Assembly: GCF_003918875.1 (NCBI RefSeq)
Contig: NW_025767412.1
Span: 1,674,001 to 1,738,000 of the forward strand
DNA length: 64,000 nucleotides
Direction of reading: 5' to 3'
From: Haliotis rubra
Taxonomy: Eukaryota
Part shown: positions 1 to 64,000 of the stretch, piece after piece
How the letters are laid out: the number at the start of each line of letters is the position of its first letter
How positions within the stretch are numbered: the stretch's first letter is position 1
Notes under the pieces: generated by a model
Seen by the model: the letters and a program-made list of their open reading frames with translations, nothing else
Database searches by the model: none
Told to the model about the DNA's origin: nothing
Made by a program: the position numbers and the translations under genes

Positions 1-269
1 AATTGTATAACAGAACGGTCCGAGGCTAATGGAGCTGGTACCTAAACGACCTGACAGACCAGGGCACAATGCAGCACGACAAGCTTGGTGTTAAAGTCGA
101 CGTCATTGGAATTTGAGGCCAGGAATTTGGGGAAGGAATCGGACGAAAGTTGATTTCCTTTGTTCATGATTGATGGCCCAGTTCGTGTTGGCGCCGAATA
201 GACACTGCATATGTACAACGGAATATCATTATCATTAAGCAAACACCGTTTGGCGAGGGTTCATTGATG

Positions 270-1380
270 GTGTGGTGGTGCCTCTCACGTGATTCTCATC
301 ATTCTTTTAGCGGAGTCTGCAAATGATCTTAATCTAATGTTGGACTGTCTATACACTTGGTGCCACACAAACAAGATGGTTATAATCAATGACAAGTCAA
401 AGGTGATACTCTTCCGAAACCGTTCCATCCTCAAGACCAACCAGACCATCACGTGAGGTGATGCAATGCGGGAGTTAGTAGAGTGCTATAATTATCTCTG
501 ACTGTTAATGACAGAATTCGCAAGTTCAGCTAGTCGAGCTCTAGGCCTACTCATCTCAAAGTGCAAGTTCCTGGGTGGGATGCAATACAAGACTTTTACA
601 ACGCCATTTGATACTATGGTGTGGTCAGTCCTAGAATATGGAGCTAGCATCTGGGGAACCAGTAACTACTCGTGTTTCAAAGCCGTGGAAAATCGAGCTA
701 AACGTTTCTTCTTGGGACTGCGAAAATATGCCCCAAATGGTGCGACTGGAGGAGATATAGTTTGGACACCGCCGGTCATCGGACAGTGGTCAAGTGTGAC
801 AAGACGTTACATGCGACTCAAGAACATGGACACTCAACGTGCGACACACAGGATCTGGCTTTGGTCCCACAAGTGGGCTGTGAGAAGAAAACGAAACTGG
901 ACATGCAGAGTTGGTAAGAATTACTCGGACCTCAGCATGGACTACTACCTCAACATGCAACACAAATACTGTACGCATCACTTGATCAAAGCTGTGGGGA
1001 TAAGATGCATGAAGCTTTCCTTACACAGTGGAGAAGCACGGTAACACAGCCTAATGGGGAACCAGGTCAGGGAGGAAACAAGCTGAGATTTACGCACGTT
1101 TCAAGAACTCTTACTCTGTTGAGCCATATGTCACAGCATCAGGTCACACAGAAGCTCACTCGCTAAGTTCAGGAGCGGAACAGCACCGCTGAAAAAAAGC
1201 AAAAAAAAGCAAGGAGAACATGTTTTATATCCACCACCTCTGTAGAAGATGAGTGTCACGTACTCCTACACTGTCCCTTGTATGTAGACATCAGATAGGA
1301 GCTACTATCTCACTGTGAAACACTGATGGATAACTTCGCTGTACGCCAGGATATTGATGCTAATACCACCAAGATCTGCA
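270..1380 (+). mobile_element. Degraded 3' fragment of a non-LTR retrotransposon (end of RT and C-terminal region), related to the LINE at 1.6-4.4 kb
   Basis: ORF 508..1044 (ASSASRALGLLISKCK...MVWSVLEYGASIWG) aligns with the C-terminal part of ORF 1727..3478/3352..3774. It has stops and frameshifts and a remnant of the VEDE.H.L..CP.Y motif near 1240-1285. Boundaries are approximate. Confidence 0.8.
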
Positions 1381-1429
1381 CCCGAGGCGGCTCCATCCCT
1401 TCATCTAAATGCCAAACAGGGATAGGAAA

Positions 1430-1612
1430 ACATGACATAGGATAACTGGAGATAGGACAGCTGGACATAGGATAACTGGGCGTAGGGTTACTGGGGATGG
1501 GATAGCTGGACACTGGATTACTGGAGATAGGATAACTGGGCGTAGGATTACTGCAGATAGGATAACTGGACATCCGTACCAAATGTTAACACGAACTCAG
1601 GATAACTGGATA
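1430..1612. repeat. 15-bp-period minisatellite (GGATAACTGGAGATA-like)
   Basis: About 12 degenerate tandem units; they produce the SSYPI repeats of ORF 1310..1582. Confidence 0.8.
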
Positions 1613-1614
1613 GC

Positions 1615-4378
1615 TTTATGCAATCTGATGACAGTTATCGGTCACTTGTGGACATTGTCAATAAATTAGAGTCATCCCAATTTGTACAGGCTGATGTAGA
1701 CATTGCTTTTAACTCGTTTGTGAATAGTGTCAAAAATGAAATGCACAGTATACTGCCGACAAAAACCATACTCCTTGATTCCCATGCTAGAAACAAAAAA
1801 GCGTCGCCGTGCTAAGGAATGGTGGACTCCACAACTGGCACTTTTATGGAACGACATGTGTGTTGCAGAAAGGCGATGGTGTGAATGTAAGGGGATGGGT
1901 AGAGCGAATCTTAAACATGAGTATGTTCTAAAACGGGATCTGTTTGATAGGAAAGTTCAGAAAGCGAAGCGTGACTTCCAGACAGGCACCTTACGCGAGT
2001 TAGAGAGTTTGTGTGAAAGGGATACTTCAGAGTTTTGGAGGAAGATAGGTAAAGTGGGCGTGGGTTTTGAGAGGAAAAAGACTATCCCCATGGAAGTTAA
2101 GCTGTCTGATGGCTCCGTTAGTTCAAATATAGACACTGTTTTAGGGACATGGAGAGATGCGTATGCGAATCTACTCAACACTAATATTAGTTCTGACTGT
2201 ACACGTGTGCCACGTGACACAAACAGTAACAGTAACAGTGAGCTCAATATACCTATATCGCTTGGGGAGGTGCAGCGGGCTTTATTGACAGCAAAGGGAG
2301 GTAAATCGCCGGGTATCGATGCTATTCCAGTCGAAGTGCTGAAAAACTCTAATTGTTTGTTATTTCTACATAGCCTTTTTAATGTATGCTTTATCGAGGG
2401 TGTTGTCCCTTCTATGTGGGGTAAAGGCGTTATCACACCAATCCCAAAGACCTCCACGGATGACCCCAGGGACCCGCTCGCATACAGGGGTATAACGTTA
2501 GCCAGTGCCAGTTATAAGCTTTACTGTGGGGTACTGAACAACAGACTGAGTGAATACATGGAAAGCAATGGCCTTTTACATGATAATCAAAACGGGTTTA
2601 GAAAGGGCAGATCTACCATAGATCATGTATATAGTGTTACATCTATTATAGAAACAAGAAAAAGTATGAAAAAATCCACGTTTGCTGCTTTTATAGATTT
2701 TAGAAAAGCATATGATTGTATTGATCGGAATATTTTATGGGGAAAACTCTCACAAAATGTTAGGGGTAGGATTTTTAATGCAATTATGTCAATCTATGAT
2801 AACGTCAAATGTTGTATCCGTTTGAATGGTTTTAATACCCCATGGTTTGATGTTAATTGCGGTCTTAAACAAGGATGTTTACTTTCACCATTGTTATTCA
2901 ATATGTATATTAATGATCTGTTGTTAGTTTTAGATAATATGAATATAGGTGTGAATGTTGATGGTTTAAAGGTAGGTGTTTTAGCATATGCTGATGATCT
3001 TATTTTATTAGCGGAGAGTGAAACAGATCTTAATATTTTATTGGATTGTCTGAACACATGGTGTGATACGAACAAAATGTCTGTCAATGATAGTAAATCA
3101 AAAGTTATACATTTTAGGAATCAGTCCGTTGACAGAACCAGCTGTACATTTACTTGTGGAAATCTAAATCTTGAAGTTGTTGATTCTTATTGTTATTTGG
3201 GCCTGTTACTTAATGAACATCTAGATTATTCTAGAATGGCAAAGGCCGCGGCAAGTTCAGCCAGCAGAGCCCTAGGTTTGTTAATCTCCAAGTTTAAGCT
3301 CATTGGTGGTATGGAGTACCGATTGTTTACCAAACTTTATGATTCCATGGTGTGGTCTGTTTTAGATTATGGCGCATGTATATGGGGAACACAAAACATG
3401 TCATGTGTGAACGCTGTGCAAAACCGTGCAATGCGGTTCTATTTGGGTGTGAAAAGTTTGCACCCAACGCAGCTGTGAGCGGTGACATGGGTTGGACTCC
3501 CCCTATCGTGCGCCAGTGGGGCAGTGTTGTCAGATTTTATAAACGTCTTTGTAACCTGGATCAATATCGACTAACGAGCAAAATTTTTCTTTGGGGTAAC
3601 CTCTGGGCTTTTAGAAGAAAAAGAAACCTTAATTTTAAAATTCATAAAAAGTTAGCCAATGTTGATCTTGAGCACTTTATTTCCCCACTAATAGTTTTAA
3701 CTCCAGGTTTATTGTACAAAGTGTTATGCAGAAATTATTTGATACTTATAGACATGAGTGGAAGGAATCGGTAGGGAATACCTGTGGTCCATCTAAACAG
3801 GGGCAAATAAGCTACGCTTTTATGGTACTTTTAAGGATGTTTATACCCCAGAATTTTACGTAACTCATCCCATGCCCCGCCCATACAGAAGTGCATATGC
3901 TAAGTTCAGATCCGGCACTGCACCAATTAATATTGAGCTGGGTAGATACAACAATATTCCACTCAACGACAGAAAATGTTTTATTGTAAACACTGTGTTG
4001 AAGACGAAGTTCATGTTTTAATTAATTGTCCGGTTTATAGGGATGAACGTTTTAGTCTTTTAAATACTTGTGATAGCCTATGTCAGAATTTTAGTAATCT
4101 TACTGATATACAAAAACTGCTTTTATCCTGTCCAATAGCAATATCTGTTTTATAGCTGCCAAAACCTGCCATGTTGTTTTAAAAGGAGAAAATCCGTATT
4201 ATATAACTTTTAATTATTGTTATTCATAATACATGTACATGCAATTTTAAAGAATTTTAGTCTCTCATAATTCCGTATGGAATGGCCCTATGTAAATATA
4301 TGTTTAATTAGTTTGTATATATGTATAACAGGGGTGAGACTTTAATAAATAATCTGTCTGTCTGTCTGTCTGTCTGTG
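1615..4378 (+). mobile_element. 5'-truncated LINE (RT ORF2 with a few frameshifts; possibly RTE-X/L2-like clade)
   Basis: ORF 1727..3478 has RT motifs KSPGID, YRGITL, QNGFRKGRS, FIDFRKAYD, GLKQGCLLSPLLF, YADD and YLG. It continues frameshifted in 3352..3774 and then in a Cys/His motif (VEDEVHVLINCPVY near 4000). It ends with AATAAA followed by a (CTGT)n tail at ~4353-4378. Confidence 0.92.
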
Positions 4379-5590
4379 AAGATACAAAATTGACTGTAAA
4401 TATGGACAAAACTAAAGTGATTGCTTTTAAAAATGGAGGTAAATTAGCGAAAAATGAAAAGTGGTTTTATAACGGACAGATGTTGGAAACTACATCTTTC
4501 TATAAATATCTAGGTGTGTATTTTACGTATCGCCTCACTTGGAATTCGTCAAACCAGGCTAAGGAATTGGCAAGAACCTTTCTGTACTTTCAGACATATC
4601 TTATAATGCTTTTATCAAGATATTTAACGCAAAAAGTAAGCCGAGTACTACTTTATGGGTCAGAGGTATGGGGACTTACAGCTTATGATGCAATTGAACA
4701 AGTACACTTATTTGCCTGTAAAAATACTTAGGAATTAAAACAAATACCCCCAGGTGTATGGGGAAACGGGGCGTTATCCCATGTGTATATATGCTTATAT
4801 TAAAGTCATTAAATATTGGTTAAGACTTATCCATATGACCCCTTACAGATACCCACGGAAATGCTATGAAATGATGTTAGTATATGATAATAAAGGTAAA
4901 TGGTAAACGAAATTAGGGCACTCACGTGAAGGAGGTACCACATACGTGAAGGAGATACTTTTTAATACAGGTTTTAATTACATTTGGTATGATCAACATG
5001 TAAACTGTTCTTCAAATTTCATAATGACTTTTACACAGAGGTTAAAAGACATATTTCTGCAAGATTGGCATCGCGCCCAGAGTTTGTCGAGTAAATGTTT
5101 CTACTACAAACAGCTAAAATCCACTATTGAAACTGAAACTTACCTCGAGGTTATAAATGTGAAGAAATTTAGGATAGCAATTGCAAGGCTAAGATGTTCA
5201 TCCCATGATCTCTTTGTGCAAACAGGAAGGTACACAAATATTTCTAGGGAAAATAGATATTGTAAACTTTGTAATTTGAATATCATAGAAGACGAATATC
5301 ATCTACTTCTTATATGTCCATTTTATTCAACAATAAGAAAAAACATCTGTCTAATTATTATATTAGACACCCAAACACTCACAAATCTATTGCTCTACCG
5401 AGTTCGAACAATTCTCAAGTTCTACGAAATGTATCAGCATTTATATTCAATGCTTTAAACTATAGAAAGGCTGTCATGTCTTAATTGTGTCATGCAATAT
5501 ACACGTTAATGATTGCTTATATTCTACCATATGTATATTATAATTGTACTACAGGCCTGTGGCCACTTCAGTACTGAATAAACGGATTGA
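4379..5590 (+). mobile_element. 3' part of a second, different LINE (degraded)
   Basis: Motifs VNMDKTKVIAF, FYKYLGVYF, LLYGSEVWG (4321..4731) and IARLRCSSHDL.VQTGRY...RYCKLCN..IEDEYHLLLICPFY (4946..5458); AATAAA near 5577. Confidence 0.85.
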
Positions 5591-6192
5591 CAACCTTCTG
5601 CAGTAAGTGTACTCAACTCGTGTCTTTGTTCACGACCTCTACTCTATACTTTGATTTCGAGCAAGCAAACACTACTTACAGACATTTTCCTCAAGCACAA
5701 TCGCTATGAAAGATATCTATTGTATTCATATGGACCAATGAAGATACTAGTATATGCATACAAATTCTGTTGAATTTGTTTTACCACAAATATGCCTTTA
5801 ACTACCATAATTGGGTCTCAGAATACCCTGACTGGGTCGCTGAGGACTGATAACTGAACGACGGTAAACTGGTCGCTTTTCCCCCGGTCCGTTCAATGTC
5901 CATGTAACGACAGTAAACTGTAGTATGTTATAACATTACATTTTATAAATTAGTTCCATCCCTTCATCAAAATGCCAAACAAACACCAGTTTGACTAAAG
6001 CAACTAAATTCTCCCTATAATTTTCAAATATTACATAAGAATAATGTTTATCAACAATTCTTATCACCATAAGACATTTAAATAGACATTATCGTTCCCA
6101 GACCAGTCCTAAGTTCTTATCTCTGACCTGAACGTCACCACCCCTCTATCTGTGCTTCGCCATTCAGACATTGTGGTATCGTGGTCTTAACG

Positions 6193-6386
6193 ATGAACAA
6201 CATACTGTACATCGCGGGGCTGCTGGCGTCGTTGATGCCGTTATCATCAGCGTTACAGTGCATCAGTTGTGTTAATGCTACCTGTATCCCTCCACCCCCA
6301 AGTTGTGAGGTTGGTCAGCGACCATGCTCTTGCTGTATGGAATGTAGAGTTGGGCTGGGAGGCGAATGTGGACCATTTTCTGTCGA
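6193..6386 (+). CDS. IGFBP-N single-domain (perlustrin-family) secreted protein, gene 1, exon 1
   Basis: MNNILYIAGLLASLMPLSSA (signal peptide-like) + LQCISCVNATCIPPPPSCEVGQRPCSCCMECRVGLGGECGPFSV, containing the IGFBP CxCCxxC motif. Phase-2 donor GA|GTAGGT at 6387. Confidence 0.85.
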
Positions 6387-6925
6387 GTAGGTCAAAGAGT
6401 ATCTCTACGTTCTTCTAAATGAGAGTTATATTTTTGTGTTTGTGAAAGTTTCATTATTTATTAACTTCAGCCATTGAATTATTGTTTTATAGTTAATGTT
6501 TCAAATGTGCGTTTCACTAAGATGACAAATATTATAATGTTTACTGTTAACATTGAAACCCGTGAAGATCCGGGTTACAATTGGTCATCAGCAACCATGT
6601 TATTGAATTTCATACTGCCAAGTAATTGTACGGCCAGTCAATTTCGCACTGTGTACTGCCATTGGACTCTGGTCTATTTAATTATATCATACAATTGTTG
6701 GTGCGCTTGAAGTGTTACAGAGTTACATCCCTTAGTCCGCTGGAACCCTGTGGTCGTTGGCTGGGTTCCCTGTTCGGCTCAAAGACGTTTCTAGGTTTAT
6801 CAGCACTAAACTTGTGCTCGTAGGTTTTACCAAAGCAGTAAACGACTAAGATCACTTCTAGCTCTCCTACGACATGAAGCTAACTTTAAACCTTAATTCA
6901 TTCACTCAAACCTATTTCGAGATTG

Positions 6926-7146
6926 ACCCGTGAAGATCTGGGTTAGAATTGATCATCAGTAAACCATGCTTGTCGTAAGAGGCGACTAACGGGATCAGGT
7001 GGTCAGGCTCGCTGACTTGGTTGACGTGTCATCGTATCCCAGTTACGTAGATCGATGCTCATGCTGTTGATCACTGGATTGTCCAGACTCAATTATTTTG
7101 CGGGAATATTGCTGAGTGCGGCGTAAAACTAAACCCACTCACTCAC
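6926..7146 (+). mobile_element. SINE family B copy (head ACCCGTGAAGATCCGGGTTAGAA, core CTTGTCGTAAGAGGCGACTAA), in intron 1 of gene 1
   Basis: Dispersed ~240-bp repeat present more than 10 times in the window, ending in a (CACT)n tail. It resembles molluscan V-domain/RUDI-type SINEs (from recall). Confidence 0.75.
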
Positions 7147-7231
7147 TATTTCGATATTGTTCGTTTTTTTATCAGAGCAAAACCAGGGCTCGCGTGATAT
7201 TGTTTTCTGTGTGATTATATCTTTCTTGTAG

Positions 7232-7394
7232 ATGCGAATCTCGTCTAGTATGTTTGACTAACGCCGGTGCCTACAACGGCCGCCCCCCTTACTGGGCAAA
7301 TGTCGTGGGGAAATGCATCCTGCCCTCGGCCCTACTTCCATCTTCTGCCACACCGTCACAGATCACACCATCGTTGATCACGTTACTGAAGAAA
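7232..7394 (+). CDS. Gene 1, exon 2 (Cys10-12 plus Pro/Ser/Thr-rich tail)
   Basis: Acceptor CTTTCTTGTAG| at 7231. In-frame splice gives (E)CESRLVCLTNAGAYNGRPPYWANVVGKCILPSALLPSSATPSQITPSLITLLKK and completes 12 Cys. Strong donor GTGAGT at 7395; without it the ORF reads on to 7478. Possible exon 3 at 8018 (CTTCTTTCAG|AAT GCG GAC TAG) is unproven. Confidence 0.8.
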
Positions 7395-7608
7395 GTGAGT
7401 AATTCAATACATCTTTTACTTCAGACTTGCTTGAGGAAAGGCGGCTCACCCCTTTCACGAACACCTGGTGTTCCCTGATAAATAATCACGGTTAAACAAA
7501 GACCTCATTCATCCATCTTCTCACACTGGATAAATGTCAAGAGAAGACGAATATAATATATAATATATAAATGTCTGTGATGTACTTTATAACAGGTTGA
7601 CTGAAATG

Positions 7609-7857
7609 ACCCGTGAAAGTCCGGGTTAGAATGAGCCTTCAGTAACCCATGCTTGTCGTAAGAGGCGACTAACGAGATCGGGTGGTCAGGCTTGCTGACT
7701 TGGTTGACACATGTCATCGGTTCCCAGTTGCGCAGATCGATGCACATGCCGTTGATCACTGGATTGTCTGGTTCAGACTCGATTATTTACAGATCGCCGC
7801 CATATAGCTGGAATATAGCTGAGTGCGGCGTAAAACTAAACTCACTAACTCACTCAC
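7609..7857 (+). mobile_element. SINE family B, full-length copy
   Basis: Complete head-core-tail, ending GCGGCGTAAAACTAAACTCACT... Confidence 0.8.
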
Positions 7858-8502
7858 TTGACTGAAATATTCTGAACACATTAAGATTCACGACTATTTG
7901 GGGAGGTATGTTGTTTAATGAAAGCTGAGCACACTCAACAGTATCCCCAACAATATTTATGTTTATAGGGAACCCAATTGTATACACCGATGCAATCATG
8001 TCATGATCTTCTTTCAGAATGCGGACTAGTTGGAAAAAGCCAGCTTCGATATTTGACCCTGTATGATTGTGTTGATTGATTAAAGGGAACATCGCCATTC
8101 GGGTCTTTCTTTCCACATCAAGCTTACAGCTCAAGGACGTGATATAACTGGAACAGTGTGCAATGCGGTGTTATCCGCAACTCACAACACATCACTTGTT
8201 GTAACCAACAATTTCAACCACGAACGCTTGTCGGAGGACACGTACAGACTGGGTACATAGTGACAGACATGTTTAGACTGAGAAATGTAAGCTGCACCCA
8301 ATCTTCGTATTGAAAAATAAAATTGTTATCCAAAATCATCTTACTGTACTTATAAGAGAGCATTTGCATGAGTAACCAGCACATGTACTTCATGTACAAA
8401 ATTAATATAGAAGTTTTGTTCAACAAAACAGTGCAATTTTGTTGGGGCTTTGCTATCCTTCGCTCGTTTGGCTTGTGGCAGCGTGGCAGGATTATTGAAC
8501 AA

Positions 8503-9405
8503 TGTGAACCTATTTTAAGAGGTCAGAGGATCATGTGAACCTATTTCTAGAATCAGAGGACCACGTGAACCTATTTCTCGAATCAGTGGACCACGTGAAC
8601 CTCTTTCTAGAATCAGAGGACCACGTGAACCTATTTCTAGAATCAGAGGACCACGCTAACCTATTTCTAGAATCAGAGGACCATGTGAACCTATTTCTAG
8701 AATCAGAGGACCATGTGAACCTATTTCTAGAATCAGAGGACCATGTGAACCTATTTCTAGAATCAGAGGACCACGTGAACCTATTTCTAGAATCAGAGGA
8801 CCACGCTAGAATCAGAGGACCACGTGAACCTATTTCTAGAATCAGAGGACCATGGACCATTTCTAGAATCAGAGGACCATTTGAACCTATTTCTAGAATC
8901 AGAGGACCACGTGACCTACGTCAGAGAACCTATTTCTAGAATCAGAGGACCACGTGAACCTAGTTCTAGAATCAGAGGACCACGTGAACCTATTTCTAGA
9001 ATCAGAGGACCATGTGAACCTATTTCTAGAATCAGAGGACCACGAATCAGAACCACGTGAACCTATTTCTAGAATCAGAGGACCATGTGAACCTATTTCT
9101 AGAATCAGAGGACCACGTGAACCTATTTCTAGAATCAGAGGACCACGTGAACCTATTTCTAGAATCAGAGGACCACGTGAACCTATTTCTAGAATCAGAG
9201 GACCATGTGAACCTAAATCAGAGGACCACGCTATCCTATTTCTAGAATCACAGGACCATGTGAACCTATTTCTAGAATCAGAGGACCATGTGAACCTATT
9301 TCTAGAATCAGAGGACCATGTGAACCTATTTCTCGAATCAGAGGACCACATGACATTTCTAGCAGCAAGGGACCACTTGAACCTATTTCTGCTGGCAGAA
9401 GACCC
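8503..9405. repeat. 30-bp minisatellite (GTGAACCTATTTCTAGAATCAGAGGACCAC)n, ~30 copies
   Basis: Direct tandem units; they account for the repetitive ORFs 8531-9527. Confidence 0.97.
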
Positions 9406-10027
9406 GGTGATCGTAAATCTACACACTTGCATAAGTACACAACACATGAAAAACGTCCCATGTAGACATGATCAATAGTAAAGCGACATCTTCCGTGTAT
9501 AGCTGACAACTTGATACACAACCACATGCGTCCATAACGGTGAAGCGATCATAAAATCTAAGCGGCACTTCACGGCGTTCTGTCGTACGATGTTTGAAAG
9601 CGATAGTTATAATCAGTAGCTCGCATTTGGAATTGTCTGGTGTAATCATCTAAGATTGGATTGACACATGTCATCGTATCCCAGTTGCGCAGATCGATGC
9701 TTATGATGTTGGATTGTCTGGTTGTGTGCAGACTGCTGTCATATAGAGGCACTATGGCTGAGTGCGGCGTTAAACAACAAACAAATATAGATGTTACATG
9801 CTCGTACAATGTATTTGGCAGGTCGGGAATGGAAGAGGGGAATGGACAGTTGACTTGCCAAAACCTTCAATGAAAGGACCTAGCAGCTATCCGTTGATTG
9901 CTCACTGTTATCTTGCACAATGGATTTGTCCAAAGTGTTCATATATGTAGGTGTACCACAGCAGACGGGAATATACTCACACATAATTGTCTGTGTATAA
10001 GCAACATACTTCGTTCAAAGGATTAGA

Positions 10028-10193
10028 CTGACTGACTGAGTTTAGTTTTACGCCGCTTTTAGCAATATTCCAGCAATATCACGGCGGAGGACACCAGAAA
10101 TGGGCTTAACACATTGTGCCCATGTGGGGAATCGAACCCGGGTCTTCGGCGTGACGAGCCAACGCTTTAACCACTAGGCTACCCCACCGCCCC
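10028..10193 (-). mobile_element. SINE family A (tRNA-derived), full length with 12-bp TSD
   Basis: Head has A-box (GTAGCCTAGTGG) and B-box (GGTTCGATTCC); tail is (AGTC)n. TSD CAAAGGATTAGA at 10016-10027 and 10194-10205. It sits head-to-head with a partial + copy at 10206-10290. Confidence 0.9.
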
Positions 10194-11174
10194 CAAAGGA
10201 TTAGAGGGGCGGTGGGGTAGCCTAGAGGTTAAAGCGCTCGCTCGTCACGCCGAAGACCCGGGTTCGATACCCCTCATGATCACAATGTCTGAATTTAAAC
10301 TACAAAACACAAGCGATATTTCCTTTACGTGCTGTCTTTCTTTATCAGAATGTCTACCAGTTTTCTTACACATTGACACATTCGTTTGTGTAACATATGT
10401 GAAATAATTATGTTTTGTACCTGAGTCACAACGCCTGCCGTTTAACTTTGTCGTTTGCTATTCAATCAAGAAATTTTGATGCTACGCGCAAAAGTAGGTA
10501 TCTGCATATTTGAATCCATTTGTGCTTGTGCGTTTGGCATTGTACTCTGCAATATTTGGGTTATATAACAGCATCCATTACCGTGATTGAACATTATGTC
10601 ATTTTCGTTTTCCGTCTCACTGTTAGGTCAAATTCACGACTGATCGACGTGGTGGGGTAGCCTCGTGGTTCAAGGGTTCGCTGGTCAAACCGAATCGGGT
10701 TCGATTCCCTACGGGTACATTGAGTGAAGCTCATTTCTAATGTCGACCTGCTGGAATAGTTCTACTCACGGCGTACTAAAAACACTCAGTCGACCACGCA
10801 TGACTTAGGAGAGCCGGGTGTGATACAGGGTGAAGACACTTCTTGTGAAACCCATAGTCACGTGTGTGGTGCTGACGTATCAAGAAGCATGATCAGACCA
10901 ACTCTGAGATTTGAACCCGTGACTAGTGGTTCACCAGTAAGAGGCTACTGCAGAACTTTCAACTACTTCAGCCATGTTTTAAACCAGCTAATCCTGTGTG
11001 TCAAGAATGAACTTTGGTTGTTGGATATGCCCATCAAACACTGTTTCCCTTTTTCAAACCGGAAGCTCTCTTTCTATTTTGAGTGTACATCATGGTGCAA
11101 GTCACCTCTTTACATATTACAAACTCACTCACTCACTCTAGCAATAGGTCACGCATTTATATGTTACTGTATCT

Positions 11175-12759
11175 CACCAATTCTCTGTAATGCGAAGCCA
11201 TTTATTAATATTGCTGTCGCACTTAAACTGTAGCCTCAAGAGTTGAGATTTGTATTTAATATATGTTTGCTGTTAAATATCGCAAACAAAGTTAAATGGC
11301 ACGCCTTCGTGCTTTTCTGACTATCCACAGATGTTCATAAGGGCTGATTTTATCACAAAACGCTTGTCATCAGACGTACAATGTAAAATGTAACCCACGA
11401 TAGTATCCTGAAAAAGTTTAAAATAGCATTTATGAGTAATCTATAATGTTGTTCTCTCAAGGGAAACTAAAGGATGGCATTTAAATATGATTTTTAAAAT
11501 TGATTACCCCTTATTACATTGTCTCCAGTATATGCTTAATCTACGTTACTGTTGAATTAACAATATCTAGAATACGCAAATACCTTCAAGTTGATAAAAT
11601 GCTTAAAATGATGTGAAGTAGCTGAAGAAGTAATTAGCAAAAGTGTTGAAACTCTCTCTATAGCCGCTTACTCCAGATGCCTTTACAATATAAACATTAT
11701 TAGAGTTTATATCGTCTAGTTTTTGAAGGATGTAATGTATATACGTAACCTACATATATTGATATACAACATAAAACGCTGGAAATAACCAACAATGGCG
11801 AAGCAAGTCACAGATGATACACAGAGGGAGTCTGCGATACTCAGTACACGTAAATGTCATCTCTCTAATGTAATATACGAGATCCATTTGGCAACTACAA
11901 TGCTTTCTTTTCATATGCAACTAATACCTATCAACAATACAATACTTATTATACAAAATCAAGCTAATGTTAAATCAATGAATTAGCTAGGTTACCTTGA
12001 CCTTGGTAACGTAATTACACTAAAGTCAACATTTTAAACATTATCGGGCACCCTCTGATACCTCGTTACTTTACCATGACATCTATTTGTATTGTTTCAT
12101 CTATACATAATGCTCATTATTTTGTAAAAGTTTATGATTATCAGTGTATTATAAGCTACAGAGCCACCATACAATGAGCGGTAACGTAGATTACCAAAAA
12201 TGTTATGTTTCTCGTAGTTCTTCAGTTTACTCATCTGTGCCTTTTCTAAGCAAAAATTATTACATTGATTTAGTCAATAGTGGATGGTATTTTGTAAAAG
12301 GCACAACTTTATTCCAAATTTGTTTCAGGTTACACTACAATGACTGAAACGATGAAACAATATTACATATGGTGGCAACGTAGATTGCATGATTTCAGTT
12401 TTCTTCCTTACCTCCCTGAGATGTGAATTTTTAAAAGTTGAAAACTGTATCCCACCAACTGTAATTGCCTTTGATGGAGAGAGCTGTGCTTCATTAAAAA
12501 GGAATATCAACAATACTGTAATTACATGTATGTTTGTTCAATCTGTTTTTTTCGATTTGTCACAGAGATCCAGTAGATCACAATGCAAAAAAGATGCCGG
12601 TATCTTCATAAGAGTGTAACAGATCAACGGAGTGTTCCCTTTTTTTTTTTTTTGCACACCATGTTCCATGAGTTGAAACCTAATAAAATTTCACGGAAAG
12701 TCAAAACTTTATTTTTTTAACGTTGTTTGCTATTGGCTCCATTTTACAGAGAATTGGTG
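11175..12759. mobile_element. Non-autonomous DNA transposon with CAC..GTG termini and 4-bp TSD (Chapaev-like)
   Basis: 16-bp perfect TIR CACCAATTCTCTGTAA / TTACAGAGAATTGGTG; TSD ATCT at 11171-11174 and 12760-12763. The empty site (GTATCTGACAAATAT) is seen in the paralogous segment at ~20660. Confidence 0.85.
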
Positions 12760-12904
12760 ATCTGACAAATATCGCTACTGTATCTGTACGAGTGTTAGTG
12801 CGTGCTGTTGTTGCATGACACATCCCGCATTTTGACTGATCCTTCCACAAAAATATCGTTCTATGACATTTTGGGTATGTATTTCCAACAACGACTTCAG
12901 TTTT

Positions 12905-13003
12905 TCAAGAACAAACCGTGATTTATTTACAGAGGGCACATTTTACATAAATGCATTACTGATAGAAATAGTGAATGGTCTTCACGTGATCAGAGTTTTT
13001 TTT
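12905..13003 (-). other. Predicted non-coding 3' UTR exon 3 of gene 2
   Basis: Acceptor T10CAG| at 13004 and AATAAA at 12922-12927 (-). The block is conserved with 20830-20962 and 28190-28319. Confidence 0.65.
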
Positions 13004-13089
13004 CTGAAAAAAAAAATAATCCCGATAATAACTTTAGAGGATCAAACACAAAACTAGAAATCAACAGCACTGGAAATCGAATGGTGTAT

Positions 13090-13229
13090 NNNNNNNNNNN
13101 NNNNNNNNNNNNNNNNNNNNNNNNNNNNNNNNNNNNNNNNNNNNNNNNNNNNNNNNNNNNNNNNNNNNNNNNNNNNNNNNNNNNNNNNNNNNNNNNNNNN
13201 NNNNNNNNNNNNNNNNNNNNNNNNNNNNN
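13090..13229. other. Assembly gap (140 N)
   Basis: Run of N inside predicted intron 2 of gene 2. Confidence 1.
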
Positions 13230-14059
13230 TCATCTTTTCCATATGATGGGAAATTCTCTGTTCTGCCTTCGTCACGCCGAAGACCTGGGTTCGATTCCAG
13301 ACATGGTACAGTGTCTGAAGCCCATTTCTGGTGTCCCCACCATGTTATTGTTAGAATATTTCTAAAAGCGGCCTAAAACTAACTCTCTCACTCATTCATT
13401 CGCCCATCATGTACATAAATGCACTTCATATTCCCCATATGATGAGAAATTCTGTGTTCTGTGATGTCGTGTCCAGTCGTTATAGGCAAAGCAAAATCCT
13501 CAAAGCAACCTTTGCCTATTATATACTTAACTTATATCGATGGAAACCGCCTTTATTGAAATAACTTAAATGATGTGATTAGCCGACTACTCAAGGCAGG
13601 GGGGGGGAGGGGTATGCAAATATCATGACGCTATTTTTTATGTCGCAGAGTTGCCTCCCTTGGCCATGCCAGAAACCCTTGCTTATGGGTTCGAATCTCG
13701 GTCCGTCCTGTGTGTGTCTTTCTCACCTTGGATTTCACCAAAGTGGTAGCTGTGTGGCACCTGCATTACTTCGAGTTTTCCTCCGACAGAGAGCTGGTCA
13801 GATGAGGGATAACTGATTGAGTGTAATAGTGTTCACACAAACCAAACTGAGTCAGTGTCATATGACTTGTTTACATAGTAATGCGTTGAGAATAATATAG
13901 AATACATAATATGGTCGTCATTCGTATGAATAATTGGCAGTGAGTAAGGGGTAGGGGCTAGGGACAAGAGACATAGGCGTCTCCGTTCGCTGTCCACTAC
14001 ACCTGCCCGAAACTGATTAAATAAGCTTGTCACCAAGTGATCTTGGGTTTCATCAAACT

Positions 14060-14223
14060 TGAGTGAGTGAGTATGGTTTCACGCCACGTTAAGCAATATT
14101 CTAGCAATATTACGGCGGGGGACACCAGAAATGGTCTTTGCACATTGTACCCATGTGGGGAATCGAACCGGGTCTTCAGCGTGACAAGCGGATGTTTTAA
14201 CCATTAGGCTGCCCCACCGCCCC
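14060..14223 (-). mobile_element. SINE family A copy
   Basis: Matches 10028-10193 from head to tail. Confidence 0.85.
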
Positions 14224-14508
14224 TTCACCAAACTGGAAAAAATCCTGCACGTCCACGTCAGACTGACAAGCCGTTACTTCCTTGAAGTACATTACGTAAA
14301 TACTTCGAGTAATCTGAGGTTCGACACAAATGCAACATGATAATTAAAGTAAGAACATGCATAGACCAAGCCTCTACTTCGAGACAGCCGTATCGTCGAC
14401 ACATCAAAGCTCGACACAACGGTGTGTTACTGTCACTAACATACTGCTAAATGCAGCGTAAACCTCTTACCCATTAATGACACTTACCTTAACTGACACT
14501 GGAGAGTT

Positions 14509-14628
14509 TTAGTTTGTAGAGATGTCGAGATGGGCACACACCCCTTGAAACTGGGAAAATTTGGCACGTTTTTATACGCTTCTATCTTGTTACCACTTGA
14601 CTTAAAGCACCAAAGATCAAACTGGCAC
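14509..14628 (-). CDS. Perlustrin-like paralogue (gene 2), exon 2; 1-bp frameshift at 14541-14544
   Basis: Acceptor TTTGTTTTCCAG| at 14629; reads (R)CQFDLWCFKSSGNKIEAYKNVPNFPSFKG. Adding one base to the G4 run gives VCAHLDISTN-TAA (stop 14509-14511), collinear with VCARVDVCTS-TAA of the perlustrin copies. Donor AAG|GTAAGT at 14487. Confidence 0.85.
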
Positions 14629-15199
14629 CTGGAAAACAAAACTTGCCTTGACCCGTGGGCTTCAATGTCCTGTATACTAGTATATTTATAATCGCACCAC
14701 CGTATATATAATAATCTCACTCGGATCGTTATATATGCCCCCTCCACTTCATGTTACATTGCTGCCTGACAACGGTACAATATCCTGTATCGAATCTAGT
14801 ATGCCACTCAAGGAAGTTGCAAGCATATCATTCTACACATTTAACACACTGTACACTGTACATGTTACATATACATACTATGTATCAATTTACGCGTTTC
14901 TCGTCCCATAGTAAAGTATAGATATGTCAGTATTGTCGTCAGCTGTAGTAAAGTACTTAGTATATCATTGTGCACATATATATCAGTATAGCGGTAAACA
15001 CATATTGCACACTATAGTGAAGTACAAGTAAATCAGTATTGTATTACACATATCATACACGGTCGTACAAAATGAATAAATCAGTATACAAATATTATAT
15101 GCTATAGTAAAGTATAAGTATATCAGTAAACACATATAATACAAAGTAGCATAGTATAGGTAAATAGTATACCACCCACTATAGTAAATCATACGTAAA

Positions 15200-16025
15200 T
15201 CAGTATACACATAGACAGTGTCAGTATACGCTGTATACACATAGACGGTGTCAGTATACGCTTTATACACATAGACAGTGTCAATATACCCTGTATACAC
15301 TTAGACTGTCAGTTTACGCTGTATACACATAGACATTGTCAGTATACGCTTTATACACATAGACAGTGTCAGTATACGCTGTATACACATAGACTGTCAG
15401 TTTACGCTGTATACACATAGACGGTGTCAGTATACGCTGTATACACAGACAGTGTCAGTACACGCTGTATACACAGACATTGTCAGCATACGCTGTATAC
15501 ACAGACAGTGTCAGTATACGCTGTATACACATAGACTATCAGTTTACGCTGTATACACATAGGCAGTGTCAGTTTACGCTGTATACACATAGACGGTGTC
15601 AGTTTACGCTGTATACACATAGACAGTGTCAGTACACGCTGTATACACAGACAGTGTCAGTATACGCTTTATACACATAGACAGTGTCAGTATACGCTCT
15701 ATACACATAGACTGTCAGTATACGCTGTATACACATAGACAGTGTCAGTATACGCTCTATACACATAGACTGTCAGTATACGCTGTATACACATAGACTG
15801 TCAGTATACGCTCTATACACATAGACTGTCAGTATACGCTTTATACACATAGACATTGTCAGTATACGCTCTATACACATAGACTGTCAGTACACGCTGT
15901 ATACACATAGACAGTGTCAGTATACGCTGTATACACATAGACAGTGTCAGTATACGCTGTATACACAGACAGTGTCAGTATACGCTGTATACACATAGAC
16001 AGTGTCAGTATACGCTCTATACACA
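15200..16025. repeat. 28-30-bp minisatellite (CAGTATACGCTGTATACACATAGACAGTGT)n in intron 1 of gene 2
   Basis: About 28 tandem units; absent from the homologous intron of the perlustrin copies. Confidence 0.95.
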
Positions 16026-16266
16026 TATGTCACACATACGATATAGTAAAGTGTAAATATATCATTACAGTATTAACATATCACACGTCATAGTAAGTAC
16101 ATGCATGTCATTATACACAGATAACGCACCACATATACAGGACAAAAACTCAACTGAAACGAGAACTCTCTAAAATTGTTGTTCTTGCTGTCTTTGTTCA
16201 TGAGTTCCTGCCAATACTAAATGAACAATTGAAGACTTATACAATAGGATGAGAGTAGGTTAGGAT

Positions 16267-16503
16267 GAGTGAGTTTAGTTTTACGCCGCACTCAGCAATA
16301 TTCCAGTCATATGTGCCGGTCTGGAAATAATCGATCCGGACCAGACAATCCGGTGATAAACAACATGAGCATCAATCTACGCAATTGGGATACGGTGGCA
16401 TATGTCAACCAAGTCAGCGAGCCTGACCATCCGATCCCGTAATCGCCTCTTACGACAAGCATGGGTTACTGAAGATCAATTCTAACCCGGACCTTCACGG
16501 GTA
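16267..16503 (-). mobile_element. SINE family B copy
   Basis: Reverse complement of the 7609-7857 element. Confidence 0.85.
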
Positions 16504-16629
16504 TGTAGGTTCGGAGATGAAGGGACTGCTTAATGTAACAATATTGCATTGGGCGGGGTAGCTTGGGGTACACAAGAATTGGAAAATAAATTTCAGACTT
16601 GGCACAAACACGAAAACGTTTTGAAATAC

Positions 16630-16823
16630 CTTTGTGTCAAGCTTCCGCAGGGTTGTCCAAGCTCAAGTGGACATTTTGGGCAACAACCGCAAGGGGCGTA
16701 CACGTAGTTCGGAGGTTGACAGGGTAAACCGACGGTCGTGCAAGCAACATCTTCACAGCTAGTACAAGTCAAGGCATCGGAATACAGGGCAAGACTCAGG
16801 AACACAAAGACACCCAACATCAT
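16630..16823 (-). CDS. Perlustrin-like paralogue (gene 2), exon 1
   Basis: MMLGVFVFLSLALYSDA|LTCTSCEDVACTTVGLPCQPPNYVYAPCGCCPKCPLELGQPCGSLTQ(R); phase-2 donor AG|GTATTT at 16629. Confidence 0.92.
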
Positions 16824-16906
16824 CTTGCAAACTGTCTTGCACGAGTTGATTACAAGACTTGGACGATTCATGCAACAGGATTAATACAACACAGGCACCT
16901 GCGTTG

Positions 16907-16914
16907 CTTATATG
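16907..16914 (-). promoter_or_regulatory. TATA-like box of gene 2 (CATATAAG)
   Basis: Same distance from the ATG as TATATAAA in the perlustrin copies, within an alignable upstream block. Confidence 0.5.
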
Positions 16915-17204
16915 GGTGTTTGAGGCATCGCGGGGATTAGAGTGTCGTGTTTTAAAGCTTAAAAATCTATTTGTGAAATGAAAAAGTTCTCTAGAACGGC
17001 TTGTTTGGCATGTTTAAGGAAATATCATTTCAAACAGAGACAAGTCAGCTTGCATTTGACAACTCACCTTACATTTGATACCTTATAACTGACACCTTCC
17101 TTGGCATTTGTCATACCTCATCAGCTGAAACCTTCTACTTTACCAGTGTGGCTAGCTTTTTAAAGGAAAATACAGTTGGGCCCATTGTAAACTGTTTTGA
17201 ATAA

Positions 17205-17465
17205 TGTACTGTCTGCGTGGCAGTGTTATTCCGCAAGATAATGTCTGTCTGACAGTGTTATTCCATAGGTACTGTCTGTGTGGCAGTGTTATTCCATAAG
17301 GTACTGTCTGTGTGGCAGTGTTATTCCATAAGGTACTGTCTGTGCGGCAGTGTTATTCCATAATGTACTGTCTGTGCGGCACTGTAATTCCCTAAGGTAC
17401 TGTCTGTGTGGCAGTGTTTTTCCATAAGGTACTGTCTGTGTGGCAGTGTTATTCCATAAGGTACT
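17205..17465. repeat. 32-bp minisatellite (GTACTGTCTGTGTGGCAGTGTTATTCCATAAG)n
   Basis: About 8 tandem units upstream of gene 2. Confidence 0.9.
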
Positions 17466-17826
17466 CTTTGTATGGATGTGTCCGTGTGGCATTCCAAGTC
17501 CTTTATTCCATAAGGTAAGGATGTGATTCCATGAGGAATACAAGGATGTGTAAACCTTTATCTTGTATCTTCTATAGTCTGTTTGCAGTGAAAACGTACC
17601 GATGAATGTCACTTTAAACAAAAAAGTAAATCAAGTTAAGTGAAATTACGATTGCGAATCCTCATAATTTTACCTTGACAAATGAACATTTACATCTCAG
17701 AATTTTATTCAACTTAGGATAAAAGGTGTTTAACAAACGATCAAGTGCACAGGGGCTTGTAACGCTAAAAACTGCCATCATCTCAGAGGTACTTAGGATA
17801 AAAGGTGTTTAACAAACGATCAAGTG

Positions 17827-18003
17827 CACAGGGGCTTGTAACGCTAAAAACTGCCATCAAGGTATATACTGTCACTGACGGGGTCTTAGTGCTATATATA
17901 TATAGTACTAAGACCCCGTCAGTGACAGTATACTATAGTACTAAGACCCCGTCAGTGACAGTATATACCTTGAGGGCAGTTTTTAGCGTTACAAGCCCCT
18001 GTG
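17827..18003. mobile_element. Palindromic MITE (CACAGGGGCTTGTAACGCTAAAAACTGCC... and its reverse complement)
   Basis: Near-perfect fold-back with an internal ~35-bp duplication. The left end plus flank is also duplicated at ~17713-17780. No clear TSD. Confidence 0.75.
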
Positions 18004-18122
18004 AACAAGTGCTTGCGGTGATATAATCTCTCTCACCTCAACATAAGATACGGTCAATGTCAACATAGTGGGAACGTTAACGATTCACTGTGAAACAATA
18101 AGGATGCAGTGGTTGTGAAGCC

Positions 18123-18280
18123 CATGGTTGGATCCAGGAATTTTGAAAGAGGGGGCTCAGGGGGTTAAAAACCCCTGAACCCCCCTTGGCTCCGCCAACG
18201 CAATTTTTTTTTTCAATGTGGTCTTAAGTCATTTTCAAAAAGGGGGGTCGAACCCCTCCTCCCCTTGGATCCGCCACTGA
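18123..18280. mobile_element. Small MITE with GGATCC-containing inverted ends and G/C runs
   Basis: CATGGTTGGATCCAGG ... CCTTGGATCCGCCACTG imperfect TIRs. Confidence 0.5.
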
Positions 18281-19689
18281 AGCCAATCATAACTCAGCTT
18301 TCAGACGATATGGATTCTTATCTCGTGGCCTCTGTCTCAACATAAGAGCAACCTATGAGTGTCCGTTCCTTCTTTCATTCGTTCCTTCCTTCCTTTCTTC
18401 TTCGTTTGTTCGTTCGTTCCCTCCTCCTTTCGTTTGTTCATTCCTTCCTTCGTTCGCTCTTTCGTTGCCTCGTTCGCCGAACACAACAATATTCCAGCTA
18501 TATGACAGTGGTCTGTAAATAATCTGGACTTCAGACAGTCCAGTGTTTGACATCTTGAGCATCGATCTATAACACATGTGTCAAGCCAGACAACCCGATC
18601 CCGGTAGTCGCTTCTTACCACAAGCATGGGTTGCTTAGATCTTCAGGGTCACAGAACAAAAGACTGCACACGCTGAGATTACTTCTATGAACATGATCCA
18701 GACAAATAACTGTACGTTTCATCATTAAATTCTTTTTTCTTAGTCTGTGACGGTCGAAGAATGTTGTCCAGTACAAAGATGTTTGTTCGTGTTTGATATT
18801 GGCAAGATATTTGTATACCAGCTGTGAAATTACGTAGATTGTGAGTTCCACACCTTAGTGTAAACAGAAAGTAGAAAAGTGTACATTTAAAGCTCTGTTG
18901 AATGATTTAAATGAACAATTGCTTTTGTTTACATTCATGACAAGTCACTTGACTGCGACATCCGTATATTTAAATAATGACTAGACCGGGTTTCCAAAAC
19001 GACATTCTGTGTAGTATCCTTTTTGTGTAGGGTATGCCACGAGCAGAAAAAAACTATTAAAGTAATTAACTGATATAACCAATTTCAAAACAGATTATTC
19101 ACTGTCCCATCAAACTGCTCTTGCACTCGTGAAGCGGACGTTTTAGTCTATTGTTTATATCTAAAACCATGATCGTAACACAGCAAGGTAGGTAACTGAC
19201 CAAAAGAAACATGCATACAATACTTTAGACAGATTTGTCAGAGGTATGTTTTACGGAAATATTTGAATTTATCAAGTGGACAAATGACATTGGAGGTTGC
19301 TAAATATGTTCCAGTCATTCATATTTTTCATCAACATGACAGTGTTCATACATCAAGACAAAAGTTCACAATTAAAGTCATTGTCAGTTCAGCTGACTTG
19401 CGACACATTTACCTTTATTTTCTTTAAATATCTATATATGTGACTTTGTCAGACCTTGCCCCAGGGTGAACATTTAATGCATATCAGCCAGCTCTGACAT
19501 ATAGAGACAATGCACCTCTTGAACCTGTACTTTAAAATTAATGATAAAACTTTATAAATAGTGGAAACAGGACAGTCGTGACAGGAATGAACCTTGGATG
19601 TAGGATATGACCATCAAACTCTTCTTCCTTTTTCCAAACCGAAATCAAAATTTCTGTTAAGAGTACATCATGGTGCAAGTTACCTATTT

Positions 19690-20608
19690 AAGAAATACAC
19701 TTCGCTCTACCACCATGTATAGTGTAATAAAACACACTTTTGCCTTGAACTATTATAGTTAAAGCACGAGGACGCTTGCGTCCGAGTGCTTTAACGTTAT
19801 AATAGTTCAGGGCGAAAGTGTGTTTTATTACACTATACATGGTGGTAGGGCGAAGTGTATTTCTTTTTCTAAGATGCCAAATTTAATACTTTCAAAAGAT
19901 AATTACGATTGATTTAAGGCAGAAAACAAACGACGGTGTCGGTGACCTAAATTAAGAATCCTCGCACAGGGCTAACTGGCGCGCTGTTCTATTGATGTGT
20001 CTGCCCCCTACGTTAAGACGAACGTTACCAGAAAAAAACAAATGATAACAGTTTGATGACGGTTTACGTTCGGATTAAATATCTTCTCTCTGAATTATTT
20101 TAATTACATCTGTCATTAACGTAAACCATATGGGGCAATATGAACGTTGCATTTCTACTACCAGCGTAAGTTTAGATCAGTACATCCAGAGGAAGTTGAG
20201 TAGTCAAGCGACATTCCACGAATGCATTGTGGGAATGTAAACATTACGAACGTTACCGTGTCGCTGAAAACTTGTGAGTCGAAATGACACATTTTAACCG
20301 TCGTAAAACATAAACGTAATGTTTCCACCAGTGATGTTAGCTGCGTGAAGCAACAGCAAACCAAGAAACTGGATGCAACGGTGTAGTTTACTGTAGGAGG
20401 CCGTACGAGGCGATGACAACTGACATGCATCGTGACGTCGCTTACATTGTGACGTAATGTAAAATGGTTCGATTACGAGGGGGCACACTAGAATGGCGCA
20501 GTGACGGGATAACGTCATTCAATTGTTACGTCATCAAAAAACTATACCTTTATTGTCTCATAATGTATTTTTTTTTCGATTGTTCTAACCGCTAGGCATC
20601 TTAGAAAA
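19690..20608. mobile_element. Non-autonomous element with a 176-bp terminal hairpin and a 14-bp inverted repeat (possibly Crypton-like)
   Basis: Hairpin at 19690-19865; TTTTCTAAGATGCC (~19865) / GGCATCTTAGAAAA (~20595-20608). Absent from the paralogous site at ~11110. Confidence 0.7.
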
Positions 20609-20829
20609 CAAAACACACGACCTCTAACAACTAAATCACTCATTTATACGTTACTGTACGTATCTGACAAATATAGCGTCTGTATCAGTCATGTGTTAGT
20701 GAGTGCTGTTGCATATTCTAGATACATCACCGTGCCCATGAAAGTTCTACAATTAAGTCTTCATAAGGACCAAACCGTCACATAGCGTGACACATTCTGC
20801 ATTTAGACTGCTCCTCCATCACAGGGACG

Positions 20830-20962
20830 TCAGTCATTTTAAAAAACGTGATTTATTTACAGAGAGCACATTTTACATAAATGCATTACTGCATGTTTAA
20901 CAATGCGACTGACTGAAATAGTGTCTGGTGTCTGTTTGCTTGAGTGTCTTCAGAGGCTGTTT
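20830..20962 (-). other. Predicted 3' UTR exon 3 of perlustrin copy A
   Basis: Acceptor TATCTGTTTTCAG| at 20963, AATAAA at 20852-20857 (-), and matching donor AAG|GTCAGT at 21978, 10 nt after the stop codon. Confidence 0.7.
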
Positions 20963-21136
20963 CTGAAAACAGATAAATAATTCCGATGATGGCTTCAAAC
21001 ACAAAACTAGAAATCAACAGTAATCAACTGTTGTATATATGTCCCTTCCCTTCTTTCCTTCATTCATTCATTCATCATGCACATAAATACTCTTTCCATA
21101 ATATATTTTCCATATGATAGGAAATTATCTGTTCTG

Positions 21137-21760
21137 TACGGAAGCTACCGAATTCTGCCGGCGATATCTCTCTCAGAGCCGTGAAATGGTGCTTTGGTGA
21201 ACATTCATGCGTCGGGCAACTGCACGTTGAGACTGGCCAGCTTCAAGCAAACCAATGGCGATATGACCGTTGGCTTCACTTAGACGTGGCATTTTGCGTT
21301 CGTCAACAATAATCCAAATACAGTGAATAATCGACAGACAGCGATCAACCTTTTATACCCATCATTGAGACTATCTGATCCCCAACTTTCACGTGCATTG
21401 TGTATTCTGTGACACTACACGCCGAAATTGAAAATCATGCCGTTAAATACGGGTATTTTACGGATGGTGCGTTTTGTTGTGATGTTTCAAAACATAAACA
21501 CCATTGGACTCATAAACATAGCAAACCCTTTTGTAAACTGAATCACGTTTTAATTCAATGCTGAAATTGATATTTTCATGATGCGTTTCTTTTTGGGAGA
21601 GTATATCAATACAAGTAACTATAATGACAATTCTTTGCCTTTTAATTTCGTATTGTTTTACGCCGTACTCAACATTTGTCCACCCCAGTCAAGTCAACCT
21701 GTAAACAATTACGAAAAAGCCAATAACATTTTCTCACCGTGGCCCTACTACGCTTCCGTA
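21137..21760. mobile_element. Non-autonomous DNA element, 9-bp TIR TACGGAAGC, 6-bp TSD GTTCTG (duplicate at 28497-29122)
   Basis: TSD at 21131-21136 and 21761-21766; the empty site (GTTCTGTGATGTCGTG) is seen in the gene 2 intron at ~13457. Confidence 0.8.
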
Positions 21761-21988
21761 GTTCTGTAATCTCGTGCCCAGTCGTTTTAGGCAAAGCAAA
21801 ATTTTCAAAGCAATGTGTAAAACTTAACGACTTCTTTTATTGACTTTTAAATGACTAGAATGATGTGGTTCGATTCCCAAAATCGGTACAGTGAGTGAAG
21901 CCCATTTCTGTTGTCCCCCTCTGGTAAAAGCGGCGTAAAACTAACTCACTCACTTTCTTACTTTAAATCGACACTGACCTTGAGAGTT

Positions 21989-22109
21989 TTAGCTTGTACA
22001 GACGTCGACCCTGGCGCACACACCCTTGAAATTGAGATACCATGGCACGTATTTATAGGCTTCTATCTTGTTCCTTTTTCGCCTCAAGCACCAAAGATCA
22101 AACTGGCAC
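21989..22109 (-). CDS. perlustrin: Perlustrin copy A, exon 2
   Basis: Acceptor TTTATTTTCTAG| at 22110; reads (R)CQFDLWCLRRKRNKIEAYKYVPWYLNFKGVCARVDVCTS*. Confidence 0.92.
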
Positions 22110-22213
22110 CTAGAAAATAAAATTTGCCATGCATAAAATATGCACATATACGGCATCACAGTAAAGGACAAATAGACAACTGAAGCGACAACTCTCTCAA
22201 ATACTGTTCTACA

Positions 22214-22440
22214 CGTGAAGATCGGGGATAAAACTGGTATTCATGCTTGTCGTAAGGGCCGACTAATGGGATCGGGTTCTCACTGACTTGGTTGGCATGT
22301 CAACGTAACCCAACTGCATAGATCGATGCTCATGCTGTTGTTCACTGGATTGTCAGGTCCAGACTTGATTATTTACAGACAGCCGCCATATAGCTTGACT
22401 ATTGCTGAGTGCGGCATTACACAACCAACAAACAAACAAA
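22214..22440 (+). mobile_element. SINE family B copy in perlustrin intron 1 (duplicate at ~29577-29803)
   Basis: Family B core with an (AAAC)n tail. Confidence 0.75.
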
Positions 22441-22651
22441 AACTGTTATATTCGAATAATCACAACGAAGTATAACGAAGTAAAATAAAATGAACCATTG
22501 GAGATTTACACAGTAGGATGAGAGTAGGTTGGGAGGGGTAGGGGCTGCATTAACGCAACAATATTGCATTGGGTCCGGGTCTGTGTTGGGTTTTGAGGAC
22601 ACAAGAATCGGGAATGGATTTCACAAATCGTACAAAAACAACTTCAAATAC

Positions 22652-22845
22652 CTTTGTGTGAAGCTTCCGCATGGTTGTCCAAGCTCAAGTGGACATTCTG
22701 GGCAACAACCGCAAGGCGGGTACACGTATTCCGATGGCTTACAGGGTAAGCCGATGTACGGGCAAGGAGTATTTTCACAGCTAGCGCATGACAAGGCATC
22801 AGAATACAGGGCAAGACTCAAGACCACTAAGACACCCAACATCAT
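22652..22845 (-). CDS. perlustrin: Perlustrin copy A, exon 1 (104-aa precursor with exon 2; nacre IGFBP-N-domain protein)
   Basis: MMLGVLVVLSLALYSDA|LSCASCENTPCPYIGLPCKPSEYVYPPCGCCPECPLELGQPCGSFTQ(R). The mature sequence closely matches Haliotis laevigata perlustrin as recalled (LSCASCEN...IGLPCKPSEYVY..CGCCP.CPLELGQPCGSFTQRCQFDLWCLRRK.NKIEAYKYVPW.L.FKGVCARVDV). Phase-2 donor at 22651. Confidence 0.93.
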
Positions 22846-22928
22846 CTTGCAAACTGTCTTACACTAATTGAGTACAAGATCTGGCAGACTTATACAACAG
22901 CATCAATACAACACGGGCACCTGCATTG

Positions 22929-22936
22929 TTTATATA
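22929..22936 (-). promoter_or_regulatory. TATA box of perlustrin copy A (TATATAAA); copy B equivalent at 30292-30299
   Basis: Canonical TATA sequence 84 bp upstream of the ATG. Confidence 0.65.
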
Positions 22937-24673
22937 GGCATGTCGTGCATTATAGTGACATGTTTATAGCTTAAAAATGCTAATTGGGGAAAAAAATTCT
23001 AAAACGGTATGTTTGGCATGTTTACGATGAGAAAATGTTAGCGTTTCCAACAGATACACCTCACCTTGCATTTGATAGCTAACCTTATATTTGATACCTT
23101 ACAACTGGCACCTTAATTGCCATTTGTCATACATCGTCATCTGAAACTTTCCACTTTACCAGTTGATTCCATGGGATACTGTCGGTATGATGTGTGATTC
23201 CAGTAGGTAGTGTCTGTATGGTTGTGTGATCCAATGAGATACTGTCTGTATGGTTGTGATAAAGCTTAGGGTATGTTTTACTGCACATTCTATCTCCATG
23301 CAAAGCAAAGTTTCACCGTGATATATAGCCTAGAAAGTGGTTTTACATAGTTCTATCTCCATAACATTACACAACTTGTTAGTTCCACAGTATTCCAAGT
23401 GGTTATTGGAACAATCAGCAAATCCAGTTCGATCACGTGCCATGGAGATGACACAATCTGGAAGGTACCATCATTATAGTCATACAAATAGAACATTAGA
23501 ACATTGTCTTTATTTATGATTTATTCATTGTAATTCGTAAGCTATGAAAATAAACAAATAAAACAAGTTAAAACAACACAAATACAACCTGGTACAGTAG
23601 AAATAATCATACAATAATCGTACAATAATGATTTATCTGCATTTCTGATACATAGAACACTCTGGTTCTGAACAAAATTTACAAATCTATTTGGCCGAGT
23701 GTTCTATCTCCAAGTGTTTTTCGTTAATTACTTATTTGTTTCAAAAGCTTTAACATACTTTTGGTTATTGCCTAAGTCTTGTTGATATTTTAACACCTGT
23801 ATGTGCACAGTTCCAAAGAATTTGATCGAATATATTTGAAAATATTGTTGCTCTTAACTTCAAGATTGATCTTCTCGAAAATAGTTTTTTTAAGGACCTA
23901 GAACATTCTGGTTTTCAGACGACGATGTGTAGCTAATAGCCCAATAGAGACATCCATACATAAGTTATTTTATATATATTAGTAAGACATGTGTTTTAGG
24001 GAAATATAAGAATTTGTAAAGTGGACATACAACAGTGGAGGTTGCTTAATACCAAACTAATTTCTTAATGAAATGTTATGTCTCGAATATGATGGCTCTA
24101 AATAGGTGACGTACATATGTTTTGACTTTCAGCTGTACATGATTTTGGCGCCTACGCAATTTATGCAGTTAATGCCAAAGCTAAATATTTTACATCCAGA
24201 ACATAGTTTGAATTAAACTACATGTCATTGGCTGATGAGATTATAATTGTTCTTTCTGGTAACCAAAACCTTAAAATTGAACGAACTTTAATTTTCAAGA
24301 TTGTTTAATAATCGATAAGAAGCTATATAATGGAGACTTGACCAGGCAAACCATTAACTGATATGGATGTAATCAGTGATGCTTGGGGTCACGGTACAGT
24401 CACAATCATTTAACATCCGACCACCTCTTCCACTGAGTCGTCTCCAACGACAATATCGGCCACTTGAGAATCCCTATGGGGTTTGGATATTTAAGTGGTG
24501 TCGCTTTTGTTGGTAGTGTTTATATAACTATAACTAGAGGGAAATGGTTTTCGCCTGGAAAGTTACCTGACTCAGTTGTGATGTTAAGGATTAATTTTGT
24601 ATGTAATGTAAAAGAGGTTTAGGGGATGAAAACACATTTACTTTACATGTATAACTTTTAATAAACTGTTTAG

Positions 24674-24830
24674 GAGACATTCTAGAAGTTCCGAGTAATA
24701 GGAATGACAAGTCGTTATGGATGATCAACTTCTTTATTGTGAAATAGCGCCGTTTCGGTACAGATACTTGTACCGTTTTCAAACATCATATTGATCATCC
24801 ATAAAGACTAGTCTTGTCATTCCTAACTCT
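24674..24830 (-). mobile_element. Penelope-like element end (pLTR) with minimal hammerhead-like motif (duplicate at ~32040-32196)
   Basis: Minus strand reads TTGAAAAC-GGTACA-loop-TGTACC-GAAAC...AATAAAGAAGTTG. A partial inverted copy lies at 24793-24823 and a homologue at 44370-44473. Confidence 0.6.
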
Positions 24831-25064
24831 TAATAACCTGAAAATTATGTATATACCCCAAAAGTACTTAAGTAAACCACCAAAAATTGCATTCTCTTCT
24901 TTCATGACTCCTAGAAATTATACCGATACTTTACACCTGTCAATATATTCAAAGCATGCTACTAACTTATTGTATATCCATGGTGCTGTAACACTGCATG
25001 TAACATCCGACTGTGTATGTTACTCTGTATATTGGTTATTCTATGTGTTCTTCTGAACGCCTCT

Positions 25065-25213
25065 GGGGCGGCGGGGTAGCTCAGTGGTTAAAGCGTTCGC
25101 GCGGGTTCGATTCCCCACATGGGTACACTGTGTGAAGCCCTATTCTGGTGTCCCCCGCCATGATGTTGGTAGAATATTGCTAAAAGCAGCGAAAAACCAT
25201 CACTCACTCACTC
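25065..25213 (+). mobile_element. SINE family A copy (duplicate at ~32430-32579)
   Basis: A/B boxes and (CACT)n tail; internal deletion in the anticodon region. Confidence 0.8.
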
Positions 25214-26692
25214 TTAACACTTCTAAATACACAAAAGTTGGATAATCAGACCAAACAATAGACATTCGGTCAAAATACCTACAAGTGAGGTTAAGACACT
25301 CGCCAGGTGACCACTGTCACCACCCGATCCCATTTAACAGCCAAGAAAGGCGTTCTCGTAGATCCGTTCCACCAAGCGTTAGTAGAGTTGTGCTTTAACA
25401 TAGACTTGCTAGTGTCGTGGAGTCACGTTCGCTTTGTAGGACGGGGCCCCCGGGGACCTATATCAACCAGCGTCACGACTGGGTTGATCTAGCTGTGTGA
25501 CAAATGCAGTGGCATAAATGTGGCAGCTAAAAGATTTTTTAGTTTTTAGCTTTCGAATGGGCCTGGCACTGTTTCTGACATTTCCTTAATTGTTTATCAT
25601 CACGAAAATACGTCCACTTGTAAATGATTCATCTCGCCTCTAGACATACCAGACAGTATGAGATGAATAATCATGCCGCACATGACACATTAAACAATAG
25701 TTACTGTCAAAAACCGTCAGGCAAACTAGGTAATTGAAAATTGGATTTGATCTAAAATAACAAACGTTACCATAACGTTACAAGGCGGAAAATACCCGTC
25801 GTAACTCTGCAAACTGTTGTCCAAAGCACAAACTATGATACCCTTGTCAAATACATCACCATTGCAAACATAGTTCTAGTTTATTTTCATTTTAGCCATT
25901 TTCAAAGATGGTTGTTTACATTCTATTTCTTGCTAGTAAATTAAGGTTTTCATATAAATACGGTATTTGAGGTAAAGAGATGCAACAGTGAATATTGTGA
26001 GTCATCATCGCGGTAGACAGACAGGATGAATCACTGTCGTAGCTTTTACTTCTGAAATGTGTTTCCATACACATTGTCTGTGTGTACTCTTTTCTTGAGT
26101 GAGTGAGTTTGGTTTTACTCTGCTTTCAGCTATATAATGAAGGAGGAACGCCGGAAAGCCTTTTCTTGCCCAATGAGGATGGACATGTTGCTGACAAGAA
26201 ACATAATCATGGGAGAACCAGAATAGGGTTCTGATACGTCTAAGGGCGCAACTCGAATTATGACACATCTAACGACTGGATCATTCGTTCACCCGGTGAG
26301 CGTATAATCTGTCAAAAAGCTTAATCAGTATTCATACATTTAAATATATATTTTATTCTTAATCACACATTGACGATTACGAGTGTGAAGTGAATGGTCC
26401 TGAACAGCAAACAGAGAATCTTCTTTTTTCGCTTCTTCAGACCAGCCATTAGAACTCTTCATGGCTGCTTTTCTTCTCCTACCACACTTAAACTCGGAGC
26501 ACTGGTCGTTCAGAGAGCCTTCCTGTGAAACACTGAGCCTGTACCGATTAGATATGGCACTCTTTGGATGAAATCATTTCTGTACCTCAGTACTGAACCA
26601 ACAATATCGACATAGGCGCATAATTTCAGGACAGACATTTTGAAGACTAAATACGGCATCACGTTGTTTTGTCAGGTGCTTGTTTACGTGAC

Positions 26693-26860
26693 TGACTGAC
26701 TTGACTGAGTTTGGTTTTACGCCGCTTTTAGCAATATTTCCAGCAACATCACGGCGGGGACACCGGAAATGGGCTTTACACATTGTACCCATGTGGGGAA
26801 TAGAACCGGGTCTTCGGCGGGACGAGCCAACGCTTTAACCATTAGGCTACCCCACCGCCC
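26693..26860 (-). mobile_element. SINE family A with 12-bp TSD TGTTTACGTGAC (duplicate at ~34055-34223)
   Basis: TSD at 26681-26692 and 26861-26872. Confidence 0.88.
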
Positions 26861-27079
26861 TGTTTACGTGACACTCACTAATATTATAACTACTTAACGG
26901 CGGACTGAATGTAACCAAATACGGTGCCGACAAACCAGTGGTATATATCTTCAAGTCTATTTCGTAGGAGATCTTAGACAATATTACTAACCAAGATTAA
27001 TTGACCGTGACTATATGGTGTTCTTTCACAGATAGTGGAACCCAAAACTCACCAAAGTCCTTCTATTCATTGAAAAGAC

Positions 27080-27903
27080 TAAATAAATATCAATCAATCA
27101 ATCTTTTATCAGAACTGATAGCCACAGGCCCATAGTACATGTATATATAGTTTTCAGTAGATTTCTCTTTCATAATAGCCTGATAGATAATAAACTAATA
27201 TTTCAATTTATATACCGTTAGCAGTTGACAATGACTGTTAACTATGTGTTTTGACAGTTGTTTCGTAAAATAACTGGGTATGTATGTATATTTTATGAAG
27301 CCCAATTAAACTTATTACTCTCGGCGCTTGCGTTTACATCTAGATTACGTAACAATTTGTTGGCTTTGGATGAGTAGCGTAGTGGACATGGATAGAGAGT
27401 TTTAACCAGTACCGGAATACAACGTTTACGTGTGAACACATGAATAGGACATCTACCTGCTTCTCCTGGACAATTGTGTACTGGCGACATTCGCAAACCA
27501 AGGAATCTTTTACATATACAATAATAATACCCTTTCCAAGCGTTTGTGTTTATGAGAGCCCCATAATTCCTACCCGTATAATAATACAGGTAGTATCTTA
27601 CAGATCGAATATTTTTTAAGTAAACGTCATGTGGCAAATCTTTATTAAAGCTGCAAAGACATTTTGTACCAGATGCCAAAGTTTTCTCCTCCCGTCAGAG
27701 GAAGGGACCAATTCAGAGTTCTACTAAATAACTCGCCAAAGATACTGGTAGGAAGTAACAACTTCAAGCGTAGTTGATTTACATGTCCACTTTGAAGATT
27801 TTGACATTTTTGATCCTGTTTAATAAAACCATAAAAGTTTAGCTTTATCAAGATTAGAATTTATGGCCCATGTACTACCGTAGGTTTCTAAAGCATCAAT
27901 ATG
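27080..27903 (-). mobile_element. Degraded LINE 3' fragment cut by the duplication breakpoint
   Basis: ORF 27293..27679 (CKRFLGL...GEAGRCPI) and a (GATT)n tail at ~27090. Confidence 0.6.
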
Positions 27904-28189
27904 CCTTTATTGTCTCTCATAATGTATTTTTTCGATTGTTCTAACCGCTAGGCATCTTAGAAAACAAAACACACGACCTCTAACAACTAAATCACTCATT
28001 TATACGTTACTGTACGTATCTGACAAATATAGCGTCTGTATCAGTCATGTGTTAGTGAGTGCTGTTGCATATTCTAGATACATCACCGTGCCCATGAAAG
28101 TTCTACAATTAAGTCTTCATAAGGACCAAACCGTCACATAGCGTGACACATTCTGCATTTTAGACTGCTCCTCCATCACAGGGACGTCA

Positions 28190-28319
28190 GTCATTTTAAA
28201 AAACGTGATTTATTTACAGAGAGCACATTTTTACATAAATGCATTACTGCATGTTTAACAATGCGACTGACTGAAATAGTGTCTGGTGTCTGTTTGTATT
28301 GTGTCTTCAGAGGCTGTTT
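28190..28319 (-). other. Predicted 3' UTR exon 3 of perlustrin copy B
   Basis: Acceptor at 28320, AATAAA at 28209-28214 (-), donor at 29341. Confidence 0.7.
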
Positions 28320-29351
28320 CTGAAAAACAGATAAATAATTCCGATGATGGCTTCAAACACAAAACTAGAAATCAACAGTAATCGACTGTTGTATATATAA
28401 TCCCTTCCTTCTTTCCTTCATTCATTCATTCATCATGCACATAAATACTCTTTCCATAATATATTTTCCATATATGATAGGAAATTATCTGTTCTGTACG
28501 GAAGCTACCGAATTCTGCCGGCGATATCTCTCAGAGCCGTGAAATGGTGTTTTGGTGAACATTCATGCGTCGGGCAACTGCACGTTGAGACTGGCCAGCT
28601 TCAAAGCAAACCAATGGCGATATGACCGTTGGCTTCACTTAGACGTGGCATTTTGCGTTCGTCAACAATAATCCAAATACAGTGAATAATCGACAGACAG
28701 CGATCAACCTTTTATACCCATCATTGAGACTATCTGATCCCCAACTTTCACGTGCATTGTGTATTCTGTGACACTACACGCCGAAATTGAAAATCATGCC
28801 GTTAAATACGGGTATTTTACGGATGGTGCGTTTTGTTGTGATGTTTCAAAACATAAACACCATTGGACTCATAAACATAGCAAACCCTTTTGTAAACTGA
28901 ATCACGTTTTAATTCAATGCTGAAATTGATATTTTCATGATGCGTTTCTTTTTGGGAGAGTATATCAATACAAGTAACTATAATGACAATTCTTTGCCTT
29001 TTTTAATTTCGTATTGTTTTACGCCGTACTCAACATTTGTCCACCCCAGTCAAGTCAACCTGTAAACAATTACGAAAAAAGCCAATAACATTTTCTCACC
29101 GTGGCCCTACTACGCTTCCGTAGTTCTGTAATCTCGTGCCCAGTCGTTTTAGGCAAAGCAAAATTTTCAAAGCAATGTGTAAAACTTAACGACTTCTTTT
29201 TATTGACTTTTAAATGACTAGAATGATGTGGTTCGATTCCCAAAATCGGTACAGTGAGTGAAGCCCATTTCTGTTGTCCCCCTCTGGTAAAAGCGGCGTA
29301 AAACTAACTCACTCACTTTCTTACTTTAAATCGACACTGACCTTGAGAGTT

Positions 29352-29472
29352 TTAGCTTGTACAGACGTCGACCCTGGCGCACACACCCTTGAAATTGAGA
29401 TACCATGGCACGTATTTATAGGCTTCTATCTTGTTCCTTTTTCGCCTCAAGCACCAAAGATCAAACTGGCAC
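29352..29472 (-). CDS. perlustrin: Perlustrin copy B, exon 2
   Basis: Same translation and splice sites as copy A. Confidence 0.9.
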
Positions 29473-30014
29473 CTAGAAAATAAAATTTGCCATGCATAAA
29501 ATATGCACATATACGGCATCACAGTAAAGGACAAATAGACAACTGAAGCGACAACTCTCTCAAATACTGTTCTACACGTGAAGATCGGGGGATAAAACTG
29601 GTATTCATGCTTGTCGTAAGGGCCGACTAATGGGATCGGGTTCTCACTGACTTGGTTGGCATGTCAACGTAACCCAACTGCATAGATCGATGCTCATGCT
29701 GTTGTTCACTGGATTATCAGGTCAGACTTGATTATTTACAGACAGCCGCCATATGAGCTTGACTATTGCTGAGTGCGGCATTACACAACCAACAAACAAA
29801 CAAAACTGTTATATTCGAATAATCACAACGAAGTATAACGAAGTAAAATAAAATGAACCATTGGAGATTTTACACAGTAGGATGAGAGTAGGTTGGGAGG
29901 GGTAGGGGCTGCATTAACGCAACAATATTGCATTGGGTCCGGTCTGTGTTGGGTTTTGAGGACACAAGAATCGGGAATGGATTTCACAAATCGTACAAAA
30001 ACAACTTCAAATAC

Positions 30015-30208
30015 CTTTGTGTGAAGCTTCCGCATGGTTGTCCAAGCTCAAGTGGACATTCTGGGCAACAACCGCAAGGCGGGTACACGTATTCCGATGG
30101 CTTACAGGGTAAGCCGATGTACGGGCAAGGAGTATTTTCACAGCTAGCGCATGACAAGGCATCAGAATACAGGGCAAGACTCAAGACCACTAAGACACCC
30201 AACATCAT
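30015..30208 (-). CDS. perlustrin: Perlustrin copy B, exon 1
   Basis: Same translation and donor as copy A. Confidence 0.9.
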
Positions 30209-33200
30209 CTTGCAAACTGTCTTACACTAATTGAGTACAAGATCTGGCAGACTTATACAACAGCATCAATACAACACGGGCACCTGCATTGTTTATATAG
30301 GCATGTCGTGCATTATAGTGACATGTTTATAGCTTAAAAAATGCTAATTGGGGGGAAAAAATTCTCTAAAACGGTATGTTTGGCATGTTTACGATGAGAA
30401 AATGTTAGCGTTTCCAACAGATACACCTCACCTTGCATTTGATAGCTAACCTTATATTTGATACCTTACAACTGGCACCTTAATTGCCATTTGTCATACA
30501 TCGTCATCTGAAACTTTCCACTTTACCAGTTGATTCCATGGGATACTGTCGGTATGATGTGTGATTCCAGTAGGTAGTGTCTGTATGGTTGTGTGATCCA
30601 ATGAGATACTGTCTGTATGGTTGTGATAAAGCTTAGGGTATGTTTTACTGCACATTCTATCTCCATGCAAAGCAAAGTTTCACCGTGATATATAGCCTAG
30701 AAAGTGGTTTTACATAGTTCTATCTCCATAACATTACACAACTTGTTAGTTCCACAGTATTCCAAGTGGTTATTGGAACAATCAGCAAATCCAGTTCGAT
30801 CACGTGCCATGGAGATGACACAATCTGGAAGGTACCATCATTATAGTCATACAAATAGAACATTAGAACATTGTCTTTATTTATGATTTATTCATTGTAA
30901 TTCGTAAGCTATGAAAATAAACAAATAAAACAAGTTAAAACAACACAAATACAACCTGGTACAGTAGAAATAATCATACAATAATCGTACAATAATGATT
31001 TATCTGCATTTCTGATACATAGAACACTCTGGTTCTGAACAAAATTTACAAATCTATTTGGCCGAGTGTTCTATCTCCAAGTGTTTTTCGTTAATTACTT
31101 ATTTGTTTCAAAAGCTTTAACATACTTTTGGTTATTGCCTAAGTCTTGTTGATATTTTAACACCTGTATGTGCACAGTTCCAAAGAATTTGATCGAATAT
31201 ATTTGAAAATATTGTTGCTCTTAACTTCAAGATTGATCTTCTCGAAAATAGTTTTTTTAAGGACCTAGAACATTCTGGTTTTCAGACGACGATGTGTAGC
31301 TAATAGCCCAATAGAGACATCCATACATAAGTTATTTTATATATATTAGTAAGACATGTGTTTTAGGGAAATATAAGAATTTGTAAAGTGGACATACAAC
31401 AGTGGAGGTTGCTTAATACCAAACTAATTTCTTAATGAAATGTTATGTCTCGAATATGATGGCTCTAAATAGGTGACGTACATATGTTTTGACTTTCAGC
31501 TGTACATGATTTTGGCGCCTACGCAATTTATGCAGTTAATGCCAAAGCTAAATATTTTACATCCAGAACATAGTTTGAATTAAACTACATGTCATTGGCT
31601 GATGAGATTATAATTGTTCTTTCTGGTAACCAAAACCTTAAAATTGAACGAACTTTAATTTTCAAGATTGTTTAATAATCGATAAGAAGCTATATAATGG
31701 AGACTTGACCAGGCAAACCATTAACTGATATGGATGTAATCAGTGATGCTTGGGGTCACGGTACAGTCACAATCATTTAACATCCGACCACCTCTTCCAC
31801 TGAGTCGTCTCCAACGACAATATCGGCCACTTGAGAATCCCTATGGGGTTTGGATATTTAAGTGGTGTCGCTTTTGTTGGTAGTGTTTATATAACTATAA
31901 CTAGAGGGAAATGGTTTTCGCCTGGAAAGTTACCTGACTCAGTTGTGATGTTAAGGATTAATTTTGTATGTAATGTAAAAGAGGTTTAGGGGATGAAAAC
32001 ACATTTACTTTACATGTATAACTTTAATAAACTGTTTAGGAGACATTCTAGAAGTTCCGAGTAATAGGAATGACAAGTCGTTATGGATGATCAACTTCTT
32101 TATTGTGAAATAGCGCCGTTTCGGTACAGATACTTGTACCGTTTTCAAACATCATATTGATCATCCATAAAGACTAGTCTTGTCATTCCTAACTCTTAAT
32201 AACCTGAAAATTATGTATATACCCCAAAAGTACTTAAGTAAACCACCAAAAATTGCATTCTCTTCTTTCATGACTCCTAGAAATTATACCGATACTTTAC
32301 ACCTGTCAATATATTCAAAGCATGCTACTAACTTATGTATATCCATGGTGCTGTAACACTGCATGTAACATCCGACTGTGTATGTTACTCTGTATATTGG
32401 TTATTCTATGTGTTCTTCTGAACGCCTCTGGGGCGGCGGGGTAGCTCAGTGGTTAAAGCGTTCGCGCGGGTTCGATTCCCCACATGGGTACACTGTGTGA
32501 AGCCCTATTCTGGTGTCCCCCCGCCATGATGTTGGTAGAATATTGCTAAAAGCAGCGAAAAACCATCACTCACTCACTCTTAACACTTCTAAATACACAA
32601 AAGTTGGATAATCAGACCAAACAATAGACATTCGGTCAAAATACCTACAAGTGAGGTTAAGACACTCGCCAGGTGACCACTGTCACCACCCGATCCCATT
32701 TAACAGCCAAGAAAGGCGTTCTCGTAGATCCGTTCCACCAAGCGTTAGTAGAGTTGTGCTTTAACATAGACTTGCTAGTGTCGTGGAGTCACGTTCGCTT
32801 TGTAGGACGGGGCCCCCGGGGACCTATATCAACCAGCGTCACGACTGTGTTGATCTAGCTGTGTGACAAGTGCAGTGGCATAAATGTGGCAGCTAAAAGA
32901 TTTTTTAGTTTTTAGCTTTCGAATGGGCCTGGCACTGTTTCTGACATTTCCTTAATTGTTTATCATCACGAAAATACGTCCACTTGTAAATGATTCATCC
33001 CGCCTCTAGATATACCAGACAGTATGAGATGAATAATCATGCCGCACATGACACATTAAACAATAGTTACTGTCAAAAACCGTCAGGCAAACTAGGTAAT
33101 TGAAAATTGGATTTGATCTAAAATAACAAACGTTACCATAACGTTACAAGGCGGAAAATACCCGTCGTAACCTGCAAACTGTTGTCCAAAGCACAAACTA

Positions 33201-34439
33201 TGATACCCTTGTCAAATACATCACCATTGCAAACATAGTTCTAGTTTATTTTCATTTTAGCCATTTTCAAAGATGGTTGTTTACATTCTATTTCTTGCTA
33301 GTAAATTAAGGTTTTTCATATAAATACGGTATTTGAGTAAAGAGATGCAACAGTGAATATTGTGAGTCATCATCGCGGTAGACAGACAGGATGAATCACT
33401 GTCGTAGCTTTACTTCCTGAAATGTGTTTCCATACACATTGTCTGTGTGTACTCTTTTCTTGAGTGAGTGAGTTTGGTTTTACTCTGCTTTCAGCTATAT
33501 AATGAAGGAGGAACGCCGGAAAGCCTTTTCTTGCCCATGAGGATGGACATGTTGCTGACAAGAAACATAATCATGGGAGAACCAGAATAGGGTTCTGATA
33601 CGTCTAAGGGGCGCAACTCGAATTATGACACATCTAACGACTGGATCATTCGTTCACCCGGTGAGCGTATAATCTGTCAAAAAGCTTAATCAGTATTCAT
33701 ACATTTAAATATATATTTTATTCTTAATCACACATTGACGATTACGAGTGTGAAGTGAATGGTCCTGAACAGCAAACAGAGAATCTTCTTTTTCGCTTTT
33801 CAGACCAGCCGTAGGACTCTTCATGGCTGCTTTTCTTCTCACCACACTTAAACTCGGAGCACTGGTCGTTCAGAGAGCCTTCCTGTGAAACACTGAGCCT
33901 GTACCGATTAGATATGGCACTTCCTTTGGATGAAATCATTTCTGTACCTCCAGTACTGAACCAACAATATCGACATAGGCGCATAATTTCAGGACAGACA
34001 TTTTGAAGACTAAATACGGCATCACGTTGTTTTGTCAGGTGCTTGTTTACGTGACTGACTGACTGACTGAGTTTGGTTTTACGCCGCTTTTAGCAATATT
34101 TCAGCAACATCACGGCGGGGGACACCGGAAATGGGCTTTACACATTGTACCCATGTGGGGAATAGAACCCGGGTCTTCGGCGGGACGAGCCAACGCTTTA
34201 ACCATTAGGCTACCCCACCGCCCTGTTTACGTGACACTCACTAATATTATAACTACTTAACGGCGGACTGAATGTAACCAAATACGGTGCCGACAAACCA
34301 GTGGTATATATCTTCAAGTCTATTTCCGTAGGAGATCTTAGACAATATTACCAACCAAGACACTGACCGTGACTATATGGTGTTCTTTCACAGATAGTGG
34401 AACCCAAAAACTCACCAAAGTCCTTCTATTCATTGAAAA

Positions 34440-35520
34440 GATTAAATAAATATCAATCAATCAATCTTTTTATCAGAACTGATAGCCACAGGCCCATAGT
34501 ACACGTATATATAGTTTTCAGTAGATTTCTCTTCATAATAGCCTGATAGATAATAAACTAATATTTCAATTTATATACCGTTAGCAGTTGACAATGACTG
34601 GTTAACTATGTGTTTTGACGGTTGTTTCGTAAAATAACTGGGTATGTATGTATATTTGCGAAGCCCAATTAAACTTATTACTCTCGGCGCTTGCGTTTAC
34701 ATCTAGATTACGTAACAATTTGTTGGCTTTGGATGAGTAGCGTGAAGTGGACATGGATAGAGAGTTTTAACCAGTACGGAATACAACGTTTACGTGTGAA
34801 CACATGAATAGGACATCTACCTGCTTCTCCAAGGACAATTGTATTTGGCGTAGACATTCGCAAACCAAGGAATCTTTTACATATACAATAATAATACCCT
34901 TTCCAAGCGTTTGTGTTTATGAGAGCCCCATAATTCCTACCCGTATAATAATACAGGTAGTATCTTACAGTCGAATATTTTTAAGTAAACGTCATGTGGC
35001 AAATCTTTATTAAAGCTGCAAAGACATTTTGTACCAGATGCCAAAGTTTTCTTCTCCCTCGTCAGAGAGGGACCAATTCAGAGTTCTACTAAATAACTCG
35101 CCAAGATACTGGTAGGAAGTAACAACTTCAAGCGTAGTTGATTTACATGTCCACTTTGAAGATTTTGACATTTTTGATCCTGTTTAATAAAACCATAAGT
35201 TTAGCTTTATCAAGATTAGAATTTATGGCCCATGTACTGCCGTAGGTTTCTAAAGCATCAATATGCCTTTATGGTCCAATCACTGACTCTGATAAAAACA
35301 CCACATCATCAGCAAACATCAAAATGGTTTCTTTTACAATAAGATCTCGAAATAACTGGACACCAGTTGTGCATAACACTGTTAATCTCAGACACTAGTT
35401 CGTTAATAAAAACGAAAATAGCAAAGGGCTTAGGACACAACCTCGCCTAAGACCAACAGAACAACCAAATACATCTGTTAGAAAATTGTAATTTGTAAAA
35501 ACATAGGCTTTTTCATTTTC
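34440..35520 (-). mobile_element. Degraded LINE fragment (longer copy, includes RT core remnant)
   Basis: Minus-strand remnants of G.R.GCVLSPLLF and LMFADDVVF at ~35300-35460, continuous with the fragment duplicated at 27080-27903. Confidence 0.7.
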
Positions 35521-37079
35521 CTAAAAAGATTCATTTGTAAAATTTTATCCATTTTTGAATGGAAACCAGGTTTATTAAAAAAAGAAATTGTAAGAGGTAA
35601 TTATGTAATAATCTCAGTCCTTGGATGTACAATGGTCCGTGTATTCATGACCTTCCACATAGGCATTAACTTCACTGAAACAGTACTAAGTAGATTCAAG
35701 TTTTGCAATAATAGTTATCATGAAATACGCCGTCATAATACACGTCTATTGACTTCTGAGCTATACAACTCTCCTTTCTGTTATTGATTATTATGATAGA
35801 CATTGTTAACAGAAACTAATTATCGAAAATAAGCATTGAAAAATTCTGATCAATAACACAACAGGTGTTAATTCGTTTATAGTTAAGAGCAACGTATTGT
35901 TACACGACTGCCGCATGTTACCATAGCCGCTCAATACAGGTGAGGTAGTTAAACAGGAAGGACACACGACCTTAACAGTGCGTTGTTAGAAGCATTAAGT
36001 GTTATTAAGTCAGTTCAAGTGCGGCCTTAATCGAAGACGACTGGTACTAGATGTAGTCTAAGTGTTTTACCGAGGAATCAATACAGTAAGTTCTTGTTAC
36101 GGTTTTACTTTTCTGTTGTGATAATGCCACCATGTCATATTTACATAACATTGAATATTACATTCGTAGTTTAAATTGTCATCAGGTAAGGTAAGCGTGT
36201 CACCAGCATTGCCTCAAGTCCCTATTCTACGAAGCGATCTGAGCGATAGGACGATTGTAATTCCTAAACTGATTCTGTGACCACTCTGTAATCAAGGACC
36301 CCCATTCCACAAACGGCGTTAGTGCTGGAATGATCGTAACTGTACTATTTTTGCATTGGTGTACGACAGTTGTGGCGCTTAGACGGCTATGTGGAATTGT
36401 ACTCAGGTTTCTAAAGTCGATTTCTAAATTAAAAGTTAATCTGAAACATGTATGCAAAGGAGAGAAACAATTGTATTCTAAAATTGACCTTACAAATCAA
36501 TAGAAATATCTACAAGGGAATTGCAAAGGCAGTATACAATAGTGATAGTGAAAGTGAAACGGCTATGGCAGTACAAATACAATAGCAATATAACATAGAT
36601 TCAGTTAATACAGCACAAAGACAATGATGAAAATATTCACCTTGCTGCAGCAGTGGTCAAGCTCCCAAAACAGGCCAAGGGTGGGAATCAAAGGTGAAAA
36701 CTGATCTTCACCCAACTGCTTGTCCTAAGGAAAATGTAATCATCATGGGAGATAGCCTATCTAACTCCCAGCATAAATATAGTAACTATCACACCATAAT
36801 TCTCGACTACAACTTGGCAGAAATAATGTAACACAATATCAACACTGTCCGGCAATGAATAACACTGCATGAGGTGAACACTGTCTCCATAATTTCACGT
36901 TGTCTATTGATGAACTAGGTACTGTCAACCAGGTTTGTTATGTACACTTACCAGTGTAATCAAATACATGTATTGTAACCAGCTTTCATGCCTTGTTAAA
37001 GCTGATTATAATGCCACGCGATTAAAATTCAGGTTTTACATTAAATGACATTAGACCAGAAATATGTCACGCATTTCGT

Positions 37080-37377
37080 GTGATATACACAGGATACTAA
37101 ACGACCTTCCGTGTAATACCAATTTTATTAAACGAGTTAATGATTTAGTATCAAACGTGTTGGTATCAAGCGGGTTTGATACTAAATCTTTCACGGGTTT
37201 AATAAAAATGTTATTTCACGGAAGCGAGTTTAGTATTCTGTTTATCACTCTTCAACATAATTTACAGTCTAATACCACTGTGACAGAGGTATTAGCATTG
37301 TGACGTCATAACTGTAAACCATTATGATGTCATACGTCATTGTGTAATAACATTGTAGATTTATTAAACAGTGATAT
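37080..37377. mobile_element. Hairpin-containing non-autonomous element with GTGATAT terminal direct repeats (copy at 39171-39469; possibly Crypton-like)
   Basis: Imperfect ~170-bp palindrome at 37080-37248; the right end ...TTAAACAGTGATA is complementary to TATCACT at ~37243. Confidence 0.6.
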
Positions 37378-37691
37378 CTTCAACGGGTAATAAATAAATG
37401 TTAAAAAGGTAAATCACGTTGAGGACTTAATTTGACGTTAGCATGGTGGAGTTGTATTTTGGTAAATCAAACATTAACACTTTTGCGACCCCATCAATTT
37501 CGCAGCTGCTGTTACCGAACCGCTCCAACCGCACATCGTTCTGTATCCCCATAGTTTTTCTGCGTCAATACTGAGGTTTATTAGTCGTTACAACGTACTT
37601 CCACCTCTCCGAATGGCCACGTTAAATATATCGTGTCCACGATATGAAGTTATACCTATCGATTTATGAATATGCATGACTATGAAAAGAG

Positions 37692-37698
37692 TATAAAA
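37692..37698 (+). promoter_or_regulatory. TATA box (TATAAAA) of gene 4 exon 1a; exon 1b equivalent at 39785-39791
   Basis: Canonical TATA ~60 bp upstream of the ATG in both copies. Confidence 0.6.
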
Positions 37699-37755
37699 TT
37701 ATCATCTTCAAGATAACAGATATCTGTCCTATTCCTATCTTCAGAGTAGCGCACA

Positions 37756-37975
37756 ATGAGGGATACACAATCCTCGCCGTTGTGACAGTGGTCACTCTGG
37801 CCGTGGTCAGCGCCACCTCGGGATATCCCAGAACTAAACTGTGCCACCAGTCCTGCGCCAATGTCAAGTGTCCCAAGCTGCGGCGACGACACTGTCAGAT
37901 AGTGATGAAGCAGTGTGGCTGCTGCCCAGTGTGTGCGTCAGGTATTGGGCGGCGGTGCGGCTCGCAGCATCCACC
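37756..37975 (+). pseudogene. Gene 4 exon 1a (duplicated first exon); apparent 1-bp frameshift just after the ATG
   Basis: ATGAGGGATAC (G3) versus ATGAGGGGATAC (G4) in copy b. Otherwise it reads ...TKLCHQSCANVKCPKLRRRHCQIVMKQCGCCPVCASGIGRRCGSQHP with an intact donor CC|GTGAGT. May be a homopolymer sequencing error. Confidence 0.7.
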
Positions 37976-38567
37976 GTGAGTAGTACATATTACCAGTTAC
38001 CAATAATTCATCATTCAATATCCATTGTGCTTTGTCAATTGTGCATTGTCCATTGTGCATTGTCCATTGTGCATTACCCATAGGCGATTACGCATTGGCT
38101 ATTTATTATCCATAAGCCATTAGTCATTCCCCATTCCCCATTATAGATTGGCCATTGCCCATTGTCCATTACCCATTATCCACTGGCCATTACCTTTTAC
38201 TTATTATCTATTATCCATTGCACATTACCATTACTCATTACCAGTTACCCATTACCAGTAACACATATCTCGATGATATTGCTTCCATATTGCTAAAAGC
38301 GGCGTAAAACCATACTCGCTCACTATAAGGTAAGGAATTCTATTCTTCCCAAATGCTTCTGCATATTTCCCTGCCACGCATAACGTATTAAAAAGACCTG
38401 TACGTCAATAAACTATTATTGTAGACCCTTTCTTCAGCCTCAAGGTGAACTGATACCAAGAAACCTTTGTTGTTAGATGTTCTAAAATCAGTGTAGAGTA
38501 CAGGTTGCTACCTTTTCCAAGGAGTCTCGATGAACTTATGATATATCGCTCGTCCTTGGACTAAAGT

Positions 38568-38775
38568 TGGTTGGTTGTTTAACGCTGCACTCACCAATAT
38601 CCAAACAATATGGCGGTGGTCTGTATATAGTCAAGTCTGGATCAGACAATCCAGTGATCAGCAGCATGAGCATCGATCTAAGCAAATAAGGATACGATGA
38701 CATGTGTCAACCATGTCAGCGAGCCTGACCACCCGATCCCGTTAGTCTCCTCTTACGACAAGTATTGGTTGCTGC
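38568..38775 (-). mobile_element. SINE family B copy (duplicate at ~40677-40885)
   Basis: Reverse complement of the family B core and tail. Confidence 0.75.
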
Positions 38776-39848
38776 ATAAAGACCAAATCATACTCGGTAA
38801 CGTCACAAATGACATTCATATCACACTGCTTGAAAACATCGGTAGTCTCATGAGAGCATCTAAAAGTTTCACGGAGACTTTTAACAGTACACAAAGACAT
38901 ATAGTTTGTCATATAACATTTGACCAATATCAACACTGTCCGGCAATGAATAACACTGCATGAGGTGAACACTGTCTCCATAATTTCACGTTGTCTATTG
39001 ATGAACTAGGTACTGTCAACCAGGTTTGTTATGTACACTTACCAGTGTAATCAAATACATGTATTGTAACCAGCTTTCATGCCTTGTTAAAGCTGATTAT
39101 AATGCCACGCGATTAAAATTCAGGTTTTACATTAAATGACATTAGACCAGAAATATGTCACGCATTTCGTGTGATATACACAGGATACTAAACGACCTTC
39201 CGTGTAATACCAATTTTATTAAACGAGTTAATGATTTAGTATCAAACGTGTTGGTATCAAGCGGGTTTGATACTAAATCTTTCACGGGTTTAATAAAAAT
39301 GTTATTTCACGGAAGCGAGTTTAGTATTCTGTTTATCACTCTTCAACATAATTTACAGTCTAATACCACTGTGACAGAGGTATTAGCATTGTGACGTCAT
39401 AACTGTAAACCATTATGATGTCATACGTCATTGTAATAATAACATTGTAGATTTATTAAACAGTGATATCTTCAACGGGTAATAAATAAATGTTAAAAAG
39501 GTAAATCACGTTGAGGACTTAATTTGACGTTAGCATGGTGGAGTTGTATTTTGGTAAATCAAACATTAACACTTTTGCGACCCCATCAATTTCGCAGCTG
39601 CTGTTACCGAACCGCTCCAACCGCACATCGTTCAGTATCCCCATAGTTTTTCTGCGTCAATACTGAGGTTTATTAGTCGTTACAACGTACTTCCACCTCT
39701 CCGAATGGCCACGTTAAATATATCGTGTCCACGATATGAAGTTATACCTATCGATTTATGAATATGCATGACTATGAAAAAGAGTATAAAATTATCATCT
39801 TCAAGATAACAGATATCTGTCCTATTCCTATCTTCAGAGTAGCGCACA

Positions 39849-40069
39849 ATGAGGGGATACACAATCCTCGCCGTTGTGACAGTGGTCACTCTGGCCGTGG
39901 TCAGCGCCACCTCGGGATATCCCAGAACTAAACTGTGCCACCAGTCCTGCGCCAATGTCAAGTGTCCCAAGCTGCGGCGACGACACTGTCAGATAGTGAT
40001 GAAGCCGTGTAGCTGCTGCCCAGTGTGTGCGTCGGGTATTGGGCGGCGGTGCGGCTCGCAGCATCCACC
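39849..40069 (+). CDS. Basic IGFBP-N single-domain secreted protein (gene 4), exon 1b
   Basis: MRGYTILAVVTVVTLAVVSA (signal peptide-like) + TSGYPRTKLCHQSCANVKCPKLRRRHCQIVMKPCSCCPVCASGIGRRCGSQHP; phase-2 donor CC|GTGAGT at 40070. Confidence 0.88.
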
Positions 40070-41092
40070 GTGAGTAGTACATATTACCCGTTACCAATTA
40101 TTCATCATTCAATATCCATTGTGCTTTGTCCATTGTGCTTTGTCCATTGTGCATTGTCCATTGTGCATTACCCACAGGCGATTATGCATTGGCTATTGCC
40201 CATTATTCATTATCCATAAGCCATTAGTCATGCCCCATTCCCCATTATAGATTGGCCATTACCCATTGGCCATTACCCATTATCCACTGGACATTACCTA
40301 TTACTTATTATCTATTATCAATTGCACATTACCATTACTCATTACCAATTACCCATTACCAGTAACACATATCTCGATGATATTGCTTCCATATTGCTAA
40401 AGGCGGCGTAAAACCATACTCGCTCACTATAACGTAAGGAATTCTATTCTTCCCAAATGCTTCTGCACATTTCCCTGCCACGCATAACGTATTAAAAAGA
40501 CCTTTACGTCAATAAACTATTATTGTAGACCCTTTCTTCAGCTCCGGCCTCAAGGGGAATTGATGCCAAGAAACCTTTGTTGTTAGATGTTCTAAAACCA
40601 GTGTAGAGTACAGGTTGCTACCTTTTCCAAGGAGTCTCGATGAACTTATAATATATAGCTCGTCCTTGGACTAAAGTTGGTTGGTTGTTTAACGCTGCAC
40701 TCACCAATATCCGAACAATATGGCGGTGGTCTGTATATAGTCAAGTCTGGATCAGACAATCCAGTGATCAGCAGCATGAGCATCGATCTAAGTAATTAGG
40801 GTACGATGACATGTGTCAACCATGTCAGCGAGCCTGACCACCCGATCCCGTTAGTCTCCTCTTACGACAAGTATTGGTTGCTGCATAAAGACCAAATCAT
40901 ACTCGGTAACGTCACAAATGACATTCATATCACACTGCTTGAAAACATCGGTAGTCTCATGAGAGCATCTAAAAGTTTCACGGAGACTTTTAACAGTACA
41001 TAAAGACATATAGTTTGTCATATAACATTTGACTGAAGGATTTCTCCCTTTACATACCAAGTGGCATGTGTTCAACTTCATTTACTTAACAG

Positions 41093-41288
41093 GTGTATGA
41101 AATATCTGTGGTGCATCAAGCAGACTATCACGTCCATAGAGGCCCATCGCGGATCATTGCCGGACCAGTTCAAGGGCGTCTGTGGTCACGTGAGGCCCAT
41201 TATGAAGAGGAGGCGTTACCGGAAACGGAAGCGGAAGTGGAGGGCAAGGCCAAGATGGATGTGGCATCTGAAGAGGGGAGGACATTGA
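41093..41288 (+). CDS. Gene 4, exon 2 (138-aa precursor with exon 1b)
   Basis: Acceptor TTTACTTAACAG| at 41092. Reads (P)CMKYLWCIKQTITSIEAHRGSLPDQFKGVCGHVRPIMKRRRYRKRKRKWRARPRWMWHLKRGGH*. C..LWC...IEA...FKGVC matches perlustrin exon 2. AATAAA near 41505. Confidence 0.88.
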
Positions 41289-41772
41289 AACCTCGATAAA
41301 TGATGTCTTTAGCATATCCTGTCACTTCTTTTGTTCCATCGTGAATAGAAAACGTGTCTGTAACTTCCAGATTCCATATAAAGATTGGGAATGTCGGATG
41401 AAGTGTGAAAATTGATTTTGTTATTGTAACTGATTATGATCCCGCGGTCAGGAGTGTGTTCAAGGTTTTTTGGACTTTGTATGCTTTGAAATGAAAATCT
41501 AATGAATAAAATGTAAGCGGAGACTTGATTTCTCGCTCTCGCTGTTGGATAAAGGGACATAAGTGGCCTAGTAGTCTAATAAGGGGCTATGGATGCAGTT
41601 TGACTTCCAAATCAACCTTGATTATGTTTATTGGTTTGTCATGAAATATCCATGGATAGGATCTGTAAATATTTATATTGAGGACATAGAATATAGATCT
41701 ATAGATCGACTGAGTGGATTACAGCAAGCCAGTGATGAAATCCGGGACAGCGTCACACCCAACAAAGTGAAA

Positions 41773-41774
<2 letters not shown>

Positions 41775-41811
<37 letters not shown>
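41775..41811. repeat. (GA)n microsatellite
   Basis: About 18 GA units. Confidence 0.95.
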
Positions 41812-41814
<3 letters not shown>

Positions 41815-42719
41815 ACAGTTCACCACTGTGTCAAGGTTTCACTATGCCTCACGACAACTGCACAACGCTGTACTGGAAATATTGTATTGCAAGCTTGCCC
41901 CAATTATGCTCGACGTGATCGCCCATTACACGCTTAGTACTTGTTTCAAACTGAGCCAGACCCTAACAGGAAGACACCTACCGTATCAATTACCGTCACG
42001 AGCCGCGTTAACTCCAAACGACTAGGTGTGATATTAATTTCAGGTAAATGCGTGCTTATGAATATCTATTAAGTTTTGAAGGTTTAGTGTGTCATTGAAA
42101 ACAGGTTTCGTATAGTAAGAATCAGTGTTCCAGCTGAGCAATCCCTCCTACACCTCACGTTATGATGACGCACTGAAAACATCCCCCAAATTATTACAAA
42201 ACGACAAATGTGAAATGTGAAGGCGCCTATAATTTTGCAATGTTCCTTTAATTAAGTGGTTATCAAACAAGGATATTACAAGCACGATAAAGGCACTTCG
42301 ACACAATATATACAGGCAGTGTGTCATCATTACGTGAAGTGCACTTATAGAACGATGTGCATGCACGTGTGTGTGGCTGCATGTTTACTATGTCGGACTT
42401 AACTCGTAGCCCCCTTACCGCAATGCTGTAACCAAGACAAACATACTATACCGACCAGTAAATGTTGTATCCCCTAGACACCAAATGCCAGGCTGGCTAA
42501 CAACAAGTACCATGTTCGACTTCTTTTTGAATGACGTTGCCAGGGGATCGAACCACCGATCATCCATACCGTTTTAAGACAAAAATAACTCGTTCCACAC
42601 ATACTGCTGGATGTCCTGAAATTATGTTGTAAGAAAGATATTGTTCGGCTCGTCGTCTTGGAGAAAGTGCCAATCTTGTCTTTCATTGTGACATTTAATT
42701 ATCAGACAAAGTCCTTCGA

Positions 42720-43270
42720 CCATTTGGTATGGCTGGTATACGAGCCTACCGCCCCTTCCGTGGAATGGCCTTGACACGTCTACACCGTCAACACAAACTG
42801 CAATGGGCACGAACTGCACGTCGATGGTGCCAAAATACGTTCATTCGTTCGATGGAGAAGGCGTCATGGTATGGGGCGACATTTGTGGTCAGAAAACAAC
42901 AAGACTGGTTATCATCCGAGGACATCTGAATGTCCAGCTATACAGGGAAGAAGTGTTGAGACCTTTTGTTCTGACCTTTATTCGACAACAGCCATGATGA
43001 GTCTTTTTGCAGAACGACAACGCAAGGCCTCCGAGGGTACCTGCACAACGTTAACGTTAACGTCAACGTATTGCCTTGGCCAGGGCGTTCTCCAAACATG
43101 AACCCCATCCAACATCTCTGGGATCATCTTGATCGTCAACTGAGACAGCGTGCACGACCTCCAGCGAACAGACAGGAACCGACAGGAACCGACTCTCTTG
43201 GACTTATGGAACAGGATTCCTGCTGGTGACGTGTGATGGCGTGTCCCCTGACTCATTGTGTGTCTCTTTA
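42720..43270 (+). mobile_element. Tc1/mariner transposase pseudogene fragment
   Basis: Tc1-type motifs LTRLHRQHKLQWAR, GVMVWGDI, GHLNVQLYREEVLRPFV and NVLPWPGRSPNMNPIQHLWDHL spread across frames. Confidence 0.85.
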
Positions 43271-44367
43271 TGTTTTGAATAAACTCTGATTTGTGTAATT
43301 TTTCATTTTGACTCCTTGACTTTCTTATGAATTGCGCCAAATGCAAGAACAGCATTACAATACATTTTCAGTCAAATTATTAAATTTTGAAAATAATTTG
43401 TTTGTAGAATATTTATCATAAATCTTAATGTTCATGTATTCATCCAACATAAGTTTATGTTCATGCTCATTGCAAATGGAAATTGATCGACATTATATGT
43501 CCATATGGGGAGATTTCAATTTCAATCGTCAAAAAAATATCGGTTGTTCAAATTTCCAAAATGAAAAAAAATCGTTTCCCACTTTTCTGCGATTCACTGT
43601 TAAAACTGACTACCTGTCTGTGGATGTTATCGTCATTACAGTACATGTTGAAGAATAATAGTAGAGGAAGAAGTACCCATTTTAAGAATTCGTGACAATA
43701 AAGACGACGGGATCTGTCATTTCAATGCCAGGATTTTCTCATATGGAACCTGAAGTTAGATTCCTTCAGAATATCTGTGTGTAACGCCAATAACCTCGCG
43801 TTTAGTCAAATTTTGATTGATTTGTGCCCACTGAGCTCCGATTGATGTCTCCATTTGCTGTATAGACAGGGAATATTTTGCGAGGTATCTTTACAAATGT
43901 ACGATCACTGATAGTTTAGCAAATGGTTTCACTTTGATGCCCACGTAAAATATCAGTCAGTTGGTAATAAGCGTTAGTATCCAAATTAAGAAAAAGGTTC
44001 ATCATATTGTTTTCAAGGGTCATTTCAATATAAAGGCGTATAAACATTATGTTCTTAAAAACAATTCCCCCTTTTAGGCTAAACTAAAGGACAAAATACC
44101 CGAGTCAAAATATTTCCTTTTTTTGCGACAGAATTGCGAGAACAGTCAATCATTGATTGTTCCACAATGTGAACTGTGAACTCGGAGTTGAATAAATACA
44201 AAACAGTTACATTAAGTTTTCATTTAAGAAAATCGTGGCTGATCGTTACGAAAACCAGGGAATAAAAACACCTAAAGATAATCTTTCGTTCTGTATTATT
44301 TTACAAAGTCGTTTCAAACCCAGGACGGGATTTTGAATTGATTGAAAAAGATTTTGTGAACTGTTTG

Positions 44368-44473
44368 AGAGGCATTCTGGTAGTAATAGGAATGACAAGT
44401 CTTTATGGATGACCAACTTCGTTATTGTACAACAGCGACGAATTCGGTATAGATACTTATACCGTTTTCAAGC
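44368..44473 (-). mobile_element. Penelope-like pLTR end with hammerhead-like motif
   Basis: Homologous to 24674-24784; minus strand reads GC-TTGAAAAC-GGTATA-loop-TATACC-GAATTC-GTC-GC. Confidence 0.6.
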
Positions 44474-44999
44474 CTGCGTCGTTGTTTGATCTGTAGTGGT
44501 TTCAATTTTATGACGGTTAATTTTGTGTATTTACACAGTCTGTACAATCCTTGGACCTGACTGAGAATGAGACTCCTGTAGACGATGTTCATGTGGACCT
44601 GCCTAAAATGTATATCTTTAGGATCGACTAACATCTAGATGAACATATTTTACAGCAAAAAACGGTTCCTTAATTATAATCATAAAATATAATGAAAAGT
44701 TTCCCGAGACTTTCTTCATTAGCAGATACACTTTAGTAATGTTGGCATGCATGGACTTTGTTGAATATACTTGGTTGACTACCTTTGGTTGTAATGCTGT
44801 TGTCGCAACTGAAAATAATGCTAAAGGGTCACGTTCCATCACCCTATCCACAACATTGTCAGTGTCCTCTTTTTAGTTTCGACATTCTACCAAAAACCCT
44901 TTTGATCACAAGTCAGAGATGGATGACGCCTATGTAGCGCGGTCGTCGAGGCGCAGCGATTCTTTGTGCGTAGATGTTCCTTCACAAACGTGGTTGACT

Positions 45000-45250
45000 A
45001 CCCGTGATGATCCGGGTTAGAATATTGATCTTCAGTAACCCCTGCTTGTCGTAAGAGGCGACTAACGGGATCGGGTGGTCAGGCTCGCTGACTTGGTTGA
45101 CAAATGTCATCGGTTCCCAATTGCGCAGATCGATGGTCATGATGTTGATCACTGGATTGTCTGGTCTAGACTTGATTATTTACAGACCGCCGCTACATAG
45201 CGGGAATATTGCTGAGTGCGGCGTAAAACTAAACTCACTCACACTCACTC
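45000..45250 (+). mobile_element. SINE family B, full-length copy (further copies at ~45682-45880 and ~46232-46436)
   Basis: Complete head-core-tail. Confidence 0.85.
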
Positions 45251-47911
45251 AAAGTGGTTGACGACGTATACAGCATCACCCTGGCCTCCCCTTCCACACC
45301 AAACTCACATCCACACCCACTCATTCACTCACTCACTCACTCACTCACTCACTCACTCAGACAGTTGACAGTGTGTCGATTGAGAACAAATACTAACACT
45401 CTACAAAGACGTTATCACATCTTTAAATGGTTGTTACAGACTTGTTGCACAACATACCCTGATTTATTCAAAATATTATATGCAGTGATAGTGACTACGC
45501 TCTGCCTTGGCTCTGAAATACAGAGAACTTGTCAGAGAACAATATGAATATGTATGGTTCTTGCTTTAAACTATGTTTATGTGCTATGGGTTGTCCATAA
45601 CATTGGTGTGTTTCTGTATTATGTCTACAAAATTATTCATGTTAGAAATAATATCCAACGTTAACGGCATGAACAAGTTCACGTGAAGGTCCGGGTGAGA
45701 AAAGGTCTTCAGCTACCCATGCTTGTCGTAAGAGGCGACTAACGGGATCGGGTGGTCAGGCTCGCTGACTTGGTTGACACATGTCATCGTATCATGCTGT
45801 TGATCACTGCATTGTCTGGCCCGCCGCCATATAGCCTGAAAATGCTGAGTGCGGTGTTAAACAACAACCAAACAACCAATTCATTCCGTATACTCAACGT
45901 TCTGTTGCGCCTGTCGGGGAAATCCAAAGTAAACCGAGACTCATAAACAGTAATTTGACGGTCCGTCAGTCCTGGGACAACACGTGGACTTCATGAATGC
46001 ATGTTGCATCTGTGCAGCCGTCTGTCCACTCACTCTAACATGTAGCTCTGCGAAGCTCATCTCCAATTTTCTTAATGATATTGAGAATATGTTTGTGAAG
46101 CTTTCTATCCCGATCATGTTTACGTACTTATCATGCTTGCACGAAATTGACCTGTTTGCACGAAATTGACCTGTTTGCACGAAATTCATAACACGTTCGT
46201 AATGGAATAATCATTTTCTAAATCATACTGGTCTTCAGCAACCCATGCTTCTCGTTAGATCATGGGTGGTCAGGCTCGCTGACTTGACTTGACACATGTC
46301 ATCGGTTCCCAATTGCGTAGACCGATGCTCATGCTGTTGATCACTGGATTGTCTGATCCAGACTCGATTATTTACAGACCGGTGCCGTATAGTTGGAATA
46401 TTGCTGAGTGTTGCGTTAAACAACAAACAAACAAATCATATAGCTTGGTTCTCGCATTATATCACCCCGATATTCCCTACCTTTTAACTGAATATATCAA
46501 TGCACTCGGAAACGTGTGGAAAGTTTCGAGGAAAACAATGTTCAGGTATGTATTTAGTTCGCCAAATACAGATGTGCCATGTTTTGGATGTGTTTTAACT
46601 GACCTTTTGAGATAGTATATTACTACTGCACTGCCATTTCTGGCTACATTCTCCCTTGAAAGAACATGCCTGGGTCTGACGGAACGAGAGCTACAACTGG
46701 AACAGGACCAGGTGGTAGCGCTGGTTTAGTTGGTCCAGTCTTTGTTGTACATTTGGAACAGATACCCCAAGGCTGTATTCAATCATCGAGTGTCGTCACC
46801 GCAGCTGCCTGGACCTGCGACTGGTCAGACCCAAGATTGATATAGTGAAGTGAGTTGTTACACCAACCCTCTTTCAGGGCATGTCATTCCGTCGGCTGTT
46901 ACAAGACAAAGGTCTTGTCAAAGAATTCTGTACGATAAAACATTTATCAGATGAATAAACATATATTTGCTGTTATTGCAACTTTGACAGTGGGGGTGAC
47001 CTCGCCAAGATTAGCTCTGCCACCACAGCACAGGTGTCGTTCATTACCTGGTGAACGTCAGTATGTCCCGTGATTTACGTTGACAATCGACCGAAAAGTT
47101 ACACAACTGCATTTGGAGAATTCCAATTTCTGAAAATACCGCGAATCAGTGTTGTCACTAATCATCAGTTGGTTGATGGGGAACAAGCCAAACATGGAAA
47201 CTGAGACCTGAGGACCTCTTCTAAAAGTGAATCTCCCCTGGGGCATATCTGCTGTAAGACCTGTACAGTTGACATCGTCATCACATCTACGGGAGACACC
47301 AAAACATATCTGCTGTAAGACATGTACAGTTGACATCGTCATCACATCTACGGGGAACACCAAACATTGTCTGCGCACATTGTACCCATGTGGGGAATAG
47401 ATCCCAGGTATTCGGCATGACGAGCGAACGCTTAACCACTACGCTACCCACCGTCCCATTATATTCAGAAACAGAGGGTCGCATCAACGACTCTTTACTG
47501 TATGGGGTATATTTAACAATATATTCAGAAAGACAATATACGTTTGCAGACATGATCAATGATCGTTTATTAGTATCTAAATGCACGAGACGTTTCTGTG
47601 TTGTGTTCACAAGACATTGTACGGTGGCGGTGCTAGATTAGCATACTGTCCTGATTGAACATTATGTGCCAACATTGTGCCTGAACAAACGTATTGTTTC
47701 TACACGTGAGTACAACTAGTGGATAAGACTGATGTGTACAAGTATTCGAAATTTGCACAACGCAAACAAACGAACATTGAACTCATAAGGTATGCACTCA
47801 CCATAACGAGAATGAAACATCACACTCAAACAAAATGTCCACCACTTCAGAATGTCACAAAGTTCTCATAGCTCTATAGCTTCAGATCCAAAGACGTCAT
47901 CAAGTATTTAT

Positions 47912-49198
47912 CTACGATGTATGTGTATGGTCCGTGTTCTCGTCAGTATATCTGGTTGGAGTTGAAGTCTGCCTGATACGAAGGATTCTGAAGAAGGTGG
48001 TCCGGAAACTTGTACTGAGCCAGATGTAGGCAAGGAAATCTGTACACAGGCTCAAGTTCGTCAGTGTTGAGCATAGAGCCTGTAGCACTGAAAACAAGTA
48101 GTGGTAACGCGTGTACGGCCCGTATATGCTCGGGAACAGACTGAAAGCCATGGCGTTGGTTGCATGTGGAAGGGCCAGGAAGAGGAACACCAAACTGGAG
48201 GTGATGATCGTCACTGTTGTCTGCCTTTCTTGTCTTGCTGTTTTGTCCGTGTCTATCGTAGTCTTCCACTGTTGTCTTTTCTTGGAATAGCGTTTCAGGG
48301 CGCAAACCACAAGTAGATTAAGGAACAGTCCTCCAAGGAGAAGTGCGTAGACAAATAGGAAATTATCTGTAGTGCTCATACCTCGGAGGAACGTCTGATC
48401 GGGATGTTTGTAAGTAAGGGTGTATTTCGTAGTATTTTGGTCTGTAGTGATTTCAATTAGTTTATATCGGAATGGACTGAAGACGTAGTACACCGAAGGG
48501 ATCAAGAATGCCATCATGATTATAGACTTGGGGCGTCTCATGAACACAAAGGTTTTAGCTTTCAGAGGAAAGACTACCACGAGCAGTCTCTCAATAGACA
48601 CCAGGAATACAAGAAAGAAGATGGTTCTTTGAAACACAGGTCTGAAGTACAGTTCAATGTAGATGATATAGGTGTTGTAAAACCATGTAAATACATCATC
48701 CGAAAGCATGTGATATAGGGTTTTACCCACGACACAGGTTGAATATAGGATGTCCATTACACTGATTGCGATGAGGTAGAAATTGGTCGAGTTCTGGTCC
48801 TGTGAGATGAACACTACGATGTTGAAACCATTCAAGACGAAGGCCAACATAAACAGGAAGACGTTTATAGGATTGTTATGCTTCAGAATAGCCAAATATG
48901 TTTCCCTCGAAATAGACGTTTGGGCAGGTATGTTGTTCTTCACAGAAGTCACAAGTTCTGATGAGCAGTTGAAGGTGATGTTGCATGCGCCATCTGAGGA
49001 CTTTGTGCCTGTTGGCACTCGCGTTGTTTCTTCAACGTTTCCCTCGGTGCTTAGCTCCTTCAGCGTCGTGTCAGTTCTTGTTGTGTTGTTAAAAGGAAAG
49101 CTTGTAGTAGTTACATTTACAGGATTGACGTTTACAGCTTGCATATTTCTGTTGATGCAACCAAGCAACAGAGCCACGAATGCGAGGAGTCCCTGCAT
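47912..49198 (-). CDS. Intronless rhodopsin-class (class A) GPCR, 428 aa; FMRFamide/sex-peptide-receptor-like or gastropod chemosensory-like group
   Basis: Seven hydrophobic segments: TM1 G-F-N, STNFYLIAISVMD (TM2), SIERLLVVVFPLKAK (end of TM3), FLFLALP (TM6), DFLAY...SFR (TM7/H8). The N-terminus is signal-like and followed by a Thr-rich stretch with N-glycosylation sequons. TATAAAA at 49233-49239 (-). Confidence 0.93.
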   Translation of the reverse strand: MQGLLAFVALLLGCINRNMQAVNVNPVNVTTTSFPFNNTTRTDTTLKELSTEGNVEETTRVPTGTKSSDGACNITFNCSSELVTSVKNNIPAQTSISRETYLAILKHNNPINVFLFMLAFVLNGFNIVVFISQDQNSTNFYLIAISVMDILYSTCVVGKTLYHMLSDDVFTWFYNTYIIYIELYFRPVFQRTIFFLVFLVSIERLLVVVFPLKAKTFVFMRRPKSIIMMAFLIPSVYYVFSPFRYKLIEITTDQNTTKYTLTYKHPDQTFLRGMSTTDNFLFVYALLLGGLFLNLLVVCALKRYSKKRQQWKTTIDTDKTARQERQTTVTIITSSLVFLFLALPHATNAMAFSLFPSIYGPYTRYHYLFSVLQALCSTLTNLSLCTDFLAYIWLSTSFRTTFFRILRIRQTSTPTRYTDENTDHTHTS

Positions 49199-49344
49199 GT
49201 TGCCTTTTGATCACATAGCTTCTTCAGCGGCCTTTTATAGGTTAACGAGAGCGGATTCATGTCATTCAGATCAGTAAAATCATTAAATCTGGGGTTCTCT
49301 TAGGTTTGTATAAGATACTCCACAAGCCAGCCACAATACATAAA

Positions 49345-49463
49345 CTGGAGCACGTTTATGACGAAATTTGTCGTAAGGCAATATGGTTTAAACATATTTC
49401 TTATCACCAAAGCAGAAACATGATTAGGCGAACAAGCTTAGTGGTTTATAAACGCCGCTCCAG
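49345..49463. mobile_element. Small MITE upstream of the GPCR
   Basis: Inverted ends CTGGAGCACGTTTAT / ATAAACGCCGCTCCAG. Confidence 0.5.
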
Positions 49464-50164
49464 TACATTGTTCAAATAGCTGGATAAATAACTGAAATAA
49501 TTTAACAACAAAAGAATAATACTGAGACAAAATAACAGATATATGATTGAATAATGAATATGTTCGTTATGATGTTGGTTATGCCTATCAACGAAATGAG
49601 CTGCCGCAGAAAATCAAATTATATAAAAACTTGTCTTACATTGAGAATATATGTAGAGATGATAATCACTGGAAGCGGTTACTTTTAGAAATGAACTGGT
49701 GTAAAGAGTTGAGAATGCCACTATTAGTTGAGTTATTCAATGCGAGTAGTTTTAACATCGTATCCTTAAATATAAAAATACACAGTTGTTCTTAAATTTT
49801 GATAGTTCCGACATGTTTAAAGGTAGTGAATAACGTCTTCGTTATAATGACCACATGAACACTTGGGGTCAATATCGATGACTATTTTTATTCCGCAAAT
49901 GTTACTAAATAACGTGTCTTCATTATTTGAATTAAGCTTGGGTTCACCATCAATATCCTTGACGAGTACTTCCGGATATTTTATCATTAACGTTTAAACA
50001 TTGTGAAAATAAGTTTTCATGCCTCCTAATTCAATTACTTTAATTCAAGTAATGGCAATAACTTGTAATCACTGATGTTTCAGTGATCAGTTCAAATATT
50101 TGCCATGACTAGTTTGCCTCAAAGAAACTGTTTCTGAGGGACTGTTCTCTGGCAGTGACCAATT

Positions 50165-50300
50165 GAGTGAGTGAGTGAGTGAGTGAGTGAGTTTAGTTTT
50201 ACGCCGCTCTTAGCAACACTCCAGCAATATCACGACGGGGGAAAACAAGGAATGGGCTTCACACATTGTACCCATGTGGGGAATCGAACCCGGGTCGCCG
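50165..50300 (-). mobile_element. SINE family A, 5'-truncated
   Basis: (GAGT)n tail, body and B-box. Confidence 0.8.
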
Positions 50301-51514
50301 TGCCGAACCTACTTCAGGAGCAATCCATTAACAAAGACCTAACTTTGTGTATTTTCTGTGTAATTTTAAAATCATTTTAAACTTTACAGTACCGATAATC
50401 AGTACACTTTCAGTGGATTATTCCAGGATCTACTGTATTTGCCTCCAAGGAATCAAATTGACAGGTGAAAAAATGACATTCACCACCATTAAACACTGAC
50501 ACTTTCTTCCCATGGCAAAGGAAAGATTTCTGTCGATTATAGAAACCGGCTCTGTACTGAACTGTTTTGCTCGTGGCATCAACATCAACATAATTACATT
50601 TCATTGTGATTCATGAACACATTTTCTGTCATAGGTGTCGCATGGTGACAATCACTGGATCGTCTGGATTAGACTTGATTTATTTACAAACAGCACCGTA
50701 CAACCACAATACTGCTGACACAAGCATATACTCATAATATAGTCACAAGTGTGCAATGGACTCTGCTTGTAGGAAAGATTTGTTTATGAGTGTGGAAGGG
50801 TTTTGTCTCTAATTTATGACGTCATAACGCCTGACAAATATATAAAATCAATGAGGCGCAGGTGTGTCTGGGATCGTGTACCCATCGTTACACGTGTCAT
50901 CCAAGCTCACACGCCTCGTCACAGAAGGACGATAAATCGTTTATTCACCTACTCCAGTAGAAGTGTAATGGGGTTCAAAGGGTTGAGTAAGGGTTGATGT
51001 TTTTCAGTAGCATGTTAATGTACTTGTTTAAGAACTAAAGGAGAATACTGGAAATTGCAATAAGTGACTGGAGTAAAGACAAAGTAATCAGAAACATCTA
51101 CCCAAATTTGTAATGCAAAAATATTTTTATTTATATTTTAATCGTGAAATCAGTTTCTGCTATCGTAGCTTCGGCCATTGTGCATACTCGCAGTTCTCGA
51201 GACTGTTTGACCGTGGAGGCAAGCTACATTTGTCCGTCTGATTTCTTTCGACAGTTGAGCAATGTTACTGCTATATTAGACCTATTGGTACAGAATAACC
51301 TGTAGGAAAGATGAACTAGTGGCTTTGTGCCTATTCCCTTTTGGGGGGTTACTGACCTTCAGAGTAACCTTTAACGACAGGTAATGGTTTGGGGGACCTG
51401 TTTTACTGCTGCCCCTTTTGGTTTACATCTGTTCGGAAATGCATGTCTCGAGTTGTGGTGAGACACTGGCTTAACATCACTCACTGAAATACTCAAAACA
51501 TAAATTCGTTTCTG

Positions 51515-52127
51515 ACGTGAAGATCCGGGTTAGCATTGATCTTCAGTAACCCATGCTTGTTTACCCGTGACGATTCGGGTTAGAATTGGTCTTCAGTAAC
51601 CCACGTTTGTCTACCCGTGACGATCCGGGTTAGAATTGGTCTTCAGTAACCCACGTTTGTCTACCCGTGACGATCCGGGTGAGAATTTATCTTCAGTAAC
51701 CCATGTTTGTCTACCCGTGAAGATCCTGGTTAGAACTGGCCTTCGGTAACCCATGATTGTCTACCCGTGAAAATCCAGGTTAGAATTGGTCTTCAGCAAC
51801 CCATGCTTGTCTACCCGTGAAGATCCTGGTTAGAACTGGCCTGCGGTAACCCATGATTGTCTACCCGTGAAAATCCAGGTTAGAATTGGTCTTCAGCGAC
51901 CCATGCTTGTCTATCCGTGAAAATCCAGATTAGAATGCTTGTCGTAAGAGGATACTAAGAGGATCGGGTGGTCGGCCCTGCTGACTTCGTTGACACATGT
52001 CATCGTATCCTAATTGTGTTGATCCATGCTCATACTGTTGATCACTGTATTGTGTGTTCCAGACTCGATTATTTACAGGCTGCCGCCATATAACTGGAAT
52101 AGAATGCGGCGTTTGAACCACCAAACA
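51515..52127 (+). repeat. 50-bp tandem array (~8.5 units) of the SINE-B head, followed by the SINE-B body
   Basis: Units CTACCCGTGAAGATCCGGGTTAGAATTGGTCTTCAGTAACCCATGCTTGT start at 51561, 51611 ... 51911; the body runs 51935-52127. Confidence 0.92.
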
Positions 52128-52361
52128 ACGTTACAGACTGGTAACTAGTCTGACACTTTCAGTCTGTCAGTTGTAGCATACTTTATGTGGTCGTAAAATC
52201 ATTTGTAATGTCGACACCTGTGTATGTTGATATATAGGCAGCTATGAAGATGTGCATGTAGGCATTTGTAGTTTAGTATGCAGGCATCCACGTAGATTAA
52301 CATGTAGGCAAATCGGTATATTGATATGCAACTACTTCAGCTTGTTCATATTAAACTACAA

Positions 52362-53615
52362 TGGCACAATGTAAAACTCATTATGTTAACTCGTTAGATC
52401 GTTTGTAGGCACAATGTAAAACCTTTGTAGGCTGATTTGTTAACAACGCAGTATGTTAACTCGTTAGATCATATGAAGGCACAATGTAAAACTCATTATT
52501 TTAACTCGTTAGATCGTTTGTAGGCACAATGTAAAACCTTTGTAGGCTGATTTGTTAACAACTCAGTATGTTAACTCGTTAGATCATATGTAGGCACAAT
52601 GTAAAACCTTTGTAGGCTGATTTGTTAAGAACTCAGTATGTTAACTCGTTAGATAATATGTAGGCACAATGTAAAACCTTTGTAGGCTGATTTTTAACAA
52701 CTCAGTGTGTTAACTCGTTAGATGATATGTAGGCACAATGTAAAACCGTTGTTGGCTGATTTGTTGAGAACTCAGTGTGTAAACTCGTTAGATCATATGT
52801 AGGCACAATGTAAAATCTTTGTAGGCTGATTTGTTAAGAACTAAGTGTGTTAACTCGTTAGATCATATGTAGACACAATGTAAAACCTTGTGGGCTGATT
52901 TGTTGAGAACTCAGTGTGTTAACTCGTTAGATCATATGTAGGCACAATGTAAAACCCTTGTAGGCTGATTTGTTAAGAACTCAGTGTGTAAACTCGTTAG
53001 ATCATATGCAGGCACAATGTAAAACCCTGTGGGCTGATTTGTTGAGAACTCAGTGTGTTAACTCGTTAGATCATATGTAGGCACAATGTAAAACCTTTGT
53101 AGGCTGATTTGTTAACAACTGAGTGTGTTAACTCGTTAGATCATATGTAGGCACAATGTTAAACCTTGTAGGCTGATTTGTTAACAACTCAGTATGTTAA
53201 CTCGTTAGATCATATGTAGGCACAATGTAAAACCTTGTAGGCTGATTTGTTGAGAACTCAGTGTGTTAACTCGTTAGATCATATGTAGGCACAATGTAAA
53301 ACCTTGTGGGCTGATTTGTTGAGAACTCAGTGTGTTAACTCGTTAGATCATATGTAGGCACAATGTAAAACCTTTGTAGGCTGATTTGTTAACAACTGAG
53401 TATGTTAACTCGTTAGATCATATGTAGGCACAATGTAAAACCTTGTAGGCTGATTTGTTAACAACTCAGTATGTTAACTCGTTAGATCATATGTAGGCAC
53501 AATGTAAAACCTTGTAGGCTGATTTGTTGAGAACTCAGTGTGTTAACTCGTTAGATCATATGTAGGCACAATGTAAAACCTTGTAGGCTACCTGTTGAGA
53601 ACTCAGTGTGTTAAC
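52362..53615. repeat. 69-70-bp satellite/minisatellite, ~18 units
   Basis: Unit TAGGCACAATGTAAAACCTTTGTAGGCTGATTTGTTAACAACTCAGTATGTTAACTCGTTAGATCATATG. Confidence 0.97.
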
Positions 53616-54370
53616 ACACTCAGAGTCAGACACCTAATCGCCAGCACACAAATTCAGCCAACTAACCCACTCAGCCATCGCGGCTTGCACAAATAAGGAA
53701 GTCGAAAAACTGGTAATCTACATCACGGACTTTGTGTACTTTACATTTGACCTCTTTCTAAATGGCATTGTGTATTGATAGCTTTCGTCCGTGGGAGCCG
53801 TGCTAATTTATCATTCGCGCGAACCTCTTCGTGAACACATGGTTTCCGATAGTTTTTCCGGAACACATGCTCTAGATACAGTCAGAATCACACAATTCTT
53901 TTAGTAGATAATTCTTTTGGTCATCGAAATGATTTTTGTAGCTTCTTTTCTGTAAATAAAAGAAATCTAGGTTAAAAGTAGATTCGATTGAATAATTCTT
54001 ACTATATAATGACGATGTGTCTATAAATCAATTAGTAATAATATCAGGTGCTCGCTAAAAGATGAACGTACGTTGCCAACCGATGGTACACATTTTAGAC
54101 AAAATTGCTAAACTATACAAAAATGCTAATTACATTTTTCAAAAATCTTCTTTTTTTGGTGTTGATATAGATGGGTTAGGGGATGTTTGTGCTTGTTACT
54201 TTCATGAGTGCCATACACATCCTGCTACACAAGACACAAGTATTCTTTGTATATACGTCTTTAGATGAGAAATAGTTTGGGGTCTGAAGATTCTTTTATC
54301 TGCGCTAGTTGGGTGAAGGCTGGTTTGCCCAGTATTATCTCCTTTTGTCTGAGGTAGACAATTTTTCCAT

Positions 54371-54560
54371 CTATTTCTTGGTGAGTTGTTGGTTAATCTT
54401 GCTTGTTAGTAAGGAGCATGAAGTGGTCTCTTTCCGCACTGGCCCGCTCGCTGCTGGTAGCTTCGCTATGGTATCAGCCTCTTCGTTGCCTTTGATGTCG
54501 ACATGACTTGGAATCCGTTGCAGAGTTATTCTATAGTTACTTAACATATTTGTCATTCCA
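54371..54560 (-). mobile_element. RNase H remnant of an I/Nimb/Ingi-group LINE
   Basis: ITLQRIPSHVDIKGNEEADTIAK matches the retroelement RNase H C-terminal motif (W.PSH.GI.GNE.AD.LAK). Confidence 0.7.
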
Positions 54561-54794
54561 GGGGCTTCCGTACATATTATTGTCACACTTGCTGTGAAAC
54601 AATTTTTTCCTTTAAACATTCAATTCGTGCATACCTTTTCGGAATTCGATAGTGCCTCAGAAACACAGGTTCTCGATATAGTCAGATTCATATAATTCTT
54701 TAAGTAGATATTTCTTTACTCATCTAGATGTTTTTTGTAGTTGTCTTATTTTAATACCGGTTAAAAGCAGATTTTATTGTACAATTCCGACTTT

Positions 54795-55570
54795 ATCATT
54801 CAATTCAATTCAGTTTATTGTATCAATGACCTTAGGCCCATATACAAATAAACATAATGTCATACATAAATACATTGTTGATTGAAATTTAACATACTTG
54901 GCATTTATTGTTTCATTTTGTGTTTCATCTTTTCGTATCTTTTAGAAATTGCGTGTTTACAAAATTTACATAAGTTCCACACAGTTTCGTTATTACTATC
55001 AGACATAAGTATGCAAAATATTACAAAATTACAATTTGTAATGTATTTCTGAGGAATATATTTTTGTCTAATTTCAGTCTACAATGTACATTATAAAATA
55101 ACATGGAATTCATCTTATTTTACATTTAAGTTGCAAACTTTACAAATCCTATCTTCTTTGGGTATATTATTTCTACGTCCGATATCTACCTGTAATTGGG
55201 CGCCTCAAGCTAAGCTTAGTATCGTCTCAAATTTAAAAGTTAGAAATTTGTTACATATTTTTCTGGAAACATATTGTGTTTATAAAAGAATAATTGTCGT
55301 CTCATCTTTATCTCCTTCAAAAATAATTGACAATATCCAACTTCTTCACATATCCACGCATATCCGAGTCCAAGCTTAAATAATGATTCTCTAATAATTG
55401 ATACCCAGCTAACTCTTTTTTGGTATATCTAAACAAAATATCATATTATAGGCTTTTTTGGGAAGTCAATTATCTGTCGTGTGTACTAATGATAACCAAT
55501 AGCTAATGCATCTAATTAATGTTTCTACATAAATTAGGAATCTGCCACGTTCACCAGTAGCCATTATTTT
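54795..55570 (-). mobile_element. Degraded LINE 3' fragment
   Basis: Minus-strand remnants of GRFLIYVETLIRCISYW and QVDIGRRNNIPKEDRICKVCN, with AATAAA followed by a (TGAAT)n tail at ~54800. Confidence 0.7.
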
Positions 55571-56341
55571 ATCATGTATACCTGTCTATATATCAAAATA
55601 GTGATAACACCAGGTATTCTCTGAAAGATGAGTGCACGTTGCCTACTGGTGGCACATATTTAGACAAAATTACTAAGCAATAAACCTTTTGTGGATTCAG
55701 TTTGGTATGGCTTATTTGTATTGTCACTTGTTGAGAATGCCGGACACACCCTGTCCTGGGGATACACAATTATCCCTTGTATCTTCGTCGTTACATGAGA
55801 AATAGTAATTTACTTTACTCCCGGTTTTTTCTCTTCCTATTTGATTGAAGGTCATTATTGGTAATTATCTTCGAAATATCCAATTATCTTCACTTGCGAC
55901 TGTATTCGCACATTATTAGCTACACTCATCAACCAATCAAGCAATCAATCAATCCGTTTATATCCGTAAGACTAGCTGCAGATAAACACGGGAGGTGAAT
56001 TGTGGCTTTCGACTGAAATGACACATACTCAACTATGTTCTAATAATTGATAATGAATGTATCTCACATAATATTCATGTTTTTGTCTAAAACATTTATA
56101 GTTTCGCCGACAGCTTGCACATCCAGAGTTCTCCCACTGCATTATGGTCGTATATTCTCGGGTGAATTCGCTGAACTGGATTTGATTTCAGTTTCAAATT
56201 GGTAAGAAGTATTTCGTAGACTGGTTTTCCTGGCCTAGAAGGCTTGCGCTCTTCGACAGACTTTACTGTGTCGCCGTTAGGAGGTGACAGACAGGGTACC
56301 AGTCGAGCATTAATTAAGGGGTATATGAAATCTCTACCTTA

Positions 56342-57032
56342 AGCCTAGTTTACATGCACTGATTTGTCTCCTTGGAGACAAATTTCATCCTGTAAACACA
56401 CTTGCCCCTATGGACAAACTTTGCCCAAGGGGGTATTCTGCCCCACCTTCAGAGGTGGAGAGGGCCGGTGGGGTAGCCTAATGGTTAAAGCGTTGGCTCG
56501 TCACGCCGAAGACCCGGGTTCGAATCCCCACATGGGCACAATGTGTAAAGCCCATTTCTGGTGTCCTCCGCCGTGATGTTGCTGGAATATTGCTAAAAGC
56601 GGCGTAAAACCAAAGTCAGTCAGTTAGTCAGTCAGAGGTGGAGCAAATTCGTATACCCCTGAGGCAAATACTGCCCATGGGGGCAAAGGTTTCATGTAAA
56701 CGCAGTTTTGACATTTTTAACACCTTTTTTGGCATTTATGTCAGCTTGATGAATCGTAATATGTTCATTTACTCTGGGTTTTTCATAAAGAGTAATTCTA
56801 GTTTATATAACAGCAGTTTGACAGAGTCTGTATTGCTGTTGGGATCGAAATTGATGTGTGTACACTTCCATGGATCAGTATGAACTGTGATTCATGAATT
56901 GTTGTTATTACTTTTATCATTATATTTCCCAGCTATCAATGATCATGTAAACGCACTTTGCCACCCTGAGGTTCAATTTACCCCTGGGGGTATAATGCCC
57001 ATAGGGACAAATGAGTGCGTGTAAACAAGGCT
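56342..57032. mobile_element. PIF/Harbinger-like MITE (TTA TSD) with a nested SINE
   Basis: ~27-bp TIR AGCCTAGTTTACATGCACTGATTTGTC / GACAAATGAGTGCGTGTAAACAAGGCT; TTA at 56339-56341 and 57033-57035; subterminal GTAAAC and CCCC/GGGG repeats. Confidence 0.75.
56461..56631 (+). mobile_element. SINE family A, full length, 12-bp TSD TCAGAGGTGGAG
   Basis: TSD at 56449-56460 and 56632-56643. Confidence 0.92.
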
Positions 57033-57305
57033 TTACGTATGAGAGGGGCAAATATGAAGATATACCCGACTGGGAAGCCAATCGGAAACGAGTATTAGCA
57101 CTGCTTGATCGTGGAAACGTACGAGAAAGAATGGGCAATGGAAATATCCCGAATCGCCGCATTGCCATATTGATTGCACCCCTATGTATCCTTGGTAGTC
57201 CCGTTTAGATTTAGTCTTCAGCAACCTTTGCTAGTCGCAAAAGACGGCAAACAGTATCAGGTAGTCTGACATGTCATCCTATGCAAATTTCGTGGACGAT
57301 GCTTG

Positions 57306-57460
57306 TGAGTGAGTGAGTATGGGTTTACGCCGCTGTTATTCCAGCAATATCACGGCGGGAGACACCAGAAATGGACTTCACACATAGTTCCCATGTGGGG
57401 AATCGAACCCGGGTCTTCGGCGTGACGAGCGAACGCTTTTCCATTTATCCTGCCGCCCCC
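57306..57460 (-). mobile_element. SINE family A copy (a degraded one follows at ~57570-57706)
   Basis: Family A body, B-box and tail. Confidence 0.8.
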
Positions 57461-58593
57461 GATGCTTGTGAGATCAATCACTAAACAGCGTTCGATTGTG
57501 TACAGATCAATGCCAGTTCTAGCTGATTGTGGCTTTAAATAATGCATCAAGAACTGGCATTGTATTACATTAACGCCGCTATAGCAATATTCAAGAATCA
57601 CGACTGGGGCAGGAAAATTGTTTCACATTTTGTGCCAATGAGGGGAATCAAACCCGGGTATTAGGTGTGGCGAACGAACGCTTTAACCACTAAGCTATCC
57701 GACCCCAGCATTCCAATATACCCTGCGTAGTCAAGAAAACATAACTGATGCTGTTTTCTAAATTTTTATTAAAAACGTACATGTAAGCAAGGGTGATAGT
57801 AAAAAAGTAATCAAAACATTTGGTTAATTAACACCTAATGTACAAAGGCAGATATTTCAATCCCACACGTAAGTGAAGAATATGATGATCAGAGACTCAC
57901 GAAGAAAACAATATTTGAACTTGTAATATATCCTTTTGTCATATAAATACAGAATTGCTTTTTCGTTTTATATTTCTTTAACATGTCCACTATATAACAA
58001 GAACAATCTCCAAAAAGATGTACAGTATCTTATTGCACGTTAGTATCTGATTAAATGGCCAATGAAAGTTGATTAAGATCAATGGTAAAAATGAGGAGCG
58101 TGGAATTTCTCAATTGTATGTTATGACTTTACCACAGCTAAAGTTGCAGTGTGTTAAATCTCCTGTTAACATAGCGTATCTCCAAGCGAGTCAAATTGGT
58201 GGGCGTTCTTTAGAAAGGCACTAGGTATTAGCTGTGAACCTCATTAGCTCGTCACGAAGTTTGCGGCTATTAAGTGACGTGTAATACTGTCAGTTGTACG
58301 ATAAAATCAAGACAAAGAAAACCTCGATTGTGAACCAGTATTTTACCAAGCTTTCAGTCTTAAAATGTAGTGAGTGAGTGAAGTTAGTTTTACGCCGAAC
58401 TCAGCAATATTCCAGCTATATGGTTGCGGTTCTTATAATATAATTATCTCACACCAGATACGATGTGAAAGACAAAGTCGGCTAGAAATCAGTGGAAGTG
58501 CTGTTTCTGTGAAAGCTTGTCTGTGAAAGACTGCGTCTAAACAAAACTATTTGATATGCACCACTGAAATAAAAACGTAAACAAGAGTACGAG

Positions 58594-58828
58594 TTAAACG
58601 AGCTTGGAGACAACAAAGGCAGCAGTGATGGTCAGAACGCTACAGACCAACCCAGCGCTACTGGCAACATAATTCTGGTAGTTATCAATAGCTTGACGTC
58701 TCTTCTCTGGCGACAGGCTACAGTACGGGTATTTCACGCCACTAATGCCTTTGATATAGAACATGGAGACATCCGAACAATCGGTCGATGGAAGGTCTTG
58801 GAAACACTTCTCGTACGCTGTGAAGTAC
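58594..58828 (-). CDS. Cys-rich, probably GPI-anchored protein, last coding exon
   Basis: Acceptor CAAACAG| at 58829. Reads (M)YFTAYEKCFQDLPSTDCSDVSMFYIKGISGVKYPYCSLSPEKRRQAIDNYQNYVASSAGLVCSVLTITAAFVVSKLV*, with a small-residue omega-like site and a terminal hydrophobic tail. Confidence 0.85.
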
Positions 58829-58968
58829 CTGTTTGGATCAAAATAACATAAAATCAATATCTCGAAAAGATTCACACATAATCTTGAGTTAGAATGTATA
58901 AACGTACATTTTTGCATTACGTCACACTCAATTGACGTGATGACGTCATTCTAGTCTCAAACTACGTA

Positions 58969-59050
58969 ATGTATGTATGTATGTATGTATGTATGTATGT
59001 ATGTATGTATGTATGTATGTATGTATGTATGTATGTATGTATGTATGTAT
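58969..59050. repeat. (ATGT)n microsatellite
   Basis: About 20 units. Confidence 0.95.
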
Positions 59051-59123
59051 ATATGTATATGGATGTATAGGTAAGCTCATTTTCAGTCATAGAGTTAATC
59101 TAATACTTTTTGTTAGACATCAG

Positions 59124-59375
59124 GCCCAGATTTCTCGAAACAAACTTAAGTCTTAGTTTCGACTTAAGTTAGAGTTTTTACTCAAATTTGAGAAAATGCA
59201 TATCCCAGAATGAACTATCGATATTAAACTCAAACATAGTAGACTTTGAGTTTGGTGGATAGATTACTTAAGTTGTTTGGGCTTTTTATTTAAAAATGTT
59301 AAACAGCTGTTTCAAATTGTCCAACTCAGTTTGAAATTTGAGTAAAAACTTAAGTTTGTTTCGAGAAATCGGTGC
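59124..59375. mobile_element. MITE with ~27-bp TIR and CAG 3-bp TSD
   Basis: GCCCAGATTTCTCGAAACAAACTTAAG / CTTAAGTTTGTTTCGAGAAATCGGTGC; CAG at 59121-59123 and 59376-59378. Confidence 0.75.
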
Positions 59376-59788
59376 CAGGAATTCCAGTAATGAAGAGCCC
59401 TGTATGAATTTGAAATTTTATTGCATGTTTTTTGTTCACTTCAAGTGTCAGAACTCATGAATTTCCTGAATGAGTAATTTGTTTACGTTAATGTTTCTAG
59501 AACAAAAGGTTACAAGTATACGTATGTAAAAGTCTCTTCTTCCCACACTTTATGATTAGCAGAGTTGAGTATATATCTTCATTTCTTAAGTCCCAACTTA
59601 AAAACGACAATTTACATCGGAAATACCACACTATGACGTCAATATTGTCTGGCGTCCATATGTATTTCGACCATTGTAGAATCATGGAGTTAACAGTACC
59701 ATAGACAGCTTGAAATGACTGTATGGTCTTACTCTTATCGTATCATATCTTATCTTATCTTGATAAAGGGGACATTATGTACACTTAC

Positions 59789-59921
59789 ATGCACATTGTG
59801 TCCAGCGAGACGCTGAGGTTGCTAGGATGACCGGCGTTGGTGAGGTCGACGGCGGCAGCTTCAACACAGCTGTAGAACGGGTCGACCGTGAGCTTAGGTG
59901 GGCAGTCTGTCGGCGGTACAA
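59789..59921 (-). CDS. Cys-rich GPI-type protein, internal exon (133 nt, phase 1-2); not in the ORF track
   Basis: ATATTTCAG| ... AT|GTAAGT. Reads (F)VPPTDCPPKLTVDPFYSCVEAAAVDLTNAGHPSNLSVSLDTMC; phases are compatible with both neighbouring exons. Confidence 0.85.
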
Positions 59922-60799
59922 CTGAAATATACGTTAGGCATCAAGAATGATGTTGTTAACTGCATATGATTACTTATTATTTTCCTTTTTTCTGTTTTGT
60001 TTAAACGTCACAGTCCCAAGATTCCAGCTAGGTCACGATGGTAAGCATGTACTTTAAGCTGGACGTGGTCATCCAATGATTGATGTTATGAACAAAGCAG
60101 GATATCCCATGGCTATTTAGAGGCTACTTCCGGCTACCATTGGTTACAGGGAATCTTTTAAAGTGAAGTAGCGGAAAATAAGTTGATGTGACGACAGTTT
60201 TATATGCTACTTATATTAATCTTTATTCACAATTGTCTGTGGGGAGAACAAAAGGTTTCAATGTTATATTCAAGGCCTACAGCAAATACTGCTTGGCTTC
60301 TTAGTACCCACCATACCATAGTGCAACCGAAGAAGGATATATGTAGTCATTTGAGATTTATAGATTCAATTATAGTATATAAAATATATAAAAAACTAAT
60401 TATCTATGAACTATCTTTAAACTATCAGCGTTAAAATGAAAATACATTCAAAAGTATTCATTTAACAAAATTTTGACACATTAAAATTAAGAGTTACTTT
60501 ATGTAATGTTAAGACAGTAGTAAATATCGAGATATCAAGGCAATCAGTCATTATCAATTAATCCAGAGATTATACAGACCCAAAACTAATGCCGAACTCG
60601 AGAAATTATGGTTACCATGTTGATAATCCGATACTAGATCTAGGTGAATTATATTCTCTTACACATGAATTAAATCTAAATGAAAACATCTTCCCAGTTG
60701 ATAAGGGTGGCTTCTACGTAGATAAAAGTATAATGTACGTAGATGATATTGTGCCACTAATACGAGACCAGATGTTTCCTATATGTCTTCACATCCCCG

Positions 60800-61137
60800 A
60801 GGGGCGGTGGGGTAGCCTAGTAGTTAAAGCGTGTGCTAATCAGACCGAAGAGTGAGTGAGTGAGTTTGGTTTAACGCCGCTTTTAAAAATATTCCAGCAA
60901 TATTACGGCGGAGGCACCAGAAATGGGCCTCACATATTGTACCAATGTGGGGAATCGAACTCGGGTGTTCAGCATTACGAGCGAACGCTTTAACCATTAG
61001 GCTACCCCACCGCCCCGTCAGGCCGAAGATCCGGGTTCGATTCCCCACATGGGTACAATGTGTGAAGCCCATTTCTGGTATTCCCCGCCGTAATATTGCT
61101 GGAATACTTTTAAAAGCGGCGTACAACTAAACTCACC
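60800..61137. mobile_element. SINE family A (+) interrupted by an antisense family A SINE (~60852-61016)
   Basis: Near-identical TSD TCAG(A/G)CCGAAGA flanks the inner copy, and the outer halves rejoin into one SINE. Confidence 0.85.
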
Positions 61138-61785
61138 CAAAGATTCCAGTTTATGAGTGTTTCTCATTTGGGAATCAAGTTAATGTACCAATGTACAATC
61201 TACCACATCTTTCTTTATACACTATACAAGTATGCTTAAATAAGGACATTCAGACTCTTACTTAGTTTTTGCACTGTAGATTGTGATCTTAAAAATGCTC
61301 CTTTTTTGAGATTGAATTGGTTCACATTAAAGGTTATACACAAAGTTCTACTTTAAAAAAATGCATTTGGAATATATAAAAAAGAGAACAAAATGAATGT
61401 CTTGATGCGATTCAATCATAAATCTGAGGCATTTTTTTCATTAAGTGAAATTTTGAAGTTGGCGGAGAACAGAAAATTGAACAAATCAACATTGATGCAG
61501 TCAGCACCAAAATCAGGATCTAAAGTACTCACGGAAATAAAAATAAAATGTTTTTGGCGTCTATTTCGTTGTTTTGAACACAAATACAGTTTTATTGTTA
61601 AATATTCTATGACTATCGTTTTTCCCAACTTTTAACCATTTTTGTAAAATCATCCGAAATAGATGAGTTTACAGGAGAGCGAATCGTGTCATTTTTACCT
61701 CTTGAAATGTCATCGAAGTCAAAATGCAAGCTGTAGTACGCAAAGATATTACAACATTACAGTAGGTATAAGTAGATCCACTCAC

Positions 61786-61940
61786 ATGCACTTGTGTAGT
61801 TGCACATTTGCCCGAGACCATTCATGTACTTCTCTTTGTCAATCAGTTGACTGACCAGCATACTCTGCTTCTCGTCACCAATGCATTGGTTGACCACATC
61901 CACCATGCACGCGGTTAATTTTTGAAGGCCGTTATTGGCA
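61786..61940 (-). CDS. Cys-rich GPI-type protein, internal exon (155 nt, phase 2-1)
   Basis: TGTGTTTCAG| ... T|GTGAGT. Reads (S)ANNGLQKLTACMVDVVNQCIGDEKQSMLVSQLIDKEKYMNGLGQMCNYTSA. Confidence 0.85.
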
Positions 61941-62094
61941 CTGAAACACAGTACAGCATCTACAAGACATGATCTTAACATTATCTTTGAAACACATATG
62001 TAAATAACATTGTATCCCTCTACCTATATCAGATCACTTATCTATCACATATGAGTGTCGCTGAAGGAATGTGTTAGGTGTATATTGTGTCATC

Positions 62095-63003
62095 GTGTAT
62101 ACTAATTCAAAGATACGACCACAACGTATGTGCTAGTCCCGTATTCTACTGCAAGATACGACCACGACGTATGTTATGGTTGTGTATACTACTTCAAAAT
62201 ACGACCACAACGTATGTAATAGTCCTGTATTCTACTGCAAGATACGACCACAACGCAAGTTATAGTAGTGTATACTAATTCAAGATACGACCACGACGTA
62301 TGTGATAGTAGTGTATACTAATTCAAGATACGACCACAACGTATGTGATAGTAGTGTATACTAATTCAAGATACGACCACAACGTATGTAATAGTAGTGT
62401 ATACTAATTCAAGATACGACCACGACGTATGTAATAGTAGTGTATACTAATTCAAGATACGACCACAACGTATGTGATAGTAGTGTATACTAATTCAAGA
62501 TACGACCACAACGTATGTGATAAGATACGACCACAACGTATGTGTATACTATATTTCAAGATACGACCACAACGTATGTGATAGTAGTGTATACTAATTC
62601 AAGATACGACCACAACGTGTTATAGTATACCACGACGTATGTAAAGTGTATACGACCACGATACGTACAACGTATGTGATAGTAGTGTATACTAATTCAA
62701 GATACGACCACAACGTATGTGATAGTAGTGTATACTAATTCAAGATACGACCACGACGTATGTGATAGTAGTGTATACTAATTCAAGATACGACCACAAC
62801 GTATGTGATAGTAGTGTATACTAATTCAAAATGCGACCACAGCGTATGTGCTAGTCCTGTATTCTACTGCAAGATACAATTTGCTATATAGTTGTGAACA
62901 TGTATACTACTTCAAGATATGACCACAAGTGTACACTACTGCATGATACGACCACAACGTATGTGATAGTAGGTATACTACTTCAAGACACTACCACAAC
63001 GTA
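62095..63003. repeat. 43-bp minisatellite (GTGTATACTAATTCAAGATACGACCACAACGTATGTGATAGTA)n, intronic
   Basis: About 20 tandem units with some internal deletions. Confidence 0.95.
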
Positions 63004-63108
63004 TGTAGATAGACACGTAGATGGCCACACTACCTTTTGGCGACAGTGCCTTATCCACGATATGATCACATGACACTGTTATAGTGTACTTTTAACTGCG
63101 AAACTTAC

Positions 63109-63229
63109 CTGCAAAATGTAGAAACTGTCGACATATTCCTCGGTAGTTCGGAATCCTTGAAGAGTTCCGACTCGACTACACACTTCTTCACCTTCGACGG
63201 GGTCGTGGAGTCACATTCTCCTGCAACAC
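63109..63229 (-). CDS. Cys-rich GPI-type protein, first visible exon (121 nt, phase 1-2); signal-peptide exon not found in the window
   Basis: CATTTCAG| ... AG|GTAAGT. Reads (x)VAGECDSTTPSKVKKCVVESELFKDSELPRNMSTVSTFC; VAG|E resembles a signal cleavage site. Confidence 0.8.
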
Positions 63230-63659
63230 CTGAAATGTTGAGGACATATGCAGCATTGTGTCCAGTGTGAGGGTTCCAATGTTAATACCTTACAGACTTG
63301 ATGTTATCTTTGCCAATGTTTTATCGCAGACTGTATCCGAACTTTTAATATTAATATATTTTTAGTTTATTGAACAGTTGTATATAATACAATTACTGTT
63401 ATATATTTCTTAGACGATGCCTTCTATTACATTTTGGAGGTTTAACCTGCATTGTATACTCATCATAATCCTTTCTCCGAGCTTTTCACAATCATAATGA
63501 TAATGAGAATATTTACAACGCCCCTTATCTTACCTCACACATAAATGTCGCTTTCTGATTGGCTGAGCGCTCTTCTATTATTTTCAATGTACCCCGCTTA
63601 CAAGTGAGATACATTTCAATTACTACCCCTGATACCCCAAGCTGCCTGTGAGGCGCTAG

Positions 63660-63760
63660 AAGGTTGATAGTCTCACGACTTATTTCACCAGGTACCCATT
63701 TTCTACTGGGTGAACAGAGGCATTTTTTAACAAACTCTCTTGCTTAAGGTGAGACCATAT
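63660..63760 (-). mobile_element. CORE-SINE-like remnant
   Basis: Minus strand TGCCTCTGTTCACCCAGTAGAAAATGGGTACCTGG resembles the CORE domain. Confidence 0.45.
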
Positions 63761-64000
63761 GTATCACGGGCTGAAATCCTAGAAACTCTCAGGAATCAAG
63801 CTGTCACACTATGTACAATTTTATTGCTAACTTTTTAAGCAGTTCTGTTTCAGACCATTATTGTTACTTATGTTTAGAACATGGTTTCCGTATTGTACAG
63901 ATACTACATGCTTAAACTTGTTCATATATATGTCATGTGTGGTATTTTTACGTGTATTTTTTACAATGTAGACAAAATATCTCAGAGGGAAGTATAATAT

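Follow-up and report, generated by a model that had tools for sequence, protein, structure and literature searches.

The 64-kb window analyzed here (Haliotis rubra QXJH01000007.1:1,674,001-1,738,000) very probably covers part of a larger chromosomal array whose perlustrin-type genes encode small secreted proteins with a single IB domain and a variable tail. Two single-G frameshifts in the array, one in gene 2 and one in an extra first exon (x5), probably reflect assembly errors rather than biology, and the same is perhaps true of the doubling of perlustrin into copies A and B.

Organization of the perlustrin array

To locate members of the family, we scanned the whole 64 kb in six frames for the pattern C.CC..C, which occurs six times, always within 6193-41288. 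Each occurrence (CxCCxxC) lies in a first exon: gene 1 at 6193-6386 and gene 4 at 39849-40069 on the plus strand, x5 at about 37756-37975 on the same strand, and gene 2 (16630-16823), perlustrin A (22652-22845) and perlustrin B (30015-30208) on the minus strand. Five matching second exons, which carry Cys10 to Cys12, begin at 7232 (gene 1), 14628 (gene 2), 22109 (perlustrin A), 29472 (perlustrin B) and 41093 (gene 4). The five genes and additional first exon of the original prediction were thus all located. The 35 kb that it gave for the cluster proved too small, as the array continues outside the window, with a further family member 20 kb leftward.

In every exon 1 the codon preceding Cys10 is interrupted after its second base by a GT donor, so that the predicted phase-2 intron, one residue before Cys10, is present in all members. 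This position is common to 10 of the 10 Haliotis members examined and recurs both in the member upstream in H. rubra and in four from H. rufescens. Twelve cysteines align throughout the family, with the motifs CSCCMEC, CGCCPKC, CGCCPEC, CSCCPVC and CGCCPVC. The gene models have a hydrophobic N-terminus, with cleavage verified for perlustrin by its Edman N-terminus, and each reaches an in-frame stop 8-34 residues past Cys12. Identity between copies ranges from ∼100% (perlustrin A and B) through 71% (gene 2 and perlustrin) to 36–43% (genes 1 and 4), and the four classes of C-terminal tail that had been proposed are real.

On the syntenic chromosome of H. rufescens there are at least four family members, and gene content is unlike that of H. 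rubra, which fits birth-and-death evolution. Local duplication is supported by nested tandem repeats of 7.4 and 2.1 kb (described below) and by the common intron position, although the family tree is poorly resolved, also as to the order of duplications.

All members share one IGFBP N-domain

The Pfam IGFBP family (PF00219) matches each first exon alone with E-values of 1e-5 to 1e-2. Against a gathering cut-off of 28 bits, H. laevigata perlustrin scored 30.8, gene 4 27.9 and gene 1 19.5 (all E < 0.002), and IGFBP was the sole family matched in the members searched. A profile of the family matched IGFBP-5 (1.1e-11) and the IGFBP-4 N-domain (7e-11) in the PDB across the whole domain, and additionally IGFBP-7, IGFBP-3, HTRA1 and spider SIBD-1 (overall range 1e-11 to 1e-3). 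The AlphaFold model of gene 1 has a pLDDT of 74.5, rising to 80–93 within the domain, and the top 11 hits of its fold search were all IGFBP-N folds (IGFBP-4, -3, -7, SIBD-1 and the HTRA1 N-domain), with Foldseek E-values of only 1e-3. Similarly, the Atlas model of gene 4 matches IGFBP5 with a TM-score of 0.53. Profile, models and Atlas neighbours agree on the single fold that had been proposed.

No thyroglobulin type-1, Kazal or Ig domain was found by Pfam, the open reading frames end in exon 2 or 3, and the NCBI models in the cluster are 122–138 amino acids long. An ordinary IGFBP7-like gene, with downstream exons for Kazal or Ig domains, was the alternative considered in the original prediction, and no such domain was detected. 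Each member combines a signal peptide with one IB domain and a short variable tail but no further domain, which is the SIBD-type architecture.

The N-domain of vertebrate IGFBP-4 and -5 (2DSP, 1WQJ, 7UFG, 1H59), which gave the best profile and fold matches, is the same 12-Cys domain with a GCGCCxxC-type motif, while the linker and thyroglobulin type-1 C-domain of those proteins are missing from the abalone cluster proteins. Vertebrate IGFBP genes typically hold the N-domain within one exon, whereas the abalone family splits it before Cys10. The arthropod SIBDs (Cupiennius salei SIBD-1, PDB 3ZXB/3ZXC; shrimp and crab) are likewise secreted with a sole IB domain; 3ZXB/3ZXC were matched by both the family profile and the gene 1 model, and sequence identity to the arthropod proteins is ∼25%. 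The arthropod proteins are associated with haemocytes and immunity (PMC7866140), whereas two lineages of the abalone cluster belong to the shell matrix. Single-IB-domain shell proteins are also found in other gastropods, the limpets Lottia gigantea (Lotgi1|174065, 238970) and Patella vulgata (perlustrin CCJ09596), with identities of only 30–40%.

Two lineages correspond to shell-matrix proteins of H. laevigata

Perlustrin is a nacre protein of H. laevigata, P82595 (Weiss et al. 2001; cited by PMC6003135 and PMC3374290), for which binding of IGFs or insulin is known from the literature. In the window, perlustrin A (21989-22845, minus strand; exons 22652-22845 and 21989-22109) encodes a precursor of 104 amino acids, and perlustrin B (29352-30208, minus strand; exons 30015-30208 and 29352-29472) has an identical coding sequence. 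Judged by sequence, both are orthologues of P82595: the mature proteins share 90.5% identity across the full 84 residues and all 12 cysteines, and removal of the signal peptide gives the same N-terminus, the Edman N-terminus LSCASC fitting cleavage after ...YSDA. The abalone reading frame, which ends ...ARVDVCTS, runs three codons (Cys-Thr-Ser) beyond the Edman C-terminus of P82595, and as assembled there are two copies. No H. rubra protein record was found for perlustrin itself. Genes 1 and 4 are only 42–44% identical to P82595, and we therefore regard them as paralogues rather than as perlustrin.

Gene 2 (12982-16871, minus strand) comprises exon 1 at 16630-16823, exon 2 at 14488-14628 and a last exon from 13003 downwards (12982-13003 and beyond). 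Its product is the orthologue of comp70759, the 'similar to perlustrin' protein described as a major protein of both nacre and prismatic layer in H. laevigata (Mann et al. 2018, PMC6003135). Every peptide of comp70759 identified by MS/MS has an exact match in the gene 2 model, and the two precursors differ by one residue in 103 (D>N), compared with 8 substitutions between the same sister species for perlustrin. Between perlustrin and gene 2, dN/dS is 0.74.

H. laevigata cDNA confirms both splice junctions of gene 2. The second intron contains an assembly gap of Ns (13090-13229), and because the cDNA joins exon 2 to the last exon (...SPVSVK followed by KK.SDHVKT), the sequences on either side of the gap have the order and orientation expected of a single transcript. 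In the intact form of the gene, no coding sequence spans the gap.

As assembled, the G-run at 14541-14544 is one G short, seen as a 1-nt gap in the alignment to perlustrin A. After ...FKG the assembled sequence leaves the frame that ends ...GVCAHLDISTN and continues in a shifted frame, FKGCVPIS..., while the intact frame stops at 14509-14511. The NCBI model, which we could reproduce, follows the shifted frame for 134 amino acids and starts at the upstream ATG at 16871. Thus, the short C-terminus originally ascribed to gene 2 holds with one G added at 14541-14544 but not as assembled. DNA contigs from three runs carry the extra base (placed at 14540), as does the H. laevigata cDNA. These contigs are only ∼97.5% identical to the window and come from another haplotype, another individual or a sister species, so they are no proof of an assembly error in this animal.

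Tandem repeats and the copy number of array genes

Perlustrin A and B each lie in one copy of a 7.4-kb unit repeated head-to-tail (20543-27914 and 27900-35276, together 20543-35276) with 98.6% identity. The copies differ at about 50 substituted columns and by 53 indels of 1-3 nt, of which 40 are single-base and half lie in homopolymers; this pattern is typical of an unpolished long-read consensus. Because indels of 1-3 nt are the main difference, the copy number of perlustrin is provisional and calls for read support. Substitutions amount to ∼0.4–0.7% of columns, far under the ∼2.5% separating the window from another haplotype or species, which argues against two haplotypes placed in tandem.

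A second, smaller duplication of 2.1 kb (36834-38924 and 38925-41033, together 36834-41033; 97.5% identity) gave rise to x5. Its unit begins about 0.9 kb upstream of exon 1 of gene 4 and takes in that exon and the greater part of the intron, with exon 2 outside. The duplication stops at 41033, before exon 2, and x5 (37756-37975, plus strand) accordingly is a copy of gene 4 exon 1 that lacks a second exon. Between the two copies there are 34 substitutions, concentrated 3' of 37912, and 6 indels, with near-identity over the 5' kilobase. The x5 copy retains its ATG (37756) and an intact donor, and has GGG at 37760-37762 where gene 4 has GGGG, causing a frameshift and a stop after 9 codons. In the frame of the domain, x5 differs from gene 4 by P>Q and S>G beside the CxCC motif.

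These features raise the question of whether part of the diversity is an artefact of assembly, with A and B a single doubled gene, gene 2 and x5 intact, and the window truly containing four genes, of which one could use either of two first exons. We give this reading slightly less than an even chance. It would account for the indel spectrum and homopolymer share of the 7.4-kb copies and their identical perlustrin coding sequences; both frameshifts are single-G losses within G-runs, and at gene 2 the missing base is carried by independent DNA contigs and by H. laevigata cDNA. On the other hand, the 7.4-kb junction is free of any gap or contig end, and the contigs with the extra base may derive from an animal other than the reference.

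Genes 1 and 4

Gene 1 (6193-8029, plus strand; coding exons 6193-6386, 7232-7394 and 8018-8029) encodes 122 amino acids with 12 Cys and a Pro/Ser/Thr-rich tail, ILPSALLPSSATPSQITPSLITLLKKNAD; the third coding exon ends ...KKNAD before the stop. The spliced translation is exactly that of the NCBI model (P0004) named 'single insulin-like growth factor-binding domain protein-2'. All three exons recur in the orthologue from H. rufescens (P0005) and, at a dN/dS of 0.21, gene 1 is conserved under purifying selection between the two species.

Gene 4 (39849-41288, plus strand; exons 39849-40069 and 41093-41288) encodes 138 amino acids, and its spliced translation equals NCBI XP_046548723.1, 'perlustrin-like' (P0003). 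The protein has 12 Cys and an Arg/Lys/Trp-rich tail of 34 residues with a pI of 12. A search of 1.84 billion representatives returned no relative of gene 4 above 40% identity; Patella perlustrin is among the few relatives found. In the collection searched, the NCBI proteins for genes 1 and 4 each stand alone, with one contig apiece, and no RNA runs holding stretches of either gene were found.

We considered whether genes 1 and 4 might encode neuroparsin-like hormones, acting as receptor ligands rather than as binding proteins, with the dibasic-rich tail of gene 4 cut by prohormone convertases. Clusters of neuroparsin-A-like and arthropod SIBD-2 proteins are among the nearest Atlas neighbours, and several KR/RR sites occur in the gene 4 tail. 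In keeping with this reading, the motifs of genes 1 and 4 were absent from the H. laevigata shell-proteome files. A hormone role is also favoured by reports of molluscan neuroparsin/IGFBP-like precursors in ganglia and mantle (PMC8398477) and by the neurosecretory-cell expression of an H. discus hannai 'IGFBP-5' with a single IB domain (PMC7465962). However, Pfam Neuroparsin (PF07327) gave no match at E-values up to 1 for P0002-P0005, which include gene 4, gene 1 and the H. rufescens gene 1 orthologue, leaving the Atlas neighbours as the single link to that family, and we consider hormones unlikely. The H. discus hannai 'IGFBP-5' itself, which is acidic and differs in its Cys positions, was ruled out as an orthologue of gene 1 or gene 4.

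It is less likely still that gene 4, x5 or both are functionless duplicates undergoing decay, with the NCBI model of gene 4 predicted ab initio. Such decay would be in keeping with the lack of close relatives and of RNA runs noted above, with the long branch of gene 4 in the family tree and its odd composition, and with the frameshift, as assembled, in its neighbour copy x5. Additionally, a gene 4 orthologue was not seen in the H. rufescens loci fetched (about 48 kb). Against this, the gene 4 reading frame is intact over two exons with all 12 Cys, a canonical GTGAGT donor, a pyrimidine-rich acceptor and a plausible signal peptide, and the Pfam IGFBP score lies just 0.1 bit below the cut-off.

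At the other extreme, gene 4 could have acquired a lineage-specific new function, which we also think improbable. An IB domain binding insulin-related peptides would be combined with the Arg/Lys/Trp-rich tail as an antimicrobial module or as an anchor to cells, chitin or mineral. If the loss of a single G in x5 is an assembly error, the duplicated promoters might then both drive expression, each with its own first exon, so that the residues beside CxCC would vary.

Discussion

Earlier records already covered the family, a second perlustrin of the shell and three of the gene models, and we therefore describe a real tandem cluster rather than a new kind of system. The claim that the cluster is undescribed stands in part: the second shell perlustrin, gene 2, has been published (PMC6003135) and NCBI models exist for genes 1, 2 and 4, but the array itself was not found in the literature searched. 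The notion of variable tails around one fold is borne out by the spliced models.

Repeated local duplication built up the array, in which the same phase-2 intron always splits the domain, and two of its lineages, perlustrin and gene 2, are shell-matrix proteins in the sister species H. laevigata. Through the IB domain the proteins probably bind insulin-related peptides, as perlustrin is reported to do, and divergence of the Cys10-Cys12 loop and of the tails may shift ligand preference or localization. That the family targets insulin-like peptides to different shell layers, or has defence roles, is speculation. Neither families with a single IB domain nor tandem arrays of genes for small secreted Cys-rich proteins are unusual, and a new mechanism is not implied.

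The analysis yields a useful correction to annotation, as the second perlustrin, an abundant protein, is publicly modelled in a shifted frame. Six paralogue sequences can now be used for re-searching shell, haemolymph and ganglion proteomes as well as transcriptomes. Perlustrin is a classic nacre protein whose gene and genomic context were not described in the literature searched, and it is now placed in a chromosomal array beside a second shell perlustrin and divergent paralogues.

A cluster of single-IGFBP-domain genes

First-exon queries recovered two NCBI protein models of H. rubra whose loci agree with the window at every base, which places the window at QXJH01000007.1:1,674,001-1,738,000 (assembly GCA_003918875.1). 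In a six-frame scan of the 64-kb window, the motif C.CC..C occurred six times, every occurrence falling at 6.1-40.1 kb. All six motif-bearing ORFs carry nine cysteines and a hydrophobic N-terminus, and each first exon alone matches Pfam IGFBP (PF00219; E 1e-5 to 1e-2, profile positions 1-45 of 55). Each of these ORFs is ended by a GT donor after the second base of the codon preceding Cys10. The donor reads caaag/GTATTT in gene 2 and in perlustrin A and B (all minus strand), GA/GTAGGT in gene 1 (plus strand), and CC/GTGAGT in gene 4 and in x5, an extra first exon (both plus strand). Downstream of the first exons are five acceptors, followed by Cys10-x5/6-Cys11-x20-24-Cys12. This shared pattern of first exon, donor and acceptor is far beyond chance. 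The original prediction had placed a cluster of single-IGFBP-domain genes at 6193-41288; recovery of all six ORFs and five matching acceptors indicates that these coordinates are correct, that the cluster is real and that the anatomy proposed for it was largely right.

When the full-length proteins were searched against Pfam, IGFBP was the sole family matched, with no other domain, as predicted. Against a cut-off of 28 bits, H. laevigata perlustrin scored 30.8, gene 4 scored 27.9 and gene 1 scored 19.5; the same search returned no match to Neuroparsin (PF07327). A profile built from 14 family members matched solved structures over the whole domain, including IGFBP-5 (1e-11), the IGFBP-4 N-domain (7e-11), IGFBP-7, IGFBP-3, the HTRA1 N-domain and spider SIBD-1, a single insulin-like growth factor-binding domain protein. 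In the AlphaFold model of gene 1, pLDDT is 80-93 across the domain and falls below 50 in the tail. The eleven leading PDB matches to this model are all IGFBP-4, -3, -7, SIBD-1 or HTRA1-N; because the Foldseek E-values are marginal (1e-3), we place weight on the uniform identity of these top matches and on the sequence profile. For gene 4, the Atlas model has IGFBP5 as a match. The sequence profile and both models uphold the claim of one fold for the family, and the tails are predicted to be disordered.

Gene 2 and the second shell perlustrin

The H. laevigata shell protein comp70759, 'similar to perlustrin', shares ~70% identity with perlustrin and was reported as a major constituent of nacre as well as of the prismatic layer (Mann et al. 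2018, PMC6003135). Its MS/MS peptides CPLELGQPCGSLTQR, CQFDLWCFK, SSGNKIEAYK and NVPNFPSFK are found exactly in gene 2, and its cDNA translation (supplement) is one residue apart from gene 2 (D>N) up to ...FKG. By these matches, gene 2 is the second published perlustrin. The same H. laevigata cDNA bears out the junction of exons 1 and 2 (..TQR/CQF..) and reveals a further intron 3' of the stop codon. Exon 2 ends in ...SPVSVK with a GTAAGT donor at 14486-14487, and the last exon begins at 13003 (KK.SDHVKT, then AATAAA). An assembly gap at 13090-13229 lies within this last intron. Since the cDNA joins the exon right of the gap to the exon left of it, with order and orientation unchanged, both flanks belong to one transcription unit and the coding sequence of the intact protein does not cross the gap.

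Compared with perlustrin A, gene 2 is one base short in the run AAGGGG/TGTG (14541-14544). The assembled sequence encodes ...FKGCVPISTSLQTKTLQCQL and stays open into the last exon, giving exactly the 134-aa product on record for the locus. If X is placed at the break, translation continues in the next frame as VCAHLDISTN and then a stop, exactly as in the H. laevigata cDNA. In each of the three runs covering this position, the contig carries one more C behind 14540, equivalent to one more G on the gene 2 strand. These runs are genomic DNA, as shown by contigs that extend through introns and by the enormous depth of SINE-like repeats. The contigs are only ~97.5% identical to the window and therefore come from another haplotype, another individual or a sister species. 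An intact gene 2 frame exists in nature; these contigs do not show that the reference animal has it.

NCBI places the start of gene 2 at an in-frame ATG further upstream (MNRPSLVINSCKTVCK-MMLGV..., 16630-16871). In perlustrin A and B a stop lies just upstream of the homologous MMLGV start, and therefore the shorter start of gene 2 is probably real. The first intron of gene 2 is largely filled by a minisatellite (~35 copies of a 28-30-nt unit, 15118-16113). Within its last intron, genomic runs give k-mer depths of 1e5-1e7 over 13300-13421 and 14032-14275; the loose ends contain GGTTCGATTCC, and the two stretches are probably very abundant copies of a tRNA-derived SINE.

Perlustrin A and B within a 7.4-kb duplication

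Perlustrin A and B have identical coding sequences, encode 104-aa precursors and share 90.5% identity with the 84-residue H. laevigata protein. The Edman N-terminus of that protein, LSCASC, places signal cleavage after ...YSDA. Both ORFs end in ...ARVDVCTS (21989-22000 and 29352-29363), that is, with Cys-Thr-Ser, including a 13th cysteine, past the published Edman C-terminus; possible reasons are trimming of the C-terminus, an end that was missed, or a difference between the species. A word-based search with perlustrin exon 1 among 38-122-aa proteins found no H. rubra record for either gene, and both are probably unannotated in this species.

The two genes occupy head-to-tail 7.4-kb units at 20543-27914 and 27900-35276. 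The units differ in ~50 substituted columns, many adjoining indels. They are also set apart by 53 short indels (1-3 nt); 40 of these involve a single base, and half fall in homopolymers. This pattern is like residual long-read consensus error, so the copies may be truly identical and the doubling itself is provisional. Against an artefactual doubling, the junction has no gap and the divergence is much below that between haplotypes. Near the 3' end of each unit are ORF fragments (27296-27694 and 34940-35077) which, by eye only, resemble the C-terminal region of a reverse transcriptase from a non-LTR retrotransposon.

Gene 4 and its orphaned first exon

Our two-exon model of gene 4 (39849-40069, 41093-41288) equals XP_046548723.1, 'perlustrin-like', 138 aa, residue for residue. 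An exhaustive search recovered only ten relatives, all at 40% identity or less. A second tandem duplication, of 2.1 kb, spans 36834-38924 and 38925-41033, its copies differing by 34 substitutions versus 6 indels, with near identity over the 5' kilobase and ~3% divergence in the 3' half. Unlike the 7.4-kb units, these copies have genuinely diverged, perhaps with gene conversion between them. The duplication ends 60 nt short of gene 4 exon 2, which leaves x5 (37756-37975), the copy of gene 4 exon 1, orphaned. This exon reads ATGAGGGATAC in place of the ATGAGGGGATAC of gene 4 and consequently meets a stop nine codons after its ATG (37756). Its frameshift is the same kind of defect as that of gene 2, a single missing G. 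Overall, the proposal of a locally duplicated family with variable tails is supported.

Gene 1 is conserved

Gene 1 is the NCBI 'single insulin-like growth factor-binding domain protein-2' of 122 aa. Its third coding exon, only 12 nt long (8018-8029; NAD and a stop), follows a GTGAGT donor at 7395. A two-exon gene 1 (146 aa, 13 Cys) is ruled out by the NCBI model and by the H. rufescens orthologue, which both use the 7395 donor and the 12-nt last exon; the long tail bearing the 13th cysteine in that reading is intron. The orthologue (125 aa, 82% identity) likewise has three exons, and dN/dS between the two species is 0.21. Gene 1 is thus a conserved, functional gene under purifying selection.

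The array beyond the window

Another 'perlustrin-like' gene, XP_046548688.1 (114 aa), is located ~20 kb left of the window on scaffold QXJH01000007.1, at 1,652,619-1,654,282 (L004:10001-11664). It has the phase-2 intron of the window members and was among the ten relatives of gene 4. Thus, the array starts outside the window. To the right of the cluster, within the window, the next annotated gene is a single-exon 428-aa GPCR (47912-49198, minus strand; Pfam 7TM_GPCR_Srw and 7tm_1).

On the H. rufescens chromosome record JALGQA010000016.1, the gene 1 orthologue has an apparently unannotated, two-exon perlustrin-like gene (L003:14187-15590) 2 kb downstream of it, in opposite orientation. This gene shares only 45-53% identity with perlustrin or gene 2 of H. 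rubra. A further two members are found ~100 kb away (L005:10001-11615 and L005:18581-20095). A maximum-likelihood tree of 17 members resolved only three groups: the gene 1 orthologues; perlustrin and gene 2 with H. discus hannai perlustrin; and the upstream H. rubra member with one H. rufescens gene. The origin of gene 4 cannot be dated from this tree. 'Hdh IGFBP-5' of H. discus hannai (136 aa, one IGFBP N-terminal domain) was rejected as an orthologue of gene 1 or gene 4 on its pI of 5.77, first cysteine at 47 and GVCxxV motif. Conserved neighbours alongside differing gene content are consistent with birth-and-death evolution. The dN/dS of 0.74 for perlustrin against gene 2 agrees with relaxed or diversifying selection on the shell members.

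Expression, novelty and function

The original prediction had proposed re-searching shell proteomes for paralogue-specific peptides. When the 28 files that accompany the H. laevigata shell proteome were searched, no motif specific to gene 1 or gene 4 turned up, and a full-text literature search for these motifs returned only unrelated SCCmec papers. Run searches with stretches of both genes matched no run on record as RNA. The runs matching at word shares of 0.2-0.48 are genomic DNA, as intron coverage in their contigs and the enormous depth of repeats show; small runs matched only 5-16% of words. As neither gene was seen in the shell proteome files and no RNA run was found for either, genes 1 and 4 may instead have a hormonal (neuroparsin-like) or haemocyte role, and gene 4 may have lost its function.

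The cluster had been thought undescribed. Indeed, our literature search found no paper on a chromosomal perlustrin array, but the protein family, the second shell perlustrin and automated NCBI models of genes 1, 2 and 4 were already on record, as were limpet perlustrin-like shell proteins, arthropod SIBD proteins and molluscan neuroparsin/IGFBP-like precursors. The novelty is modest, consisting of new members of a known family, their genomic context, and corrections to annotation and assembly.

The family comprises secreted proteins with a single IGFBP N-terminal domain, and two of its lineages are shell-matrix components in the sister species H. laevigata. We infer that its members bind insulin-related peptides, with ligand choice or localisation tuned by the tails and by the divergent Cys10-Cys12 loop, which we take to be the counterpart of the IGF-contact region of IGFBP-5.
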